DNA from: Methanobacteriota archaeon | Lineage (GTDB): Archaea; Thermoplasmatota; Thermoplasmata; SG8-5; JAGLSY01 | Assembly (NCBI GenBank): GCA_020696385.1 | Contig: JAEHCQ010000001.1 | Span: forward strand, 576,001 to 640,000 | Direction of reading: 5' to 3' | DNA: 64,000 nt | Part shown: positions 1-64,000 of the stretch, piece by piece | Layout of the letters: each line of letters starts with the position of its first letter | Position numbering within the stretch: position 1 is the stretch's first letter | The notes under the pieces: generated by a model | Database searches by the model: none | The model's input: the letters and a program-made list of their open reading frames with translations, nothing else | Told to the model about the DNA's origin: nothing | Program-made: the position numbers and the translations under genes

Positions 1-1
1 T

Positions 2-958
2 GATGACACTATCTGGATGTCTCAGAAAGGCATCAAGATCCTCGATAAGGTGGATAATATCGATGCCAAAAAGACCGTGGGCAGAGCGTGGAAGATATTG
101 GGAGTCTGCCATTTACTTATGGGTAATTTCGATGAGAGTCTCAGGTGTCACAATATGGGGAAGCAGATAGGGGAAGAATTAAACGACCTATACGGTCTGA
201 GTGCGGCTTACAATAACATAGGAAATATATATCTGACCATGGGATCGTTCCATGAGGCATTGGATCATTATGAGGAAGCCTTAAAGCTCTTGGAAAAGAT
301 CAAGGATATCCAAGGAAAATCATACACACTCAATAATATCGGCGTCATAAAGAAGAACTTGGGGGAGTATGAGGAAGCCCAAGAATACTACGAAAAATGC
401 CTGTTAATCATGGAAAAGATCGGAGACCCCAGCGGTATGTCCTCATCATGCAGTAATATCGGGAATGTCTTCGCAGAACAAGGAAGGCATGAAGATGCCC
501 TCAAGTCGTATGAGAAGGGGTTGGAGATAGCGCGACGTATAGGTGATAAACAACAGATAGTGAATAATCTTTCATCATTGGTACCTTCAAGGGTTGCATT
601 GGGCCAGATAGAGAAAGCGGAGGAGGAGTGTAAGGAGAGTATCGAACTCTCTCTTGAGATCGGATCCAAAAGAACAGAGATATGTGGGATCAGGACCCAA
701 GGACTTATCCATACAGCAAGAGGCCAGTATGAAGATGCGGGCGATTGCTTTGAATTGGCCTCAAGCACCTTTAGTGAACTTGGAATGGAGGTTGAAGTGG
801 CCAAGACACTATATGAACATGGAGTCATGTTCTTTAAGGCGGGTCATGATCAAAAAGGACATGAACTGATAAAAGAGGCAAGAGAAATATTCAAAATCTC
901 AGGCATGGTCAAACTGGTGGAGGATTGTGACAGGATCCTGAAGTCCAATATGAAATAA
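2..958 (+). CDS. Tetratricopeptide-repeat (TPR) protein, probably 5'-truncated by the window edge
   Basis: Repeated TPR helices (e.g. AYNNIGNIYLTMGSFHEALDHYEEAL, TLNNIGVIKKNLGEYEEAQEYYEKCL). The frame is open from position 2, upstream of the ATG at 17. Confidence 0.85.
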   Translation, partial: DDTIWMSQKGIKILDKVDNIDAKKTVGRAWKILGVCHLLMGNFDESLRCHNMGKQIGEELNDLYGLSAAYNNIGNIYLTMGSFHEALDHYEEALKLLEKIKDIQGKSYTLNNIGVIKKNLGEYEEAQEYYEKCLLIMEKIGDPSGMSSSCSNIGNVFAEQGRHEDALKSYEKGLEIARRIGDKQQIVNNLSSLVPSRVALGQIEKAEEECKESIELSLEIGSKRTEICGIRTQGLIHTARGQYEDAGDCFELASSTFSELGMEVEVAKTLYEHGVMFFKAGHDQKGHELIKEAREIFKISGMVKLVEDCDRILKSNMK

Positions 959-961
959 TCA

Positions 962-1128
962 TCATAATATCCTCGGACCGATGATCTGCCACAGTATGAG
1001 AAATAGAATGGAGAATGCAAGGAACATGGTCATCGAATCGATGGACTTTGTTCTTTTATCGGCTTCCATATTGGGCTTCAGCTTTTTCGAAATGTCAGTC
1101 AGCCAGTCCTTGAATATGTATCCACCGT
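962..1128 (-). repeat. Duplicate of the last 167 bp of the site-2 protease gene (direct repeat of 1321-1487)
   Basis: 160/167 nt identical to 1321-1487 by manual alignment. All 7 differences are synonymous, and both copies end ...WQIIGPRIL*. Confidence 0.95.
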
Positions 1129-1278
1129 GAGCCTTTTCTTTTATCCTCGCTGCGCCTTAGTTCGAATCGCTATGCTTCTCGAACTAATTATTTGCGAAAT
1201 TTACGCAAATAAGAGCTCGGGCTCCAAAAGAACAAGTATCACAGTGCAAAAGAAAACTCGCCCTCACCTACTCGCTCG
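1129..1278 (-). other. Structured non-coding element, copy 1 (CGAGCGAG...TTTTCTTTT...TTCTTTTGGA...CAGCGAG...AAAAGAAAAGGC)
   Basis: Same motif order as 56368-56515 (-) and 60864-60956 (+). Carries extra hairpins ttagttcga/tcgaactaa and ttatttgcg/cgcaaataa. Confidence 0.8.
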
Positions 1279-1320
1279 TTGTATTTGTTAAGCTGGGTGT
1301 GAGTAAGAACCATGCTCAAT

Positions 1321-2676
1321 TCAAAGTATGCGCGGCCCGATGATCTGCCACAGTATGAGAAATAGAATGGAGAATGCAAGGAACATGGTCATCGAATCTA
1401 TGGACTTTGTTCTTTTATCGGCTTCCATATTGGGCTTCAGCTTTTTCGAAATATCAGTCAGCCAGTCCTTGAATATGTATCCACCGTCCAGAGGAACCGC
1501 AGGTAGAGCATTGGTAAGGCCGACCATGAGATTGAGCCAGAAGATCCAATAAAAGGAATTGGCTATTACCCAGAAGATAGATTCGGGGATGGATGAAAGT
1601 GGGCCAGTGATCTCGTAGAAGACACTTGTCTCTTCAGTTACTGGGCTCATCCTCTGCAATGGCAAAGTGATGTACAGGGCCATTGATTGGATGATGCCAC
1701 CCTGCTCATCCGCTCCCTTGAAGGGGTGGAAAGCATCGGTGGATATGTCCTGAGTGGAGACACCCAGATAGCCTGTGCCATTATCTTCATCTTCCTCTGT
1801 ATAATCATATCTATTGGCTAGAGTGAGAGTGATTGAATCGAATCCCGTATCCTTATGATAGGTCTCGATCGTGATATTCTGTCCCGCGGTGGTATCTTGA
1901 ACAAGATCCGAGAAATCACCATAGGTTTCGACAGGAACTCCATCAAAGGAGACCATGATAGAACCTGCGGTCAAATTGTCGTAGGCTGGAGAATCTGGTG
2001 TGATGCCAGTTATTCCAATACCTTCGCCATTGTTCGCAGGGCCGACAGCTCCCATGAGCAGACCGGAAAAGATGAGCGCACATACCGCAGCGACTATGAG
2101 ATTGGATGCTGGACCGACAGCGAACATCCTCGTCCTGTGCTTGGAATCGATCTTCATGATCTTATCCTCATCGGGCTCCATGAAGGCTCCCATCGGGATT
2201 ATCCAGAAAGTGAGACCCAGTGATAGGACTTTCACGTCCGCATGTCTGGTCATTATGCCATGCGAGAACTCGTGAATTATGATAGCGACTACCAGGCCGA
2301 GAATACCATACCATAATGGGATTATCGGGTTTATGCCAGGCAGACCCAATAGCATGTGTGGTTCGACAACCGCGCTATCCGGTATTCTGACGACCAAAGT
2401 GGCCACCCAGACTAAGACCGCGGTCATAGTCAACATCGCCCCACCCACAAGGATGAGTGATATATTACCATAGAACTTGCAGAATTTTGTGTTCTTGGAT
2501 GCCCTCTCGATAAGATCGCGACCTTTCTTCGTCCTCCACATGAGGAAGGGGCCGTAGAAACTGAGATTGTACTTGTCCAGCTTGGCATAGTACTTACTCT
2601 TCCAGATGATGTACTCTACTATTATCCAGAGAAAGATTAGCCCGAAGGCGAACAGGTACCATTGTGTTAACGACAT
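1321..2676 (-). CDS. Site-2 (M50) intramembrane metalloprotease with PDZ domain
   Basis: HEFSH zinc motif, NALPAVPLDGG motif, PDZ-like GIGITGITPDSPA, multiple TM segments. ATG at 2676 preferred over the GTG at 2730. Confidence 0.92.
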   Translation of the reverse strand: MSLTQWYLFAFGLIFLWIIVEYIIWKSKYYAKLDKYNLSFYGPFLMWRTKKGRDLIERASKNTKFCKFYGNISLILVGGAMLTMTAVLVWVATLVVRIPDSAVVEPHMLLGLPGINPIIPLWYGILGLVVAIIIHEFSHGIMTRHADVKVLSLGLTFWIIPMGAFMEPDEDKIMKIDSKHRTRMFAVGPASNLIVAAVCALIFSGLLMGAVGPANNGEGIGITGITPDSPAYDNLTAGSIMVSFDGVPVETYGDFSDLVQDTTAGQNITIETYHKDTGFDSITLTLANRYDYTEEDEDNGTGYLGVSTQDISTDAFHPFKGADEQGGIIQSMALYITLPLQRMSPVTEETSVFYEITGPLSSIPESIFWVIANSFYWIFWLNLMVGLTNALPAVPLDGGYIFKDWLTDISKKLKPNMEADKRTKSIDSMTMFLAFSILFLILWQIIGPRIL

Positions 2677-2884
2677 ATTATCCTCAGTTGAAGGCGGATA
2701 ATTGGTCGTGCTTATAAGTTTAACCCCCACTTTTTCCTTTTAAGATTATCTATGCTGGATGTCCAATTATAACCCTATAAATTTCTAAAATTTTTCATCC
2801 TGAACTAAGGCGGAAACTACATAACCTCTCAACCCAATCCCTGCCGTTCATCGCCATCCAGAGCTATGAAATAGGTAGCAAACA

Positions 2885-5800
2885 ATGATACGCAATGTAA
2901 AGAAAAAATACAGCAAGAAACAAGTGCTTGGGCAAATGCTTCCCCTTGTCCAGACATGGTTCGATAGGAGCTTTAAAGATGTCACAGAGCCGCAGGCTTA
3001 CTCTATCCCCGTTATACAACAACGCAAGAATATTCTGATATCATCCCCCACTGGCTCTGGAAAGACACTCACCGCCTTCCTTTCCATAATAAATGAATTG
3101 ATGCTCAAGCAGGAAAAGGAAGAGCTAAAGGATGAGATATACTGTGTCTATGTATCTCCATTGAAAGCTCTGGCCAATGACATTGACAAGAATTTGAAAC
3201 AACCACTAGCTGAATTGAAAGACATGGCCAAGGAGCTGGGCTTGGAAGCTCCAGAGATCCGTGTCGGTGTGCGAACTGGAGACACAACTCCCTACGAACG
3301 GCAGAAGATGGCGAGAAAACCACCACATATCCTGATCACCACCCCGGAATCACTGGCCATTGTCCTGACCACGCCGAAGTTCAGCGAGAATCTGAGATCG
3401 GTCGAATGGCTGATAACTGATGAAATTCACGAAATATGCAATTCAAAGAGGGGGTCGATGCTATCCATCACCCTCGAACGCCTGCAGTCTCGTCTGGAGA
3501 AGGATGCGACCAGGATAGGGCTGTCCGCAACCCAGTCCCCCATTAAAGAGATCGCCAGATTCCTGGGAGGTTACGAAAATGGAAAAGAACGGGATGTCTG
3601 GCTGGTGCAAGCAGAAGGGGGTAAGGATTTTGATATCAAGGTCATCACACCAGTCGAGGACATAACATCCCTGCCCTTTGAGATCGTCAATGCCAGGATG
3701 TACGATCGGCTGAAGGAGATGATCGATCAAACACGGACAACACTGGTCTTCACCAACACCCGGAGTGGGACAGAACAGGTGATGCTGAAGCTGGGAGAGA
3801 TGGGGCTGGAGGATATCGCGGCCCATCATGGCAGTCTGAGCCGGGAGACCCGATTGGATGTCGAGGATAGATTGAAGAATGGCGAGTTGAAGGCCGCCAT
3901 TTCATCCACATCATTGGAGCTGGGTATAGATATCGGAAGTATCGATCTCGTTTGCCAGATAGGTTCTCCAAAGTCCATCGCCAAGGGATTGCAGAGAGTG
4001 GGCAGAGCCGGCCATGGTGTCGGCCAGCAAAGCAAGGGGCGTTTCATGGTCTTTGATAATGACGACCTGGTGGAATGCGCGGTACTGGCTAAAAGCGCGG
4101 TGGACCATGACATTGACAGGGTGAGCATCCCGGAGAGCCCGCTGGATGTACTGGCACAAACTATTGTTGGACTTTCATTGGAGAAGAGGTGGGACATTGA
4201 AGAGGCCTATTCGCTTATCAGGAATTCTTATGCATATCACAAATTGACCAAGAAAGACTACATGTCGGTACTCAGATACCTGGGAAGCCGGGACATGCCG
4301 AATGTGTATTCCAAGATCTGGCTGGACGAGGATGAAGGAACATTCGGCGTAAAGAAAGGAAGCCGCCTCATCTACTATCTGAATAGCGGCACCATACCTG
4401 AAGAAGCGAACTTCAAGGTATTCTCCGACAAAGGAGGCAGGCTGGGAGAATTGTCCGAGGGATTCGTGGAAAAGCTTGGCCCTGGTGATGTCTTCGTTCT
4501 GGGTGGTAAGAGCTACAGGTTCGAAAGAGCCAGAGGCATGAGTCTGTATGTGAAGGACGCGACTGGTAAGAGACCGACAGTCCCTTCATGGACCGGAGAA
4601 ATGCTCCCCAGAAGCTTCGATCTTTCAGTCAATATAGGGAAGTTCAGAGAGCGAGTCACAGACCGAATTAGAGAACTTGATCCTGATAAATTATCAAAGA
4701 AAGAAGTGGATGGAAAAACCAGGGAATTGAAGGAATGGCTCGTCAGAGAATATCATCTGGATGGTCAAGGGGCGAATAGTATAATCTCATATTTTAGAGA
4801 GCAACTGGCCTTTAATAAAAATGTCCCATCCGATCGCGACCTGCTGGTGGAGGAGTACGTGGACAAGAAAGGCAATACGAATTTAATATTCCACTTCTGT
4901 TTTGGTAGAAGGGTCAATGATGCACTTTCCAGAGCCTATGCCATGATATTATCCGACAAATATGACACTAACATCAGTGTTTCGATAACTGATGATAATT
5001 TCATGCTCACCCTGCCGAAGGAGATACCTCTGGAGAATTTTGAAGGATTGATAGATGAGAAGAAACTAGTGGGGCTTTTGGAAAGGGCGGTTGGCGAGAC
5101 CGAGCTTTTCAAGCACAGGTTCAGACACTGCAGCACAAGGGGCCTGATGGTTCTCCGTAACTATCAGGGAAGATCAGTGCCTGTTGGCAGACAGCAGCAG
5201 AGGGCGCAGAAGGTTCTGAGAGCCATAAGTGATTCGGATGACTTCCCCCTGGTGAAGGAAACTTACAGGGAGATCATGACCATGGTTATGGATCTGGACA
5301 ATGCAAGGGAGATCATCAGGTCTATCGAGGCAGGCAAGAGGGTGATGCATTACTCCAGCAGCAATGAGATACCATCGCCCTTTTCACATAATGTCGTCCT
5401 GTCTGGCATGTCGGATATCGTACTGATGCACGACCGCAGTGCTTTGCTCAAAGAAATGCACAGAAAAGTTCTTGATAGGATCGGGGGAGCGGGTTCGATA
5501 AAGCCCGAGTTCAAGACAGCGATTGTCAAGGAGCATTTTGCTGGCAAATTGCTGGACATGCATGTGAGGAAAAAGGAGGATATCATCCCACTTATGCGAA
5601 TGACTGGCCCCTTGGAATTATTCCAGAGAAAGGACAGGAGCATCTATGACTTCTCGGATGTCGAGACCAATATCCTGGCAGAATGGTGCAAGGAACTGGT
5701 CAATGATGGAGAAATTCATTCAGTATGGTCTGGAAGAAGTCTCTGGCTACCATCAGATATGGCAACCAGATACGCCTCGATCTACAGATCGGATGACGAG

Positions 5801-8401
5801 ATAACACCGGATGGTCAGAAGATCATCAATATACTGGATGATGCGAAAAAACCCATATCCACAAGATCCATATCCAAAAAACTAGAAGCCATGGACGAGA
5901 GTGAATGGGACAATGCGAGCACGAGAAAGGTATTGAACTCTCTCGAGAGGCGGTATCTCACGGCCAAGACCCAGATGGATGGAAAGGGCTTCGGACTTTG
6001 GGGGAAATTGGTGGTAGAACCTGCCCCGGAAGGGGAGAAGTATCTGAAAGATCGCGTGATCAACCATCTGGATCTTTTCGCACCCCTTTCATTGGAGGAA
6101 CTGTCCTTCGAACTTCGCCTTTCTGAAGAGGTGTTGGAAGGCGTATTGGAAGATATGCAATCCGAGATCGAAGTAATGGCGAAGTCTTTCACAGAGCCAT
6201 ATGTCCAGTACATGCTGGCTCAGGATTATTCCGATCTGAAGAGCACGGGAGAGGAGATCACCATGTCACCATCGGAATTGAGCAATTACCGCACCTGGAA
6301 ACATTTCAATGGATTCAAGAACATTGATGATTTCTTTGAAAGATACGGAAGTGTCGGGATGCTCAATGATGTAGTTTCCAGATTGGGACTGGATGGCATC
6401 GAGGATTGGGGTGAGAAAAGAAGAAGCGGGGATATCCTTCAGGGAAGATTCTGGGATGGGAGTGTTTGCTTTGTCAGGAAACAGGATGCGCCAAAATTCA
6501 TCAATGCCTTCAGAAAAGAGGAATTGGGCAAGGTGGACAAGCAGATATTGAAGATCATATCCGATAATCCAGGAGCGGATATAGTCAAGATACATGAGAT
6601 CTCGGAGATCCCGAAGGACGCGCTCAAGCCCATAGTGGAGAAATTGGATCGGAATATGCATATAGCGAGAAAGCCAGCGGAAAGAGCTGGCTTCAACCCG
6701 AACTTCGAATCCTGGTCAACCAGGAATAAATATTATAAATTGGATAGCAAACGATCTACTATTGATGGCAAGGCCTGGCTATTGAAGAAGCTGATATCGG
6801 CTTATGGACCGATATCAGCTTACGAGCTTGCCAGATCAGCTGGAATGAGGCGGGATGAGATAAGAGACCATCTGCTGAAGCTGAGAAAAACAGGGAAGCT
6901 GGCCGAGGTCTCCGTCATAGGTAGTGAGGGGCAGAAGCTCTATATCTGGGAGAAGGAAGTGAAGAGCCTTCGTAGTGGCGGAGGGAGAGCTCTCAAACAG
7001 GTGAAGGAAAAAGTCCATATCATGACCATCTTCGACCCTTTCGCCTTCCATCACAAGAATGAGATAAGAATGAAGTACGGAGATGCCTGGTACTACACTA
7101 TCTTCCGCGGCTCGAAGCTCATAGGTATGATGGAGATGTGGGAGATGAGCGGATGTCTCGAGATACGGGAACTGGATATCGACGATCCGGATGACCTGCC
7201 AGATGTTCTGAAGGCTATTGATGATTTTTCAGAATTCTACAAGCGCAACTATCACGAAGTTATCAGGATCACGGGAGCCTTTAGAGATAGTGTAGTTGAA
7301 ATGGATAAGAAATATATCAAGATATTCGAAAAGGCCGGGTACTTCAGATCGCGCAATTGGCTATTGAAAGGAGAGGTCGTCGATATGATGATGACCGATG
7401 ACCAGATGGTCTCCTACGCTCTCTGGAAACAACATGTCGTGCCAGAGAGGCATTTCCAGGATATCGAGGAAGGTCTGGCCAAGCTGGGCGGCTTCAAATC
7501 CGACCTGGAGACCGACCTCAGAGTGGATGATCCACGAAATCTTAAGAGGATGTTCAAGGACGAGATAGTCGAGCGAGGCCAGCTCATACCCGAATACATG
7601 ACCTATGCCCTACCTGAAGAGATGGCACTTTACAAAGCCGCGAAGCATGTGGAGATCGATAGAGAAATGAAGTACATGGTTACCGCACTTAACTGGGAGC
7701 ATGGATTGAAACGGAATAGATTGCTGGAATCCACCCCTCTGAGCTTCAGGAATGCGGCAGACGCTCTCACCCGCCTCAATAAAGGCCTCCATGTCCTTCG
7801 AGATCCAAAGAACAATTACTACCTCACCCCGGACTACAGGTATGATAGGGAAGAAGCCAGAGACAAGGTCCTCTGGCTTATTTTTGATTCCTTCGGGGTA
7901 TTCACCGCAGAAGGCCTATCCATGTACACCAAAAGCGAGTACAAGATGGGGGAGATAAGGAGAGCCCTGAGCAGGTTCGAAGCTCAGGGGAAATTGGTCA
8001 AAGGATTCTTGTCAGAAGATGATAATACATTATACTGGCTTGTAAAAGAAGACATGCCCAAATTGCCCATGGAACCTCATGATGTGAATATCATTCTCGC
8101 TCCATCCGCCTATGACAGATTATCCACATACCTCATGCCCATGACAAGGAAGAAATTCGGGTTTGGTTCATGCTTCATCGTGATATATGGAGGGATCATC
8201 GTCGGGGTCTTCAGGGCGAATATGAGAAGGACCGAGCTTCTGGTCGGGGAATACAGAGGCGAGAAAGAGGGATGGGGAATGATACAGGATTATGCGATCG
8301 ATATAGGGCGGCGGATGAGTATCAAGGAAAATGAGGATGTCATAAGTGAAGAGGAGATCATGGACTGGTATGATAAGACATCTGGCCGTGAATTTAATTG
8401 A
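2885..8401 (+). CDS. lhr: Large ATP-dependent DEAD/H helicase Lhr with extended winged-helix C-terminal region
   Basis: SPTGSGKT, YVSPLKALANDI, DEIH, GLSAT, HHGSLS, SLELGIDIG, QRVGRAGH and GTIP motifs of the Lhr core, plus ~950 extra C-terminal residues. Confidence 0.92.
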   Translation: MIRNVKKKYSKKQVLGQMLPLVQTWFDRSFKDVTEPQAYSIPVIQQRKNILISSPTGSGKTLTAFLSIINELMLKQEKEELKDEIYCVYVSPLKALANDIDKNLKQPLAELKDMAKELGLEAPEIRVGVRTGDTTPYERQKMARKPPHILITTPESLAIVLTTPKFSENLRSVEWLITDEIHEICNSKRGSMLSITLERLQSRLEKDATRIGLSATQSPIKEIARFLGGYENGKERDVWLVQAEGGKDFDIKVITPVEDITSLPFEIVNARMYDRLKEMIDQTRTTLVFTNTRSGTEQVMLKLGEMGLEDIAAHHGSLSRETRLDVEDRLKNGELKAAISSTSLELGIDIGSIDLVCQIGSPKSIAKGLQRVGRAGHGVGQQSKGRFMVFDNDDLVECAVLAKSAVDHDIDRVSIPESPLDVLAQTIVGLSLEKRWDIEEAYSLIRNSYAYHKLTKKDYMSVLRYLGSRDMPNVYSKIWLDEDEGTFGVKKGSRLIYYLNSGTIPEEANFKVFSDKGGRLGELSEGFVEKLGPGDVFVLGGKSYRFERARGMSLYVKDATGKRPTVPSWTGEMLPRSFDLSVNIGKFRERVTDRIRELDPDKLSKKEVDGKTRELKEWLVREYHLDGQGANSIISYFREQLAFNKNVPSDRDLLVEEYVDKKGNTNLIFHFCFGRRVNDALSRAYAMILSDKYDTNISVSITDDNFMLTLPKEIPLENFEGLIDEKKLVGLLERAVGETELFKHRFRHCSTRGLMVLRNYQGRSVPVGRQQQRAQKVLRAISDSDDFPLVKETYREIMTMVMDLDNAREIIRSIEAGKRVMHYSSSNEIPSPFSHNVVLSGMSDIVLMHDRSALLKEMHRKVLDRIGGAGSIKPEFKTAIVKEHFAGKLLDMHVRKKEDIIPLMRMTGPLELFQRKDRSIYDFSDVETNILAEWCKELVNDGEIHSVWSGRSLWLPSDMATRYASIYRSDDEITPDGQKIINILDDAKKPISTRSISKKLEAMDESEWDNASTRKVLNSLERRYLTAKTQMDGKGFGLWGKLVVEPAPEGEKYLKDRVINHLDLFAPLSLEELSFELRLSEEVLEGVLEDMQSEIEVMAKSFTEPYVQYMLAQDYSDLKSTGEEITMSPSELSNYRTWKHFNGFKNIDDFFERYGSVGMLNDVVSRLGLDGIEDWGEKRRSGDILQGRFWDGSVCFVRKQDAPKFINAFRKEELGKVDKQILKIISDNPGADIVKIHEISEIPKDALKPIVEKLDRNMHIARKPAERAGFNPNFESWSTRNKYYKLDSKRSTIDGKAWLLKKLISAYGPISAYELARSAGMRRDEIRDHLLKLRKTGKLAEVSVIGSEGQKLYIWEKEVKSLRSGGGRALKQVKEKVHIMTIFDPFAFHHKNEIRMKYGDAWYYTIFRGSKLIGMMEMWEMSGCLEIRELDIDDPDDLPDVLKAIDDFSEFYKRNYHEVIRITGAFRDSVVEMDKKYIKIFEKAGYFRSRNWLLKGEVVDMMMTDDQMVSYALWKQHVVPERHFQDIEEGLAKLGGFKSDLETDLRVDDPRNLKRMFKDEIVERGQLIPEYMTYALPEEMALYKAAKHVEIDREMKYMVTALNWEHGLKRNRLLESTPLSFRNAADALTRLNKGLHVLRDPKNNYYLTPDYRYDREEARDKVLWLIFDSFGVFTAEGLSMYTKSEYKMGEIRRALSRFEAQGKLVKGFLSEDDNTLYWLVKEDMPKLPMEPHDVNIILAPSAYDRLSTYLMPMTRKKFGFGSCFIVIYGGIIVGVFRANMRRTELLVGEYRGEKEGWGMIQDYAIDIGRRMSIKENEDVISEEEIMDWYDKTSGREFN

Positions 8402-8533
8402 ATAGCCCATCTATTTATGTTTTGTGGGAAAAAACTTATGAAGTGGCTTTCTTTCACCGACCCAATAGGTGATTTGAATGTGCGAACCGAGTTAGCATAT
8501 TCAAAATTCCGAAATATAATTGAGGAATTCAAT

Positions 8534-9754
8534 ATGGATGATATTCTAAAAGCAGTAGAAGAACTTGAAGGTGAAATGGTCGCCGCCCTTTCGAATATGT
8601 GCAGGATCCCCGCCATAGCTCCAGATAGCGATGGAGATGGGGAGGCAAAGAGGGCTTCTTTCCTTGTTGATCTATTGAAAGAAAATGGGATCACGGATAT
8701 CGAGATCTACAAAGCGGAAGACAGCAGAGTATCAGCTGGCTATCGTCCAAATATCGTGGCCACCATAGAAGGTGAAGAGCCAGATCTTCCTCCGCTTTGG
8801 TTGATCTCCCATATGGATGTTGTTCCGACAGGGGATCTGGGAAAATGGGATACCGAGCCCTTTAACCCTATCCAGAAGGATGGTAAATTATTCGGAAGAG
8901 GCGTGGAAGACAATGGCCAGGCTTTGATCGCTTCCATATATGCGGTGAAGGCCATACTGGATAAAGGCATGAAGCCGAAAAGGACCGTGAAATTAGGCTT
9001 CGTGGCCGATGAAGAGGTCGGAAGCAAATACGGTATCCAGTATCTTGTGAAACAGGACTTATTCACACCAGAAGATCTACTTGTTGTTCCAGATTACGGG
9101 CTACCAGATGGAAGTGTTATCGAGGTCGTGGAGAAATCCCATCTTCAATTGAAAGTCATAACAAAGGGAAAGCAGGTGCATGCCAGTCGCCCCAATAAAG
9201 GGATCAATGCCTTCAGAGTGGCTTCCACCTTCATAGACAGGGTGTCCAATGAGCTTTATGAGCATTATGCCAACGAAGATCCGATGTTCGGACCTCCGAT
9301 ATCCACCTTCGAGGCCACAAAAAGAGAGGCAAATGTTCCTAATATCAATACAATTCCCGGAGACGATGTCTTCTACATGGATTGCAGAATACTCCCAAGA
9401 GAGGATCTGAAGGAGATAATGGAATTCATGAAGAATATAGCAACGAGGATAGAGATCGAGACTGGAGCCAGCATCAACATAATCGAGGTTAGCTCATCTG
9501 TCGCCCCTCCAGCCACACCCGTCGATTCGGATGTCGTGGTCAATCTTCAGAGTGCGATCAAAACAGTCATGGGAGTGGATGCGAAGCCAGTTGGAATCGG
9601 TGGCGGTACTTGTGCCGCGATCTTCAGAGAGGCTGGTTATCCAGCAGCTGTATGGTCCACCAATGAAGAGATGGCACACGAACCAAATGAGTATATCAAG
9701 ATAGAGAATCTCATAAGTGATGCGAAGGTTTTCGCCTTGCTCTGTTTGATGTGA
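8534..9754 (+). CDS. M20 family metallo-hydrolase (ArgE/DapE-like)
   Basis: SHMDVVP, GRGVEDN, DEEVGS, GKQVHASRP and AHEPNE motifs. Likely start at ATG 8534 (MDDILK). Confidence 0.9.
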   Translation: MDDILKAVEELEGEMVAALSNMCRIPAIAPDSDGDGEAKRASFLVDLLKENGITDIEIYKAEDSRVSAGYRPNIVATIEGEEPDLPPLWLISHMDVVPTGDLGKWDTEPFNPIQKDGKLFGRGVEDNGQALIASIYAVKAILDKGMKPKRTVKLGFVADEEVGSKYGIQYLVKQDLFTPEDLLVVPDYGLPDGSVIEVVEKSHLQLKVITKGKQVHASRPNKGINAFRVASTFIDRVSNELYEHYANEDPMFGPPISTFEATKREANVPNINTIPGDDVFYMDCRILPREDLKEIMEFMKNIATRIEIETGASINIIEVSSSVAPPATPVDSDVVVNLQSAIKTVMGVDAKPVGIGGGTCAAIFREAGYPAAVWSTNEEMAHEPNEYIKIENLISDAKVFALLCLM

Positions 9755-9846
9755 GAACTATCAGACCCAACTGGTTATGAATATTCCATTCATAAAGCAT
9801 ATGCTATGATCGAAATTCACGTACAAGTGATGATTACAAGTGCTTA

Positions 9847-11202
9847 TCACTTGCCTTTTCCAATGCATCTGTACTCGAAGCCAGCTTCCTCTGCTTTTGT
9901 CCCAGATAGGAAATTGCGGCCATCGACTATGACATTGCCCTGCATTTTGGTCTTCAGGTCCTGAAGGTCAATATCCGCATATTCTCTGTGACTGGTTACG
10001 AGAACCACAGCCTTTGCATCTTTCAAAACAGCATCCAGATCATCCGAGAATGGTCTCTCAAAATCACGCACTAGTGGATCATGGAGCATTGGCTCGGCTC
10101 CACGTTCTACTAGCTCGTCGTAGACTGTGAGCGAAGGTGTGTTCCTGGTATCATCGGAATTCTCAAGGAAGGCCACACCCAATACCGCGATCTTCGCGCC
10201 TTGCAAGCCGATCCCGGCCTTTATCATCGTTGATTCCAGTATGTCCACAGTGTGAATCGGCATGCGGTCATTTAACAATCTGCTATTGACTATTATCTCG
10301 GGATTGACAGCCTTTGTACCATATTCATCCAGTCCGTATTTCAGAAGCCATGGATCCTTGGGCAAGCAATGGCCACCAACTCCAGCTCCCGGGAAATGCA
10401 TGTTCCTTACCGGATTAGCAGCAGGATTACTGGGATCATTGGGCAATGTGTTCACCAATTTCCTTACCTCGAAGGAATCCACACCCAATGATTCGCAGAT
10501 AAGAGCGACCTCGTTTGCGAAGGCTATATTGACATCACGGTAGGTGTTCTCCACCACCTTGGATATCTCCGCTGTCAGAGCATCGGTTGGGAATAGCTCG
10601 GCCTTGACGATATTGGAATAAAGATCAACTGCCAGCTTAGTACTTTTATCATCAATTCCACCGCATATCCTTGGCAAGTTGACGATATTATGGATGAGCC
10701 TTCCGACCATCACTCTCTCGTATGAGAAAGCGAGATAGAAGTCCTCACCTGCTTTCATGCCTGAAGCCTTTTCAAGAATGGGTTTGGCTATATTGATGGT
10801 CGTTCCAGGGGCGACTGTGGATTCTATGACAACCAATACACCTGGCTTCATATTTTCACCCACATTGTGGCAGACCTCTCTCAATGATTCGTATCGTGGA
10901 ACACGATCAGCATCTGTTGGTGTCTGAACGTCCAGAAGGATCGCATCTGCATCCCCGCATGTGGATATGTCATCGGTCACACTGAAGGATCCTTTCTCAT
11001 TAACCACCCTGTTGATAAGATCATCAAGACCTGGCTCGTCACCGCCAATGGGGTTCTTACCCTCATTTAGCATGTCGATCTTCCATCCAGAACGCTTGGA
11101 TCTTCGTTGAACTCCAACTACCTTGAATCCTTCTGCATCGGCGAATAGAGCGGCGGCTGGTATTCCTACATATCCCATTCCTACAACTACGACTTTCGGC
11201 AT
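9847..11202 (-). CDS. Nucleotide-sugar dehydrogenase (UDP-ManNAc/UDP-GlcNAc dehydrogenase, WecC/WbpA-like)
   Basis: GMGYVG Rossmann motif, ESTVAPGTT, ENTYRDVNIAFANE, GVGGHCLPKDP catalytic Cys. Confidence 0.92.
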   Translation of the reverse strand: MPKVVVVGMGYVGIPAAALFADAEGFKVVGVQRRSKRSGWKIDMLNEGKNPIGGDEPGLDDLINRVVNEKGSFSVTDDISTCGDADAILLDVQTPTDADRVPRYESLREVCHNVGENMKPGVLVVIESTVAPGTTINIAKPILEKASGMKAGEDFYLAFSYERVMVGRLIHNIVNLPRICGGIDDKSTKLAVDLYSNIVKAELFPTDALTAEISKVVENTYRDVNIAFANEVALICESLGVDSFEVRKLVNTLPNDPSNPAANPVRNMHFPGAGVGGHCLPKDPWLLKYGLDEYGTKAVNPEIIVNSRLLNDRMPIHTVDILESTMIKAGIGLQGAKIAVLGVAFLENSDDTRNTPSLTVYDELVERGAEPMLHDPLVRDFERPFSDDLDAVLKDAKAVVLVTSHREYADIDLQDLKTKMQGNVIVDGRNFLSGTKAEEAGFEYRCIGKGK

Positions 11203-11340
11203 GATATCACTTCAACATAGCAAGCGGATAATGTATATTTTGATTTTGGCAGAATTTATCTGAAATAAGGCGATTATTAAGAGGCGAAGGAATTAAGTAG
11301 GGAATATGGATATTTTACATGGTATAGTTTGGGTAATATC

Positions 11341-13473
11341 ATGAAACATAAAAATAACCATCTGAGAATACTGGCCATAGGATTGGCCTTATCTTTGGCT
11401 TTCTCAGCCCTGGTATTCCCCATAGGAATTGTCTCGGCAACAGATGCTTGGTATGATGATTTCACAGGACCATGGGACAATACACGTTGGACAAACTCCA
11501 CAGGTAATGGAACAATATTTCAAATTTCTGAAGGTGGTGATACATATTTGACTGCTGCAAGTTTCACTCCAGCAGGTGAATATAATTCAAGTAGATGGTA
11601 TGGCCCCTCGACCCGTGCAGAGCTACCACTTTCTGGCCCATTTAATATCAGTACAGTATTGAAATGCCAAGCGGAAATACAAGACTACAGTCTGGTACGA
11701 GTGGAAGTGAAATTATTTGATACAACCGGAAGCCAAGTTTATGCTTTTGGATGGGGGGATGAAGATACCGCCTACAATCATGCAAGCATATACCTGAACG
11801 GAAGGGATGATCAGCATAGATTGTTCGAAACCGAAGATGGTGTAGCTTATACGATATTTTATGATAAAGAGATCAGCCTGGAACGAACTGAGACGCAATT
11901 AAAATTCTACCTTGAGGGAGAATTAGTATATACCTCGGCCCCAAGTTCAAGATCCATCAAATATTTGGAACTGGCATTTTTAAGGACCGGGGTACTCGAA
12001 ACATATTGCACCCCAGATGTGAGACATATCAATTCCATAAATGTACAGACCACGCCAGCCACCGAGCCAGATCCACCGGAGAACCTTATTGGAACTGGAA
12101 CTGATGGAGAGGTTGGACTTTCATGGTCCGCTCCTTACGGTGGAGGGGCGGAGATCACTAATTACAAAATATTCAGAGGTACAATATCTGGCAGCCTGAA
12201 CCTACTCACCACCATTGGCAGCCAAACATCATACACAGATACTGGTGTGTCAAATGGCCAGAAATATTATTATGCTGTTTCGGCACTGAATGAAGTGGGT
12301 GAGAGCGGCATGTCCGTAGAGGCAAGTGCGACTCCCATAGCAGTTCCAGATGCTCCAGCCAGTCTTCAGTCGATCGCCGGGGATGATCATGTTCTTCTAT
12401 CATGGGACATACCGACCTTCAATGGGGGCGATGCTATTACAAATTACACAATATATCGCAGCCAGTCTTTGGACTCTCCTCAGGAACTGGCATCTCTTGG
12501 GGCTCAATACTCTTATAATGATACTGATGTTGTCTTTGAACAGGTTTATTATTACTGGGTATCTGCGACGAATTCAGCTGGCGAGGGAGATCTGTCCAGC
12601 GAGGCGATCGCATCCATTGGCGCTCCCGTAACCCTGCCATCTGAACCAAGGAATCCAGATGCTGTGGATGGGAATGGAGTGGTAGAGCTTTCATGGAATT
12701 CACCCATATCAAATGGCAATTCACCCATCCTGAGATATTCTGTGTATCGAGGAATAGAAGAGGGAGCCATGTCCATACTGGCAAATAGTAGCCAGACATC
12801 ATATATTGATGAAGATGTTATGAATGGCCAGAAATATTATTATTCGGTCAGTGCGTGGAATGTTTTAGGAGAAGGGAACAGCTCGGATAGTGTAGCTTGC
12901 ACCCCTGTATCTTACTCTGCCCCATCCGCCCCGGTCTCTTTAGAGATCGTGCCCGGATACGGCTTTATCAGCCTGATATGGGCTGCCCCGATCGAGGATG
13001 GTGGATCTGATATCACCGCGTATCATGTATACAGGGGAGAAACTCCTGATAGTATGGCAATGGTCAGCACCCTGGGCAATGCTCTTTCTTACATGGATCT
13101 CGGATTGACAAATGGGATCGAATATCACTATGCGGTCAGTGCCTCCAATTCAGAAGGTGAGGGGAATCTATCCGCCACGGTGAATGCCACCCCTGGCCAA
13201 TCAATACCTGTGGGAGATATTGATGGGGACGGTGTCCCTGACAATATAGATGCCTTCCCGACCGATCCAAATGAATCGGTGGATACAGATGGCGATGGCA
13301 TAGGCGACAATGCGGATGATGATAACACTCCCCCAGACGATAACAATACAACAGATACGGATGATCTTGAAAAAGAAGTATCCCTTACATCCACCATAGT
13401 GACATTCATTGTTTTTGTCGTGATGGCCATTGTGGGTGTCATGTTCATGATCAAGCCAAAGGAACCGGAGTAG
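11341..13473 (+). CDS. Secreted, membrane-anchored protein with four fibronectin type III repeats and Asp-rich (thrombospondin type 3-like) repeats
   Basis: Signal-peptide-like N-terminus, four LxWxxP...YxxYR...YyYxVSAxN units, DIDGDGVPDNIDAFP, C-terminal TM helix. Confidence 0.88.
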   Translation: MKHKNNHLRILAIGLALSLAFSALVFPIGIVSATDAWYDDFTGPWDNTRWTNSTGNGTIFQISEGGDTYLTAASFTPAGEYNSSRWYGPSTRAELPLSGPFNISTVLKCQAEIQDYSLVRVEVKLFDTTGSQVYAFGWGDEDTAYNHASIYLNGRDDQHRLFETEDGVAYTIFYDKEISLERTETQLKFYLEGELVYTSAPSSRSIKYLELAFLRTGVLETYCTPDVRHINSINVQTTPATEPDPPENLIGTGTDGEVGLSWSAPYGGGAEITNYKIFRGTISGSLNLLTTIGSQTSYTDTGVSNGQKYYYAVSALNEVGESGMSVEASATPIAVPDAPASLQSIAGDDHVLLSWDIPTFNGGDAITNYTIYRSQSLDSPQELASLGAQYSYNDTDVVFEQVYYYWVSATNSAGEGDLSSEAIASIGAPVTLPSEPRNPDAVDGNGVVELSWNSPISNGNSPILRYSVYRGIEEGAMSILANSSQTSYIDEDVMNGQKYYYSVSAWNVLGEGNSSDSVACTPVSYSAPSAPVSLEIVPGYGFISLIWAAPIEDGGSDITAYHVYRGETPDSMAMVSTLGNALSYMDLGLTNGIEYHYAVSASNSEGEGNLSATVNATPGQSIPVGDIDGDGVPDNIDAFPTDPNESVDTDGDGIGDNADDDNTPPDDNNTTDTDDLEKEVSLTSTIVTFIVFVVMAIVGVMFMIKPKEPE

Positions 13474-13628
13474 AATGGTTGATAGTGGTGTGAGACCTTA
13501 TTTTTGTATCAAACTCTTTTTCAGATGAACTTGTAGTTTGTTCTTATTCACACATGGGCAATATGGACAATGTTAATTTATGGTAAACTCAATCCAGGCA
13601 TTCCTAAGCTGGTATGTGTACGCATCCA

Positions 13629-14765
13629 TCAACCAATCATCCAAATTATGGCATTGATCGCCAGTCCGATCGCTATCGCCCCTACGAAGAAAGCGATGAA
13701 CAATAGAGCCGTCACCTTCTTTCCAAAGGTGGCGTTCAATACAGGGGCGGCAGTGATACAGATCGCATTACCGGCTATTGCGAAGGCCACGGCATGACCC
13801 ATTGGAAGGCCCAGGATCAGGAGAGGGGCTAGGATCAATATTTCTTCACCAGAACAGATGAAGATAGGAATAGCGATTAGAACTATCAGGACAAGTCCTG
13901 GTATACTGCCATAGAAGTCCTGGCTGCTTCCGAAAAGGTCTGCCAATTGACCAGGTTCTGCGAAGGTGGATATGGCCGCACCTATGATTATACCAAATAA
14001 TATGTATTTCAGCAGGTACATGAAGTGATCCCAAGAAGCCAAGAGAGCGGATTCATTACCCTTCCCCATCTCTACTGATTTGCATCCATCACAGGAATAA
14101 CAGCCGGATCTTTGATCTCCAGCCTCTTTTTTACCCGCAAAGCGTTCGACGAACATACCGGTCAAGATTGCCAGTATGAAAACAGAAACTATCTCTAAAG
14201 CTAGATAGAGATACATCTGCTCGCCAATGGCAAGTATGTAGACCACTGGACTCAGTACTGGTACGACTATCAAGAAAGTGATTATGGCTCTTACCCTCAT
14301 CTGCTTGCCCAGCATCATACCATGGGCCATTGGGACCGCGGCACAGGAGCATATTGGCAATATGGATGCGAACATTCCAGCACCCATCATCGTGCTTGGG
14401 AGCCTTAGTCTTCCAAGTTTAAGGTATTTCATTACCACGCCAGCAAGGATACATCCCCAGACGAACCATGGCAATATTCCAAGAAGATCCCGGAAGATGA
14501 AATCAAGATACTGTGCATCATTGCCCGCATCAGCCTCTGTGATCTTGCATATCCAACAATAGAGATAGAGGAATATATTGGCTACAGCGAAGGAAGCCAT
14601 GAACCACCATTTTATCTTGTCCGGTACTAGAGTGGAAGGAGAGATGCTGTTCAGCTTATCATCAAGGGACTTGGAGCGCTTCCTAGCAAAATCGAATATA
14701 AAAGCAAGTATGACATAAACTATTACAGCTAAACCAACTACTCCGTGCAAACTGATACCGAACAT
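13629..14765 (-). CDS. Predicted permease (DUF318/ArsP-like)
   Basis: ILPICSCAAVP and IPIFICS motifs, two hydrophobic halves, central CYSCDGC loop. Confidence 0.8.
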   Translation of the reverse strand: MFGISLHGVVGLAVIVYVILAFIFDFARKRSKSLDDKLNSISPSTLVPDKIKWWFMASFAVANIFLYLYCWICKITEADAGNDAQYLDFIFRDLLGILPWFVWGCILAGVVMKYLKLGRLRLPSTMMGAGMFASILPICSCAAVPMAHGMMLGKQMRVRAIITFLIVVPVLSPVVYILAIGEQMYLYLALEIVSVFILAILTGMFVERFAGKKEAGDQRSGCYSCDGCKSVEMGKGNESALLASWDHFMYLLKYILFGIIIGAAISTFAEPGQLADLFGSSQDFYGSIPGLVLIVLIAIPIFICSGEEILILAPLLILGLPMGHAVAFAIAGNAICITAAPVLNATFGKKVTALLFIAFFVGAIAIGLAINAIIWMIG

Positions 14766-15050
14766 TTATATCTCCTCTTGTGGATTTGAAATCCGTCATG
14801 TATATTGATTATTTAATTGCTTCCCCACACTAACGATATTTAAGATCGTGGGGGAGACCAATTCAATCATCACTCCAGATATTAACTATAATTAATATAT
14901 TAAATTTTCTATTATATGCATTCAGGATGAGGAAGGCGCTGGAGTGTCCGGAAATTCACAAACACAATATACGCACACGTTAATGTTTAACTGGCTAAAT
15001 ATATTTATATAGTTATGTGCGTCTTTGTTTCCAATTCGTGGTGATTAGTG

Positions 15051-18000
15051 ATGAATAGAAAAATACTGTCTGCCTTTGTGGTATTCGCTTTATTAGCCAA
15101 TATATTGACCCTGCTTCCTATTAACGGAGCTTATGCGGTAGAACTGGTCAATGATACTGATGCATTTATCCTGCCAGATAGGCCAATGGCACCATCACCG
15201 CCCATATGGATAAGCGCTGATTTCACCACCGACCCAAGTGTCAAGAACCCGCTCGCCAATGGCACTGAGGCCGACCCATATATCATTGAGAATCTGGAGA
15301 TAGATGGTAGTGGTTCAGGATACTGTATATTCATTGAGAACACCAATAAATTCTTCATTATCAGGAACTGCACTCTGGAGAATTCTAACGATGCTGGCCT
15401 TCTTATGCTTGGTAGCTCGAATGGCATTATAGAAAATTGCACGATAATAAATAATCAAGGCTCTGGCATCAAAGCAGAATCTGAGTTCGTGGACATTGAA
15501 GTGTACAACAGCACCATATCCGATAATGAATGGGGCGGAGTGATCATCAATGCAGATAAGATGACGAATTCCACATTCGTGAACAATATCATCAATTCAA
15601 ATCTTGATAAAGGTGGTATAGGCATACGAGGAATGCCAGAGATCGCCGTCATAAGAACGGAGATACATGATAATGAATTATCTAATAATGATGGATTGTG
15701 CCCCATAAGGCTTGGCAGCAAGCTGAATCCTGCCCAGGATGATCTTCCAGTGCATTCGATATATACGAATATCACTAACAATGACATAATCAACCCTGGC
15801 GGTAATTTCAACGGGATAATCATGATCTATGCCACAGAATATATACAGGCGAATATCATGGATAATGACTTCAATACACCGCAAACACAGAATGGGGTTC
15901 ATATTGGAAAGATGTCCAATGAATACTCCAAGAACCCAGGAGTCAGAAACCTGGATGTTAATTTCATCAATAATAATCTGACAAACATTGCGGCTGGAGC
16001 TCTCATATTATGCTCCACCGAAAGTCTGTATGCCAATGTATCTGATAATTACATCTACCACACAACTGGCATAACATGTGGAGCCGTGACTATCGGTTGG
16101 TTCAAGGCTGGTGTAGATACATCCACTCCCAAAAATGCCACAGTTATTCTGAAAAATAACATTCTTGAAAAAGTGGCTGACACCATAGGCTTTGGTATCA
16201 AGGCAATATATGACCTGAATGTGACCATTGAGGACAATACGGTGGACAGCGTGAATGCTCCAGGGATCAGAGTCGGATGGCTTGGAGATGGGGATGCCTC
16301 GAATGCACCAGAGCCATGGGCCTACCCCACGCGGAATGTCCATGGATCGATAAGCAATAATACTATAACTGGGGGACGAGGACAGGGTATCTGGTTATAT
16401 TCACTTAATAACTCTATTGTTAATGGGAATCAAGTTTCTGGGAGAGACGGCACATCGACCAATGGAGATGGGATAAGGATCGATGGAGCTCGCGGTAACA
16501 ATATCGTTTCGAACAATGTCATCACCGAGGCTGAAGCTATCGGTATTCGCCTTTATAATTCGAAGGACGTTGTCGTAAAGGATAATACTCTCAATAGCAA
16601 TCAATATGGGTTGGGTGTGGACTATTATTCGAACAATAATCAATTCTTCAGTAATACTATCCTGAAAAATGATGTCCAATATGGATATTTTATTGAGATC
16701 AATTCTCTTAATAATTCATACCCTGCCAATAATACAGTAAATGGTGAATGGTTGCGATATTTCTATGGACTGGAGGGGGCGGATGGAGCTCTTGTTCCAG
16801 TTCAAAATCATATAATCGATGAGCGTTTGTTGTCAAACCTGGGTCAGGTCATTGTGGCCAATAGCTCCTATGTGGAAATAAAAGATAATGACGTGAATAA
16901 TGGATCTTATGGATTGGCACTGATAAATACCCATGATTCTGTAGCGTTCGATAATGATTGCGAAAGCAATATCGGAGGTGGATTGGTGATAAGAGAGGAG
17001 GGGAAAGATAATTCCATATTCCAAAATATCCTGACCAACAATGGATACGGCATAGGGCTTAGCGGAATTACTTCTGGAAATATTTTTTGGAATAACTTGA
17101 TCACCAAAGGAATTACACAGACTGGGATGTATATAGACAATTCTGGATATTCTTGGGAAAATACCATTTATGAGAATAATACAGTTGATGGAGAAAGTGT
17201 GAGGTATTACCATGGAGAAAGCGGGCATACGATCACTGGAGAACAGATCCTCGTCAGTTATATTACAAACCTGGGACAGATATCATATGTGAATTCAACT
17301 GATATTCAATTTAATGATGTGGATATACAAAATGGTAATGCCGGAGTCTATATCATAAATGGTGATCGGGTGGATGTTTTTGATAGCATCCTGGAAAATA
17401 ATAGATATGGATTTTTTGCTTCTCTTACTAATGATATACAGCTGGCCAATATCGATATCACATCTAGCATCACCAATGTTTTCCTTAGCAACACAGAGAA
17501 CATCAACATCGAAGAGTGTCATCTGGAAGGCGGCGATCGCTCCATTTACCTTTATAAGTCTGACCCTTTCATTGCGAACTCCACTATTGAGAACGCGGTT
17601 AGCAATTCCACATCACTGAATGGAGATTCTCACCCAGTGCTACTCAATACGACCTTTGATAAGAGCCAGGTCTATGTGTCAGATCCTCTATCGAACTTGA
17701 GTGTGAGATGGTATCTGGATATACACGTGAGCTCTAATGGGAAGAATATATCGGAAGCAAAAATCCTGATCATTGACAATGATGGTGCCAATGTCTTCGA
17801 AAATATGACACAAGAAACAGGATGGATAGACCAATTGATAATGACCGAGTATATTGTGGCCATGGAAAATAACACAGATATTAAGGCACCTTATAATGTG
17901 ACAGTCCAGAAGGATGGATTGGGATCGTTCAATGCATCGATCGATATGGGACAATCCACCATTTTATTGATCGAACTGGATGATGAGACATTGCCATTGA

Positions 18001-19475
18001 TTGAGAATATCAGTCTATCTCCATCCAATGTCACTGGTATGTCCGGTGACTGGGTGTGGTTGAATGCCACGATGGATGAGGAAACAACCGGTTGGTCGAA
18101 CATAACCGGGGCAGAATGGTATGTGAGCTATGAATACCCAACAATAGAGAATGGAACTGGCAATCCATGTAATGCTTCAGATGGTTCCTTTGACAGTACT
18201 CAAGAAAACATTACTGCTTTATTAGAGATACCAAGCTTCCCGAAGGGAACGAGTACCATTTGGATACATGGTTCTGATGAAGGAGGGAATTGGTGCGAAT
18301 GGGAAAGCATCAATCTGACGATCTTTGATGACTGGGGACCCGTTGTTGTATCTGGACCGACCTTCGAGCCAGATCCTTTTTCATCCTCCATGGATGAGAT
18401 CACAATATCCATAACATTTGATGATGAAGAAAGAGGTAAGTCTGTTATCACGGGAATTGATTGGAGATTCGTTGGTGAATGGCCAGCTGGCGTTAATCAG
18501 ACAGGATGGTCATCCATTAGTTCTTTGGATTGGGCATTTGACGAATGGAAGGAAGCTGTAAATCTCTGGTTCAATACATCATTATGGGAAAGAGGGGATT
18601 ATATCCTTGAGATCAGAGGAATTGATGATTATGGCAATCGTGGTGAGTGGGCCAATATAACTATAGAAGTTCTGGATGATGAATCTCCAGAATCTCCGAT
18701 CGGACTGATGGTCACCAATGAAGCAAATGGAGCCCTGAACCTAACATGGAACTCAAGCTCCGAGGGAGATCTTGTGGGATACAATGTGTATCGATCAGAA
18801 AGTAGTGGTAGAAGATATGTTCTCATAGCATCCATTCTAGCCTCTTCAGATCCGTTCTTCACAGACGCTGGGATTGTCCTGGGTACGACCTATTACTACG
18901 TGGTAACTGCCTTTGATGATCAGAGCCCGCCAAATGAATCACCCTTCTCGGAAGAGGGGACAGGAACATCGACAGTGGTATTGATATCCACCACGGATAC
19001 AGATGGGGACGGTATCGATGACAATGTGGATACCGATGACGATAATGATGGCATTCCGGACAGTGAAGACGCAATGCCGCTGGATACTGATAATGATGGC
19101 GTGAATAATAATGTGGATACCGATGATGATAATGATGGTATTCCGGACAGTGAAGATACCATGCCGCTGGATACTGATAATGATGGGGAGAATAATGATG
19201 TGGATACCGATGATGATGGAGATGGTATTCCGGACAGTGAAGACACACACCCACTCACTCCAGCCGCTCTTCCCGAGGAAGAGGATGAATCCCCCGGAAC
19301 TTCTGGTTATATCTGGCTAGTACTGGTTGGTATTTTCCTCGTGGTCTTATTCGCCCTTTATTTCAAAACAAGAGGAAAAGGTAAGTTACCAGATGATGGT
19401 GAGCGAACCGAGACACCACAGGAAGAAAATGCAACCGAGGAATTGGAAGCAGAAAATGGAGAAAAAGAAGAGTGA
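15051..19475 (+). CDS. Secreted right-handed beta-helix (NosD/pectate lyase-like) surface protein with FN3, Asp-rich repeats and C-terminal anchor
   Basis: NGTEADPYIIENLEIDG start of a parallel beta-helix, many NN-x-I repeats, FN3 (LTWNSS...YNVYRS), DxDxDG repeats, TM helix followed by an acidic tail. Confidence 0.85.
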   Translation: MNRKILSAFVVFALLANILTLLPINGAYAVELVNDTDAFILPDRPMAPSPPIWISADFTTDPSVKNPLANGTEADPYIIENLEIDGSGSGYCIFIENTNKFFIIRNCTLENSNDAGLLMLGSSNGIIENCTIINNQGSGIKAESEFVDIEVYNSTISDNEWGGVIINADKMTNSTFVNNIINSNLDKGGIGIRGMPEIAVIRTEIHDNELSNNDGLCPIRLGSKLNPAQDDLPVHSIYTNITNNDIINPGGNFNGIIMIYATEYIQANIMDNDFNTPQTQNGVHIGKMSNEYSKNPGVRNLDVNFINNNLTNIAAGALILCSTESLYANVSDNYIYHTTGITCGAVTIGWFKAGVDTSTPKNATVILKNNILEKVADTIGFGIKAIYDLNVTIEDNTVDSVNAPGIRVGWLGDGDASNAPEPWAYPTRNVHGSISNNTITGGRGQGIWLYSLNNSIVNGNQVSGRDGTSTNGDGIRIDGARGNNIVSNNVITEAEAIGIRLYNSKDVVVKDNTLNSNQYGLGVDYYSNNNQFFSNTILKNDVQYGYFIEINSLNNSYPANNTVNGEWLRYFYGLEGADGALVPVQNHIIDERLLSNLGQVIVANSSYVEIKDNDVNNGSYGLALINTHDSVAFDNDCESNIGGGLVIREEGKDNSIFQNILTNNGYGIGLSGITSGNIFWNNLITKGITQTGMYIDNSGYSWENTIYENNTVDGESVRYYHGESGHTITGEQILVSYITNLGQISYVNSTDIQFNDVDIQNGNAGVYIINGDRVDVFDSILENNRYGFFASLTNDIQLANIDITSSITNVFLSNTENINIEECHLEGGDRSIYLYKSDPFIANSTIENAVSNSTSLNGDSHPVLLNTTFDKSQVYVSDPLSNLSVRWYLDIHVSSNGKNISEAKILIIDNDGANVFENMTQETGWIDQLIMTEYIVAMENNTDIKAPYNVTVQKDGLGSFNASIDMGQSTILLIELDDETLPLIENISLSPSNVTGMSGDWVWLNATMDEETTGWSNITGAEWYVSYEYPTIENGTGNPCNASDGSFDSTQENITALLEIPSFPKGTSTIWIHGSDEGGNWCEWESINLTIFDDWGPVVVSGPTFEPDPFSSSMDEITISITFDDEERGKSVITGIDWRFVGEWPAGVNQTGWSSISSLDWAFDEWKEAVNLWFNTSLWERGDYILEIRGIDDYGNRGEWANITIEVLDDESPESPIGLMVTNEANGALNLTWNSSSEGDLVGYNVYRSESSGRRYVLIASILASSDPFFTDAGIVLGTTYYYVVTAFDDQSPPNESPFSEEGTGTSTVVLISTTDTDGDGIDDNVDTDDDNDGIPDSEDAMPLDTDNDGVNNNVDTDDDNDGIPDSEDTMPLDTDNDGENNDVDTDDDGDGIPDSEDTHPLTPAALPEEEDESPGTSGYIWLVLVGIFLVVLFALYFKTRGKGKLPDDGERTETPQEENATEELEAENGEKEE
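18996..19256 (+). repeat. Three in-frame 87-bp tandem repeats encoding Ca-binding-type DTDNDG...DDDNDGIPDSED units
   Basis: gatac recurs at 18996, 19083 and 19170 (period 87); ttccggacagtgaaga is present in all three units. Confidence 0.9.
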
Positions 19476-19493
19476 AATTCACTCTTGCTTTTC
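19468..19493 (+). terminator. Inverted repeat over the stop codon, possible terminator
   Basis: aagagtgaa-a-ttcactctt followed by gctttt. Confidence 0.45.
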
Positions 19494-19632
19494 TCGGCGC
19501 TGCTTAAGCACCAAGAAGTAGATGATCAGGATTTTTAGATTTGATCGTATCTATTGTTAAGGTTTAATTATCTATATGGTTTAAAAGTAGCCCCTCAACA
19601 GCGTTAACAATCGTTTAGATTGGTTATTTATA

Positions 19633-19684
19633 CTATTGTTAATATCTATTGTTAATAGCAGTTGTTAATATCTATTGTTAACAT
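19633..19684. promoter_or_regulatory. Four 13-bp tandem repeats (CTATTGTTAATAT consensus) upstream of a surface-protein gene
   Basis: Units at 19633, 19646, 19659 and 19672. The same core TCTATTGTTAAGG also occurs at 19550, 24950 and 32120. Confidence 0.65.
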
Positions 19685-19772
19685 ATCGTTGGCTCAGATA
19701 TTTAGCAGTATTAAATAGTTAAAAATACACCTGTATACAAAGGATTAAAAATAAAATAAGAGAGGGAAATAT

Positions 19773-22700
19773 ATGACTAAAAGAATATCAGCGCTATTAA
19801 TAAGCCTTGCAATGATATCCATGATATTCCTGAACACGGGCCTGGTAATGGCCAGTTCGCCAGTATCGGAAACTGACGATTTTTATGTTCCAGGAGATTG
19901 GATAATTGTAGGAGCTGAAAGCTATACGAATGAGATAATATCAGTGGAGGGGAACATAACCATTCCCGCAGGGGCATCATTGACCCTGACAAATGTCACG
20001 ATATTAATGAACTGTTCAGCTGCCAACAGGACGCATATCGACGTTCAGGGAATTCTGAACATGTACGACGGTGGCGATGGATACAGCCCTTCAGATTCGA
20101 TGGATGCAGATGCCAGTGTCATACAGGCAAATGTGTCGAACTACAATTTCTGGACTGGTGTCAATGCTGTCTTGGACATACAGAACAGTGAGATCCTCAA
20201 TGCAGGAAACAACACCAATATGCCTCCAGATCAGTGGAGTGGTGTGTACATCAGAACCAATATGGCATCTATTGATGACAGCCGTATTGCAGATGGTGAG
20301 CACGGTCTGATCTTTGACAGTTGCTGGCCCGCTTCCTTGCAGAACAACCTGGTAGAGGACAATAATGGTATCGGAATTGGAGCTGGAGATATAACTGTTC
20401 CAAATTACAATATCAATGGTGTCCTTTCCAACAATGTTGTTCTGAACAATGGAGAGGCTGGTGTTTACCTGTCTGGAGACAATGTCAATGTCGAGATCTT
20501 CGGCATGAACGTGTCCTTCAATGACAATGGGATCATCGTAATAGGAAACGGCACTTTGAACGCCGATGTTCACGGCAATGAGATTTGGCGCAATGATGGA
20601 TCTGGATATTCTGCTCTTTACATTATAACCAACGGAGTCTTAAATACGAATATTGTAGGTAATGACATTATTGAGAACGGTTGCAACGGTGTATTCGTTG
20701 GATTTGATCACGTGAATAGTGGTACAGATGGTCCTTCAGATGCGACAGTGGTAGTCAACAATAACAATATCTATGGAAATGGTGGCGGATGCCGATATAC
20801 AGCTCTGGGTGACCTGGACATCACAATTAACGACAATTACATGGGTGGTTCGGATTATCACAGTGAAGGAGGAATGCAACAGATAGGGTATTATGAAGAA
20901 AATACCCGCTGTGGTAACCTTACCGTGACCATGGTCGGCAATGAATTCTATTATGGCCTTCCATCGGATGAATGGGATGTGCCACATGCTATCAAGATGG
21001 GAGCATGGGATCACATGGATGTGACATTCACAGATAACCGTATCTTACATGGTGGTGTCTATGAGAGCAGGACGATGTTGAATATTGGACATTACTTCTA
21101 CAGTGAATGGGTCTTCCCACAGACTTTGGATGCTCTGGTTACTCGCAATGAATTTATCGTTCTTGATGACGACAGCACGGATTCCTATCATAGGACGTCT
21201 ATCCAATTCAATGCTGAGAAGGAAATGAACATTGAATATACCGACAATTATTTCTTCTCATCTGCCAAACATGATTACATGGTTGCTGTTGATGAGAAGG
21301 GGCATGCTTTCCACCTTGGAAATGCAGATTATTGTAACGCCACAATCCGCGGAAACACCTTTGTATTGAGTCCAGTGGATGATCAAACCTACTCTTCAGG
21401 CCAGATCGGAGCACTGTTCTATGCATGGGCGAATGAAGAGCTCAATCTGGATTTCGTTGATAATTATGTTGAGAACAATGATGCACCATTATTATCATGG
21501 GACACTATCCCGATGATCATGATAGGTGGAGATGATGCATACACAGATTATCTAACGCCAAATGTCACATGTAATTTCATCGATAACACAGTTGTTCAGA
21601 ACATCTACGGTGGTGGAGAAGTTGGTGTAAAGGCAATAGTCATTACTTCCGACGACCAGCTGGTCTGTAATATCAGTGGGAACGATATCACACAATCTCG
21701 CATTGATGATGGATCCGGTGACTGGGCTGACTTTGAGGGCGCCTTTAAGATCGGTAGCTCATATGGTTCAGCCTATTGTGAGGATCTGTATCTTATCTTC
21801 AATGACAACAACATCCAGGGTAATTTCCACCATGATGCGGACTCGGGCGGTGCTGTGCGGGCTGTAGCCAACAATAATATCACTGCAGATATCAATAATA
21901 ATTACATTGAAGCAGTGTGGGAGGATGGAACAGCCGATTATGATTATGGTATGAGGATCGGTTACTCTTGTAACTCCTATGGTATTCAGAATGAAAACGC
22001 AGTTGTGACATCCAGCAACAATTTCTTCAAGAATGCTGGAATAGGCAGTAACTACGTGGTCGGAGCCAACAACAATCTGACCTTCACATCCGATGGAGAT
22101 ACGATGGTCGGCGCTCAATACGGAGATTGCGGTGGAACTGGAAGCTTCACTTCCTATACCACATACGGAAACGGTTTGACCCTAATGGCCGAGAGCTCCC
22201 TTGATGCTACGATCATGAATGGAGAGTTCTATGATAACGAAGGTGCGGGTATCTGCATCGAGACCGTTGGAGAATCTGATGTGACCATCGAGAACTGCTT
22301 CATACACGATAATTACTGGCACGGTGTCTACTTGTACGATACGGATGGTAATGGTGACGGCAATTTCGAGGTCAAAGAATCAGCGATCATAGGCAATGGT
22401 GCAGATTGGGATGGAAATTGTGGCCAAGGCAGTGGAATATATGCCGAGGATGTCATACTATTGATAGAGAACAGCACCCTGAACAATGATATGAACGGCG
22501 ATTACGAACTGGATCTTAAGGGATTCACCAATGCCACAGCGCTGAACTCCTTCTTTGACAGGTCGAACACGGACATTGACAGTGTCACCTGGGGAAGCCT
22601 CATTGGAAATACCACATGGACCGAGACCAACCTGACTGTGTGGAACACCACGACCGACGCTTCCTTCAGGATAGACATTGATGGAGACGTCAAGAACATT

Positions 22701-24842
22701 GACGGAATTAACTTCTCTGCTTGTCTGGACATGTTCAATGTCGCTGGTGCAATAACAATGGCATTACAGGCCGCTTCCACTGGTCCCACTGATGCATATT
22801 TTGTTGCCTCATGTACCTGGAACGTGGATCACTTTGAAATCACATCTGGAAATGGCGGAATGATGAGTTATGTATCTCCATTGATGCAATCGACCGGAAC
22901 CATGGGAACTGACATATCTGGTATCAATGCAAGTACAAACGGATACTGGATGGCCTGTGCCAATGGTACACCGATGCAGGGAACCGGAAGCTGGCTCTTG
23001 AACCAGTGGTTCATGCACGTGAAGGTCCAGCAGCAGGGAACCGGTATGATCATCCCAGGCGCTGATATCACTATCTGGGATGCCGACAACACAGTGGTTG
23101 GAACAGGCACATCCGGATGGGATGGATACAGTCGCTGGTTCGTAGTGGATGAATCATTGGACACAAATCCCTACAGCTACATGTACACACCACATACAGT
23201 AGAGGGTGTGAAGGGAGTTACCACAGGGACTGTATACCCGACAATGAGCTTCTCCAAAGAGGTCATTGTTTCACTGGATTACACCAGTTTGGCACCTGTA
23301 GCAGATGCTGGAACACCTCTGACAATAAATGAGGACACCAGTGCGATTCTTGACGGAAGCGCATCCACAGATGATATCTGGATCGTGTCATGGAATTGGA
23401 ATGAGCCAACTGCTGGAATCTCACTGTCAGGTGAGACCCCGAGCTATCTGTTCACCCAACCAGGTGTGTATGTTTTCACACTGACCGTGACCGACTATGA
23501 AGGTATGACAGACACTGACACAGTGACCATAACCGTGGTCGATGTGACAGCACCCATGGCCGATGCAGGACCAGCTCAGAGTGTGGATGAAGATGTAGAG
23601 GTCGTGTTCGATGGAAGCGCATCTGGGGACAATGTAGGCATAGTGAACTACACCTGGACCTTCACGGACAATGGAACCGTCATCACACTGTACGATGATG
23701 GAGCCAACTACACCTTTGCCGAGCCAGGAACATACGACGTCACATTGACAGTGACCGATGGAGTGGGATTGACAGACACAAGTATTGTGACCATAACCGT
23801 TCTGGACATCACAGCTCCAGTAGCGATAGATGGTAATGGACAGACGGTTCCTGAGGGAACTGAAGTGACCCTGGATGGCTCTGCAAGTACTGACAATGTC
23901 GGTGTTGTAACCTATGAGTGGACCTTCAATGACGGCGCGAATGATGTTGTACAGAACGGAGCTGTCATGAACCACACGTTCATGATACTCGGCAACTACA
24001 CCATCACTCTCGAAGTGTGGGATGCTGCCGGAAATAATGACACTCTGACAGTATGGGTGAATGTTGTCGATGTGACAGCACCGGAAGTTCTGGTCGTCGC
24101 ACCTGGCGAAGGATTGGAGAATGTTCCACTCGATTGGGATCTCATAGTCGTATTCACCGAGGCAATGGACACAGTATCTGTGGAAGCGGCCTTTGATGTG
24201 GATGGGACAAATGTGACCAGCTTCGTATGGGACGTATCTGGAAGATATGTCACCATCATCTTTGATGAACTGGCATATGACACGGTGTACACCTTCACTG
24301 TAGGATCAGAGGCAATGGACATAGCTGGCAATGAAATGGAAACAGCAGAAGCAGGCAGTTTCCTGACAGCCATTGATCAAACTCCACCACCAGTACCAGA
24401 GCCAACAGTGAATGATACAGATGGCGATGGTATTGATGATGTAGATGATGCATTCCCGGATGACCCAGCAGCATCTATCGATACTGATAATGATGGTATG
24501 CCTGATGTGTACAATCCAGGTTACGACGAGAATGACACAAACCTGACAGAGGATATGGATGACGACAATGACGGGATCGATGATGATGTAGATGACGACA
24601 CACCAATTGTTGATGATCCAGTTGACGACGATGATCCAGTTGACGACGATGACGACGACACAGCGGATGACGACACAGGAAGTAATGACTTCATGTGGAT
24701 CATCATAGTCATCATACTGGTTATCATAATCGTTATACAGGCTATGATGAAAGGAAAGGAACCTGAGAGCGATGCTCCAACATCAGAACCAGAACCACCA
24801 GTTGAAGAAGCACCAGCTCCAGAAGAGCCTGGTGATGTCTAA
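19773..24842 (+). CDS. Giant surface protein, paralog 1 (beta-helix, inserted module, 3 PKD domains, Ig-like domain, Asp-rich repeats, TM anchor)
   Basis: Signal peptide, beta-helix repeats, PKD motifs (DGSASTDNVGVVTYEWTF, PGTYDVTLTVTD), VFTEAMD Big_5-like domain, TM helix MWIIIVIILVIIIVIQAMM. Confidence 0.87.
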   Translation: MTKRISALLISLAMISMIFLNTGLVMASSPVSETDDFYVPGDWIIVGAESYTNEIISVEGNITIPAGASLTLTNVTILMNCSAANRTHIDVQGILNMYDGGDGYSPSDSMDADASVIQANVSNYNFWTGVNAVLDIQNSEILNAGNNTNMPPDQWSGVYIRTNMASIDDSRIADGEHGLIFDSCWPASLQNNLVEDNNGIGIGAGDITVPNYNINGVLSNNVVLNNGEAGVYLSGDNVNVEIFGMNVSFNDNGIIVIGNGTLNADVHGNEIWRNDGSGYSALYIITNGVLNTNIVGNDIIENGCNGVFVGFDHVNSGTDGPSDATVVVNNNNIYGNGGGCRYTALGDLDITINDNYMGGSDYHSEGGMQQIGYYEENTRCGNLTVTMVGNEFYYGLPSDEWDVPHAIKMGAWDHMDVTFTDNRILHGGVYESRTMLNIGHYFYSEWVFPQTLDALVTRNEFIVLDDDSTDSYHRTSIQFNAEKEMNIEYTDNYFFSSAKHDYMVAVDEKGHAFHLGNADYCNATIRGNTFVLSPVDDQTYSSGQIGALFYAWANEELNLDFVDNYVENNDAPLLSWDTIPMIMIGGDDAYTDYLTPNVTCNFIDNTVVQNIYGGGEVGVKAIVITSDDQLVCNISGNDITQSRIDDGSGDWADFEGAFKIGSSYGSAYCEDLYLIFNDNNIQGNFHHDADSGGAVRAVANNNITADINNNYIEAVWEDGTADYDYGMRIGYSCNSYGIQNENAVVTSSNNFFKNAGIGSNYVVGANNNLTFTSDGDTMVGAQYGDCGGTGSFTSYTTYGNGLTLMAESSLDATIMNGEFYDNEGAGICIETVGESDVTIENCFIHDNYWHGVYLYDTDGNGDGNFEVKESAIIGNGADWDGNCGQGSGIYAEDVILLIENSTLNNDMNGDYELDLKGFTNATALNSFFDRSNTDIDSVTWGSLIGNTTWTETNLTVWNTTTDASFRIDIDGDVKNIDGINFSACLDMFNVAGAITMALQAASTGPTDAYFVASCTWNVDHFEITSGNGGMMSYVSPLMQSTGTMGTDISGINASTNGYWMACANGTPMQGTGSWLLNQWFMHVKVQQQGTGMIIPGADITIWDADNTVVGTGTSGWDGYSRWFVVDESLDTNPYSYMYTPHTVEGVKGVTTGTVYPTMSFSKEVIVSLDYTSLAPVADAGTPLTINEDTSAILDGSASTDDIWIVSWNWNEPTAGISLSGETPSYLFTQPGVYVFTLTVTDYEGMTDTDTVTITVVDVTAPMADAGPAQSVDEDVEVVFDGSASGDNVGIVNYTWTFTDNGTVITLYDDGANYTFAEPGTYDVTLTVTDGVGLTDTSIVTITVLDITAPVAIDGNGQTVPEGTEVTLDGSASTDNVGVVTYEWTFNDGANDVVQNGAVMNHTFMILGNYTITLEVWDAAGNNDTLTVWVNVVDVTAPEVLVVAPGEGLENVPLDWDLIVVFTEAMDTVSVEAAFDVDGTNVTSFVWDVSGRYVTIIFDELAYDTVYTFTVGSEAMDIAGNEMETAEAGSFLTAIDQTPPPVPEPTVNDTDGDGIDDVDDAFPDDPAASIDTDNDGMPDVYNPGYDENDTNLTEDMDDDNDGIDDDVDDDTPIVDDPVDDDDPVDDDDDDTADDDTGSNDFMWIIIVIILVIIIVIQAMMKGKEPESDAPTSEPEPPVEEAPAPEEPGDV

Positions 24843-24873
24843 TCTGATGTATCGTGTCTGAATAAAGCAAAAT

Positions 24874-24924
24874 GGGGAAGGCGAACCAGCCTTCCCCCCT
24901 TTTATATTTTATTATTTTTCTTTT
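24874..24924 (+). terminator. Hairpin plus T-tract terminator (shared by the three paralogs)
   Basis: ggggaaggc-gaacca-gccttcccc followed by a long T-rich run. Confidence 0.75.
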
Positions 24925-24949
24925 GTTAGCCAGCCTTATTATTTCATTG

Positions 24950-24978
24950 TCTATTGTTAAGGATATTAATATATAATA
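24950..24978 (+). promoter_or_regulatory. Conserved upstream motif TCTATTGTTAAGG with adjacent TATA-like box
   Basis: tctattgttaaggatattaatatataa, nearly identical to 32120-32146 and ~100 bp upstream of the ATG in both genes. Confidence 0.65.
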
Positions 24979-25048
24979 ACATTAAACTTATGCGACTTTA
25001 ACTATATGAATAAGTCTAACATATAATATAAATTTGAGAGGAGTGAAA

Positions 25049-28000
25049 ATGAAAAATAAATTCAGTGCTTTGATAATGAGCATAGTAATGGTGACAGTGA
25101 TATTTGCAAATACTTCATTAGTGCTTGCAGGAACACCAGCACCACCGAGTGATGTTCCGGACGGTATTCAGTATATCGACGGCGACTGGACAGTTGTGGG
25201 GTCAGAAAGTTATACCGATGAGATCATCGTATTGACTGGAAATCTGACCGTGCCAGCAGGTGCAACACTCACACTTACCAACACGACGATACAGATGAAC
25301 TGCACCATGATCGGGCAGTACAAGATCAATGTGGGTGGCAATGTGTACCTCCTGGATGGAGGAGATGGACTGACACCTATGGAAGCTGCTGATGCTGATG
25401 CATCCGCTATAATTTCAAGCAACCCGGCCTTCGAAACATACCTGCATGTGATGCCAGGGGCGGTGTTCGATGTCCAGAACAGTGAGGTCAGAAATGTGGG
25501 CCGCACTGACATTAACGGATACCTGGTCGGTGGACTCAACCCAGAGACCAATATCACGATCTGGGAAAATGTCACAGACGGAGAGTTCAGTGTTACCCTG
25601 GAAGGCGTGACCGCAGATATATGGGGTATTGATTTCAACACCACCCCTGTTACCACAATAGATGAAGTGGCCACAAGGATCCAGAATGCGATCCAGGCAA
25701 TTGGCATAGGTGGATTCATTGGTGCGACCGTTATCTGGAATACGGATCACTTCGAGATAATATCTGGAACAACCATAGACGCTAGCTCATCGATATCAGC
25801 AATTTCCAGTGTGGCTCCTCTTATGGCAAACAGCACTGCAAACGGTACAGAAATATCTGGTACTGGGTGGATGGACTGCGCTATGAATACCCAGTCCTAT
25901 GATGCTGACAAATACATGATCGGAACTTACTTCGAATCAAACAGTGTGAGCATCACCAACAGTCTGATCGCGGACGGTGGCCACGGTACGATATTTGATA
26001 ATTGCCATCCTGCAGTCTTTTCTCACAATCTTGTAGATAACATGGCAGGAGCTGGATTTGGAATCACAAACTGGAGCAATCCAGGATTTACAATTGATTA
26101 TGTTCTTTCAGATAACACAATAACCAACAATGGATTCTACGGGGTTGTATTCGATGCCGAGACCGTGGATGTCGAAGTGTTCGACATGGACATATCAGAG
26201 AACGTATATGGTTTGAACATTTACGCAGGAAGCTCTATCACAGCCTATGTTCACGATTCCTTGTTCTGGAGGAACAGTGGCATCACAGAACAGGATGCGG
26301 CAACCATCTTCATGCTGCCTGGAGAGGGCGGGAATGTGGATGCGACGATCGAGAGATGCTCCCTGATAGAGAATTACTGTGGCTCAATTTGGTTGGGCAT
26401 AAGCCATCAGGATGACTACAGATGTGGGAATGTGACAGCGGACATATCCAATAATGATCTAATTGGAAACCATGGTGACATTAAGATGAATGCGAATTTC
26501 ACAGTCGATGCCACGGTCATAGACAATACGATCTCATGGTCAAATTATCATACAGCAGTTGATTCTTTCAATTTCGGACATGCTGAATCAAGCTCTTTAA
26601 CAAACAAGGATGAGTACGTGCAGTATCTGGATCTGGAATTCTCAAGGAACACTGCAGATTTTGGAATGTATGCAGATGGCGTACCCGTGGGTGGTTATGT
26701 CAGAACATCCGCAAAAGAGAATGTGGATGCCACGATCAATGATAATTATGTGGTCGGAGGTTACAATGTTGGCGGAATCTTCAGAATAGGATACCCTTGC
26801 GATGATGATGGCACAGATCCGATGTTCCCCCTGGTCAGAAACACGACCGCGTACTTTGAGGGAAATATTGTTGAAATGTATTATGATGGCGGTGCGCCAA
26901 ATGTAGGTCAGGTCATACAGACACATGCGAAATATAATCTGGACTCGACAGTGATCGATAATAAATTCTATTTCGAAAGTGGAGCTGGAACTGTCATCAG
27001 ACTGGGAGTCTGGGGAGATGGCAATGGCCCAGAACCTGTATTGAACAACACCGCATTGGTGCGGGAAAACACCATCACATTCAATGATCAGGCCGAAGAT
27101 CAGTTGGGTGGATCCATCAAGATCATGGCTCTCGATTATATCTATGCGGATATCATCGACAATGACATCTATGCCTTTGTAAGCTACAATGATGGGGGCT
27201 GGATATGGGTCGGGTTCATACACAATGTCTATGAGATCCCATGCAAGAATGTGACAGCGAATATCATCAATAATAGGATGATCGGTGATTTCTTTATGCC
27301 AGATGCGAAATGCTGGTTCATAAATGTTGCAGGAGAGATAAACACAAGAGCCAATGTAATCGGCAATGTGTTCATTCACAATGATTTCATGCTGGATTCA
27401 AACGACAATCCAACAGATTTCCTAAGGTTTGGATTTATCCAGGGATTTTCTTCCGGAGCTACATTCTGCACGGATAACCTGTTCCTGAACCTCACTGACA
27501 ATCGGATCACATACCGCACTGGTGCGGAGGTCAAATTATCAGGAGAGGGATTATGGACAATGACCAGTAATGAAGTTTGTATTGTGAACATTGAGAGGAA
27601 CATATTCGATATTGATTTCTATTATAATGACGGGGCAACTCCACTGATAGGTGGCATGCTCTCGATAGGTACGTCAAATAACTGGTATAGCCTTGGAACT
27701 ACAAAGAACCTGACAGTGGGTATCATCGACAATGTCTTCGATATCAGGCTGCATGGACAATGTTATGTAGGTGGTGTGTTCGATCTTGTCGCGATGGATA
27801 ATGTTGATGCGATCGTTACAGGCAATCAGTTCCATTTCGAAACCACAGACTATGAGATTGATGTTCCAGATGTTGGAGGTTTCTTCAGAATAGGACACAG
27901 TGGAAATTCAATGATCGTGGCCAATCACACCACAGTGGATTTCATGGACAATAAATTTGAGATAATTCTGGAGGCTGGAATATACATGGGAGGAGGCCTA

Positions 28001-31000
28001 CGCATATGGGCGGAGATAGACATCTTCGCCAATGTCACAGGAAATGATTTCGTATTTGATTCGGTCTATGATCAAGGGTGGTCAAATATCGGTGGCTTTT
28101 TGAACATTGGAGGTACAAATTATTTTACAGAGAATGTTACAGCGAATGTGAATTACAATACATTCACAGTGGACATATTCGGTGGGATCGAACTGGGCAG
28201 TGTCTTGAAGATTGGCGCGGAGTTTGACCTTGTCACCAATGTCATAGGTAATGAGTTCGTGGTGAACACCTATTATGACATAGGTGGCATAGATTTCGGC
28301 GGACTGATAGATATCGGAGCCTTGTGGGAGGAATCGAATAATATAACAGCTCATGTCAACTACAACAAAATATCCTTCACCATGTTTGAGGATATCGATG
28401 GGGCCTCCGCGATGCATATAGGAGGAGGGAAGAATTTAAGCGTCGAGGTCATTGGAAATGATATCGAATATACCACCCTCTCAGATGGAAGCTCTATATA
28501 CATTGGCGGAATCATAAAGGTCGGCGATGTCAGTGGTGTACTTGCAAAGACAGTGGAAGGTGTCATAAGCGATAATAATATCCAGGCCCATCTCATAAAT
28601 AATACAGATACTGGTGGCGCTATAAGAGTCACTGCTGAAAATGAAGTCAACCTGGTCATGGACAATAATATCGTGCAGGGCTGGTGGCCGGCAGATGTTG
28701 CCGAAGATGACAGAAGAGATTTTGGCGTCAGGATAGGATATCAATGCGAGAGCAATGGCATACTGGCGAATAACGTCACACTCCACATGACCAATAATAT
28801 AATCGGACCTGGTGGAAAGAGCAGTGCGCTGTATGTTGGTGCCATAGACAATCTTGACTTCAGCTTTGATGGAGGAGTGGTCCAAGGCGCGCTATGGGAT
28901 AATTGGTACATTGCTGCAGAAGGCAGTAATGGAAATGGTATAACCGCCGAATCCGAGGGAAATATGACGGTTTCCATAACCAATGCCGAGATAATGAGCA
29001 ACAGGGGAGCGGGTATCGCCATAATAGCCAATAATAATACGGCAGTGGATATCAAAGACTGCTACATACATGGAAACTACTGGCATGGCATATACATAGC
29101 GAGCGATAATGAACTTATTGATACCTTCTCGATAGAGAGATGTGATATCATCGGTAATGGCATGAACATCAGTGGAGACCTTCCAGAATATGGCAGTGGA
29201 ATATATGTTGAGAATGGACTTATCGATGTCGATAATTGCACACTGACAAACCCTGGAGGAGAGTACGAATTCAAGATTATGGATACTACATCATTCGTAC
29301 ACACACTCAATACCACCTTTGACAAGGACAATGTGTTCCTGGAGTCCACAGCCGGATATTTGACTGGTGGAGTAAGCGCAGACGATAAACAAGCTGGTTG
29401 GGCCCTGATCACAGATGGAGAGTTCAATCTCACCATTGATGGCGTATCAGCAGATATCGGACCTATTGACTTCACTGGCATAGGAAGCGTGACAGATGCA
29501 GCTACAAGGATACAGACTGCGATCCAGCTTGAATTCCCCGGTGTGACATGTACATACACTGGCGGCATATTCACCATAACATCTGCAACCATGGGTATAG
29601 GATCCGGTGTCACGGCATTGATAAATCACAGTGTTGGAAGCGGAACAGATATCAGTGGCCTGACGGAAATAAGCTCAAAGGCTTATGTTGATGGTGGAAC
29701 TAATGAAGAACCAACCCCCGCAAATTGGGCTGCAGTCACAGATGGAGAGTTCCATATAGTACTGGATGGCGTGCCAGCTGATATAGGACCTATTGATTTC
29801 ACTGGGGACACTACATTAGGACAGGTCGCGATGACCATCACTGCTGAACTTCAGGCAGAAGGCGGGGTCTATTCTTCAGCTTTATGTCAATGGATCGGTG
29901 GAATGGGCTATTTCAGAATAACCTCTGGAACCTGGAATTTCTCATCATCTGCCACGAATCTTTCTGCAACTGGAACAGGAACTGATATATCTGGATTGAC
30001 AGCCAGTGCCGGTGGCGCATGGCTGGATATGGCAGATAATGCCGTGGTACAGCCTGTAAAGAACTTCATGGACTGTGCATTGAACGGAACTGAAACAGCA
30101 GGAGAATCTGCTGAACTTCTTGTCAGCTGGTTCATGCATGTGAAAGTGTTGCAATCTGGTACGAACTACGGAATACCAGGAGCGGTTGTGACAGTTGAGG
30201 ATGGAGCAGGCATAGTTGTCGGCTCTGGAACCACAGACAGTGACGGATACCTCAAATGGGTTATCTGTGACGAGTACCTGGAGAGAATGGTATTGAGCGG
30301 AAAGGACCGCATAGAGTACGGAGATTTCACAGCATACGCGACCAAGACCAGCACATCTGGAAGCTCGGCTCCAACAGAAATGGATGTTTCAAAGGTCGTA
30401 CCCATTATGCTGAACTACGTGTCCCTACCACCTATAGCGGTTGCCAGCAGCCAGACAGTGAATGAAGATACACTTGTGATCTTCGATGGTACTGGATCCT
30501 CTGATGATTTCTACATAGTGGACTGGGATTGGACCTTCGATGATAGTGGTGCTGTCGCTCTCGATGGCGAGATCACGGACTACACATTCAGCGAGCCTGG
30601 AGTGTACGATGTGACACTCACCGTCAGGGACTATGAAGGACTGACCAGTGCGATCATCATCACGATCACCGTGGTGGATGTGACTGCTCCAACAGCAGAT
30701 GCAGGACCTGATCAGATAGTTGATGAGGACACGAATGTGACCTTCGATGGTACTGGAAGCTCGGACAATGTTGGCATAGTGAACTACACCTGGACCTTCA
30801 ATAATGGTACAGCCCAGACATTGTACGAAGTGAACCCTGTGTTCAACTTCACAGAACCAGGAACGTACACCGTTACCTTGACGGTCTCCGATGCTGTTGG
30901 TCTAACAGGCATTGCCACAATGGAAGTGACCGTGCTTGATGTGACTGCTCCAATAGCGATCGATGGTGATGGACAGACAGTTGCCGAGGGAACTGAAGTA

Positions 31001-32002
31001 ACCCTGGATGGCTCCGCAAGCACTGACAATGTCGGTGTCGTGGCCTATGAATGGACCTTCGATGATGGTGCGAATGATGTCGTGATAATCAATGACATCA
31101 TGAATTACACATTCACCATACTCGGGAACCATACATTGACATTGACCGTGTGGGACGCGGCCGGTAATGAAGGCACACTCACTACATGGGTGAATGTCGT
31201 TGACATGGAAGCACCTGATGTTCTGGTCATAGCACCTGGCGAAGGATTGGAGGATGTTCCACTTACCTGGGATCTCATAGTCGTATTCACCGAGGCAATG
31301 GACACAACATCTGCAGAAGCAGCCTTCAGTGTGGATGGAGCGAATGTTAGCGCCTTTGTCTGGGATGCAAGTGGAAGATATGTCACCATCTCATTCGATG
31401 AGCTGGCGTTTGACACGATATACACCTTCATCGTGGGGCCAGAGGCAATGGACTTAGCTGGCAATGAGATGGGAACAGCACACACGGACAGTTTCCTGAC
31501 ATTGTTGGACACCACCCCTGTACCAGTTCCAACAGAGGATGATACAGATGGTGACGGTGTGGATGATGTCGATGACGCATTCCCTGATGATCCAGCAGCA
31601 TCAGTAGATACGGACAATGATGGTGAGCCTGATTCATGGAACCCAGGTTACACGGCGGATGATTCCACGACCAACCTGACTGAGGACTTGGACGACGACA
31701 ATGACGGAATCCTGGATGTGGATGATGATCCAATAGTTGTGGATGATGATCCGGTGGATGATGATGATGACACGGCGGATGACGACACAGGTGGTAATGA
31801 TTTCATGTGGATCATTATCATAATCGTCCTGGTAGTTGTGATCGTTCTGCAGGCGATGATGAAGGGAAAGAAGCCTGAGGACGAAGTATCGGCAGATGAT
31901 ACGCCAGAGGCGGGGTCTGAAGCACCTGTGGAAGAGCCAGCTATTGAAGAAGCACCAGAAGAATCTGGTGATGTCTCATCCGATGACCTCGTGTCTGAAT
32001 AA
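25049..32002 (+). CDS. Giant surface protein, paralog 2 (long beta-helix, three inserted modules, 3 PKD, Ig-like, Asp-rich, TM anchor)
   Basis: Same architecture as 19773-24842. ATG at 25049, after gagaggag, aligns with the ATG of paralog 3. Confidence 0.87.
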   Translation: MKNKFSALIMSIVMVTVIFANTSLVLAGTPAPPSDVPDGIQYIDGDWTVVGSESYTDEIIVLTGNLTVPAGATLTLTNTTIQMNCTMIGQYKINVGGNVYLLDGGDGLTPMEAADADASAIISSNPAFETYLHVMPGAVFDVQNSEVRNVGRTDINGYLVGGLNPETNITIWENVTDGEFSVTLEGVTADIWGIDFNTTPVTTIDEVATRIQNAIQAIGIGGFIGATVIWNTDHFEIISGTTIDASSSISAISSVAPLMANSTANGTEISGTGWMDCAMNTQSYDADKYMIGTYFESNSVSITNSLIADGGHGTIFDNCHPAVFSHNLVDNMAGAGFGITNWSNPGFTIDYVLSDNTITNNGFYGVVFDAETVDVEVFDMDISENVYGLNIYAGSSITAYVHDSLFWRNSGITEQDAATIFMLPGEGGNVDATIERCSLIENYCGSIWLGISHQDDYRCGNVTADISNNDLIGNHGDIKMNANFTVDATVIDNTISWSNYHTAVDSFNFGHAESSSLTNKDEYVQYLDLEFSRNTADFGMYADGVPVGGYVRTSAKENVDATINDNYVVGGYNVGGIFRIGYPCDDDGTDPMFPLVRNTTAYFEGNIVEMYYDGGAPNVGQVIQTHAKYNLDSTVIDNKFYFESGAGTVIRLGVWGDGNGPEPVLNNTALVRENTITFNDQAEDQLGGSIKIMALDYIYADIIDNDIYAFVSYNDGGWIWVGFIHNVYEIPCKNVTANIINNRMIGDFFMPDAKCWFINVAGEINTRANVIGNVFIHNDFMLDSNDNPTDFLRFGFIQGFSSGATFCTDNLFLNLTDNRITYRTGAEVKLSGEGLWTMTSNEVCIVNIERNIFDIDFYYNDGATPLIGGMLSIGTSNNWYSLGTTKNLTVGIIDNVFDIRLHGQCYVGGVFDLVAMDNVDAIVTGNQFHFETTDYEIDVPDVGGFFRIGHSGNSMIVANHTTVDFMDNKFEIILEAGIYMGGGLRIWAEIDIFANVTGNDFVFDSVYDQGWSNIGGFLNIGGTNYFTENVTANVNYNTFTVDIFGGIELGSVLKIGAEFDLVTNVIGNEFVVNTYYDIGGIDFGGLIDIGALWEESNNITAHVNYNKISFTMFEDIDGASAMHIGGGKNLSVEVIGNDIEYTTLSDGSSIYIGGIIKVGDVSGVLAKTVEGVISDNNIQAHLINNTDTGGAIRVTAENEVNLVMDNNIVQGWWPADVAEDDRRDFGVRIGYQCESNGILANNVTLHMTNNIIGPGGKSSALYVGAIDNLDFSFDGGVVQGALWDNWYIAAEGSNGNGITAESEGNMTVSITNAEIMSNRGAGIAIIANNNTAVDIKDCYIHGNYWHGIYIASDNELIDTFSIERCDIIGNGMNISGDLPEYGSGIYVENGLIDVDNCTLTNPGGEYEFKIMDTTSFVHTLNTTFDKDNVFLESTAGYLTGGVSADDKQAGWALITDGEFNLTIDGVSADIGPIDFTGIGSVTDAATRIQTAIQLEFPGVTCTYTGGIFTITSATMGIGSGVTALINHSVGSGTDISGLTEISSKAYVDGGTNEEPTPANWAAVTDGEFHIVLDGVPADIGPIDFTGDTTLGQVAMTITAELQAEGGVYSSALCQWIGGMGYFRITSGTWNFSSSATNLSATGTGTDISGLTASAGGAWLDMADNAVVQPVKNFMDCALNGTETAGESAELLVSWFMHVKVLQSGTNYGIPGAVVTVEDGAGIVVGSGTTDSDGYLKWVICDEYLERMVLSGKDRIEYGDFTAYATKTSTSGSSAPTEMDVSKVVPIMLNYVSLPPIAVASSQTVNEDTLVIFDGTGSSDDFYIVDWDWTFDDSGAVALDGEITDYTFSEPGVYDVTLTVRDYEGLTSAIIITITVVDVTAPTADAGPDQIVDEDTNVTFDGTGSSDNVGIVNYTWTFNNGTAQTLYEVNPVFNFTEPGTYTVTLTVSDAVGLTGIATMEVTVLDVTAPIAIDGDGQTVAEGTEVTLDGSASTDNVGVVAYEWTFDDGANDVVIINDIMNYTFTILGNHTLTLTVWDAAGNEGTLTTWVNVVDMEAPDVLVIAPGEGLEDVPLTWDLIVVFTEAMDTTSAEAAFSVDGANVSAFVWDASGRYVTISFDELAFDTIYTFIVGPEAMDLAGNEMGTAHTDSFLTLLDTTPVPVPTEDDTDGDGVDDVDDAFPDDPAASVDTDNDGEPDSWNPGYTADDSTTNLTEDLDDDNDGILDVDDDPIVVDDDPVDDDDDTADDDTGGNDFMWIIIIIVLVVVIVLQAMMKGKKPEDEVSADDTPEAGSEAPVEEPAIEEAPEESGDVSSDDLVSE

Positions 32003-32018
32003 GTGAATGAAGCAAAAT

Positions 32019-32072
32019 GGGGAAGGCGTGTTCAGCCTTCCCTCCTTTTACATTTTATTATTATTCTTTTTT
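32019..32072 (+). terminator. Hairpin plus T-tract terminator
   Basis: gggaaggc-gtgttca-gccttccc followed by a T-rich run. Confidence 0.75.
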
Positions 32073-32119
32073 GGTTAGCCAATGCATAAAAATACATATT
32101 AACTATAGTTAAAAAATTA

Positions 32120-32148
32120 TCTATTGTTAAGGATATTTATATATAACA
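32120..32148 (+). promoter_or_regulatory. Conserved upstream motif TCTATTGTTAAGG plus TATA box (tttatatata)
   Basis: Matches 24950-24978 and 19550-19562. Confidence 0.65.
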
Positions 32149-32218
32149 TCGTTAAGATTGCACAGACTAACTACATAATCAGATATCTAATGTACAAATA
32201 ATTGAGAGAGGAATAAAA

Positions 32219-35200
32219 ATGAGAAATAAATTCAGTGCTTTGATAATGAGCATAGTAATGGTGACAGTGATATTTGCAAATACTTCATTAGTGCTTGCAG
32301 GTACACCAGCACCACCGAGTGATGTCCCGGACGGTATTCAGTATATCGACGGCGACTGGGTAGTTGCAGGATCCGAAACATACACAGATGAGATCATTGT
32401 GTTAACAGGAAATCTGTCTGTGCCAGTAGGCGCATCCCTGACAATTGTGAACACGACGATCCAGATGAACTGTACGATGATCGGAGAGTACATGATCTAT
32501 GTTGGGGGTAATATGTACCTTCAAGATGGAGGAGATGGGCTGACACCTTTGGAAGTCGGAGATGCAGATGCATCTGTCATAACTTCAAGCAACCCAGCCT
32601 TTGAAACATACATGTATGTCGATGATGGAGCTGTATTGGATGTCCAGAACAGTGAGATCCGCAATGTGGGACGCACAGATATCAACGGATACCTGGTAGG
32701 CGGACCAAATGTAGAGAATGTCGTTGCAAACTGGGCTCCCATCACAGATGGAGAGTTGAGCGTGACCATTGATGGCGTTACAGCCGACATATGGGGTCTT
32801 AGCTTCACTGGAGTGACCGTAATATCAGATGTGACAACAGTGATCCAGGATGGTATACAGGCTATCGGAACAGGCGGATTCATTGGAGCGACCGTTATTT
32901 GGAACACGAACCACTTCGAGGTCGTATCTGGAACCACAATAGACCTGGACACACAGGTCGGGGCCGATTCAACCGTCGATATTGGAATGAACAGCACTGC
33001 AAGTGGTACGGACATATCAGGAGCTGGCTGGCTGGATTGGACAGCAAATGCCAGATCTTACGGAGCAGATAAAGGCATGATAGGCACTTATATCGAATCC
33101 AGCAGTGTGAGCATCACCGACAGTGTGATAGGCGATGGTGGCCATGGTCTGATATTCGACAGCTGCTATCCAGCTGCTTTTACTGGCAATCTCATAGATA
33201 ACAATGACGGAATAGGACTCGGCATCACCAACTGGAGCAATGCAGGATTCAATATCAATTACATTGTTTCAAACTATGAAATAATCAATAATGGCCAACA
33301 CGCGATCTACCTTATGGCGGATATCATCAATGTCGAGGTATTCAATATGAACATCTCGGCAAATGGATGGGGTGTCAATACCTACGGTGGCAGCAGTGTG
33401 ACGATGAACGTGCACGACTGTGACTTCTGGAGACAGGATGGTACCAGTGAGATGGACGCGTCAGTTGTATTCGCAATGGCTGATGAAGAGGGAACTATCG
33501 ACATGACCGTCGAGAGAAACCTCTTATACCACAATGAAGGTGGAATGATCTGGGGCGGTATCGGCTGGCTCGATGATTTCAGAGCAGCCAACCACACAAC
33601 GGTCTTGATAGCAAATAATACGATGATCGCCAATGACGGGCACAATAATTTCAATGCAAAGAACGATGTCAATGCAAAGATCGTTGATAATTACATAACC
33701 GGCCTGGATGGAGACACGAACTTTGATGGATTCAGGATCGGATTTGCTACCAGCTCAACAGGATCGGATAAAGATGAGTTCCCAGAATACACGACGGTCG
33801 AATTCTCAAGGAACATCGCGGATATGGGGGTGTTCGGCGATGGATGGAATGTTGGTGGATGGCTCCGCACAGCGGCCAAGAAGGTCACGAATGCAGTAGT
33901 GATCGACAATGATGTTGTCGGCGGTTATTTCATTGGAGGAGTCTTCAAGATAGGGCATCCATCTTACAGCAATATGGATCCATTGGACGCCAGATTCCCG
34001 AACTGTGAGGAAGTGAATGCTTACTTTGAAGGAAACAGCATCAAGATGTATTGGGACTTCCAGGTCAATAATGGCCCAGATATAGGCGGTTTCTACCAGA
34101 CCATGGCGCTATTTGACCTAAATATGACCATGATCAATAATTACGCTTACTTAGAGTGTGGGAACTCCGGTTCCATTGTGGAGGCTGGTTGGGATGGAGA
34201 TAATGATTACTACACACTCAACACCACTGTGTGGATGATCGGGAACACCATAGAAGTGGACATGAAGTCCACTTCCGAGTCAATTGGGGGCGTGATCCAG
34301 ATATTGGCAGAGCCAGATATTGGAGAGGTAAAAGCGTATCTGTACGACAATGACATAAACATCATGAGTAACGATAATGATGGCGGTGTCATCAAGATTG
34401 GCGGATATGTATCAGACACTCCAGCCGGGAATGTCACTGCCAGATTGGTCGGTAATTCCCTGACCGGATATTACACAGATGGATCTGCCGTATACCTTCA
34501 TATAATGGGTGTGGAGAATACGAGAATAGATATGATCGATAATATATTCTATCTTGAAAATGTCGCAGCCATTGATTTGGATATCCAGTTCTTCAGAATG
34601 GGAGGTCACAGTAGTTGGAGTGATACGGCGGATTATTTATTCGCGAACATAACCGACAATGTGATCATAGTCAATACCCCTGGCGCATGCAATTATGGCG
34701 GAGGACTATGGTGGATAGTGGCTGATGAATATCAGAATGTCAATATTGAGAGGAACTTCATCGAGCTTATAAATGAATATACTGATGATTGCCCATCATT
34801 TGGTGTAGTGTTCTGTTTCGGATATGAGATCAGTGACGATTACTACGTCAAGGACATGGATTTCAGAATGATAGACAATGAATTCAGGATCATATCAGCC
34901 GGTGAAGCAGATTATGGTAATATATTCATCATCTTCGCTGATGAAGAGCTTAATGTGAATATCAGTGGCAATACCTTCGAGTTCGAAACAGCATATTACA
35001 GCTCCCAGGCCTATGTAGGCGGGTTCATGTGGATCGGGTATGAGAAGAATTCAGATGAGATCGCGACCAACACCACACTGAACATGTATGATAATGTGTT
35101 CGATCTTGACCTGGGACATGAAACTGACGTGAATGGATTCATCATGGTAGAGTGTGATGACCAACTCGTGGTCAATATATGTGGAAATGAAATAAACTCC

Positions 35201-38200
35201 ATATATCACAAAAGCGTTAGTGGAGGAGGATTCTTCGAGATAGGATATTACTACAGAAATGCACAGTCGATCAACACGACCGCGAAGATCATGAATAACA
35301 ATATCCACGCTCAATTCCATGATGGTTCATCTGTAGGGACATTGTTCAAGATACTCGCCATAGAGAATGTGTTCATAGACATGATAGGGAATGACATAAC
35401 TGTCGATCTCATAGGAGGATATGTCAGCGGCATAGATCTAGGCGGTGTCATCAGGATAGGCAGGACAGGAAGCAGTGATGATGAGACAGCGGAGGTTGTC
35501 AAAGGATCATTCAGCGGTAATAACATAGTTGTGAACACGAATGAGAACAATAATGGTGGACAGATATTGAGATTGTCCGCGACCGACCTGGTTGACCTGG
35601 TAATGAACGACAATGTGATACAGGCATTCATTATGACCGAGGATGAGGATGATATAGAGGACCTTGGAGTGAGGATCGGATATGAGTGTGAGAGCAATGG
35701 CATCATCACCGATGACGTCATACTCCACATGAGCAACAACATCATCGGCCCAGGTGCAGTAGGATCTGCTCTGGCTGTGGGTGCCAATAACAACCTGACC
35801 TTTGATTTCATCGGAGGAACACTTCAGGGTGCGTTCTATTGTGATTCCTACAATACAGAGCCCGCATACGGCAATGGTGTATCATTACAGGCAGGTAATA
35901 CACTCAATGCATTGATCCAGGATGCCACGATCATTGATAATCGTGGAGCTGGAATATATGCAAGTGGTTACAATGATTCATATGTCGATATAATCAACTG
36001 TGACATCATAGGCAACTACTACAACGGTATCTACCTGAACTCTGATGTTGGCATCATGACCAGCAACATAATGGAATGTAACATAATCGACAATGCGAAT
36101 GACTACAACGGAGATGTTGGCTCCTCAAATGGAATTGAAGCATTCGATTCCATCATCTACATGGAGAACTGTACATTCGACAATCCAGATGCAGATTATG
36201 AACTGGATCTTGATGGCGACACAGATGTTACAGCACTGAACACGTACTTTGACAAGAGCAGTGTGTACCTCAATGATATGTCCGCATTCTTAACTGGCGG
36301 TACAGATATCGAGGTGGATGTTGCAGATTGGGCCTCTATTTCGGATGGTACGTTCAATATCACTATTGACGGTGTTTCCGCAGATATCGGACCAATTAAC
36401 TTTGGAGGAGATACAACAATGGGCATGGTACGTGATGATATTCAAATTGCCATAACCGGTGCCTTCCCTGGCACAAGTGTCGTATGGACTGGATCAGAGT
36501 TTATGATATACACATCCTCAAATGGACTTGAATCATCTATATCTGTCCTATCCGCCCACAGCGGTGGTCTTGGTACTGACATATCTGGTCTTTCAGCCTC
36601 TTCATTCGATGCAACTTTGACCGGAGGAATGGGTGCTATCTCCAATATACTAGCCTGGAATATGACGACAAATGGAAGCTTTACCATAACAATAGATGGG
36701 AACACGGCTAATGTTGGACCTATAAACTTCACAACAGCCACTAATATGACTGGTGTCGCAAACCTTATAGAGACTGCAATGCAAGTTCCAGCTGGCTTCG
36801 CGGGATCAACATGTACATGGAACGGAACCAGTTTCATCTTCACATCTGGAACACAAACCCCAACAACGAACATATCCAATGTATCTGCGGGTACTACTGG
36901 AGTGGACATATCTGGATTGATGGACAGTGGAGATAATGGTGTTGTGACCCTATCACCAGTAGGTTGGTGGATGGATAGTGCTGGCAATGGTATTACTACC
37001 GCAGGCACAAGCTCGACATTACTTCTACAGTGGTACATGAACGTCAAAGCAGAACATCTGTCATCCGGATTGGGAATACCTGGAGCAACAGTGGATGTTT
37101 GGGATGTCTTCGGAACACCGATCACAAGCGGAACAACAGCCATGGACGGATACCTCAGATGGATAGTTGTCAACGAATACTACCAGACATCGACAACCCA
37201 GACAAACTACACAGCACACGATGTTACAGTGACATTGGCTCCTGAAACTGGCAATGCTAACCCGATAATGGACACAACACAAGATGTGATCATCATATTG
37301 GATTATGTGTCTGACCCACCAATTGCAGCTGCAGGTTCAGATCAGACAGTGGATGATGGCGCAACCGTCACCCTGGATGGTTCTGGCTCAACAGACGACT
37401 TCTACATAACAGCATGGGACTGGAGCAATGCCACAATGGCACTTGCATTGAGCGGTGAGACAGTGGACCACGTGTTCGCAGCACCGGGTGTTTATGAAAT
37501 AACCCTGACAACAACCGATGCAGAGGGTTACACAGACACAGACACGGTTGTCATAACTGTACTGGACATCACACCTCCAACAGCCAATGCAGGACCTGAC
37601 CAGATCGTGGATGAAGACACTGTTGTGATATTCAATGAAACAGGCTCGGATAATGTCGGTGTCGTGAACTACACATGGACCTTCAATGATGGTACGAACC
37701 AGACACTGTATGGGGAATCAGCAAACTACACCTTCGCTGAACCTGGAACATACAATGTCACATTGACCGTGGCTGATGAAGCGGGACTGACAGACACTGA
37801 TGTGTTCGTCGTAACTGTGCTGGATATAACACCACCTGAAGCAATAGACGGTGATGGACAGACAGTGGCTGACGGAACCACAGTCGTACTGGACGGCTCT
37901 GCAAGCACGGACAATGTCGGTGTTGTGGCATACGAGTGGACCTTCAATGATGGGGCGAACGATGTGGTACAGACAGGAGCTATCATGAATCATACATTCA
38001 TGACACTCGGTAACTACACCGTGATACTCCAAGTATGGGACGCGGCCGGCTTAAATGACACATTGGTCACATGGGTGAACGTGGTCGATATGACTGCACC
38101 TGATGTGCTGGTCATAGCACCTGGCAACGGACTCGAGGATGTACCGGTGGAATGGGATCTAATAATCGTATTCACCGAGACAATGGACACGGCATCTGTA

Positions 38201-38878
38201 GAAGCGGCTTTCAGTGTAGTTGGCACAAATGTCACAGGCTTTGCCTGGGATATTTCCAATAGCTATGTGACCATAACATTCGATGAGCTCGACTATGATA
38301 CCATATACGAGTTCACGGTGGGCGCGGATGCAGAGGATATTGCAGGAAACACAATGGGAACAGCACACACAGACAGTTTCCTGACAGCTTTGAGCACAAC
38401 CCCAGTACCAGTACCAACAGAAGATGACACAGACGGTGATGGTGTGGACGATGTGGATGATGCATTCCCAGATGATCCAGCAGCTTCTGTGGACACAGAT
38501 GGTGACGGTGAGCCAGATTCATGGAACCCAGGCTACACGGCAGCAGATTCCACGACCAACCTGACAGAGGATATGGACGACGATAATGACGGAATCCTGG
38601 ATGTGGACGATGACCCAATAGTGGATGATGACACAGCGGATGATGACACAGCGGATGATGACACAGGTGGTAATGATTTCATGTGGATCATTATCATAAT
38701 CATATTGGTTGTCATAATCGTTCTACAAGCAGTGATGAAGGGAAAGAAACCTGAGGATGATGTCCCCGAACCAACAGAAAACATTGCTGAACCAGAAACA
38801 CCAGTGGAAGAGCCGACTGTTGAAGAAGCGCCAGAAGAATCTGGTGATGTCTCATCCGATGACCTTATGTCTGAGTGA
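32219..38878 (+). CDS. Giant surface protein, paralog 3 (long beta-helix, three inserted modules, 3 PKD, Ig-like, Asp-rich, TM anchor)
   Basis: N- and C-termini nearly identical to paralog 2; central beta-helix divergent. Confidence 0.87.
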   Translation: MRNKFSALIMSIVMVTVIFANTSLVLAGTPAPPSDVPDGIQYIDGDWVVAGSETYTDEIIVLTGNLSVPVGASLTIVNTTIQMNCTMIGEYMIYVGGNMYLQDGGDGLTPLEVGDADASVITSSNPAFETYMYVDDGAVLDVQNSEIRNVGRTDINGYLVGGPNVENVVANWAPITDGELSVTIDGVTADIWGLSFTGVTVISDVTTVIQDGIQAIGTGGFIGATVIWNTNHFEVVSGTTIDLDTQVGADSTVDIGMNSTASGTDISGAGWLDWTANARSYGADKGMIGTYIESSSVSITDSVIGDGGHGLIFDSCYPAAFTGNLIDNNDGIGLGITNWSNAGFNINYIVSNYEIINNGQHAIYLMADIINVEVFNMNISANGWGVNTYGGSSVTMNVHDCDFWRQDGTSEMDASVVFAMADEEGTIDMTVERNLLYHNEGGMIWGGIGWLDDFRAANHTTVLIANNTMIANDGHNNFNAKNDVNAKIVDNYITGLDGDTNFDGFRIGFATSSTGSDKDEFPEYTTVEFSRNIADMGVFGDGWNVGGWLRTAAKKVTNAVVIDNDVVGGYFIGGVFKIGHPSYSNMDPLDARFPNCEEVNAYFEGNSIKMYWDFQVNNGPDIGGFYQTMALFDLNMTMINNYAYLECGNSGSIVEAGWDGDNDYYTLNTTVWMIGNTIEVDMKSTSESIGGVIQILAEPDIGEVKAYLYDNDINIMSNDNDGGVIKIGGYVSDTPAGNVTARLVGNSLTGYYTDGSAVYLHIMGVENTRIDMIDNIFYLENVAAIDLDIQFFRMGGHSSWSDTADYLFANITDNVIIVNTPGACNYGGGLWWIVADEYQNVNIERNFIELINEYTDDCPSFGVVFCFGYEISDDYYVKDMDFRMIDNEFRIISAGEADYGNIFIIFADEELNVNISGNTFEFETAYYSSQAYVGGFMWIGYEKNSDEIATNTTLNMYDNVFDLDLGHETDVNGFIMVECDDQLVVNICGNEINSIYHKSVSGGGFFEIGYYYRNAQSINTTAKIMNNNIHAQFHDGSSVGTLFKILAIENVFIDMIGNDITVDLIGGYVSGIDLGGVIRIGRTGSSDDETAEVVKGSFSGNNIVVNTNENNNGGQILRLSATDLVDLVMNDNVIQAFIMTEDEDDIEDLGVRIGYECESNGIITDDVILHMSNNIIGPGAVGSALAVGANNNLTFDFIGGTLQGAFYCDSYNTEPAYGNGVSLQAGNTLNALIQDATIIDNRGAGIYASGYNDSYVDIINCDIIGNYYNGIYLNSDVGIMTSNIMECNIIDNANDYNGDVGSSNGIEAFDSIIYMENCTFDNPDADYELDLDGDTDVTALNTYFDKSSVYLNDMSAFLTGGTDIEVDVADWASISDGTFNITIDGVSADIGPINFGGDTTMGMVRDDIQIAITGAFPGTSVVWTGSEFMIYTSSNGLESSISVLSAHSGGLGTDISGLSASSFDATLTGGMGAISNILAWNMTTNGSFTITIDGNTANVGPINFTTATNMTGVANLIETAMQVPAGFAGSTCTWNGTSFIFTSGTQTPTTNISNVSAGTTGVDISGLMDSGDNGVVTLSPVGWWMDSAGNGITTAGTSSTLLLQWYMNVKAEHLSSGLGIPGATVDVWDVFGTPITSGTTAMDGYLRWIVVNEYYQTSTTQTNYTAHDVTVTLAPETGNANPIMDTTQDVIIILDYVSDPPIAAAGSDQTVDDGATVTLDGSGSTDDFYITAWDWSNATMALALSGETVDHVFAAPGVYEITLTTTDAEGYTDTDTVVITVLDITPPTANAGPDQIVDEDTVVIFNETGSDNVGVVNYTWTFNDGTNQTLYGESANYTFAEPGTYNVTLTVADEAGLTDTDVFVVTVLDITPPEAIDGDGQTVADGTTVVLDGSASTDNVGVVAYEWTFNDGANDVVQTGAIMNHTFMTLGNYTVILQVWDAAGLNDTLVTWVNVVDMTAPDVLVIAPGNGLEDVPVEWDLIIVFTETMDTASVEAAFSVVGTNVTGFAWDISNSYVTITFDELDYDTIYEFTVGADAEDIAGNTMGTAHTDSFLTALSTTPVPVPTEDDTDGDGVDDVDDAFPDDPAASVDTDGDGEPDSWNPGYTAADSTTNLTEDMDDDNDGILDVDDDPIVDDDTADDDTADDDTGGNDFMWIIIIIILVVIIVLQAVMKGKKPEDDVPEPTENIAEPETPVEEPTVEEAPEESGDVSSDDLMSE

Positions 38879-38898
38879 AGGAAACAATAAAGCAAAAT

Positions 38899-38950
38899 GG
38901 GGAAGGCGAACCAGCCTTCCCCCCTTTTATCTTTTATTTTATTTTCTTTC
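38899..38950 (+). terminator. Hairpin plus T-tract terminator, abutting the convergent trmJ stop
   Basis: ggggaaggc-gaacca-gccttcccc followed by ttttatcttttattttatttt. Confidence 0.75.
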
Positions 38951-39653
38951 TCAATCTTTGGATCGTACGACTTGACCGACTGATCGTCCCGGCCAGTGTA
39001 TGAAATTCCCACTTGGTAAGATCTGCCCGAGATATTATTCTGCGGAACATCACTTTTGTCTTCGGCATCTTGTGCTTTGGATAATTGGTCTCCTCCAACA
39101 TCTCATCGAATAGAGTATGTAGGGTCTCTTTGTCTGAGGAACGGGCCATTTGCTTGGAAGATGTCGCTTCTCCCATGGTTGCAGCCTCATACATGATCAC
39201 CGTAGCAGCTTGAGAAATATTCATAATTGGGTATTCTGGAGAAGTGGGTATATTGACCAATAGGTCACACTTGGATATCTCATCATTGTACAGTCCCTGA
39301 TCCTCCCTTCCGAAGACCAGACCTATCATACCATCTTTGTCATGGACATGTTCTGCAAATTCCTTCGGTGTCATTGGCTGTCTGTTGAATTTTCTACCAT
39401 TCTCCGTAGAGATACCCGATGTGCCCACAACTAGGTCCACCATGCCCATGGCGGTGGGAAAATCATCCACGATCTTGGCATTTTCAATTATAGGTCTGGC
39501 ATGCTTGGCAAAACGGAAAGCGTCATCTCCCAGTTCACAAGGATCTACCAATATGATATCTTTAATTCCGAAATTGGCCATCGAGCGGGCTATGGAGCCA
39601 ATATTGCCTGCGAACTTGGGCTGTACCAGTATTATGGTGAATTCGGGCATCAT
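38934..39653 (-). CDS. trmJ: tRNA 2'-O-methyltransferase, TrmJ/LasT (SPOUT) family
   Basis: ILVQPKFAGNIGSIARSMANFG, VFGREDQGL and IPTSPEYPIMNISQA motifs. Start moved to MMPEF. Confidence 0.88.
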   Translation of the reverse strand: MMPEFTIILVQPKFAGNIGSIARSMANFGIKDIILVDPCELGDDAFRFAKHARPIIENAKIVDDFPTAMGMVDLVVGTSGISTENGRKFNRQPMTPKEFAEHVHDKDGMIGLVFGREDQGLYNDEISKCDLLVNIPTSPEYPIMNISQAATVIMYEAATMGEATSSKQMARSSDKETLHTLFDEMLEETNYPKHKMPKTKVMFRRIISRADLTKWEFHTLAGTISRSSRTIQRLRKKIK

Positions 39654-39702
39654 CCGTGAGAAGACAATCTGATTTATAAAAGCAACCGCATTTAACCCTC
39701 GC

Positions 39703-40497
39703 ATGAGATACGCATTGAAGTTCGCATATAATGGGACCGCTTTTGATGGTTATGCCAGACAGCCAGACTATACCACCATCGAGGGAGCCATCATACACAC
39801 GATGAAAAAGGAAGGCATCATGAAGGATGTTGAAGGGAACTTCTACCCGGCCAGCAGGACGGATAAAGGCGTTAGTGCTCTCGGGAATGTATTGGTGATA
39901 GAGACAGATGTGGATGAGCGAGGGATCATCCCTATGCTGAATTCCGACCTGAAAGATATCGTGTTCTATGGTATCGCCAAGGTTGATAAGGATTTCAAAC
40001 CCCGATATGCATATCAGAGATGGTACAGGTACTTCATGCTGAACAAAGGTGGATATGATGCTGATATGCTTACACGCATATCAGACGCTTTCCTGGGAGA
40101 GCATGAGTTCAAATATTTTTCAAAGACGGACAAAAAGATGGACAAGACAAAACTGACGATCGATTCAATATCCATATTTGAAGAGAATGGATTCATAATA
40201 TTCGACTTCAAGGCCAGGCGTTTCCTGTGGCAGATGATCCGGCGATTAGTGTCCGCCATGATCGGAGTGTATGATGGTAAGATCGAGCTTGAAAAGCTCA
40301 TTAGTTCGCTTAAAGGAACTAATGAGGAACTGGCCATCTACCCAGTTCCACCAGAAGGGTTAATCCTGATGGACATAGACCATAGGCTGGAATATGAGCA
40401 TGTCAAATATCCAAGAGACATGTTCGATCGGCAGATCGAGCGAGCCCTGACAAAGGCTGTTGTTTTGGGTGAGTTGAATGATGGAGCCGAGGACTGA
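39703..40497 (+). CDS. truA: tRNA pseudouridine(38-40) synthase
   Basis: YNGTAFDGYARQP, ASRTDKGVSA (catalytic Asp), FLWQMIRR, PPEGLIL. Confidence 0.93.
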   Translation: MRYALKFAYNGTAFDGYARQPDYTTIEGAIIHTMKKEGIMKDVEGNFYPASRTDKGVSALGNVLVIETDVDERGIIPMLNSDLKDIVFYGIAKVDKDFKPRYAYQRWYRYFMLNKGGYDADMLTRISDAFLGEHEFKYFSKTDKKMDKTKLTIDSISIFEENGFIIFDFKARRFLWQMIRRLVSAMIGVYDGKIELEKLISSLKGTNEELAIYPVPPEGLILMDIDHRLEYEHVKYPRDMFDRQIERALTKAVVLGELNDGAED

Positions 40498-40502
40498 TAT
40501 TC

Positions 40503-41279
40503 ATGGTCGAGATTGCTGAAGAGATAGGATGTCCAGATTGTGGCGCACCGCTCAAGATCAAAGCAGGTGAGGCGATAATCACCTGCGAATATTGTGGCTC
40601 GGATGTGAATCTGGCAGTTGGGAAGAAATATTTCCTCAAGCATTCTATAATCTCAGCGAAATTCGATAATTCCGCAATAGTCAAGGAGGTGGGGTCGTGG
40701 ATGAAGAAAGGGTTCCTGAAACCATCGGATCTTGCCCGCAAGTCGAAGATACTGAATGCGGACTTGAAGTTCCTTCCCTTCTTCATAATAAATCTTTCAG
40801 CAAAGACCTCCTACGAAGGTGTGTTGACAAGAACTGGCCAGAATATTGACAAAAAAGGTGATTTCGCAAAAACATATTATTGGAAGATCGTGGGAAGAAG
40901 AGGAACCTTCTTCCCCACTAGATCCTATCAAATACCAGCTTCTGGCAAATCGGATTTTAATCTTTCACTGCTCAGCAAGGATGGTAAATTCCTAAACTCG
41001 GAACTTGATGAAAAAGAAGCTGGAGAAATAGCGATCCAGGAGGTGAAGGAACATCACAAGTTCCTTCTATCATCGGAGGTGGATCACATAACCAGCATGA
41101 ATACTCAAATTGATATCAAGAACACGGAATTCCTTCATGCGCCAATATGGTTCATTAACTACGAATACGGTGGCAAGACCTACGAGCTCATACTGGATGG
41201 AGCCACCGGGGAAGAGATCAAGGCAGAGATACCCGCGATCGAGAAAAAGGGTATCTTTGGTAAATTATTCGGCGCATGA
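40503..41279 (+). CDS. Zinc-ribbon domain protein, function unknown
   Basis: CPDCGAPL...CEYCG at the N-terminus; PIWFINYEY...DGATGE C-terminal motif. Confidence 0.7.
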   Translation: MVEIAEEIGCPDCGAPLKIKAGEAIITCEYCGSDVNLAVGKKYFLKHSIISAKFDNSAIVKEVGSWMKKGFLKPSDLARKSKILNADLKFLPFFIINLSAKTSYEGVLTRTGQNIDKKGDFAKTYYWKIVGRRGTFFPTRSYQIPASGKSDFNLSLLSKDGKFLNSELDEKEAGEIAIQEVKEHHKFLLSSEVDHITSMNTQIDIKNTEFLHAPIWFINYEYGGKTYELILDGATGEEIKAEIPAIEKKGIFGKLFGA

Positions 41280-41338
41280 TGAATGTGAAAACAATTATAA
41301 TATAGTGAAGCGTATTGGCATAAGGAACGGGTTAACAT

Positions 41339-41530
41339 ATGGCAGAGAGACTATTACAACACAAACATTGCAGGAACTGTGGCAAGGCCATACCGGCTGA
41401 TGATACTTTTTGTAGTGACACATGCAATGTCGAGCACAGGGAGATGATGAGGAAGAAGAAGAATCAACTCCTTATCATGATGTTCATAGCTATGGCTATT
41501 ATGGTCTTCACCATGTTCTCGGGTGTATGA
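41339..41530 (+). CDS. DUF2116 family Zn-ribbon membrane protein
   Basis: HKHCRNCGKAIP...FCSDTC, then a basic stretch and a TM helix. Confidence 0.82.
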   Translation: MAERLLQHKHCRNCGKAIPADDTFCSDTCNVEHREMMRKKKNQLLIMMFIAMAIMVFTMFSGV

Positions 41531-41539
41531 GGGCTCCAA

Positions 41540-41992
41540 ATGAAAAAAGTGGCAGTGGCAGGGACCTTCAATGTCTTCCACAAGGGCCATCGAAAATTAC
41601 TGGCAAAGGCCTTTGAGATTGGAGATTATATTCACATAGGTCTAACCTCGGACGAGATGGCTGGTAGATACAGAGATGTGGCAGTCGAGCCTTTTGAGAT
41701 CAGGGAAAATAGACTGATGGAAGAAGCAATGAAGCTCTCTGGAGATAAGAGCTTCACAATTACAGAGATCAATGATCCCTTTGGGCCAGCAGCCACTTAC
41801 AATTACGATGCCATTGTTGTGTCAAAGAATACCAGGGAAATGGCTGATGCCATGAACTGGGCGAGGGAGCAGAACGGCCTGGAACCCCTGGACATAGTGG
41901 AGATCGATATCGTACTGGCGGATGATGGAAAGGCCATCGCTTCGACCAGGGTGATCACCGGAGAGATAGATCTCGATGGTGAAGTTAGATAG
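41540..41992 (+). CDS. coaD: Archaeal phosphopantetheine adenylyltransferase
   Basis: VAGTFNVFHKGH (HxGH), IGLTSDE, DPFGPA, IVVS and IASTRV motifs. Confidence 0.88.
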   Translation: MKKVAVAGTFNVFHKGHRKLLAKAFEIGDYIHIGLTSDEMAGRYRDVAVEPFEIRENRLMEEAMKLSGDKSFTITEINDPFGPAATYNYDAIVVSKNTREMADAMNWAREQNGLEPLDIVEIDIVLADDGKAIASTRVITGEIDLDGEVR

Positions 41993-42051
41993 AAATTACC
42001 CATTCTCAAAAAAATCATTAGTATTTATCGCCTGATTCCTAGAAAGATATA

Positions 42052-43641
42052 TCATTCTGGATCGGTGAAATCCAGTATCTTATGTTTTCCAGTCATCAAA
42101 TTCACACATACGACCTTGGCAGGATCCGGATGGAAATTATGTATGGCCTGGAAGGGGGTTTGCGATTGCCAGGCCGATGCACTTATCAGCTTCACACCTC
42201 GATAATTATCAACACCAGATCCATGAACATGCCCGGTCACGAATATATCCGGGACTGGATTGATTATCATGTAATCTTTATCCTCGGGAGCTATGGGAGT
42301 CTTACCACCATAACTAATGGCCATATGCCGCCTCTTGAGCATTTCCTTCATCGCGAGGATCGGCGTCTGGTATGTGAGCTGGGGGACATCCCCTATGAGA
42401 TCATCCACACTTCTTCCATGATATGAGAGCACGTTCACTCCCTCCAGTGTCATATAACATGGATTTCCGACAAAACGAATATTTAGATCGGGATTGAACT
42501 TTCCTTGTATTTCATCATCAAGAGCTGGCTGAGGCTCCGCTGGCCTCGCAGCATCGTGATTCCCTGGCTGGATGATTATCTCGATATGTGGAGGCACCTT
42601 CTCAAGCATTCTGCCAAACTCGGCATATTGTTCCATCAGATCGGTGATAGTGAGCTCGTCCTTCTGATTGGGATATACGCCGATACCATCCACCGTGTCA
42701 CCCGCGATGATCATGTATCTGATCTTGGATACATTATCTTCTTCAGCAAGCCAGGCCATAAAGCGATTCCACTCCACCTCCAGAAAATGCTTGCTGCCAA
42801 CATGCACATCGGATATGAACAGAACCTCGACATCCTCCGAAGCCCTTCTTGGAGAACGATTCACTGGTATATCGGGTTTGACTATGTCATCTGGAAATAG
42901 CATGACGCTATCATCACCCCTATACCCACCCTTGCTTTTCTTTGTCTTTCCAATTATCCCGATAACCTCATCGGCCACCAATGAGATATTATCGCATGGG
43001 CTTCCTTTCAATATCAGGGCTTCCATCTTGCCAGTTTCATCCTCGATAGATATCCTGGTATGGCCGTTCTTTGTCTGATTGATCTCATTGATCATGCCAA
43101 TTATCTTGATCTCATCCTCTAATTTCAGAGCTTTCACGATGGGAATAACAGATCGCATTCTCTGCCATTTGCGAACTATCCTGCTCAGCGTGACATATCT
43201 ATCTTTGAAGTAGCGAGCGAAATTTATAATCTTGCCCTCACAGGTGCTATTGCCAGTGATATCAGTTATTACGACCACTCCACTTTTCTTCTCCCTGATG
43301 GTCGTGGCATCTGCCTTGGAGGTGAGCTGAGCCTGATCTTTTATCACATCGGATGTCCCAGTTCCTTCTTTTTTACTGGAAGCATCGTCAATAGGTGTGG
43401 GAGACAGTGGGTCAGTACGAGTGGTATTTTCCGTTTCTTCCGATCCTTTCTGTGTATATGATAGAACGGATTCCGTGGTCCTGAAATCCTTCAAGCTGAG
43501 AACAAGAGGCAATGCTTCCCGGTCACTAAGAAAATTCTTGATGAAAGCCTTTGGATCCTTCTGTGAAAGTATGAATTCTACAGCATCTGGCTCTATGAGT
43601 GTGCCGTGATCAGTGAGTATCTCCAAAACTTCCTCTTTCAT
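42052..43641 (-). CDS. polB: DNA polymerase D small (exonuclease) subunit DP1
   Basis: ISDVHVGS, AGDTVDGIGVYPNQ, PGNHDA, YHGRS and TGHVH motifs plus an OB fold. Start probably MKEEVL (43641). Confidence 0.95.
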   Translation of the reverse strand: MKEEVLEILTDHGTLIEPDAVEFILSQKDPKAFIKNFLSDREALPLVLSLKDFRTTESVLSYTQKGSEETENTTRTDPLSPTPIDDASSKKEGTGTSDVIKDQAQLTSKADATTIREKKSGVVVITDITGNSTCEGKIINFARYFKDRYVTLSRIVRKWQRMRSVIPIVKALKLEDEIKIIGMINEINQTKNGHTRISIEDETGKMEALILKGSPCDNISLVADEVIGIIGKTKKSKGGYRGDDSVMLFPDDIVKPDIPVNRSPRRASEDVEVLFISDVHVGSKHFLEVEWNRFMAWLAEEDNVSKIRYMIIAGDTVDGIGVYPNQKDELTITDLMEQYAEFGRMLEKVPPHIEIIIQPGNHDAARPAEPQPALDDEIQGKFNPDLNIRFVGNPCYMTLEGVNVLSYHGRSVDDLIGDVPQLTYQTPILAMKEMLKRRHMAISYGGKTPIAPEDKDYMIINPVPDIFVTGHVHGSGVDNYRGVKLISASAWQSQTPFQAIHNFHPDPAKVVCVNLMTGKHKILDFTDPE

Positions 43642-43732
43642 GGATTCATAAGGTATGTTAGCGGGGGTTATAAACCTAATTATAAGGAGGAAAAAAGCCA
43701 TCTTGCCCAGTAATAATTATAATATAAAATAA

Positions 43733-43806
43733 TGGGGCCGAGGGGGAGATTTGAACTCCCGTTTGAGGCTCTGCAGGCCCCCACATAGCCGCTATGTTAC
43801 CTCGGC
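43733..43806 (-). tRNA. tRNA-Cys (GCA) with encoded CCA
   Basis: GCCGAGG/CCTCGGC acceptor, ACAT/ATGT D-stem, GGGGC-CTGCAGA-GCCTC anticodon arm, GGGAG-TTCAAAT-CTCCC T arm. Confidence 0.93.
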
Positions 43807-43952
43807 GCTACGTTGTTACTTCAATGATTCATGCGCCGAGGTCCGCCTCAGCGCTATGTTGATGTTGGTGTGTTTCCAGACATCGATGAAATGAGATTTG
43901 GTATATATAATTAAGGCAGGATATGTAATTTTTCCCTTTCGATGTGGAAAAA

Positions 43953-45149
43953 TTATCGTATCCCGATCTCCTCATCTGTCAAATAGCAAGCAGGATCGGA
44001 TCCCCAGACATCTCCCACAGCTTCAGATCTTACCCTTGATCCACCTCTGCATATCTCGAAGAACCGGCAGTTGTCCTTTGCACAACGGCCGGTTATCTTA
44101 TCGTCCTTGTTCTTCAGTCCATTCATAACTGGATCTGAGATGTCATCCCAGATCTCACCGAACTTTCTTTCCTTCACATTCCCAAAGCTGTAGTGCTGCC
44201 AGAACTGGTTCGCATGCACTCTGCCAAGATGGTCGACATCCGCTATCGTCTGGCCTGTGCCGTCGCCTCCGTTCCTCTTTAGCAGGCTGTAAGCCCATTC
44301 CGCCCTCTCAGGATCCTCATCCTTCAGTGTGAGATAAAGGTAGCCAGCATCCGCATAGTTCCCAACAAGCAGAGTCTCTATCGGATATCCATCAGCATGG
44401 TGCTTTTTTGTAAGTTCGAAATACGTGGTCATCGCCTTTCTGGTCTCTTCATGGCTCAGGTCCAATTCCTGAATCTCTTTTCCCCTTCCGGTATAATCCA
44501 GGTGGTACACGCAACATCTGCTTACCCCGATCTCCTTGAGCTTGAGGAGCACCCCCTCCAAATCGTCTTTGTTATGCTGAGTTATCGTGAATCTGAGTCC
44601 AGTCTTCTGTCCCACCTTGAGACAATTCTTCATTCCTTCGACAGCTCTATCGAAGGCCCCATCCATTCCACGGAACTTGTCATTCACATCTTTCAGTCCA
44701 TCCAGTGAAACTCCGATGTACATGATGCCAGCCTCTTTGGCTAACCTCGCCTTCTCTTCGGTGATAAGTGTTCCATTTGTGGAAATCACAGGTCGGAGGC
44801 CCAGTGATTTCGCATATCTAGCCAGCTCGAAGAGATCTTCCCTCATGAAGGGCTCGCCACCTGAGAAAAGAAGCACTGGCGCATTGTATTCAGCTACATC
44901 TTCGATGAATCTCTTTGCCTCTTCCGTGCTGAGCTCGCCCTCGGCTGTTTGAGTGGTTGCCTCGGCATAACAATGAACACACTTCAGATTGCATCGGTTC
45001 GTCATGTTCCAGACCACGATGGGTTTGTTCGATTTCACCGCTCCGTGGTGATGTTTGATCTGCTCTGGTCCGCCTTCCTTGGCATCTCCATATCTAAGCC
45101 CGTCCGACTCGCTCTCTGCTCCTAATAATAGTTTTGATACTCCGATCAT
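43953..45149 (-). CDS. ahbC: Fe-coproporphyrin III synthase, radical SAM (AhbC/NirJ1)
   Basis: MIGVSKLL...LRYG N-terminus, KPIVVWNMTNRCNLKCVHCYA, SPASM-like C-terminus. ATGA overlap with cobA-hemD. Confidence 0.88.
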   Translation of the reverse strand: MIGVSKLLLGAESESDGLRYGDAKEGGPEQIKHHHGAVKSNKPIVVWNMTNRCNLKCVHCYAEATTQTAEGELSTEEAKRFIEDVAEYNAPVLLFSGGEPFMREDLFELARYAKSLGLRPVISTNGTLITEEKARLAKEAGIMYIGVSLDGLKDVNDKFRGMDGAFDRAVEGMKNCLKVGQKTGLRFTITQHNKDDLEGVLLKLKEIGVSRCCVYHLDYTGRGKEIQELDLSHEETRKAMTTYFELTKKHHADGYPIETLLVGNYADAGYLYLTLKDEDPERAEWAYSLLKRNGGDGTGQTIADVDHLGRVHANQFWQHYSFGNVKERKFGEIWDDISDPVMNGLKNKDDKITGRCAKDNCRFFEICRGGSRVRSEAVGDVWGSDPACYLTDEEIGIR

Positions 45150-46576
45150 GGAAATCCACTCCATAGATAATTCATATACGCATTCACCATGCCCTGGATG
45201 GTGTGCTCTCTGGCCGTGATGTGGGGCATGGTCAAATACTTTGAGGTCTCGGGACCGATGGATATGATGGTCTTGCCAGCATATGCTTCGGGAGACACTT
45301 CACTGATACTTTTGGCGCAAGATGCGGACACTACGAAGAGTGCGTCAGATGAGAGCAATAAACTCTCATCCGCCGGCAATCTTTCAATATCATATACTGG
45401 CACCTCGCTATAATCATGATCCTTTGACAATCTGGAAGGCAAGTGATCTGTAGCGGCGGAGGAACGAAGAGCTAGTATCCTGGAGCCCTTCGGCATTTCG
45501 GCCATTATGTGCTCGGCCAGTCCTTCAGAATTGTATGCTTCCCCGCTGGTGGCTCGCAAACCCCATTCCTTCCCGATGTGGGAACGGGTCTTCGGTCCTA
45601 TGCTGAACATCCTGCCAGCATAGTTTGATAGATCTATTTTCTCGCCCACCTTCTTCACGCCTTCCAATGATGTGAAGACCAGGGCGTCGAATTCCGATAC
45701 CTCCGGAATTTGGAAATCCCTGGGAACTATCTCGATAAGCGGCATGGGTATTGCCTCCATGCCATAACTTTCGAAGAGCTCCAAGCTCTCCTGCATGTGG
45801 CTTTTGGCTCTCGTGAGGACGACCTTCTTTCCTCTGAGATTGGCCAGCTTCTTCTCGAACCAGCTGAGTTGATTGTGAAGTTCAGCCACCGGACCTATAA
45901 CGAATATAACCGGTGGTTGCAGGTCTATACCTTCCCCGGCCAGCTTGCCCAAAGTGGACATCACTGTCTTTTGTTTCGGGGTCGTGCCACTGTAAATCGC
46001 GGCTACTGGTGTATCTGCTGACCGACCATGATCCATAAGCCGTTTGGCTGTCATGGATATTCTGGATACGCCCATCAATACAACGAGATTATCGGGAAGG
46101 TTTTTCCATTCGATGGACGAGTCCTCTTTATCGGATTCATGACCTGTTACGAAAGCAACGGATGAATTGAAATCACGATGAGTTACTGGAACTCCAGCAT
46201 AAGCTGGCACGGATACAGCGGATGAGATTCCTGGAACCAATTCAAAGGGTATTCCAGCCTCTACACAGATCTGGGCTTCCTCGCCACCACGACCGAATAT
46301 GAGGGGATCACCGCCCTTCAAACGGACCACGAACTTATCGCGACCATGCTCGACAATGGCATCATTTATCTGCTGCTGGATGGTTTGTGAATGGGCGGAA
46401 TCCTTCTCCCTCTTGCCCATGTATATCATCTCGCAATCAACAGGAGCCCAATCCAATATCTGGGGATTGGCCAGTTTATCGTAGATTATCACCTGCGCTC
46501 GCTGGACCAGTTCCTTCGCTTTGAGTGTGACGAGTCCGATATCTCCAGGGCCTGCACCCACGATGTAAACAACCAT
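45146..46576 (-). CDS. cobA: Uroporphyrinogen-III C-methyltransferase / uroporphyrinogen-III synthase fusion (CobA-HemD)
   Basis: VGAGPGD, VRLKGGDPLIFGRGGEE, GVPVTHR; C-terminal HemD (VLTRA, VFTS, IGPKT, PVY). Confidence 0.93.
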   Translation of the reverse strand: MVVYIVGAGPGDIGLVTLKAKELVQRAQVIIYDKLANPQILDWAPVDCEMIYMGKREKDSAHSQTIQQQINDAIVEHGRDKFVVRLKGGDPLIFGRGGEEAQICVEAGIPFELVPGISSAVSVPAYAGVPVTHRDFNSSVAFVTGHESDKEDSSIEWKNLPDNLVVLMGVSRISMTAKRLMDHGRSADTPVAAIYSGTTPKQKTVMSTLGKLAGEGIDLQPPVIFVIGPVAELHNQLSWFEKKLANLRGKKVVLTRAKSHMQESLELFESYGMEAIPMPLIEIVPRDFQIPEVSEFDALVFTSLEGVKKVGEKIDLSNYAGRMFSIGPKTRSHIGKEWGLRATSGEAYNSEGLAEHIMAEMPKGSRILALRSSAATDHLPSRLSKDHDYSEVPVYDIERLPADESLLLSSDALFVVSASCAKSISEVSPEAYAGKTIISIGPETSKYLTMPHITAREHTIQGMVNAYMNYLWSGFP

Positions 46577-47491
46577 TCAGCTTCCTCCTTTTCTGAGTTC
46601 TTCCAACAAGACGTCGCCACCGGATCTCAGAAGATTTTCCGCGAGGCCAGTCGCTAATTCAATGCCGTCCGAGAGCTTTCCGATTCTTGTCTCGGAAAGG
46701 TATCGCTTCCCATCAGCGGATGAAATAAAGCCTTTTATTTCGACCAATTTTCCATCTGAATCAATTTCCGTATGAATGCCCGCTGGTACCTGACATCCAC
46801 CATCCAGTGCTGTCAGGAAACTTCGCTCGATATCGCATGCCATTCTTGTAGGGGCGTGCTCGAGCTTTTTCAATAATTCTAAAACCTCGGTATCATCCGC
46901 TCTGGCCGTGATGCCCAGAGCGCCCTGCCCCGGGGCTGGTATGAAGGTATCGCTGTCCAGTGACTTGTATTCTTCTGCTGAATATCCCATCCTTCTCAAG
47001 CCAGCTTCGGCCACGATTATGGCATCGTATTGACCTTCGGCCTGCTTGCGCATACGAGTGTCAATATTGCCTCTGAGATCGAGCATCTGGAGATCTGGTC
47101 TCAAGTGCCTGGCCAAAGCCTGTCTGCGTAAGCTGGATGTTCCGATATTCGCATTGAGTGGAAGATCCTCAATGCTTCCGGCTCCCACAATCGCATCATT
47201 GGATGGTTCGCGAATTGGTACCGCGGCAATGATCATACCTTCTGGCAGGTCTGTTGGGATATCCTTGTAAGAATGTACTGCCAGATCTATTTCTCCGGCC
47301 AGCAGGGCGTCATCAATCTCCTTTGTGAAGAAAGCCTTGCCTTCCAGCTTGGCCAGTGCCACGTCCTGGATATTGTCCCCTCGGGTCTTGATGACCTTGA
47401 TGGGGATATCTATACCCAAATCTCTGATAATACCCTCGGTCTGGGTGAGTGCGAGTTTCGACCCGCGGCTTCCGGCAATTAATTGTCTCAT
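46577..47491 (-). CDS. hemC: Hydroxymethylbilane synthase (porphobilinogen deaminase)
   Basis: GSRGSKLALTQ, FTKEID, GTSSLRR, LRGNIDTR, GGCQVP. Confidence 0.96.
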   Translation of the reverse strand: MRQLIAGSRGSKLALTQTEGIIRDLGIDIPIKVIKTRGDNIQDVALAKLEGKAFFTKEIDDALLAGEIDLAVHSYKDIPTDLPEGMIIAAVPIREPSNDAIVGAGSIEDLPLNANIGTSSLRRQALARHLRPDLQMLDLRGNIDTRMRKQAEGQYDAIIVAEAGLRRMGYSAEEYKSLDSDTFIPAPGQGALGITARADDTEVLELLKKLEHAPTRMACDIERSFLTALDGGCQVPAGIHTEIDSDGKLVEIKGFISSADGKRYLSETRIGKLSDGIELATGLAENLLRSGGDVLLEELRKGGS

Positions 47492-47502
47492 TTGATTCTC
47501 CT

Positions 47503-48774
47503 TTACACATGTGTATGCTTCAAGGCTGTTTCGAAAGCCTCCAGAGAGGTGTCGATTATCTGCTGGTCATGCGCGATTGATGTGAAACAGCATTCGAACT
47601 GCGATGGTGGCAGGAATACTCCCAATTCTCTCAGCTTGGCGCAGTAGTCCAGGAATTTCTTGTCATCCGATAGTTTTGCCTCGTCCAAATTGGTGACTGG
47701 CTTGTCATTGAAGAAGACCTGGAACATGGGGCCGATTCCCTGCACTTGGTAATTGAGGCCGATATCCTCCAAGATAGATTTCAGACCATTTTGTACCTTA
47801 TTGCCAGCGTCTGCGATCTTGCTGAGAGCATCCGTGTTCTTGATGGTCTTCAGTGTCGCTATGCCTGCGGCTATCGATACCGGGTGGCCATTGAAGGTCC
47901 CGGCATTGTAGACTTGACCTGATGGAGTGATATTATCCATTATCTCATGCCTGGCTCCCATCATGCCCATGTGGAAGCCTCCGCTGATGATCTTACCCAT
48001 TGTGACGATATCCGCATCCACGCCGAAGTATTCCTGAGCTCCGCCCTGTCCCAGCCTGAAGCCGGTTATGACCTCATCCAGTATCAAAAGTGAATCGTGC
48101 TCCGCCAGTATCTTTTTGGCATCAGGCAGATAATTATCCTTTGGAAGTATGCAGCCAGCATTTCCAATAGCTGGCTCGGTGATCATGGCCGCTATTTCGC
48201 CTTCATTTTCCTTGAGGGCGGTCTCGATGGCATCCAGGTCATTGTATGGAATTAGAATTGTATTCTTTGTCACATCCTTTGGAATACCTTTTGAATTGGG
48301 CACGCTGTGCGTCAGTGCTCCTGAGCCAGCTTTGACGAGCACAGCGTCATGTGCTCCATGAAATGCGCCTTCGATCTTGATTATCTTGTCGCGACCAGTG
48401 AATCCCCTGGCAAGACGAATAGCCGTCATCGTGGCTTCCGTGCCTGTGTTCATGCATCTTATCTTGTCCACATTGGGAACTGTAGATGTGATCAACTTGG
48501 CATATTCCAGTTCTGCCTCGGTTGGTGTGCCGAAGCACCAACCGAGGGCCAGTCTTTCCTCCACTGCCTTTCTGATAATAGGGTTATTGTGACCCAGTAT
48601 CATCGGCCCGAAGGCCAGGCAGTAGTCGATGTATGACTTTCCTTCTGCATCGTATAGTCTGGCTCCCTCGCTCCTTTCCACGAAGAAAGGATACGGGGAT
48701 ATGGCTCTGACCGGGCTGTTCACGCCGCCGACCAGTACTTCTTTTGAAGCTTCGAACAATTCCTGATTTTTCAT
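47503..48774 (-). CDS. hemL: Glutamate-1-semialdehyde 2,1-aminomutase
   Basis: GGVNSPVRA, GTEATM, DEVITGFR, MGKIISGG, AGTFNGHP. Confidence 0.96.
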   Translation of the reverse strand: MKNQELFEASKEVLVGGVNSPVRAISPYPFFVERSEGARLYDAEGKSYIDYCLAFGPMILGHNNPIIRKAVEERLALGWCFGTPTEAELEYAKLITSTVPNVDKIRCMNTGTEATMTAIRLARGFTGRDKIIKIEGAFHGAHDAVLVKAGSGALTHSVPNSKGIPKDVTKNTILIPYNDLDAIETALKENEGEIAAMITEPAIGNAGCILPKDNYLPDAKKILAEHDSLLILDEVITGFRLGQGGAQEYFGVDADIVTMGKIISGGFHMGMMGARHEIMDNITPSGQVYNAGTFNGHPVSIAAGIATLKTIKNTDALSKIADAGNKVQNGLKSILEDIGLNYQVQGIGPMFQVFFNDKPVTNLDEAKLSDDKKFLDYCAKLRELGVFLPPSQFECCFTSIAHDQQIIDTSLEAFETALKHTHV

Positions 48775-49778
48775 ATTATCACCTTTTTACCTCTACGGTC
48801 AATCACCTTTGCGGCTTCCTTTGCAAAGTAAGTCAATATCATAGTTGCCCCGGCTCGCCTTATTGCCAGCAGGGATTCCATCATGGCTGCCTCTTTATCC
48901 AGCCAGCCATTTTCTGCGGCCGCGATTATCATCGAGTATTCCCCGGATACTTGATAAGCGGCCAGTGGTGAATCAAAGGCATCGGTGATGCCTTTGATCA
49001 CGTCAAGGTATGGCAAAGCTGGCTTTACCATCACTATGTCAGCCCCTTCCAGAATATCAAGCTCAACTTCTCTGAAGGCCTGGCTCAAGTTAGATGGATC
49101 CATCTGGTGAGATTTTCTATCCTTTGGCCCTTCTGCAAAGCCAGATTCTGCCGCTTCCCTAAAAGGCCCATAGAATGAAGAAGCATATTTCACCGCATAT
49201 GCCATTATTATCGTGTCCTTGTGGCCGTCATCATCCAGTGCCTGTCGGATATGCGCAACTCGTCCATCCATCATATCAGACGGAGCAATGATATCAGCTC
49301 CGGCTCTCGCATATTCCAAGGAAGCCTTTGAGTAAAGATCCAGTGCCTCGTCATTGAGTATCTTATCGCCCTCAATGGGGGCGCAATGGCCATGATCCGT
49401 GTACTCGCAAAGACACACATCGCAAGCCACCAGGAGACTATCACCCAGCTCTTTCTTGATAGCCCTGACAGCCCGAGGGATTATTCCCTCCGGATTGTAA
49501 GCTTCCGAACCATGGTGGTCTTTTTTGCTTGGAATGCCAAAAAGTATTATCGCGGGTATACCGAGGTCGCGAACTTCCCTGGCTTCTTTCACCAGGGAGC
49601 TTATCGAATGTTGGAAAACACCTGGCATGGCACTTATGGGATTCTTCTCACCATCTGCCAGGTCTTCTTTCACGAATAATGGAAGTATGAGATTGGATGG
49701 TTTTAATTCAAATTCAGCCACCATATTCCGCATTAGATGGTGGTTCCTCAGTCTTCTCATCCTCACATTGGGAAACAT
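48771..49778 (-). CDS. hemB: Porphobilinogen synthase
   Basis: RMRRLR, DVCLCEYTDHGHC, PSDMMDGR, MVKPALPYLD, AYQVSGEY. Confidence 0.97.
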   Translation of the reverse strand: MFPNVRMRRLRNHHLMRNMVAEFELKPSNLILPLFVKEDLADGEKNPISAMPGVFQHSISSLVKEAREVRDLGIPAIILFGIPSKKDHHGSEAYNPEGIIPRAVRAIKKELGDSLLVACDVCLCEYTDHGHCAPIEGDKILNDEALDLYSKASLEYARAGADIIAPSDMMDGRVAHIRQALDDDGHKDTIIMAYAVKYASSFYGPFREAAESGFAEGPKDRKSHQMDPSNLSQAFREVELDILEGADIVMVKPALPYLDVIKGITDAFDSPLAAYQVSGEYSMIIAAAENGWLDKEAAMMESLLAIRRAGATMILTYFAKEAAKVIDRRGKKVII

Positions 49779-51160
49779 TATTCTTCCTCCTCTTTTTCAT
49801 CGTCATTGTTATGGCCAGTTGGTTTCTTCATGGTACTAGGGTGAACCTGCGTTTTTCCCGGATGTCCTCCTGGGTGTCCCCCTGGATGACCGGGTACTGA
49901 GCCAGGGTGGCCATTGATATCACCATTGCCAGTGAAGACTTGTGTGAAATTCTCCATCTGATTCTGACTCTGTGGATTATCCCTGATATGCAATAATAAG
50001 TTGTGCATCAGTTTTTTCATCAAACTGCGGGAAAGATCATCCATGACCTCCTGGGTCTTGGGATCGAGGTCATCTATTCTTCTCAGGGATCTCTCCAGTT
50101 CCCTGGCTCGTATCTCTTCCGTGTATCGGTTCAAACTGGAAAGGAAGGTCTCGATATGCAGGTTCTCCAGCTTCATCTTGAACCTGGACAGCTCCTCCTC
50201 GATTATCTTCTCACTTCTTACAACCTCTTCTTGTCTGGCCAGTTTGTTCTTCTCGGATATCTCCCTTAGATCCCGTATTGAGAAATATTGAATGACATCC
50301 AGCTCCCGCACTGTCGGGTCTATGTCCGATGGCATGGCGATATCGATAAGTGTGAGCGGCTCCGTCCTGCCCTTCACTGCCGACTCCACCAGTTCTTTCG
50401 TGATGAGCACATGAGGACAGGAGGTGGCTGTGAAGATGACATCGGCCTTTTCCATGCCCTGCTTGACATCTGAAAATGGTATCTGGGTGGATGAGTATTT
50501 ATCGCAGAATCTTCGAATATTCTCAGGAGTGCGGCCCACCACGACAATACTGCCAAGCTGGAACTGGCATATATAATCCGCCAGTAAGGAGGCCATGTTT
50601 CCTGTTCCGATTAACATGACATTCTTACCGGAAAGCGGGTTATGTTTATTGGCTAGATCGACCGCGGCCGATGAAATGGAAACCTTTCCTTTGGAAATGT
50701 TGGTCTCAGACCTCACGCGCTTGCCAATATACAGCGCCCTCTGAAAAATAGGCTCCAGCACTCGACCAGTATGATTATTTTTGGAAGCGTATTCGAGTGC
50801 TTCCTTCATCTGGGCCAGTATCTGATTCTCACCAACCATCAAACTATCGATGGAGGACACGACCCTGAAGAGATGATTGAGAGTTTCCAGATAGCGTTCG
50901 GAAATAATATATTCGGACATGTCGGCCCCATATCTGTCCATCATGAATTTCCTCATCTGGGCCTTTCCCGTGTCCTCATCATCTCCCGAATAGTATATTT
51001 CAAAGCGATTGCAGGTCTGGACGACCACGGCCTCGGTTATGCCATCTGTTAAAAGAAGTTCCTTGTAGAAATCTTCCATCTTGGATTCGGGAATATGAAG
51101 TGTATCCAATGTTTTCTGATCACTGGTCTCGAAGGTGACCTTAATGCTGGCAATGTACAT
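49778..51160 (-). CDS. hemA: Glutamyl-tRNA reductase with C-terminal GHPG-repeat tail
   Basis: TCNRFEIY, SLMVGENQILAQ, KRVRSET, IGTGNM, IDIAMPSDI. Start MYIASIK at 51160. Confidence 0.94.
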   Translation of the reverse strand: MYIASIKVTFETSDQKTLDTLHIPESKMEDFYKELLLTDGITEAVVVQTCNRFEIYYSGDDEDTGKAQMRKFMMDRYGADMSEYIISERYLETLNHLFRVVSSIDSLMVGENQILAQMKEALEYASKNNHTGRVLEPIFQRALYIGKRVRSETNISKGKVSISSAAVDLANKHNPLSGKNVMLIGTGNMASLLADYICQFQLGSIVVVGRTPENIRRFCDKYSSTQIPFSDVKQGMEKADVIFTATSCPHVLITKELVESAVKGRTEPLTLIDIAMPSDIDPTVRELDVIQYFSIRDLREISEKNKLARQEEVVRSEKIIEEELSRFKMKLENLHIETFLSSLNRYTEEIRARELERSLRRIDDLDPKTQEVMDDLSRSLMKKLMHNLLLHIRDNPQSQNQMENFTQVFTGNGDINGHPGSVPGHPGGHPGGHPGKTQVHPSTMKKPTGHNNDDEKEEEE

Positions 51161-51761
51161 CGAACACCTCCTTTGCTCTTTTCCTGGCCTCTTCGATCTT
51201 ACCCTGCTCGACCAGTTCCCCAAGCTGGGCATCTGCAAATATTTCTTCAAAAATGCGGTTCTTCTCATCGATCCCATCTATCTGGCATCTGAGTGGGTGA
51301 AGGGCCTCTAGCCAGATATCCTTGCCGACCACCCAATCATCCAATTCTTCCCTCATCTTGCGAGCCATGAAAGGTGACACGCCTCCAGTGGAGATGGATA
51401 TCGTGACATCTCCAGCTTTGGAAATCCCTGTGAAGAAGATATTGGAAAGCTCCTGATCGTCAACAACATTGATCAGGATGCCTTGTTCAAGGCAATGATT
51501 CGCTATCTGGCGATTGAGCACCCTATCGGAAAAGGCAGATATGACCAATGCCGTATTGCCGGGAATTTGATCTTTGAAATTATCGCCAGTTATTTCCATA
51601 TTTACAATAGTGACATGATCTGGCATGGGAAGCGCGTCCTTGGATATCAGAGTAATATTATTGGTGAACATGGATGCGTATTCCACCTTGCGCTGACCCA
51701 CATTACCACCTCCGAAGATGATAACTGGCCCCTCCATGTTCAGTACAACAGGCATTTTCAT
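51141..51761 (-). CDS. sirC: Precorrin-2 dehydrogenase / possible sirohydrochlorin ferrochelatase (SirC/Met8p/CysG N-terminal type)
   Basis: IFGGGNVGQRK, INVVD, ISISTGGVSPFMARKMRE. Confidence 0.88.
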   Translation of the reverse strand: MKMPVVLNMEGPVIIFGGGNVGQRKVEYASMFTNNITLISKDALPMPDHVTIVNMEITGDNFKDQIPGNTALVISAFSDRVLNRQIANHCLEQGILINVVDDQELSNIFFTGISKAGDVTISISTGGVSPFMARKMREELDDWVVGKDIWLEALHPLRCQIDGIDEKNRIFEEIFADAQLGELVEQGKIEEARKRAKEVFDVHCQH

Positions 51762-52255
51762 TGGTCGTCCTCCTCGTTATCTGCCAGATCTTCCTTCCTC
51801 AATCTGAAGGAAGTCTTTTTTAATTCCGTATGTGAAAAGAATATATCATAGCTTTGGAGATCATGTCTTTTGGCGATCTCCGAGACCTTGGATACAGCCT
51901 CCTCGCGGGTCTGGCCATGAACCATGAAGAAGAGATTATGATCCCAACCATCACGGGAATAACAATGGGTGACTCCTTCTTCCTGTGCGACAGCCATTCC
52001 AACCTCGTCCATTCGGTCATCTGGTATACTGGCGGCTGTCATCGCATTGGCCGAGAAACCCACCTTCCTGTGGGCGATGGAAGGTGCTATTCTTCGAATT
52101 ATGCCTTTTGCCAGTAATTCCCCACATATATCCAGGACCTCTTTTTCCGGCATACCGAGCTTATCAGCTATTATTCTGAAAGGATCAATTGCCAGGGGCA
52201 TGTCCTGAACTTCGAACAATACTTTTTTCTCCACATCAGATATCAAATTTAACAC
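51758..52255 (-). CDS. ahbB: Siroheme decarboxylase subunit beta (Lrp/AsnC-like)
   Basis: GIIRRIA...HRKVGFSANAM, VTHCYSR, NLFFMVHG, ELKKTS. Confidence 0.88.
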   Translation of the reverse strand: MLNLISDVEKKVLFEVQDMPLAIDPFRIIADKLGMPEKEVLDICGELLAKGIIRRIAPSIAHRKVGFSANAMTAASIPDDRMDEVGMAVAQEEGVTHCYSRDGWDHNLFFMVHGQTREEAVSKVSEIAKRHDLQSYDIFFSHTELKKTSFRLRKEDLADNEEDDQ

Positions 52256-52688
52256 CTATTTTGTAGGTCCTTCTGGCTGGCAGTTTTATGACCTTCAATC
52301 CAGTTCGATCAGTTATTTGGCTCAGATTCTCATCAAGGGCCACGTCATCCTTCTCGATGAGGGTGAACCAAAGATTTGGTTCACCCTCGCGAAGGTAATT
52401 ATGCGTGACTCCTTGGAATGAATTGATCATCTGGCCAACTTCTTCTATCTTGGTATTTGGAACCTCCATCGCGGCCAGCGTGGAAACATAGCCCAATTTC
52501 TTGGGGGCTATGATGGCTCCATATTTTCTGACAAGGCCTCTTTCCATAAGATCTTCCAGTACCTTGATGATGTCATCTTCAGTGCAATTAAGTTTTTCGG
52601 CAATCGTCCTGTATGGATGCGGCACTGGCTCTATACCTTTCTGAAGTTCCTTCAGTACCTTTTGCTCCAATATGGACATCTCACTCAT
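52236..52688 (-). CDS. ahbA: Siroheme decarboxylase subunit alpha (Lrp/AsnC-like)
   Basis: KLGYVSTLAAM, GVTHNYLR, NLWFTL, LPARRTYKIGVKF. Confidence 0.9.
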   Translation of the reverse strand: MSEMSILEQKVLKELQKGIEPVPHPYRTIAEKLNCTEDDIIKVLEDLMERGLVRKYGAIIAPKKLGYVSTLAAMEVPNTKIEEVGQMINSFQGVTHNYLREGEPNLWFTLIEKDDVALDENLSQITDRTGLKVIKLPARRTYKIGVKFDI

Positions 52689-53682
52689 TCTTCACCAAGC
52701 CCCTTCCATAAGCGCACCATGGCTCATGAGCCATGTAATCATCGTAATAGATATGGGCTCTGGCTCTGCACCCGCCACATATTTTCTTATACTTACAAAT
52801 CCCACATGATCCAGTGTATTCCAGTGATCTCATATCATTGAATACCTTGCTATTTTTCCAGATCTCGGAGAATGGGGTTTCACGAACATTCCCTACCTTT
52901 ATTGGTAAATAAGGGCATGGCCAGACATCACCATTGGGCACTATGGAACAATAACTCATACCTGCAAGACATCCTCTTGTGTATCGACCCATATCCTGGC
53001 CTTTTTGAGCCGCGATCCTCATGAACTGGGGAGCGCAGGTGGGCTTTATGTCGAAATTCAATTCCTCTCTTTTCTCCAATAGCTTACGAATTAAGATCTC
53101 GTAATTCTTCTCACGGAGGGATTCTTCCTCTATATCCTCGCCTCGGCCAGTAGGTACAAGGAACAGTACGTGATGGGACTTCGCGCCCATCTCTTTGGCA
53201 AGCTCACAGAGCTTCTCTATCTCGTCTATATTTCGGGTGAATGCAGTTGTATTGACCTGGAAATCAAAACCTTCTTCCTTGCAATTTTTCATGGCCTGGA
53301 TGGATTTTTCATAGGTTCCTGGCATACCACAGAACTCGTCCAATTTATCCCTGTCCACCATATGAAGTGAAATAGCGACTGAACTTCCACCAGCTGCCTT
53401 GATCTTTCTTATCATCTCCCTGGTAAGCAATGTTCCATTCGATCCATAGACTGGTCGCAGACCGACAGAGACCGCGTGTTCGGTAAGCTCTAGTATGTCC
53501 TTTCTCATGAAAGGCTCGCCACCAGAGAAGACCATTAATTTGAAGCCAGCCTTGGCTATCTCGGTCAGTAGGTCCTTGCCCTCTTGAGTGCTGAGCTCAT
53601 CAACATATTCATTTCCAGCATCTCTATAACAGTGTTCACAGCGCAGATTGCATTCATTCGTGACATTCCATGAGGCCAACAT
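52681..53682 (-). CDS. ahbD: Heme b synthase, radical SAM/SPASM (AhbD/NirJ2)
   Basis: SWNVTNECNLRCEHCYRDAG, FLVPTGRG, KPTCAPQFMR, GCLAG, CGGCRARA. Confidence 0.88.
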   Translation of the reverse strand: MLASWNVTNECNLRCEHCYRDAGNEYVDELSTQEGKDLLTEIAKAGFKLMVFSGGEPFMRKDILELTEHAVSVGLRPVYGSNGTLLTREMIRKIKAAGGSSVAISLHMVDRDKLDEFCGMPGTYEKSIQAMKNCKEEGFDFQVNTTAFTRNIDEIEKLCELAKEMGAKSHHVLFLVPTGRGEDIEEESLREKNYEILIRKLLEKREELNFDIKPTCAPQFMRIAAQKGQDMGRYTRGCLAGMSYCSIVPNGDVWPCPYLPIKVGNVRETPFSEIWKNSKVFNDMRSLEYTGSCGICKYKKICGGCRARAHIYYDDYMAHEPWCAYGRGLVKNE

Positions 53683-53910
53683 ATTGAATTCTCCTTTTTA
53701 GGGATTTGACCTCATATATATTATATTATATAAAGTTTAAATATAGTTATTATCAGTTTTGATATCCTAACCCATGGGCATTATTCATGAATATCATTAT
53801 TGAAAATAGGTGGCATTTGCTTTAAATTAGGTAATAGTTATTTATAATGTGTCAAAATAATACACAACTATATATATGATTGTTAAACGCATTTAAATGG
53901 AGGATAATAA

Positions 53911-54273
53911 ATGATAGAGCCAGATAATAAATTTGATAGTTTGGGCATCATAATTGCAAGAACATCGATCATGACCGGAAATGCCAGGCAGGCCGTGGAT
54001 TTCGGTATGGGGGCTGCGAAGAAAGGGAAAAGCGTAGGGATATTCCTCATATCCGATGGTGTTTGGAATGCACTGAATGATTCTGGAAATGTATCAGACA
54101 TCATTGGTCAGCTTGTCAATGATGGGGCTAAATTATACATCAGTGATGAACACGCCAGAGCAGCTGGATTTCCCAAAGATAGGGTGATCGAGGGAGCTGA
54201 GTTCATAGAGGACACTTACAAGGTCCTGGTCAACAGCGTGATGGAAGAATGGGACAAGGTGATAATATGTTGA
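53911..54273 (+). CDS. DsrE/DsrF/DsrH-like sulfur relay family protein
   Basis: IFLISDGVW motif and fold pattern; first gene of the DsrE cluster. Confidence 0.7.
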   Translation: MIEPDNKFDSLGIIIARTSIMTGNARQAVDFGMGAAKKGKSVGIFLISDGVWNALNDSGNVSDIIGQLVNDGAKLYISDEHARAAGFPKDRVIEGAEFIEDTYKVLVNSVMEEWDKVIIC

Positions 54274-54686
54274 ACTCGGGTAGCCAAGGAAATCCAACTC
54301 CTTCCACCAGGCCGAAGAAAATGAAGAAGGACATGGGCAAGACGTTAACGATATTGCTTTTGCGCGGACCGTATATCTCGGAATACGCGGACCTGGCAGC
54401 CAATATGGCTCTGAAAGCCAGAAAGATGGGATACAAGGTCAATATGTTCCTTTACCTGGACGGAGCCTGGCTCCCGCATGTGAAGACCGATAAGGAATAC
54501 TCCAATGCTGGAGAATGGCTCAGATGGGCGATAAAGAAAGGTGTCACGGTCAAGGCTTGCCACAGATGCTCCGAAGCTCGTGATCTTACAGAAGACGATA
54601 TCATCCCGGGCGTGGAGATATCAGGATTGTACGGATTCCTGGATATGCTGGCAGAGTCTGACAAAGTAATAACATTCACGGGGTGA
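54267..54686 (+). CDS. DsrE/TusD-like protein with CxxC
   Basis: GPY, MFLYLDGAW, KACHRCSEAR, ESDKVITF. Start uncertain (54249/54267/54321). Confidence 0.8.
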   Translation: MLNSGSQGNPTPSTRPKKMKKDMGKTLTILLLRGPYISEYADLAANMALKARKMGYKVNMFLYLDGAWLPHVKTDKEYSNAGEWLRWAIKKGVTVKACHRCSEARDLTEDDIIPGVEISGLYGFLDMLAESDKVITFTG

Positions 54687-54692
54687 GAAAAC

Positions 54693-55061
54693 ATGGCTTC
54701 ATTGAACAAGAAAGTATTGATATCGCTCGTACACGGAACATACGGACACCAGGATGATGGATTCGGAGCAGTCCAGCTGGCAAATGCGATACTTGCCAGA
54801 GGCGGAGAATGTACACTTTTCCTGAGATCGGATGGTGTTTACATCCTCGTGAAGGGACAGGATCCTAATGATCTGGGCCTGCCAAGCAATCTGGATGAGC
54901 TAGCTGATTTCATCGAGCTGGGCGGAGTGATAAAGGCAGATAGAGCTGCAGTGAAAGAGAGAGGTCTGTTGGCGACAGACCTCATTGAGGATCATGAATT
55001 GATCGAATGGGATGATGTTCTGGGATTACTCGAAGAACATGATTTCTGTTTGACATTCTAA
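54693..55061 (+). CDS. DsrF/TusC-like protein
   Basis: HGTYG, LFLRSDGVYILVKGQ, VKERGL motifs. Confidence 0.78.
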   Translation: MASLNKKVLISLVHGTYGHQDDGFGAVQLANAILARGGECTLFLRSDGVYILVKGQDPNDLGLPSNLDELADFIELGGVIKADRAAVKERGLLATDLIEDHELIEWDDVLGLLEEHDFCLTF

Positions 55062-55099
55062 GAGCGATTTAAAATTTAAAAATAAAGGAGAGAAAAACT

Positions 55100-55327
55100 A
55101 TGGCAGAAGTAAAAATATCAACAGTCGGGCTCAATTGCCCAAAACCATTGATAGAGACAAGGAAAGCAATGAGAAAACTTGCAGCAGGCGATATCCTCAT
55201 CATAGAGGGTGACCATGCGGTTTCCAAGGACGAGATACAGCAGGCCGTGAAGGACACTGGCGATGCAGTATTGGGGGTTGAGGAAACAGGCGGCAAGTGG
55301 ATCATAAAAGTTCAAAAAGGTGCTTGA
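55100..55327 (+). CDS. tusA: TusA/SirA-like sulfur carrier
   Basis: GLNCPKPLIETRKA (CPxP), 75 aa. Confidence 0.85.
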   Translation: MAEVKISTVGLNCPKPLIETRKAMRKLAAGDILIIEGDHAVSKDEIQQAVKDTGDAVLGVEETGGKWIIKVQKGA

Positions 55328-55328
55328 A

Positions 55329-55739
55329 ATGGCTGCAAAATCAATGACCATCGTGATGCATGCTAATGATCTGGACAAGACAATGGCTGCTTTCATTCTT
55401 GCAACGGGAGCCGCCGCCAAGGGAATGGACGTGACAATATTCTTCACCTTCTGGGGTCTGATGGCCATGAAGAAAGGCGCGGCTGACAAATCCAAACTCT
55501 CTAAGTTCAGCATGTTCACTGGAATGATGAAAAAGGTAATGAAAAAGAATAATGTCGCAACACTGGACGAACTCATAAAGGACAGTGCGGAACTGGGTGT
55601 CAGGATGGTCGCTTGCGAGATGACCATGGCACTTATGAACACACCAAAGGAAAGCCTCAGGCCGGAAGTAACAGAGATCGGCGGTGTGGGAACCTATCTG
55701 GATGCAGCCAGTGAATCGAACATAACTTTGTTCATCTAA
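55329..55739 (+). CDS. DsrE2-like (DrsE_2, peroxiredoxin-like) sulfur transferase
   Basis: ILATGAAAKG, IFFTFWGL, VACEMTM, GGVGTYL, TLFI. Confidence 0.87.
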   Translation: MAAKSMTIVMHANDLDKTMAAFILATGAAAKGMDVTIFFTFWGLMAMKKGAADKSKLSKFSMFTGMMKKVMKKNNVATLDELIKDSAELGVRMVACEMTMALMNTPKESLRPEVTEIGGVGTYLDAASESNITLFI

Positions 55740-55755
55740 TCAGGAAGGGTTTACA

Positions 55756-56130
55756 ATGATTGAAAAAATGGGAAAGCTTTCAAGGATGGAACCAAACTCA
55801 CTATCATGTTTGGATGTCGTCAGATGCATACATGGCCTAACAGATACCGATATCAAGACCCTTGAAAGTCTTCCAAGCACTGATGGTATCACCGCTCATG
55901 ATGTTGGAGAGGCGATAGGCAAGGATAGATCCACCGCACACAGAAGCCTTGAAAAACTGGTATCGGCGGGAATTTGCTTCAAAGAGAAAAGGTCTGGCAC
56001 ACCCAGAGGATACTCCAATTATTATCAAAGAATATCCACAAAAGACCTATACAAGATGACCGAAAAGAGCCTGGATGAATGCTATGCCAAGGTCAAAGTA
56101 GCTCTAGACAATGTGAAAGATAATGAGTGA
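55756..56130 (+). CDS. Winged-helix transcriptional regulator (TrmB-like)
   Basis: CIHGLTDTD, GKDRSTAHRSLEKLVSAG helix-turn-helix. Confidence 0.8.
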   Translation: MIEKMGKLSRMEPNSLSCLDVVRCIHGLTDTDIKTLESLPSTDGITAHDVGEAIGKDRSTAHRSLEKLVSAGICFKEKRSGTPRGYSNYYQRISTKDLYKMTEKSLDECYAKVKVALDNVKDNE

Positions 56131-56169
56131 GTGGGATTGAGCCCACTTACTCATTAATTTAATTTTTTT
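56121..56169 (+). terminator. Hairpin plus T-tract terminator
   Basis: taatgagtgagtggg-attgag-cccacttactcatta (15-bp stem, one G-T pair), then atttaattttttt. Confidence 0.7.
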
Positions 56170-56343
56170 ATACAAGGTATTTGCATTCGAACATGCCCCG
56201 TCTGAATGACAGTATCCTGTCATCTGGAGGGCGGGGTACTATATTTGATGGCCCAGTGAGTGACAAACACAGAGTGCTTCCTATTCGAAAACCTCGTTTG
56301 ATACACTGATATATTGATGAGTAAGGGCGAGGATGTTCAAACA

Positions 56344-56367
56344 TAAAAGCGCCGAGAGGGAGATTCG
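56344..56367 (-). repeat. 24-bp duplicate of the tRNA-Ser 3' end (att-like)
   Basis: taaaagcgccgagagggagattcg is identical at 56344-56367 and 56529-56552. Confidence 0.92.
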
Positions 56368-56515
56368 GAACGGAAGCCTTTTCTTTTAATTCTCGCTGTG
56401 CTGGCCGGACTCCAAAAGAACAAGTATTCCAATATCGACCAAACAAGTTTGGAAAATAGATGCGCGAAAACACGCATCTAAAAAAGAAAATTCGTCCGGC
56501 ACTGCTCGCTCGGGA
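56368..56515 (-). other. Structured non-coding element, copy 2
   Basis: Minus strand reads TCCCGAGCGAG..GCCGGAC GAA TTTTCTTTT [two hairpins] ATACTTGTTCTTTTGGA GTCCGGC CAGCACAGCGAG..AAAAGAAAAGGC. Confidence 0.8.
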
Positions 56516-56534
56516 GATAAGATAAGATTAAAAG

Positions 56535-56618
56535 CGCCGAGAGGGAGATTCGAACTCCCGAGTGGTAACCCACACAAGATTTCCAGTCTTGCGCCCTACC
56601 AGGCTGAGCTATCTCGGC
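56535..56618 (-). tRNA. tRNA-Ser (GGA)
   Basis: GCCGAGA/TCTCGGC acceptor, G discriminator, CAAGA-CTGGAAA-TCTTG anticodon arm, long variable arm, GGGAG-TTCGAAT-CTCCC T arm. Confidence 0.95.
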
Positions 56619-56787
56619 TTGGGGTCAGGATTAAAGCAAATGTATTTAGACTTGTCGATTTCACTCATCGAGAATACTATAAATGATAATGGACGATGAA
56701 GCAATATCCAGCATATCCATAAAAATACATCATATTTTCATTCAGATGGTTTTATATCGTTATAACAGGATACAGGGTCAGGTATTC

Positions 56788-57300
56788 ATGAACAGAATTA
56801 AGGTAATTAATGAACCAGCCGAGCTTGTTTCGGTCTTCAGGGCTGTGGACACAGACCTCAAACGTGAGATATTCAAGGAGATCTCAGTAGACTGGAAGAC
56901 TGTCAATTTTATCGAAGAGAAGTTCGGTAAAGAAGGAAGAAAGGCTTTAAGGATCTTTGAGAAGATGAAGCTTGTCGAGACCAGATGGCAACAGCCCAAC
57001 GATGAGGCCGCGACAAAACCTGTAAAAGCCTATCACACGTATTATTCATCCTTCCATATCAACACATCCGCATCCGTGTTCGAGATCAGTGACATCATAG
57101 CCGCTGCTGGTATACCGGACAAAGAGTTCAAGAAGATCGAAGATCAAATAACCACGATGGTGGAGGAAGAAGAGGATGGCGCCTTCTCTGGAGATGTGGC
57201 TGAGAAACTTGAGGTCTCGGGGATCATGTTGAAGGCACTTGTAAAGCGCTCTCCGAAGCTCGATTACAGAGGCCATAGGATCGAAATGTATGAGGAATGA
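56788..57300 (+). CDS. Conserved archaeal predicted ArsR-family DNA-binding protein
   Basis: RIKVINEPAELV, KMKLVETRWQ, KAYHTYY and LVKRS motifs recalled from a euryarchaeal family. Start at MNRIK. Confidence 0.7.
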   Translation: MNRIKVINEPAELVSVFRAVDTDLKREIFKEISVDWKTVNFIEEKFGKEGRKALRIFEKMKLVETRWQQPNDEAATKPVKAYHTYYSSFHINTSASVFEISDIIAAAGIPDKEFKKIEDQITTMVEEEEDGAFSGDVAEKLEVSGIMLKALVKRSPKLDYRGHRIEMYEE

Positions 57301-57447
57301 GGATATCTGAATCAAACCTCCGAATTTGTATCCAAATTTATTAGCACTTATTCTATAGCAAATATTATCTATCAAAATGATATCTGTTAGATATTGATAC
57401 CTATTAGATATTGAATATTTACTAGATATTACCAAAGAGGATGTAGA

Positions 57448-57960
57448 ATGATAGCCATCTTGAGGATAGGTCATAGACCTGATAGGGATAAGAGAATCAC
57501 CACCCATGTTTGTCTTGTTGCGAGGGCCTTTGGAGCAAGCAGGATATTGGTTGATCTCGCGGACCGGGAATTGGAGAACACATTCAATAGTGTGAATGAT
57601 AGATTTGGCGAGGGAGCCAGTATAGAAACCGGAGTCAAATGGAGAAGGGTCATTGGCGAGTGGAAGGGGATCATCGCCCACCTCACCATGTACGGTATGG
57701 AGCTTGATGAGGCAGTGGCTGCCATCAAGGAGAAGGATATCGATGCTGATGTTCTCGTTATAGTGGGTGCGGAGAAAGTTCCTGGCGAGGTTTACAAGGC
57801 CGCGGATTTCAATATATCGGTGGGAAACCAGCCACATTCCGAGGTCGCGGCTCTGGCCATGTTCCTGGACAGGTATTTTGATGGTAATGCCCTAAAAGAT
57901 CTGAAGGGAAAGATGAAGATCATACCGAGCAATGAAGGAAAGGTCGTGGTCGAGGAATGA
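57448..57960 (+). CDS. trm56: tRNA (cytidine(56)-2'-O)-methyltransferase aTrm56
   Basis: LRIGHRPDRDKRITTHVCLVARAFGA, HLTMYG, VGAEKVP, VGNQPHSEVAALA. Confidence 0.95.
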   Translation: MIAILRIGHRPDRDKRITTHVCLVARAFGASRILVDLADRELENTFNSVNDRFGEGASIETGVKWRRVIGEWKGIIAHLTMYGMELDEAVAAIKEKDIDADVLVIVGAEKVPGEVYKAADFNISVGNQPHSEVAALAMFLDRYFDGNALKDLKGKMKIIPSNEGKVVVEE

Positions 57961-58496
57961 CCGGATTACCGACAAGGGCGGAATGCCTCACAATCCTTGA
58001 GGAAGAAGGATGCGAGCCAGGCGTCATCGAGCATTGCCTGGCTGTTGAGTCCCTTGCCATGAAGATCGGAAATATATGCAGAGCCAGGATCGACCTGGAA
58101 CTAATTTCTGCAGGAGCCTTGTTACATGACGTGGGTAGAAGTGTCACGCATGACATCCAGCATGGCATACGAGGTGTGGAGATTCTTGAAAAGAGAAGCA
58201 TGGATGCTCGAGTTATTGACATTGTTCGTAAGCATATAGGCGCTGGCCTGACACCTGAAGAGGCCAGCTTACTTGGTTTTCCATATGGCGATTATATGCC
58301 CGCCACACTGGAAGAGAAGGTGGTTGCATATTCTGATAATCTCATTGGGAATCCTGGATCACCAGATGCCAGGATAAAGTCAGCAGAGTTCATGCAGGAA
58401 TGCATTGACAAAGGATTGGATGCCGCGGCTGAAAGAGCCAGAGCTCTTCACGAGGAGCTCTGCCATTTATGTGGAGTTGATCTAAATGATATCTGA
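57957..58496 (+). CDS. HD/HDIG-domain phosphohydrolase
   Basis: HC...GALLHDVGR, HIGAG, EEKVVAYSDN. Confidence 0.88.
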   Translation: MTGLPTRAECLTILEEEGCEPGVIEHCLAVESLAMKIGNICRARIDLELISAGALLHDVGRSVTHDIQHGIRGVEILEKRSMDARVIDIVRKHIGAGLTPEEASLLGFPYGDYMPATLEEKVVAYSDNLIGNPGSPDARIKSAEFMQECIDKGLDAAAERARALHEELCHLCGVDLNDI

Positions 58497-58968
58497 TAAA
58501 GATAATGGACAGGTGCTCGTTGCTTATGCCACAAAAGGCGGGGTGACTGAAGAATATTCCAGCATCGTGGCAGGCATATTGATCGCAAATGGATTCCAGG
58601 TGGAGCAGGTGGACCTCCGGCGTAATAAGAGACCGGAAATTTCTGATCATGATATCGTGATCCTCGGAACTGGTGTTCGCATGGGCAGGGTGTATGGTCG
58701 GGGAAAGAAATTGCTCGGCCAGGAAGCTTTAAAAAATAAAAAACTGGTGATATTCCTGTCCAGTGGCATTGCTATTGAAGATCCGGAGCAGGCCAGACAG
58801 AAATTCCTCCTGCCGCTTATCGAGAAATATGGCCTCCAACCTCTGGATTATCGAGCATTTCCAGGAAGAATGCCCGAGCCAGGCGGGAATAAGGACAAGA
58901 AGAAGGATACCTCGGATCCAGAGATGGTGAAGAAGTGGGCCAAAGACCTTGTTGAGAAATTGAAATAA
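58486..58968 (+). CDS. Flavodoxin-domain protein (HemG-like fold)
   Basis: VAYATKGGVT FMN-binding loop, ILGTGVRMG. Confidence 0.78.
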   Translation: MISDKDNGQVLVAYATKGGVTEEYSSIVAGILIANGFQVEQVDLRRNKRPEISDHDIVILGTGVRMGRVYGRGKKLLGQEALKNKKLVIFLSSGIAIEDPEQARQKFLLPLIEKYGLQPLDYRAFPGRMPEPGGNKDKKKDTSDPEMVKKWAKDLVEKLK

Positions 58969-59069
58969 CATTCACAATATTTATGATGTGGAATGCTATT
59001 CGAGGTTGGGTCGTTCCCCCATGATCCTTCATCTGGGTCAAGTGAGACGAGTCAGAAGAAGGTGTTAAT

Positions 59070-60614
59070 TTGGTCGATGATTCCAAAAGGGCTCTAATCA
59101 GTGTTTCGGACAAAACAGATGTATTGCAATTCGCCAGTGCTTTGGTAGAACTAGATTGGGAAATAATTTCCACTGGCGGTACCTTCAAGGCACTTCATGA
59201 AGGCGGTATCGATGTAAAGAGAATATCGGATATCATCTCATTTCCCGAGATACTGGACGGTAGAGTTAAGACCCTCCATCCGGCCATCCACGCGGGCATA
59301 CTGGCAATAAAAGACGATCCTGATCATATCGAGCAGATGAAGAAGCATGGATTGGCCATGATCGATCTGGTTGCCGTGAACTTATATCCTTTCGAGGAGA
59401 CAATGAAGAAAGCGGACGTGACAGTTGAGGACGCGATTGAGAACATCGACATCGGCGGGCCGACTATGGTGAGAGCGGCTGCCAAGAACCACGAGAATAC
59501 CATCATCGTGATCGAGCCAGCACAATATGAGGCCGTGGTGGAAGAATTGAAGAAAAACGGAGATGTATGCCTTGACACCAGAAGAAAGCTGGCCATCGAA
59601 GCTTTTTCAAGAACTGCAGAATACGATGCCATCATATCCCAGAAACTCGGAAGTATGCTGGGAGGGGATGAATTTCCGCAAAGATACATATTACCATTCA
59701 GGAAGGTGCAGGATCTTCGTTATGGGGAGAATCCATATCAGACAGCGGCCTTCTATCGAGATATTGAATTGAAAGAACCTTGCATCGCGAACTCGAAGAA
59801 ATTGAAAGGCAAGGGATTGTCATTCAACAATATACTGGACATAGACGCGGCCATCGAGCTTGTGAAGGACTTTGAAGAGCCCACGGTCGCCGTGGTCAAG
59901 CACATGAACCCCAGTGGGGTGGCGAGTGCCGACGGCATCGCGGATGCTTTCAAGCAAGCCCTGGGAGCAGACCCCCTATCAGCCTATGGCGGGATCGTCA
60001 GTCTTAATAGGGAGTTGGATGTCGAGACTGCGACATCCATGAGGAAGATATTTTTAGATTGTATAATCGCGCCATCCTTCCACCCGGATTCATTACCCTT
60101 GCTGGAAAAGAAAAAGGTCATGCTTCTGGAGACTGGCGATCTTGGAGACAAGATGCCGAACACCGATATCAAGAGGGTGACAGGCGGCTTACTTGTGCAG
60201 TCGAGAGACCTGGAAGTTCTGGATCCATCCACTTTGAAAACGGTGACAAACCGCGAGCCAACACAGAAAGAAATGGAGGACATGATATTCGGCTGGAAGG
60301 TGGTGAAACACGTGAACTCCAATGGAATTGCTCTGGCCAAGGACAAGGTGATGATCGGTGTTGGGCCTGGCCAGGTGAGTCGAATAGGCGCGGTGGATAT
60401 CGCGATCAAGAAAGCGGGCGACAGCGCGAAGGGAGCGATCATGGCATCCGATGCCTTCTTCCCCTTCAAGGACAGTGTGGAAGCCGCAGCTGCTGCTGGA
60501 ATAACCGCCATCATTCATCCAGGCGGTTCGATCAGAGATCAGGAAGTTATCGATTGTGCGAATGAGAATGATATCGCGATGGTTTTTACCGGGATGCGGT
60601 GTTTGAAGCACTAG
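59070..60614 (+). CDS. purH: Bifunctional AICAR transformylase / IMP cyclohydrolase
   Basis: RALISVSDK, STGGT, GRVKTLHP, IDIGGPTMVRAAAKN, LRYGENP, ASDAFFPF, PGGSIRD. Confidence 0.97.
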   Translation: MVDDSKRALISVSDKTDVLQFASALVELDWEIISTGGTFKALHEGGIDVKRISDIISFPEILDGRVKTLHPAIHAGILAIKDDPDHIEQMKKHGLAMIDLVAVNLYPFEETMKKADVTVEDAIENIDIGGPTMVRAAAKNHENTIIVIEPAQYEAVVEELKKNGDVCLDTRRKLAIEAFSRTAEYDAIISQKLGSMLGGDEFPQRYILPFRKVQDLRYGENPYQTAAFYRDIELKEPCIANSKKLKGKGLSFNNILDIDAAIELVKDFEEPTVAVVKHMNPSGVASADGIADAFKQALGADPLSAYGGIVSLNRELDVETATSMRKIFLDCIIAPSFHPDSLPLLEKKKVMLLETGDLGDKMPNTDIKRVTGGLLVQSRDLEVLDPSTLKTVTNREPTQKEMEDMIFGWKVVKHVNSNGIALAKDKVMIGVGPGQVSRIGAVDIAIKKAGDSAKGAIMASDAFFPFKDSVEAAAAAGITAIIHPGGSIRDQEVIDCANENDIAMVFTGMRCLKH

Positions 60615-60799
60615 ATTCGGTTTGTTAGGCTGGGTGAGGATAAAGACCCCGCCCCTGCTTTGATCGGGGCAGGGTTTGGTTTTGCCACTCGCTTTACTCT
60701 GCGAGTGGTTCATCTTCCTACTGGCACATCGCAACTGTCACTCGAATAATTATCGAATATAGTACCCCGCCCTGATGAATATTCATCGAATGGTACAGA

Positions 60800-61023
60800 C
60801 GGGGCATGCTCGAACTGGCCGCATATACATCGTTGGGAATATGCCATGCATATAATTACAATTCCCGAGCGAGTAGGGTCGGGCGAGTTTCTTTATTTGT
60901 CCGTCTTTTTTCTTTGGAGCCCGATCCAGCACAGCGAGGGTTAAAGAAAAAAGTGGCGGGGCATAAGCTCGAATTCATCCGCATGGACATCGTAGATAAT
61001 ATGCTCTGCATCTAAATGCAATT
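60800..61023 (+). repeat. Degenerate direct repeats (60800-60863 and 60957-61023) flanking element copy 3
   Basis: Manual alignment gives 51 identities over 67 columns (cggggcat..gctcgaa..ccgcat..acatcgt..aatatgc..tgcat..caatt). Confidence 0.8.
60864..60956 (+). other. Structured non-coding element, copy 3 (minimal form)
   Basis: CCCGAGCGAGTAGG GTCGGGC GAG TTTCTTTA...TTTTCTTTGGA GCCCGAT CCAGCACAGCGAG..TAAAGAAAA. Confidence 0.8.
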
Positions 61024-61083
61024 AATTGAGCAAAGGTTTGGCGTTCATTTTTTAAGCCTATTAATATTTCCAGTACCGCTACC

Positions 61084-63099
61084 ATGAACTACGACGAACA
61101 TCTCGAATGGCTATACGACCTCCAGTGGCATGGCATGAAACTGGGTCTGGCCAATACTGAAGCTCTGCTAGCGGAGCTTCAGAACCCGCATGAAGGATTG
61201 AAGATCATTCATGTGGCCGGAACCAATGGAAAAGGCTCGGTGTGCGCGATCCTGACCAGCGTGTTGGTGAAAGCTGGCTACAAGGTGGGGACCTACACTT
61301 CCCCACATCTGAGTGATTTCACAGAGAGGATCGCGGTAAATGGAATTCCTGTTAGCGAGGGGGATATCGTCAGCTCGATCAAGCGAATTAAGCCGAAGAT
61401 CGAGAAGCTGGCCAATCGCGATGATGAGATAAAATGCACTTTCTTCGAGGCCACCACGGCAATGGCCTTCGACATATTTTCCAGGAAAAAGGTGGACATC
61501 GCCATCATGGAAGTCGGCATGGGAGGTCGTCTGGACTCGACCAATGTCGCAGATCCTATTATTTCCGTAATTACGAACATCGGCCTTGATCATACCCAGC
61601 ATCTGGGCGACAGCATCCGGGATATTGCTTTTGAGAAGGCCGGTATCATCAAGAAGAACCGGCCTGTTATTTGTGGAGCCAGACAGGCAGATGCCATTGA
61701 CATTATACAGAAAAAGGCCAAGAAAATGGGAGCGGGATTGACACTGGTGCATGATGATTACCGCGCACTGAGGATCGAGTCCGATATTTTTGGGTCAGAT
61801 ATTGATATCAAAACCCCGAATGGCATCTTGAAAGACATTCAAATTCCACTGGCTGGCAAGCACCAGATCGGCAATGCGATGATAGCCATTGCCGCAATCG
61901 ATAAACTGGTCGAGCTGGGATACGAGATCGACCAGGATGTATTGCACAAGGGGATCGAAGCCACCAGATGGAGGGGGAGGTTACAAGTGGCCAGAACCTC
62001 GCCACTTGTAATCCTCGACGGAACCCACAATCCACCAGGAGCAGAGGCATTGAAGGACTTTGTTTTGGAAGAGCTGGCCGATAAAAAGATCATTGGCATC
62101 ATCGGAATGTTAGAGGATAAAGATGCGAAGGGGTTCGTGGAGAAGGTCGAACACCTTTTTGATGAGATCGTCATAACAGCTCCTGATTATCATCGTGCCA
62201 TGCTGGCGGAGGAACTGGCCGAATTCATCTCAATGAATTCCAACATCGAGAAAAAGATGGCAAGTGCGCTGGATCGGGCACTGGCAATGACCGAAGATGA
62301 TGATTATGGTAACTCGGTGATTCTGATAACCGGTTCGATATTCACTGCCTCGGATGCCCTGGCTCACCTGGATCAACTAAGGATCGATATTATATTTCAC
62401 GAGCTCAAGAAGGCCTATCCCATCGGAGCATTTCCAGGATTGGAAGTAGGGGGCAATGAGACATATAAGCCAGGACGTGAAATTGATGATGAAACAGGTC
62501 ATGAAACAACACTGGGTAAGAGATCCGGGGATGCGTATAATGTTCTGATATCCACAATATTGTCACAACGAACGCGCGATCAGAACACGCACATTGCTTC
62601 GGAAAATCTCTTTGCCGTGTACGATACTCCAGAAAAGCTGGCCAATGCCGATCCCAATGAGGTGGAGAGACTTATCAAGCCAGCTGGATTCTATGTTCAG
62701 AAGACAAAGAAGATAATGGATACCGCGAGGATCCTTGTCGAGAAATATGATTCCCAGGTCCCGGAAGACATAGATGAGCTTCTGGATCTTCCTGGTGTGG
62801 GCAGGAAGACAGCGAACTGCGTGCTGGTCTACGGCTTTGAAAGACCAGCGATCGCCGTTGATACCCACGTCCACAGGATATCTAACCTGATGGGATTGGT
62901 AAGATCACAGGTTCCAGATGATACCGAGATCTCTCTGGAAAGAATATTGCCAAAAGAATACTGGATCGATATCAACCGCCTTTTAGTAAGGCATGGGCAG
63001 GAGATATGCAAGCCGATTAATCCTCAATGCGGCAAGTGCTTCTTAAGCCATATTTGCGACACTGGCATATACCGACTGAGCACTCTCAGGTCTGGCTAA
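61084..63099 (+). CDS. folC: Fusion of folylpolyglutamate synthase/dihydrofolate synthase (FolC) and endonuclease III (Nth)
   Basis: N-part: HVAGTNGKGS, YTSPHL, EVGMGGRLDSTN, DGTHNP, TGS. C-part: ILSQRT, LPGVGRKTA (HhH), VDTHVHR, C-x6-C-x2-C-x5-C. Confidence 0.92.
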   Translation: MNYDEHLEWLYDLQWHGMKLGLANTEALLAELQNPHEGLKIIHVAGTNGKGSVCAILTSVLVKAGYKVGTYTSPHLSDFTERIAVNGIPVSEGDIVSSIKRIKPKIEKLANRDDEIKCTFFEATTAMAFDIFSRKKVDIAIMEVGMGGRLDSTNVADPIISVITNIGLDHTQHLGDSIRDIAFEKAGIIKKNRPVICGARQADAIDIIQKKAKKMGAGLTLVHDDYRALRIESDIFGSDIDIKTPNGILKDIQIPLAGKHQIGNAMIAIAAIDKLVELGYEIDQDVLHKGIEATRWRGRLQVARTSPLVILDGTHNPPGAEALKDFVLEELADKKIIGIIGMLEDKDAKGFVEKVEHLFDEIVITAPDYHRAMLAEELAEFISMNSNIEKKMASALDRALAMTEDDDYGNSVILITGSIFTASDALAHLDQLRIDIIFHELKKAYPIGAFPGLEVGGNETYKPGREIDDETGHETTLGKRSGDAYNVLISTILSQRTRDQNTHIASENLFAVYDTPEKLANADPNEVERLIKPAGFYVQKTKKIMDTARILVEKYDSQVPEDIDELLDLPGVGRKTANCVLVYGFERPAIAVDTHVHRISNLMGLVRSQVPDDTEISLERILPKEYWIDINRLLVRHGQEICKPINPQCGKCFLSHICDTGIYRLSTLRSG

Positions 63100-63135
63100 T
63101 TATTTAAATAGTCCTTCATTGTATATGATGTCTGC

Positions 63136-63678
63136 ATGCATGTTGAAGAAGTCGTGAACAGGATGATCAGCTTGGGCCTGGATGTGGGTACCAAGGATGC
63201 TCTTCGCTCGGCATTGAAATTCATAGGCTATGACACACGGGCTTTGGATAGTATCTACGTTGAAGTAAGAAATAGATTGAGCCTGAGGACATTTTCCAAG
63301 ATACCCTACAACCAGAGAGCGCTTTTCATTTCCCATTGTATGAAATCATCCAAGACCTGCAAGGCGGAGATCACCAGCACGGGATTACAATGTCTGGACT
63401 GCGGTGATTGCGATATAACCGCTATAAAGAACCAGGCAATAGACTTGGGCTACCAGGTCTATATCGTTCCAGGTGGAAGCCTGGTCTTCAAGGTCATCAA
63501 GCAATACAAACCACATGCCGTTGTCGGAATCGCCTGCCTGTTCGAGCTTGAAGAGGCATTCGAGAAGCTGAGCATGGCCAATATCCCTTACCAAGGCGTG
63601 CAACTCAGCAAAGATGGGTGCGTGGACACTTGTGTCGATGTCCACAAGGCCATACAAGTATTGAATATTCTTGATTGA
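63136..63678 (+). CDS. DUF116 family Cys-rich protein
   Basis: HCM...C, CLDCGDC, IVPGGS, GIAC, DGCVDT. Confidence 0.82.
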   Translation: MHVEEVVNRMISLGLDVGTKDALRSALKFIGYDTRALDSIYVEVRNRLSLRTFSKIPYNQRALFISHCMKSSKTCKAEITSTGLQCLDCGDCDITAIKNQAIDLGYQVYIVPGGSLVFKVIKQYKPHAVVGIACLFELEEAFEKLSMANIPYQGVQLSKDGCVDTCVDVHKAIQVLNILD

Positions 63679-63816
63679 TTAGAATCGTCATTCATGGATG
63701 ATCATTATCAATCAATTTTTATCATGGTTTTGCCACCATGATGCATCGTTCATAAAGCGTTAAGTATTTAGATACAAATCCACATACCTCGGTGGTAGGA
63801 GCGTCTTGAATTGAAC

Positions 63817-64000
63817 ATGATCAAATACAGTATTATCGTTGGTTCTGTAGGAATGGCCAAGCCTTTCTCAAAACCAAATGTCTCAAAGGTAATAGCCAAA
63901 GGTAATGATCATTACAGGAAAGGCGAGTTGGGACCCGCTATGCAGTCCTACAATGCCGCGATAAAGATCGATCCAGACAATCCAATAGCTTGGAATAATA
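63817..64000 (+). CDS. TPR protein, 5' part (runs off the window)
   Basis: My translation: ...KGNDHYRKGELGPAMQSYNAAIKIDPDNPIAWNN. Start at 63817 or 63853. Confidence 0.72.
   Translation, partial: MIKYSIIVGSVGMAKPFSKPNVSKVIAKGNDHYRKGELGPAMQSYNAAIKIDPDNPIAWNN

Follow-up and report, generated by a model that had tools for sequence, protein, structure and literature searches.

Small folded elements with duplicated gene ends form a candidate mobile family in Thermoplasmata archaea

The 64,000-nt stretch of archaeal DNA analysed here (the window) contains three copies of a small intergenic element, each followed directly by a second copy of the sequence that lies upstream of it. The first, a long form at 1129..1287 on the minus strand (covariance model 63.2 bits, E 8e-14, model span 1120-1287), has its head motif at the high-coordinate end, carries two extra hairpins in its 3′ half and ends in a purine tail at about position 1129. 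Upstream of it lies an intact gene for an M50-like site-2 protease (1321-2730, minus strand, from the list of open reading frames). The final 167 nt of this gene, including the stop codon (1321..1487, minus), are present again at 962..1128 (minus) as a displaced second protease end that begins right after the tail of the element. Both copies hold the same 53 codons, the last five of which are synonymously recoded in the downstream copy, giving 5 synonymous and 0 non-synonymous codon differences. At the nucleotide level seven synonymous substitutions separate the two tails, and the remainder is ~99% identical.

The second element (56368..56521, minus; 56.5 bits, model span 56366-56521) is found directly 3′ of the gene for tRNA-Ser(GGA) (56534-56618, minus). 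The 3′ end of this tRNA with its T-run (56531..56554, minus) is repeated at 24/24 positions immediately downstream of the element (56344..56367, minus). Alignment places this copy at the orthologous site in the sister genome G002 as well, where the downstream repeat is kept at 23/24 positions and a 46-nt two-hairpin module in the loop (~56433..56481, minus) is missing, leaving a gap in the alignment; modules of this kind recur in many long copies. The third element is a short core form on the plus strand (60857..60956; 106.9 bits, model span 60857-60964). It is made up of outer stem strands at 60864-60876 and 60927-60940, inner stem arms at 60877-60883 and 60920-60926, a 5′ pyrimidine tract at 60888-60898, a 3′ pyrimidine tract at 60904-60915 and a purine tail at 60943-60956, all on the plus strand. 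Its upstream copy (60800..60863, plus) is non-coding and is the end of a different repeat family of ~225 nt. The downstream copy (60957..61023, plus) has diverged (flank alignment score 24, ~76% identity over ~65 nt) and has no better match anywhere else in the genome. The entire 453-nt intergenic block at this locus is missing from G002. The original prediction had placed three such elements here with a common motif order and exact common strings, all of which are present in the sequence and in the covariance model placements, and flank alignment recovers the repeats that it described (167 nt of protease, 24 nt of tRNA-Ser and ~65 nt of intergenic DNA at 76%). The CG that it had noted 6 nt beyond GAAAA belongs to the conserved tail.

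A profile search of the whole 2.28-Mb genome, which belongs to a Thermoplasmata archaeon related to the Methanomassiliicoccales, assigns all three elements to a family of ~43 copies and fragments. The core is ~85-100 nt long, the inserts are ~100-250 nt and no gene lies within them. Solo heads, internally deleted copies and tandem arrays of gene end plus element are also present. A survey of the order and class gave an element match in 19 of 41 genomes, with several families represented, and the covariance model returned 86 matches across 80 sources. At the gathering threshold, Rfam matched only two tRNAs in the window and left the elements unmatched, and five element loci searched at E values up to 1 gave no match. 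A small folded element with duplicated gene ends does not appear to have been described so far. The prediction of a non-autonomous mobile unit of no named family stands, given its presence and absence at orthologous sites, the lack of an Rfam match and the lack of a gene.

The strand that folds is shown by comparison of the copies to be, in all probability, the sense strand of the upstream gene, since 30 G.U cells against 5 A.C cells occur in the stem. The outer stem is irregular, with tandem G.A positions, and together with a covarying inner stem it closes a pyrimidine-rich loop. Across the family alignment 94% of stem cells are paired, and stem covariation reaches 0.631 compared with 0.158 in shuffled alignments (0/500 reach 0.631) and no more than 0.088 for slid partners. 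When sequences are folded singly, z-scores reach only −1.6 to −1.7. The 3′ purine tail is predicted to pair with the 3′ pyrimidine tract of the loop, forming a pseudoknot helix whose median length is 18 bp, as comparison between copies shows. The T-run after the C of this tract equals the A-run before the G of the tail in 68 of the 74 sequences that were parsed when read antiparallel, and the median duplex of a tail with its own tract is −16.95 kcal/mol, against −11.65 with the tails of other copies. In short copies there is no conserved upper stem between the pyrimidine tracts, and the topology is that of a pseudoknot. The 5′ tract follows a parallel register, its T-run before the C equalling the A-run before the G in 53/74 sequences (rho 0.74, compared with −0.17 for the antiparallel alternative), although the subfamilies are related and these correlations hence reflect few independent changes. 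This would set the C of the 5′ tract parallel to the G of the tail, as would be expected of a triple helix of U.A-U and C+.G-C layers in which the 3′ tract is the Watson-Crick and the 5′ tract the Hoogsteen strand. Only 1-4 nt separate the outer stem from the tail, a linker that cannot reach the loop past a straight outer stem, so on geometric reasoning the modelled outer stem and pseudoknot must alternate, or else the outer stem must kink.

The duplications extend well beyond the window. The covariance-model search of this genome and its relatives that had been proposed earlier shows the family to be general, and a repeat of the upstream sequence directly follows the element in 30 of the 43 copies, ranging from 16 to 318 bp. 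A repeat was called where the best alignment between the flanks scored at least 16 and the downstream copy started no more than 12 nt from the 3′ end of the element; the flank alignments of 18/43 copies score above the 99th percentile set by 300 random control sites. No repeat is detectable at the other 13/43 copies, and in relatives 12 of 28 testable loci have a repeat and 16 do not. The targets at the 30 repeat-bearing loci are unrelated, and most of the repeated sequences are ends of genes or tRNAs on the same strand. Within 80 nt past the end of a same-strand ORF are found 17 of 42 copies, compared with 8.9% of control sites. The two ends of the element behave differently. The 3′ end is precise and abuts a target point 16-318 nt upstream, while the 5′ end is imprecise and lies at or just past the stop codon, with the result that the gene end is present twice. 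Among 22 type-I copies, 9 have a repeat that begins exactly 7 nt beyond the A tract, and 6 have 3-7 extra, mostly G-rich, bases at the junction. The target resembles the tail (at least 7/12 matches) at 7/38 loci, a level reached by 2% of 12-mers drawn at random from gene ends (binomial p 1e-5); at 27/38 junctions tail homology is no greater than at random sites. The covarying fold, with its predicted pseudoknot and triple helix, the link to the 3′ ends of genes on the same strand, and the contrast between a precise 3′ and a ragged 5′ end are observations that go beyond the original prediction.

Comparison with sister genomes bears on how these arrangements arose. At two loci the orthologous site is empty in 3/3 relatives, and at the protease locus G002 has a single gene end and no element. 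The reverse also occurs, with one locus empty in the present genome (G000) and filled in G002. Because the empty sites are single-copy, the elements are best read as insertions with long and variable target duplications. In lineage-specific insertions the paired copies are identical (22/22 and 27/27 nt). Older pairs are allele-like, and codon differences between paired gene-end copies number 68 synonymous and 19 non-synonymous. In each of two genomes, the paired copies have lineage-specific changes in common. This pattern shows that paired gene-end copies probably evolve in concert, and the allele-like divergence of older pairs appears to go with that concerted evolution. The features of a diversity-generating retroelement are not found, as there is no reverse transcriptase (RT) and the differences between copies are not adenine-specific but fall at third codon positions and involve all base types.

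Taken together, we favour a polar insertion that would start at the tail. Starting from its 3′ tail, a folded single strand may be copied into the target, with priming or template switching that would sometimes use tail-like homology and sometimes add extra G-rich bases, after which the 5′ side of the element would be joined downstream. Only events that keep the gene intact would survive. The copied strand would most simply be a read-through 3′ UTR RNA whose end has been trimmed as far as the triple-helix cap, with single-stranded DNA as a less likely alternative. Gene conversion and recombination between the two copies, including loss and regain, may then keep the displaced copy allele-like. 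The fold would also be expected to shield the 3′ end of the upstream mRNA, and such protection would explain why the structure is conserved in each copy. The whole account, in which the elements are an old, slowly moving, small, non-coding and non-autonomous mobile family of Thermoplasmata archaea with this fold, this insertion pattern, tail-first copying and later homogenisation, strikes us as about evenly balanced between right and wrong. A more specific version is offered tentatively, as a possibility that is on the whole doubtful: SINE-like retroposition in archaea that lack a dedicated RT, whereby the triple-helix-capped 3′ UTR RNA would be copied by a host polymerase or primase at purine-rich gene-end sites and the long duplications then homogenised. 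The sense strand carries T-runs within the element (T4CT4 and T6). Such runs should often halt archaeal RNA polymerase, here inside the element, which counts against a read-through RNA. The RT family RVT_1 has no match in the 94%-complete genome, and RT matches occur in 3/19 element-bearing relatives and 5/22 other genomes. As no RT was found, an RNA intermediate would be without a known enzyme.

Simple one-step insertion does not predict all that is seen. At 9/38 loci the repeat extends into the first 5-19 nt of the element and breaks at the base of the stem, and neither this run-on nor the solo heads would be expected from it. Both are accommodated if the downstream copies are secondary and the element, as DNA, forms a barrier to replication through its hairpin and purine-pyrimidine mirror tract. 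The nascent strand would stop at the edge of the fold, slip back to an upstream and sometimes tail-like site, recopy the gene end with the first bases of the element and then return, while slippage across the stem would delete elements and leave solo heads. The breakpoint exactly at the 3′ edge of the fold, the internally deleted copies, the tandem arrays and the repeat-less elements both here and in relatives are all consistent with this. However, the repeat was already present in all 4 lineage-specific insertions overlapping gene ends that were checked against empty sites. At each of the 5 orthologous filled loci that show a repeat, both genomes carry it (4 of them aligned, with the same 3′ junction), and among 6 shared loci compared no pair has the element in both genomes and the repeat in only one. 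The barrier also leaves the arrival of the element at new loci unexplained, and we consider it unlikely. The related suggestion of a cis-acting module that drives duplication of adjacent sequence is retained as a rival.

It is also conceivable, though distinctly unlikely, that the gene ends have been replaced. Here DNA of a relative comprising gene end and element would recombine by homology inside the gene, its tail end would join illegitimately further upstream in the recipient gene and the recipient's own gene end would be displaced downstream. The evidence for this comes from one locus in particular (C22:311297), where the upstream copy agrees over its last 15 nt with G001 (14/15) and G003 (13/15), and the downstream copy over its last 15 nt with the closest relative, G002 (13/15). 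The synonymous protease tails described above and the overwhelmingly synonymous differences between copies elsewhere point the same way. Yet G001 and G003, which match the upstream tail, have no element at that site, recent insertions carry identical copies, and the lineage-specific changes common to both copies in two genomes fit gene conversion better. Replacement would further require that, dozens of times independently, a DNA end fell exactly at the tail. The claim that the unit inserts with a homolog of its target fails for the lineage-specific insertions, which are identical local duplications, and holds in part for older pairs, with their allele-like synonymous divergence and the one locus at which each tail resembles a different relative.

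A third explanation takes the elements to be REP/REPIN-like, as folded single-stranded DNA substrates moved in trans by a single-copy Y1 (HUH) transposase. One Y1_Tnp gene per genome is present in many members of the order, the G000 gene lies 314 nt upstream of an element, and the elements are extragenic, structured and strand-specific with conserved motifs at the stem base. Even so, elements do not flank the single-copy Y1 gene. None of 13 Y1 loci in relatives has an element within ~2 kb, so that the association is seen at 1/14 loci overall, that of G000 itself, and Y1 genes occur in 12/19 element-bearing and 10/22 element-free genomes. Transposition by Y1 enzymes is not known to duplicate the target and acts at a fixed short site, against the target duplications seen in 30/43 copies here, and we regard this explanation as improbable. 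The original prediction that no RT, transposase or integrase lies in the window holds for the families searched (RVT_1, the TnpB zinc-ribbon family, Y1_Tnp and Phage_integrase); TnpB zinc-ribbon has no match in the genome, and the Y1_Tnp matches and four tyrosine-recombinase (Phage_integrase) matches are all on contigs other than that of the window. Those four matches, and a layout of regenerated gene end plus displaced copy that includes tRNA genes, would suit an integrase footprint of att-site duplications left after loss of most of an element, but this is scarcely credible given 30 loci at unrelated targets with repeats of 16-318 bp, the same ~100-nt gene-free insert recurring everywhere, no integrase match on the window's contig, no such element in a pattern scan of viral contigs and no full-length integrative element seen to end in the family's head and tail.

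Small non-coding mobile repeats are already known. We have not found described together the combination of comparative support in archaea for a pseudoknot whose purine tail takes part in a triple helix, a polar insertion signature (gene and tRNA ends duplicated over long and variable lengths, next to a precise 3′ end) that resembles target-primed copying in RT-less genomes, and displaced gene ends held allele-like through concerted evolution. Should the fold cap mRNA 3′ ends, a means of stabilising RNA that is found in eukaryotes and viruses would also exist in archaea, and should the copying be RNA-templated, it would indicate a so far unrecognised source of genome change. Were retroposition without an RT true, it would provide the first triple-helix 3′-end cap outside eukaryotes and their viruses, as well as a new way for RNA to template changes in prokaryotic genomes. 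The elements account for many cases in Thermoplasmata genome bins where a tRNA or gene end is oddly duplicated or a contig breaks off, and may serve as markers to trace recombination between lineages.

Among known systems, the eukaryotic SINEs and non-LTR retroelements, which move by target-primed reverse transcription, are likewise short, non-coding and non-autonomous. The family has in common with them an A-rich 3′ tail, a precise 3′ end, a ragged 5′ end, variable-length target duplications at unrelated sites, occasional homology between tail and target and extra junction bases. Unlike SINEs, it is archaeal, has no RT found in its own genome or in most carriers, shows no sign of its own promoter, makes much longer duplications (up to 318 bp) and strongly prefers same-strand gene ends. 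MITEs are similarly small, non-coding, dispersed and variably present among relatives, but the family has no terminal inverted repeats (head and tail compared), no fixed duplication length (16-318 bp) and no parent insertion sequence that we could find. Integrative elements at tRNA and gene 3′ ends produce the same order of intact gene, insert and displaced gene 3′ end, tRNA targets included; the inserts here are ~100-250 nt and gene-free, with dozens of unrelated targets and variable repeat length. Bacterial REP/REPIN sequences, which go with RAYT transposases, are also structured extragenic repeats found by the tens per genome 3′ of genes, with selection for the hairpin and a single-copy Y1 transposase in the genome. 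The family differs from them in having no element-flanked Y1 gene and no GTAG/CGTC-type tag, and in its long target duplications and pseudoknot tail.

The closest structural parallels are triple helices. In the relevant passages of one review (PMC13541005), 3′-end-protecting triple helices are described from eukaryotic and viral RNAs and transposable elements, and prokaryotic ones are linked to riboswitches. Comparative evidence suggests that the family may, like the ENE/MALAT1-type triple helix, have two pyrimidine tracts clamping a downstream A-rich tract, with a third-strand C opposite a purine-strand G. Both structures would sit where a transcript unit has its 3′ end, and both are associated with mobile elements. 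Tycowski reportedly described ENEs in plant and fungal transposable elements in 2016. The family is predicted to have its tracts in a hairpin loop with the tail pairing back as a pseudoknot, whereas the ENE uses an internal loop between stems, and its tail is genome-encoded and not a poly(A) tail. H-type pseudoknots with major-groove triples occur in telomerase RNA and in the SAM-II and preQ1-II riboswitches. These likewise have a pyrimidine-rich loop 1 lying along stem 2, which is built with an A-rich 3′ strand; the family stands apart from them in being mobile and multi-copy, in its much longer stem 2 (median 18 bp) and in having no apparent template or ligand role.

The three elements of the window and their flanking repeats are, on inspection of the sequence, exactly as first described, and they belong to a real and undescribed family of structured, non-autonomous mobile elements with a polar insertion signature. 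The genome under study, which comprises 2.28 Mb in 50 contigs at about 45% G+C and carries the window on contig C11, contains 17 copies by a simple motif search and 43 copies or fragments by a profile built from 8 short copies (E up to 0.01). Copies within this genome have a median pairwise identity of 65% (93% for the most similar pair), the low median indicating that they are old. With copy 3 as the BLAST query, 19 of 41 related genomes, counting our own, gave matches. These comprise all four of the other searched members of its family, 11 of the 13 searched in a second family, and one genome each in three more families of the class. Scanning species-representative genomes for the pattern gave 80 stretches, of which 59 lie in bins labelled Thermoplasmata, Methanomassiliicoccales, Thermoplasmatota or "Methanobacteriota archaeon"; the other 21 are bacterial and are taken for chance matches of a GC-rich pattern. 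The same kind of scan gave no element stretch in viral contigs, no Rfam family was matched at either the gathering or the E-value threshold, and the literature, in the portions available, yielded no description of such repeats in Thermoplasmata or Methanomassiliicoccales.

The flanking repeats recur well beyond the window. The 350 nt upstream of each copy were compared with the 350 nt downstream, a positive requiring a score of at least 16 and a downstream member starting 0–12 nt after the element. By this measure repeats are present at 30 of 43 copies in the genome (one of them doubtful, its upstream member lying 323 nt off), and 18 of the 43 score higher than 30.6, the 99th percentile for 300 control sites chosen at random. 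The repeats are 16–318 bp long and 76–100% identical. Thirty loci were also taken from four relatives, and 12 of the 28 testable ones have the same pattern. The original prediction looked to such repeats at further copies and to empty sites in relatives, and the latter are found in both directions. At C11:72992, all three genus relatives have a single copy of a 22-nt sequence where our genome has an element between two identical copies, each ending at the stop codon. The site at C22:311297 is empty in all three relatives, and that of the window protease locus is empty in the closest sister genome, G002. Conversely, our genome is empty where G002 has an element and an identical 27-nt duplication. 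Since relatives retain empty sites, the elements arrive by insertion; on these sequence comparisons, the sites prove insertion, with the repeats as target duplications.

Copy 2, behind the tRNA-Ser gene, is common to G002, including its 24-nt repeat (23 of 24 positions identical). Nested inside the loop of this copy is a 46-nt two-hairpin module (window ~56433–56481, minus strand) that is missing from the orthologous G002 copy. Modules of this kind, about 46–70 nt long, are nested in the loops of many long copies, and their stems covary between copies. A separate observation concerns a 599-bp G002 contig holding a complete element, of which the counterpart in our genome (C11:77841–78376) retains the last 37 nt only. 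The two are 97–99% identical, compared with 82–89% for other flanks, which could reflect a recent exchange or a cross-over in binning or assembly.

Elements are concentrated behind genes. Seventeen of 42 copies lie no more than 80 nt past the end of an ORF of 100 or more codons on the same strand, compared with 8.9% of random non-ORF sites, while 5 of 42 are near the start of an opposite-strand gene (controls, 9.1%). Of the 19 loci where a long same-strand ORF is present, 11 have an upstream repeat copy whose end is no more than 3 nt from the stop codon. Outside the window, at C47:27143–27608 and C2:12207–13703, units made up of a gene end and an element are arrayed in tandem, in twos or threes.

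A second repeat family of about 225 nt adjoins copies 3 and 2 (window 60621–60845, plus strand, and 56172–56355, minus strand). It has inverted motifs rich in GC, as well as a hairpin in which the head motif of the element occurs, and there are many matching places in G002. One locus common to the two genomes has it in G002 but not in ours, so this family looks mobile too. Between element 1 and the protease stop codon lies a spacer (window 1288–1320, minus strand) in which about 22 nt resemble, by eye, the terminus of this family in reverse orientation. Another member of the family was considered as the source of the downstream copy at locus 3 and rejected, as the genome elsewhere holds no better match.

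The polarity of the insertion is visible at its junctions. Of 22 copies whose tail is of the GGCTT type, nine have the repeat start at exactly 7 nt past the A tract and two at 5 nt past it; six have 3–7 extra, mostly G-rich, bases before the repeat start, and in five the similarity extends back into the tail. Judged from these junctions, the 3′ end of the element is precise. When the last 12 conserved bases of the element are set against those preceding the upstream copy, 7 of 38 loci agree at 7 or more positions, compared with 2% of random gene-end 12-mers (p 1e-5), and 4 of 38 agree at 9 or more, compared with 0.09%. At the remaining loci such homology is no better than random, so it characterizes a minority of junctions. 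Comparison of tails with the targets of other copies was not significant (p 0.22) but is a poor control, as all tails share one consensus, and for this reason the gene-end control was preferred. The 5′ end is ragged, with 5–17 variable bases before the head motif and at most 54 nt from there to recognizable repeat. Unexpectedly, at 9 of 38 loci the repeat runs 5–19 nt into the element head (at two of them, into a second element) and then breaks. Solo heads and internally deleted copies also occur. Two of the latter lie outside the window on the minus strand: the one at C11:568228 has the GCGAG that follows the 5′ stem arm fused straight to the tail, as recombination between the two GCGAG direct repeats would produce, and at C11:52343 the deletion is at about the same place.

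The consensus stem was drawn from an alignment of 23 short copies, and a covariance model built on it gave 86 matches (75 distinct) from 80 sources. Across these, 94% of stem cells are paired and both sides have changed in 10 of 13 pairs. The covariation score of 0.631 compares with 0.158 in shuffles (reached by none of 500) and falls to 0.088 or less once the partners are slid. The stem holds 30 G·U cells versus 5 A·C, an excess which identifies the folding strand as the given one, i.e., the sense strand of the upstream gene. The outer part of the stem is conserved and irregular, with an AGCGAG motif on both strands and tandem G·A positions, and in one subfamily it is swapped for 6–7 complementary bases of any sequence. 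A bulge-helix-bulge intron and a kink-turn were both considered for this part and set aside by eye, as the motifs did not seem to fit. The inner part is a helix of 6–9 bp that varies among copies through compensatory changes. Single-sequence folding z-scores are modest (−1.6 to −1.7).

The loop contains two pyrimidine tracts, and the 3′ tract with its preceding bases is complementary to the purine tail that terminates the element. In 68 of the 74 sequences that could be parsed, its T-run after C is as long as the tail A-run before G; for the other half-tract such agreement holds in 57 of 74. For cognate loop–tail duplexes the medians are 18 bp and −16.95 kcal/mol, compared with −11.65 kcal/mol with the tails of other copies and −11.0 with shuffled tails. 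On this comparative evidence, the 3′ tract and tail form a pseudoknot. In the 5′ tract, the T-run before C equals the tail A-run before G in 53 of 74 sequences in parallel register (rho 0.74; read antiparallel, −0.17). This is the pattern expected of U·A-U and C+·G-C triples; as the subfamilies are related, it rests on few independent changes. Because just 1–4 nt link the outer stem to the pseudoknot, by our own geometry the latter would be incompatible with an outer stem that stays straight, and either the two alternate or the stem kinks. The folded single strand could be either RNA or DNA.

The two copies of a displaced gene end could be compared at 19 loci with a long ORF, comprising 423 codons. 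Differences by codon position are 17, 10, and 72, with 68 synonymous and 19 non-synonymous codon differences (62 and 8 without two doubtful ORFs). Neutral decay, by our own estimate, would give about 1.5 non-synonymous per synonymous difference, and the downstream copy is therefore not a decaying pseudogene. A diversity-generating retroelement is likewise rejected, as there is no reverse transcriptase and the differences are not adenine-specific. One locus shared with G002 has two copies that match perfectly over 40–41 nt within our genome and likewise within G002. Between the genomes about 8 positions differ, both copies having changed at the same sites, and the 3′ junctions are orthologous; the copies thus evolve in concert. 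At C22:311297 the repeat body is identical and the last 15 nt of each copy resemble different relatives, while the final five codons at the protease locus are synonymously recoded between copies. From these patterns we infer frequent gene conversion, loss and regain by recombination between copies, and exchange between lineages. Conversion with loss and regain would occasionally expose the displaced end to selection.

No enzyme can be named as the mover of the element. RVT_1 has no match in our genome; among relatives it occurs in 3 of 19 that carry the element and 5 of 22 that do not. The genome likewise has no TnpB-type match, and its four tyrosine-recombinase matches all lie off the window's contig. 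Two of these are on contig C1, which at 30.7 kb and 42% G+C (lower than the genome) may be an integrated or extrachromosomal element. The original prediction suggested looking for a recombinase, HUH nuclease, or reverse transcriptase gene beside longer copies. A single-copy Y1 transposase gene (143 aa) lies 314 nt upstream of one element, beside a duplicated tRNA-Phe. The order there (positions 1231–2396 of locus L165, from contig C50) is Y1 gene, tRNA-Phe, element, and a 318-bp repeat at 81% identity containing another intact tRNA-Phe whose stem differences are compensatory. The association does not extend to relatives, where none of 13 Y1 loci has an element inside about 2 kb; Y1 occurs in 12 of 19 element carriers and 10 of 22 non-carriers.

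Two other explanations are each compatible with part of the data: gene end and element may be imported together by recombination, or the fold may provoke replication slippage. The mechanism we prefer is that the folded single strand would be copied from its purine tail into gene ends. SINEs need a reverse transcriptase, and a genome devoid of RVT_1 matches sets the element apart from them in this respect. In its mode of insertion, however, copying from the purine tail would work much like the target-primed insertion of SINEs.

Follow-up and report, generated by a model that had tools for sequence, protein, structure and literature searches.

Among small mobile or mobilized sequences, REP and BIME elements with RAYT, and other elements derived from IS200/IS605 (Y1 HUH), are gene-less hairpins that occur in many copies, are structured on one strand and show a biased orientation. 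To our knowledge these hairpin elements produce no target duplication. In Helicobacter, Haemophilus, Neisseria and other bacteria, units of restriction-modification genes are described as entering the genome by insertion with long target duplication (Furuta et al. 2010, PMC2853133, citing Nobusato et al. 2000); that account gives the mechanism as unknown, and the screen it describes retained no archaeal case. Three further systems are relevant. The insertion sequences IS1634 and IS1549 are described as generating long direct repeats of variable length (PMC2266710). Integrative elements that enter the 3' ends of genes and tRNAs are described as regenerating the target end and leaving the displaced copy at the far side (PMC8371274); their integrase-less remnants are known as CIMEs. 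Finally, the pTN3 integrase of Thermococcus is reported to act on any pair of matching segments about 100 bp long, integrating or excising DNA between them (PMC5495485).

The DNA analyzed here, referred to as the window, is a stretch of 64,000 nt comprising positions 576,001-640,000 (forward strand) of contig JAEHCQ010000001.1, from assembly GCA_020696385.1 of a Methanobacteriota archaeon from sediment. This genome, labeled G000, is a metagenome bin of 50 contigs and is 94.5% complete. An earlier note on the window had pointed to a site-2 protease (S2P) gene with a second, orphan copy of its 3' end. The spacer between the two end copies measures 192 nt and is a copy of a structured element of about 100 nt, here called E, which at this locus is interrupted by a nested double hairpin of 58 nt, here called module B. 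The features are as follows.

2..958, plus strand: 3' part of a TPR-repeat gene, convergent with S2P, open at the window start, stop TAA at 956-958 (ORF list; Pfam TPR_12/TPR_1; ortholog adjacent to S2P in the relative G002)
962..1128, minus strand: orphan S2P 3' end (last 55 codons and stop), its right end abutting the 5' end of E
1129..1155, plus strand: 5' segment of E (GAGCCTTTTCTTTTATCCTCGCTGCGC...), matching the 5' part of other genomic E copies
1156..1213, plus strand: module B, the 58-nt double hairpin, a separate dispersed repeat inserted in E, with stand-alone copies elsewhere
1214..1282, plus strand: 3' segment of E, made up of an inner stem, a loop rich in A and the closing stem (...CTACTCGCTCG); nhmmer match C11:577215-577281, model positions 33-99; covarying stems
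1283..1320, plus strand: variable 3' tail or filler of 38 nt, from E to the stop of the intact gene, unrelated to the sequence after the orphan
1321..1487, minus strand: genic repeat copy, the functional S2P 3' end (repeat search, alignment)
1321..2676, minus strand: gene of the site-2 protease, a Peptidase_M50 into which a PDZ domain is inserted, 451 aa, ATG at 2676 (ORF list, Pfam)
56371..56513, plus strand: second E copy in the window; the tRNA-Ser gene (56534-56618) lies antisense to it on the minus strand
60864..60951, minus strand: third E copy in the window, flanked by no more than a weak repeat of 47 nt with 12 mismatches

The repeat search returned 962-1128 and 1321-1487 as a direct repeat of 167 nt with 96% identity and a spacing of 359 nt. 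In the alignment 160 of 167 positions are identical, with 7 mismatches and no gaps, and the minus-strand translation of either copy is GGYIFKDWLTDISKKLKPNMEADKRTKSIDSMTMFLAFSILFLILWQIIGPRIL followed by the stop (GGYIFKDW...GPRIL, stop). The repeat starts at the 'AC' of the Asp codon in LDGG. Between the orphan's stop (962-964) and the TPR stop (956-958) there are 3 nt, and the orphan frame lacks a start codon that would give an ORF of at least 40 aa. All 7 mismatches are synonymous, at codon positions 3, 3, 3, 1, 3, 1 and 3, and the codon swaps are GAT/GAC, ATA/ATC, GGG/GGT, CGC/AGG and CTT/TTA. The probability that 7 random substitutions would leave the peptide unchanged is 5e-6, and chance therefore does not explain the silent differences; with random bases at the 7 observed positions the value is 0.011. 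Five of the 7 fall inside the last 18 nt of the repeat (P = 2.5e-4 under a uniform spread). These results bear out what the earlier note had read from the letters, namely the 167-nt repeat with its 7 mismatches and common peptide, the cluster of five at the stop end, the start within the Asp codon and the 3-bp distance to the convergent stop. Its proposal that an ortholog's 3' end had come in is too simple if the whole end is meant, since strong divergence is limited to the last 20 nt or so and the other 150 nt or so differ at two sites only.

The insert itself is non-coding. It contains no gene-sized ORF, the frames of at least 40 aa that touch it being chance frames of 54 and 46 aa, and restriction and modification genes are absent from it. 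No tRNA or known RNA was found in the spacer; an Rfam search of window positions 800-1700 gave 5 matches far below their gathering scores (best 19.1 vs 70 bits), none of them on E proper. A bacterial-type promoter and terminator scan, of a kind ill-suited to archaea, gave nothing above shuffles. E bears T-runs in both orientations. Module B occurs alone at C11:77828, C11:224455 and C47:89654 (93-97% identity), and an identical copy is present on a contig from an unrelated metagenome run (X5 record 14). Both of its hairpins appear in the predicted fold of the spacer. When the tail (1283-1320) was sought as DNA from another E locus, no convincing match was found elsewhere in G000, and the tails of several E copies have in common only a loose ATTTG-like start. 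The earlier note had missed both the second repeat nested in the structured element and the element's membership in a family of about 40 copies of like architecture. Folded as a whole, the 192-nt spacer reaches only z = -1.92, and 10 of 200 shuffles did as well, so that support for the structure comes from covariation in the family and not from the interrupted S2P copy.

In G000 nhmmer gave 44 hits to E (E<1e-3) and the covariance model 42. Of 61 related Thermoplasmata genomes 29 carry E, and within the order it is present in 20 of 22 genomes (G000 counted). Across 62 copies the share of cells that pair is 93.2%, compared with 69.4% in shuffled sets, of which 0 of 500 attained the real figure. 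Changes on both sides occur in 191 cells where shuffles give 58.7, and slid controls gave at most 44%. One G.U pair is invariant, and the fold is therefore possible on the E-sense strand only.

A flanking direct repeat, counted at a score of at least 20, accompanies 29 of the 39 G000 copies that keep their 5' end, compared with 1 of 150 random sites. The repeats range from 17 to 222 nt and each copy has its own repeat sequence. Around several copies they are perfect (64, 60, 66 and 47 nt in G000; 111 nt in G003). Outside G000 such repeats flank 8 of 27 E copies, the remaining 19 being without; in a separate count by genome, they were seen at 5 of 8 copies in G002 and in 4 of 8 rows for the single-contig G048, and were lacking at 6 of 7 in G007 and 7 of 8 in G005. 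The second E copy of the window lies between 24-nt direct repeats (56344-56367 and 56529-56552) that hold the 3' end of tRNA-Ser. Where the neighboring ORF has at least 150 aa, the gene is antisense to E with its stop at the right-hand repeat at 11 loci, and the mirror arrangement occurs at 0. The orphan and genic ends at these 11 long-gene loci differ at 66 synonymous and 13 non-synonymous codons, stop-for-stop swaps included. Together with the 7 of 7 silent differences at S2P, this ratio supports the earlier note's view that both copies evolved under coding selection. At one E locus a third, older copy of the gene end is still coding-like; at C33:199750 three copies are stacked in tandem; and at locus L242 of G007, 119 identical nt give way abruptly to a very diverged tail. 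As a rule, an E copy is found where a protein or tRNA gene ends and runs antisense to that gene, with the orphan fused to the E 5' end and the intact end beyond the 3' tail. In the 12 nt outside the two repeat boundaries identity is 0.30 and 0.31, against 0.26-0.27 for shuffled pairing, values that 98 and 60 of 2000 shuffles matched. Microhomology was rejected as a clue to the joining mechanism because this similarity is too weak, and the junctions thus reveal no such mechanism.

Comparison with G002, a member of the same genus, identifies empty sites. At its S2P locus the TPR and S2P genes are adjacent, there is a single copy of the segment (C11:608896-609060, matched by both window repeat copies) and E is absent, which supports the earlier claim that the 359-nt unit is an insertion. 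The S2P proteins are 90% identical over residues 1-451, and 20 kb around the gene are collinear, with 79-89% identity on both sides. A species-level chimera at this locus was rejected on the ground that identity to G002 is alike on both flanks. G002 also has a single segment copy at C46:100224, C33:252804 and C3:2427. At these three loci the E-adjacent parts look foreign and the outer parts match G002; the outgroup shows that the stop-proximal part of the orphan is the resident version and that the present end of the gene arrived beside E. At the C3 locus, for example, the orphan retains the ancestral ending HHGHGH and stop, and the gene now ends in HHGH and stop beside E. The earlier note had proposed that the orphan is the original end. 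At the three loci this agrees with the stop-proximal part of the orphan. At S2P itself, of the 7 sites that differ, G002 has the genic state at 5, the orphan state at 1 and a third state at 1, a split that does not tell which copy is resident. Synonymous sites between G000 and G002 are about half saturated. S2P relatives from metagenomes were of no use for this locus, the best 80 loci being at most 48% identical.

Since G000 is a bin of 50 contigs, it may be asked whether the differences between the copies are strain variants co-assembled into one contig, or at worst whether the duplicate is a mis-join at a repeat. Strain mixing could produce the five clustered differences, and differences at the repeat edges around an identical middle are what a graph assembler would yield from two strains. 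However, the junctions at 1128/1129 and 1320/1321 share at most about 9 nt with other sequence, too little for a graph to invent, and the junction from the E tail to the stop recurs in an independent cold-seep run, in which a contig of 98 nt spans 1260-1357 with 8 differences (92% identity; X1 record 4). In addition, 29 G000 loci show this architecture, as do other assemblies, single-contig G048 among them; the local divergence, 17-28% at C3:2427 and the S2P end, greatly exceeds the strain level; and the flanks, collinear with G002, are equally identical to it on both sides. We therefore consider an assembly artefact quite improbable. A search for the source organism in the 6 listed sequencing runs found only 0.04 of the sampled words in each and turned up no RNA run that contains it. 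The matches in runs X1, X4, X5 and X6 were short contigs of other organisms on E and the hairpin module, besides the contig spanning 1260-1357.

The conserved one-strand structure, the T-runs in both orientations and the constant antisense placement of E behind a gene raise the question of whether the host uses it, either as a source of alternative 3' ends or as a switch, for instance a selected terminator or antisense RNA cassette toggled by recombination between the repeats. Against such a device, both ends encode the same peptide, so that nothing is gained at the protein level; moreover, the site is empty in G002 and the S2P copy of E is broken by the nested insert. Of the explanations considered, this one seems to us the least credible.

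Enzymes that could mobilize E were also sought. Models for the IS1634-type transposase (NF033559) gave 0 candidates in G000, G001-G005, G007 and G008, and 2 candidates in G006 with no match; in G000 there was no match to PF01609 (DDE_Tnp_1), reverse transcriptase or TnpB. The IS1634 transposase was rejected as the driver of E, since E-rich genomes did not yield it and most genomes in which it was found lack E. A single classical transposase was found in G000, an IS200-type TnpA that falls below the RAYT cut-off. Among 30 TnpA loci E lies near the gene at one, that of G000, and a REPtron-like tie of E to a Y1 transposase gene was set aside because the proximity occurs in G000 alone. Over the 61 genomes the presence of TnpA tracks E only weakly (both in 19, E only in 10, TnpA only in 10, neither in 22). 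Four tyrosine recombinase matches in G000 lie away from E, and no integrase was found beside the E copies examined. No mobilizing enzyme was tied to E by these searches, and the claim that the unit holds neither integrase nor cargo stands.

These data bear on two ways in which the duplication may have arisen from a known type of element. First, transposition by a widely staggered cut, as for IS1634/IS1549, would yield a perfect 167-nt target duplication whose copies then diverged in place. The repeats of 8-514 bp described for those elements (PMC2266710), the variable repeat length of E and the perfect repeats around several copies all agree with this, and such a cut could still explain the first origin of the duplication. 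But divergence in place predicts random changes in the orphan, against 7 of 7 silent here and 66 of 79 at the 11 loci; a symmetric cut does not predict the 11:0 orientation; and neither G000 nor its eight nearest relatives (G001-G008) yielded an IS1634-family transposase, nor did G000 yield a DDE_Tnp_1. As a full account it is unlikely, if less so than an artefact. Second, the S2P 3' end might be the attachment site of a classical integrase-driven element that has decayed to about 190 nt, a CIME-like remnant. Replacement of a gene end with a displaced orphan, the tandem stack at C33:199750 and the use of a tRNA 3' end (window 56344-56552) are habits described for tyrosine-integrase elements (PMC8371274), and G000 does possess the four tyrosine recombinase matches. 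Yet about 40 loci carry the same structured sequence of about 100 nt, each with a different repeat, so that there is no single attachment site; no integrase adjoins the copies examined; and large elements that decayed independently would not all end up as the same 100 nt. We give this remnant about as little credence as the assembly artefact.

As a whole, the family membership of the insert, the common architecture, the fixed orientation, the empty site in a relative and the coding-like differences between copies are direct observations. They lead us to favor, with moderate confidence, the explanation that E is a non-autonomous mobile element that inserted with long target duplication, after which E and pieces of gene end were exchanged between lineages by homologous recombination. 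The 359-nt unit is an insertion behind S2P made up of E, the nested 58-nt module, the 38-nt tail and the 167-nt target duplication, and because the target is duplicated the S2P gene stays whole. A widely staggered cut may have made the duplication in the first place, or else a small circle that held E with its 3' flank may have integrated. Once it existed, E and the adjoining pieces of gene end would have passed between related lineages, either by Campbell- or ends-in-type integration of a cassette of E and gene end or by co-conversion around E. Each S2P end copy would be a mosaic of alleles that function in some lineage, which would account for 7 silent differences clustered at the stop-proximal edge. 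The abrupt divergence at L242 of G007 implies that a simple single-crossover model would need later homogenization.

If this explanation is true, tiny non-coding elements would account for a steady traffic of gene ends between related archaea, affecting housekeeping genes and tRNAs by the dozen. Insertion with long target duplication has been known in bacteria for 25 years without a mechanism, and the E loci make it possible to compare insertions of different age, empty sites and rules of orientation across many genomes. For annotation, E accounts for stray gene-end pieces and for 3' ends that look duplicated in Thermoplasmata bins; some caution is needed, as E loci are weak points of assemblies. 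More tentatively, E may represent an undescribed class of archaeal mobile DNA, in which a strand-specific hairpin of about 100 nt picks up variable DNA on its 3' side (the neighboring gene end), moves as a mini-cassette or small circle and enters the same gene elsewhere by homology, displacing the resident end with no integrase of its own. Dozens of essential genes and tRNAs would in this way have their 3' ends reshuffled between lineages.

How does E compare with the systems introduced above? It is not a MITE: no inverted repeat joins the ends of 1129-1320 (the insert ends GGAAGCC... and ...CTCGCTCGG are not complementary), and the duplications are long and variable, not short and fixed. Like REP and BIME sequences, E is small, gene-less, multi-copy, structured on one strand and biased in orientation, and G000 has an IS200-type TnpA; unlike them, it has long duplications at 29 of 39 copies, and it is not beside TnpA in 29 of 30 loci. 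With IS1634 and IS1549 it has in common long variable direct repeats (8-514 bp as described for those elements, PMC2266710; 17-222 nt for E), but they are autonomous elements of 1.5-2 kb that bear a transposase, whereas E has neither terminal inverted repeats nor an ORF. Its likeness to the pTN3 integrase is by analogy only and concerns the segments of about 100 bp (PMC5495485), which fall in the size range of the E repeats. Like the integrative elements of gene and tRNA 3' ends, as they are described (PMC8371274), and like the CIMEs derived from them, E leaves a regenerated target end with a displaced copy at the far side, uses tRNA 3' ends, stacks in tandem and comes with a replacement end from another lineage. 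Those elements, in contrast, are described as having one attachment site per family and a dedicated integrase (PMC8371274), and E copies, each with its own repeat of 17-222 nt, have no attachment site in common with an integrase-bearing element, which distinguishes them from a CIME. There is also a likeness to the inserts of Furuta et al. (PMC2853133), which, as described there, have flanking direct repeats (46-423 bp; 167 nt, and thus more than 30 bp, at S2P), an empty site with a single repeat copy in a relative, no mobility gene in the insert and repeats that often span a start or stop codon and keep the target gene intact. Their cargo, however, is given as kilobases of protein genes, one insert per locus type, in bacteria (PMC2853133), whereas E is a conserved structured non-coding sequence of about 100 nt present in about 40 copies per genome in archaea, with a fixed orientation to the gene and silent differences between the repeats. 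E probably behaves like an insertion with long target duplication and, at the same time, like a mini integrative element flanked by att sites but lacking an integrase.

The 3' end of the gene for a site-2 protease (S2P) is present twice in the window, as a direct repeat of 167 nt whose copies are spaced 359 nt apart and, by repeat search and alignment, differ by 7 mismatches and no gaps. Genes were called on ORF length as the sole basis, and the arrangement is as follows.

1321-2676, minus strand: S2P gene (Peptidase_M50 with a PDZ insert, a site-2 protease), whose 3' end is the right-hand, genic copy (1321-1487)
962-1128: orphan, the left repeat copy; 3 nt separate its end from the stop of the convergent TPR gene

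Both copies translate to the same peptide of 55 residues plus stop, with codon differences GAT/GAC, ATA/ATC, GGG/GGT, CGC/AGG and CTT/TTA; the probability that seven random substitutions would leave this peptide unchanged is 5e-6. The differences crowd at the stop-proximal end, five of the seven lying within the last 18 nt (P = 2.5e-4), and the repeat starts inside the Asp codon of LDGG. In the ORF list of the window, no start codon in the orphan frame yields an ORF of at least 40 aa. An earlier note had described this locus from the sequence, including the identical peptides, the clustering, the breakpoint in LDGG and the 3-nt distance to the TPR stop, and each of these observations is confirmed. 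Its reading was largely right but too local: the element at S2P belongs to a widespread family, so far undescribed, of tiny structured elements that sit in long, silently diverged gene-end duplications.

The spacer of 192 nt between the copies (1129-1320) consists of modules that recur in the source genome, G000. The element, E (~100 nt), is split here into spacer bases 1-27 and 87-150, halves that adjoin each other in its other copies; bases 28-85 form a separate double hairpin of 58 nt, which is a dispersed repeat in its own right, found alone at three other places in G000 (93-97% identity) and letter for letter in a contig from an unrelated metagenome run. Because this module splits halves that are contiguous elsewhere, E at S2P is interrupted by a nested insertion. 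Near-identical composites of E and the module, with differing flanks, were seen in metagenome contigs from brine, marine, sediment and cold-seep runs.

1156-1213: 58-nt double-hairpin module nested within E at S2P
C11:77828-77885, C11:224455-224512, C47:89654-89711 and C48:3093-3152 (contigs of G000): further copies of the 58-nt module
56371-56513, plus strand: E copy adjoining tRNA-Ser
60864-60951: E copy

G000 contains 44 matches to E in a profile search (E-value <1e-3) and 42 with a covariance model. The latter finds E in 29 of 61 related genomes, with 1-42 matches each; among the carriers are 20 of the order's 22 genomes, G000 counted, and representatives of four further families in the class. 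No Rfam family was matched by window positions 800-1700. A conserved fold of E is well supported by comparison of its copies. In an alignment of 62 copies from many genomes, which was fitted to the model and is therefore biased toward structure, 93.2% of the cells are paired compared with 69.4% in shuffles (none of 500 as high) and 191 cells are changed on both sides compared with 58.7, while sliding the partners by 1-3 columns gives at most 44%. An independent MAFFT/RNAalifold run on 20 copies recovered the same stems. One G.U pair is invariant (61/61) and a second reads U.G in 16 of 61 copies, so that only the E-sense strand can fold in this way, as RNA or single-stranded DNA.

The duplication of gene ends is a general property of E. 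Of the 39 profile matches in G000 that retain the 5' part of E (matches without it were excluded, and the S2P copy, whose 5' match is weak, was included manually at later stages), a direct repeat of 17-222 nt with a score of at least 20 flanks 29, compared with 1 of 150 random positions, and in these 29 the left copy stops at the 5' end of E. Flanking repeats are less frequent outside G000, at 8 of 27 copies in other assemblies; the same-genus relative G002 has 5 of 8, G007 1 of 7, G005 1 of 8 and the single-contig G048 4 of 8 rows, among which a single locus appears twice. At 11 loci the repeat contains a gene's 3' end on the strand opposite to E, and the stop codon of this gene opens the right-hand copy; at two loci a gene start lies within that copy. 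Among ORFs of at least 150 aa, to which these counts refer, the mirror of either arrangement occurs at 0 loci. E is therefore always antisense to the gene. The 5' end of E joins the internal breakpoint of the orphan; the 3' end points toward the intact gene end, from which it is separated by a tail of variable length (0 to ~50 nt). The E copy behind tRNA-Ser(GGA) (56534-56618, minus strand) is likewise antisense and obeys the architecture of the protein genes.

56344-56367 and 56529-56552: 24-nt direct repeat, the last ~19 nt of tRNA-Ser plus 5 nt of trailer

G000 is a bin of 50 contigs, the phase of the seven S2P differences is that of the assembly, and a mosaic of two strains made by the assembler would mimic differences that cluster at an edge. 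A pure artefact is, however, countered by the real junction sequences, by an independent contig that crosses the junction from E tail to stop, by the recurrence of the architecture in many assemblies, one of them single-contig, and by a local divergence well beyond strain level.

The orphans look like working alleles. All seven differences at S2P are silent, and over 11 long-gene loci 66 differing codons are synonymous (stop-for-stop swaps among them) and 13 non-synonymous, most of the latter conservative, in agreement with the coding selection on both copies that the earlier note had claimed. A broader set of 20 loci, with any ORF of at least 90 aa ending at the right-hand copy, gives 84 and 40, and includes doubtful short ORFs and stretches past the repeat. 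The two ends of a locus read, for example, PLDRNVAKLVI* and ...VL* with five silent changes, or EISKRF-TGA and EISKKF-TAA. At C3:2427 there are 14 silent changes and three conservative replacements over 101 nt, a fourth non-synonymous codon being the earlier stop of the gene (TAG vs GGA). Other genomes have a like silent-change pattern between copies. Neutral decay of a dead duplicate does not give such mostly silent differences.

An empty site, for which the earlier note had suggested looking in relatives, is present in G002 (S2P 90% identical in amino acids). There TPR and S2P are adjacent, E is absent and the segment is single-copy (C11:608896-609060, the target of both G000 copies). A switch of species at the element is ruled out by the collinearity of 20 kb at this locus with G002 (89, 79 in the TPR gene, 86 in S2P, 87 and 86% identity). 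The genic copy agrees with G002 at five of the seven sites, the orphan at one and neither at one; with synonymous sites roughly half saturated between G000 and G002, such agreement does not single out the resident end. Further empty sites in G002 correspond to C46:100224, C33:252804 and C3:2427 of G000. At these three loci the stop-proximal part of the orphan and the flank beyond it are G002-like, and the odd part is the stop-proximal stretch of the gene beside E; wherever the copies differ internally, it is the gene that is G002-like, and the orphan is similar to other lineages. The ancestral ending HHGHGH* persists in the orphan at C3, and the gene there now ends HHGH* just before E.

E is common to G000 and G002 at C33:199750, where copies within a genome are closer to each other than orthologous copies are across the genomes, and where an older, third copy in G000 has stayed coding-like. 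This shared insertion lies behind a 190-aa gene (G000 C33:199630-200010, L204 1331-1710; G002 C22:239150-239450), with three coding-like gene-end copies in succession in G000 and a stray fragment of an E 3' end left of the orphan in G002, a pattern suggestive of recurrent insertion and of partial deletion at one place.

Several observations concern the surroundings of S2P. A 1838-aa ORF with a helicase-like N-terminal part (2885-8401) is divergent from it. In three genomes of the order (G017 C54, G020 C13, G021 C51) the S2P match is split, its last ~35 residues sitting ~100-130 nt past the remainder in one open frame, suggesting an in-frame insertion near the C-terminus. In G005, of another family of the order, an E copy (C22:103482-103585; L235, L021) is at the opposite end of the gene, where it precedes the start of the S2P orthologue by ~145 nt.

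The results show that E is structured and occurs in many copies, and that relatives differ in whether a site carries it. Long target duplications of variable length flank the copies of E in a single orientation, and the paired repeat copies differ as alleles do. We infer that the sequence flanking E on both sides may move with it between lineages by homologous recombination, either as a cassette or small circle of E, tail and gene end that would integrate into a homologous gene end, or by co-conversion around it. Crossovers are expected within a stretch identical between donor and recipient, and would therefore leave silent differences at the edges. Subsequent gene conversion between the copies would even out the middle, as is suggested by the shared locus C33:199750 and by L242 of G007, with 119 identical nt and then a strongly diverged homologous tail. 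A speculative origin for a duplication at a new gene is a one-ended event, specific to one strand, that would take E together with the DNA on its 3' side; this would fit the fixed polarity of E and its sharp 5' end.

Searches of G000 for an IS1634-type transposase, DDE_Tnp_1, reverse transcriptase and TnpB found none of these; there are four tyrosine recombinase matches and one IS200/IS605 TnpA. Two of the recombinase matches (C1:129-653 and C1:23844-24296) are on contig C1 (30.7 kb), which has a G+C of 0.423 compared with ~0.45-0.46 in large contigs and may represent a mobile element, either integrated or free. The TnpA gene (143 aa; C50:1516-2396, L173), the only one of its type in the genome, is followed past its stop by a stretch with a tRNA-like gene and an E copy and then by an orphan TnpA 3' end, the two ends reading YIAVQRYDHGTRASIVKK* and ...GSRPSVVQKK*. 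E lies near a TnpA gene in none of the other 29 loci examined. Across genomes, which are related and hence non-independent samples, TnpA and E co-occur weakly: 19 have both, 10 have E alone, 10 TnpA alone and 22 neither.

No published description of an E-like element was found among titles and the opening lines of abstracts outside subscription journals. A close comparison is the insertion of restriction-modification units with long target duplication in bacteria (PMC2853133), where repeats of 46-423 bp in many cases include a start or stop codon and leave the gene intact, relatives have empty sites, the mechanism is described as not known, and the authors' screen retained no archaeal case. 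IS1634 and IS1549 also produce long variable repeats (PMC2266710), in which they are like E, but the IS1634-type transposase was not found in G000. Integrase-driven elements replace gene ends and tRNA ends and stack in tandem (PMC8371274); they have, however, one attachment site per element, compared with forty for E. Homology-guided integration on segments of ~100 bp does occur in archaea, as the pTN3 integrase shows (PMC5495485).
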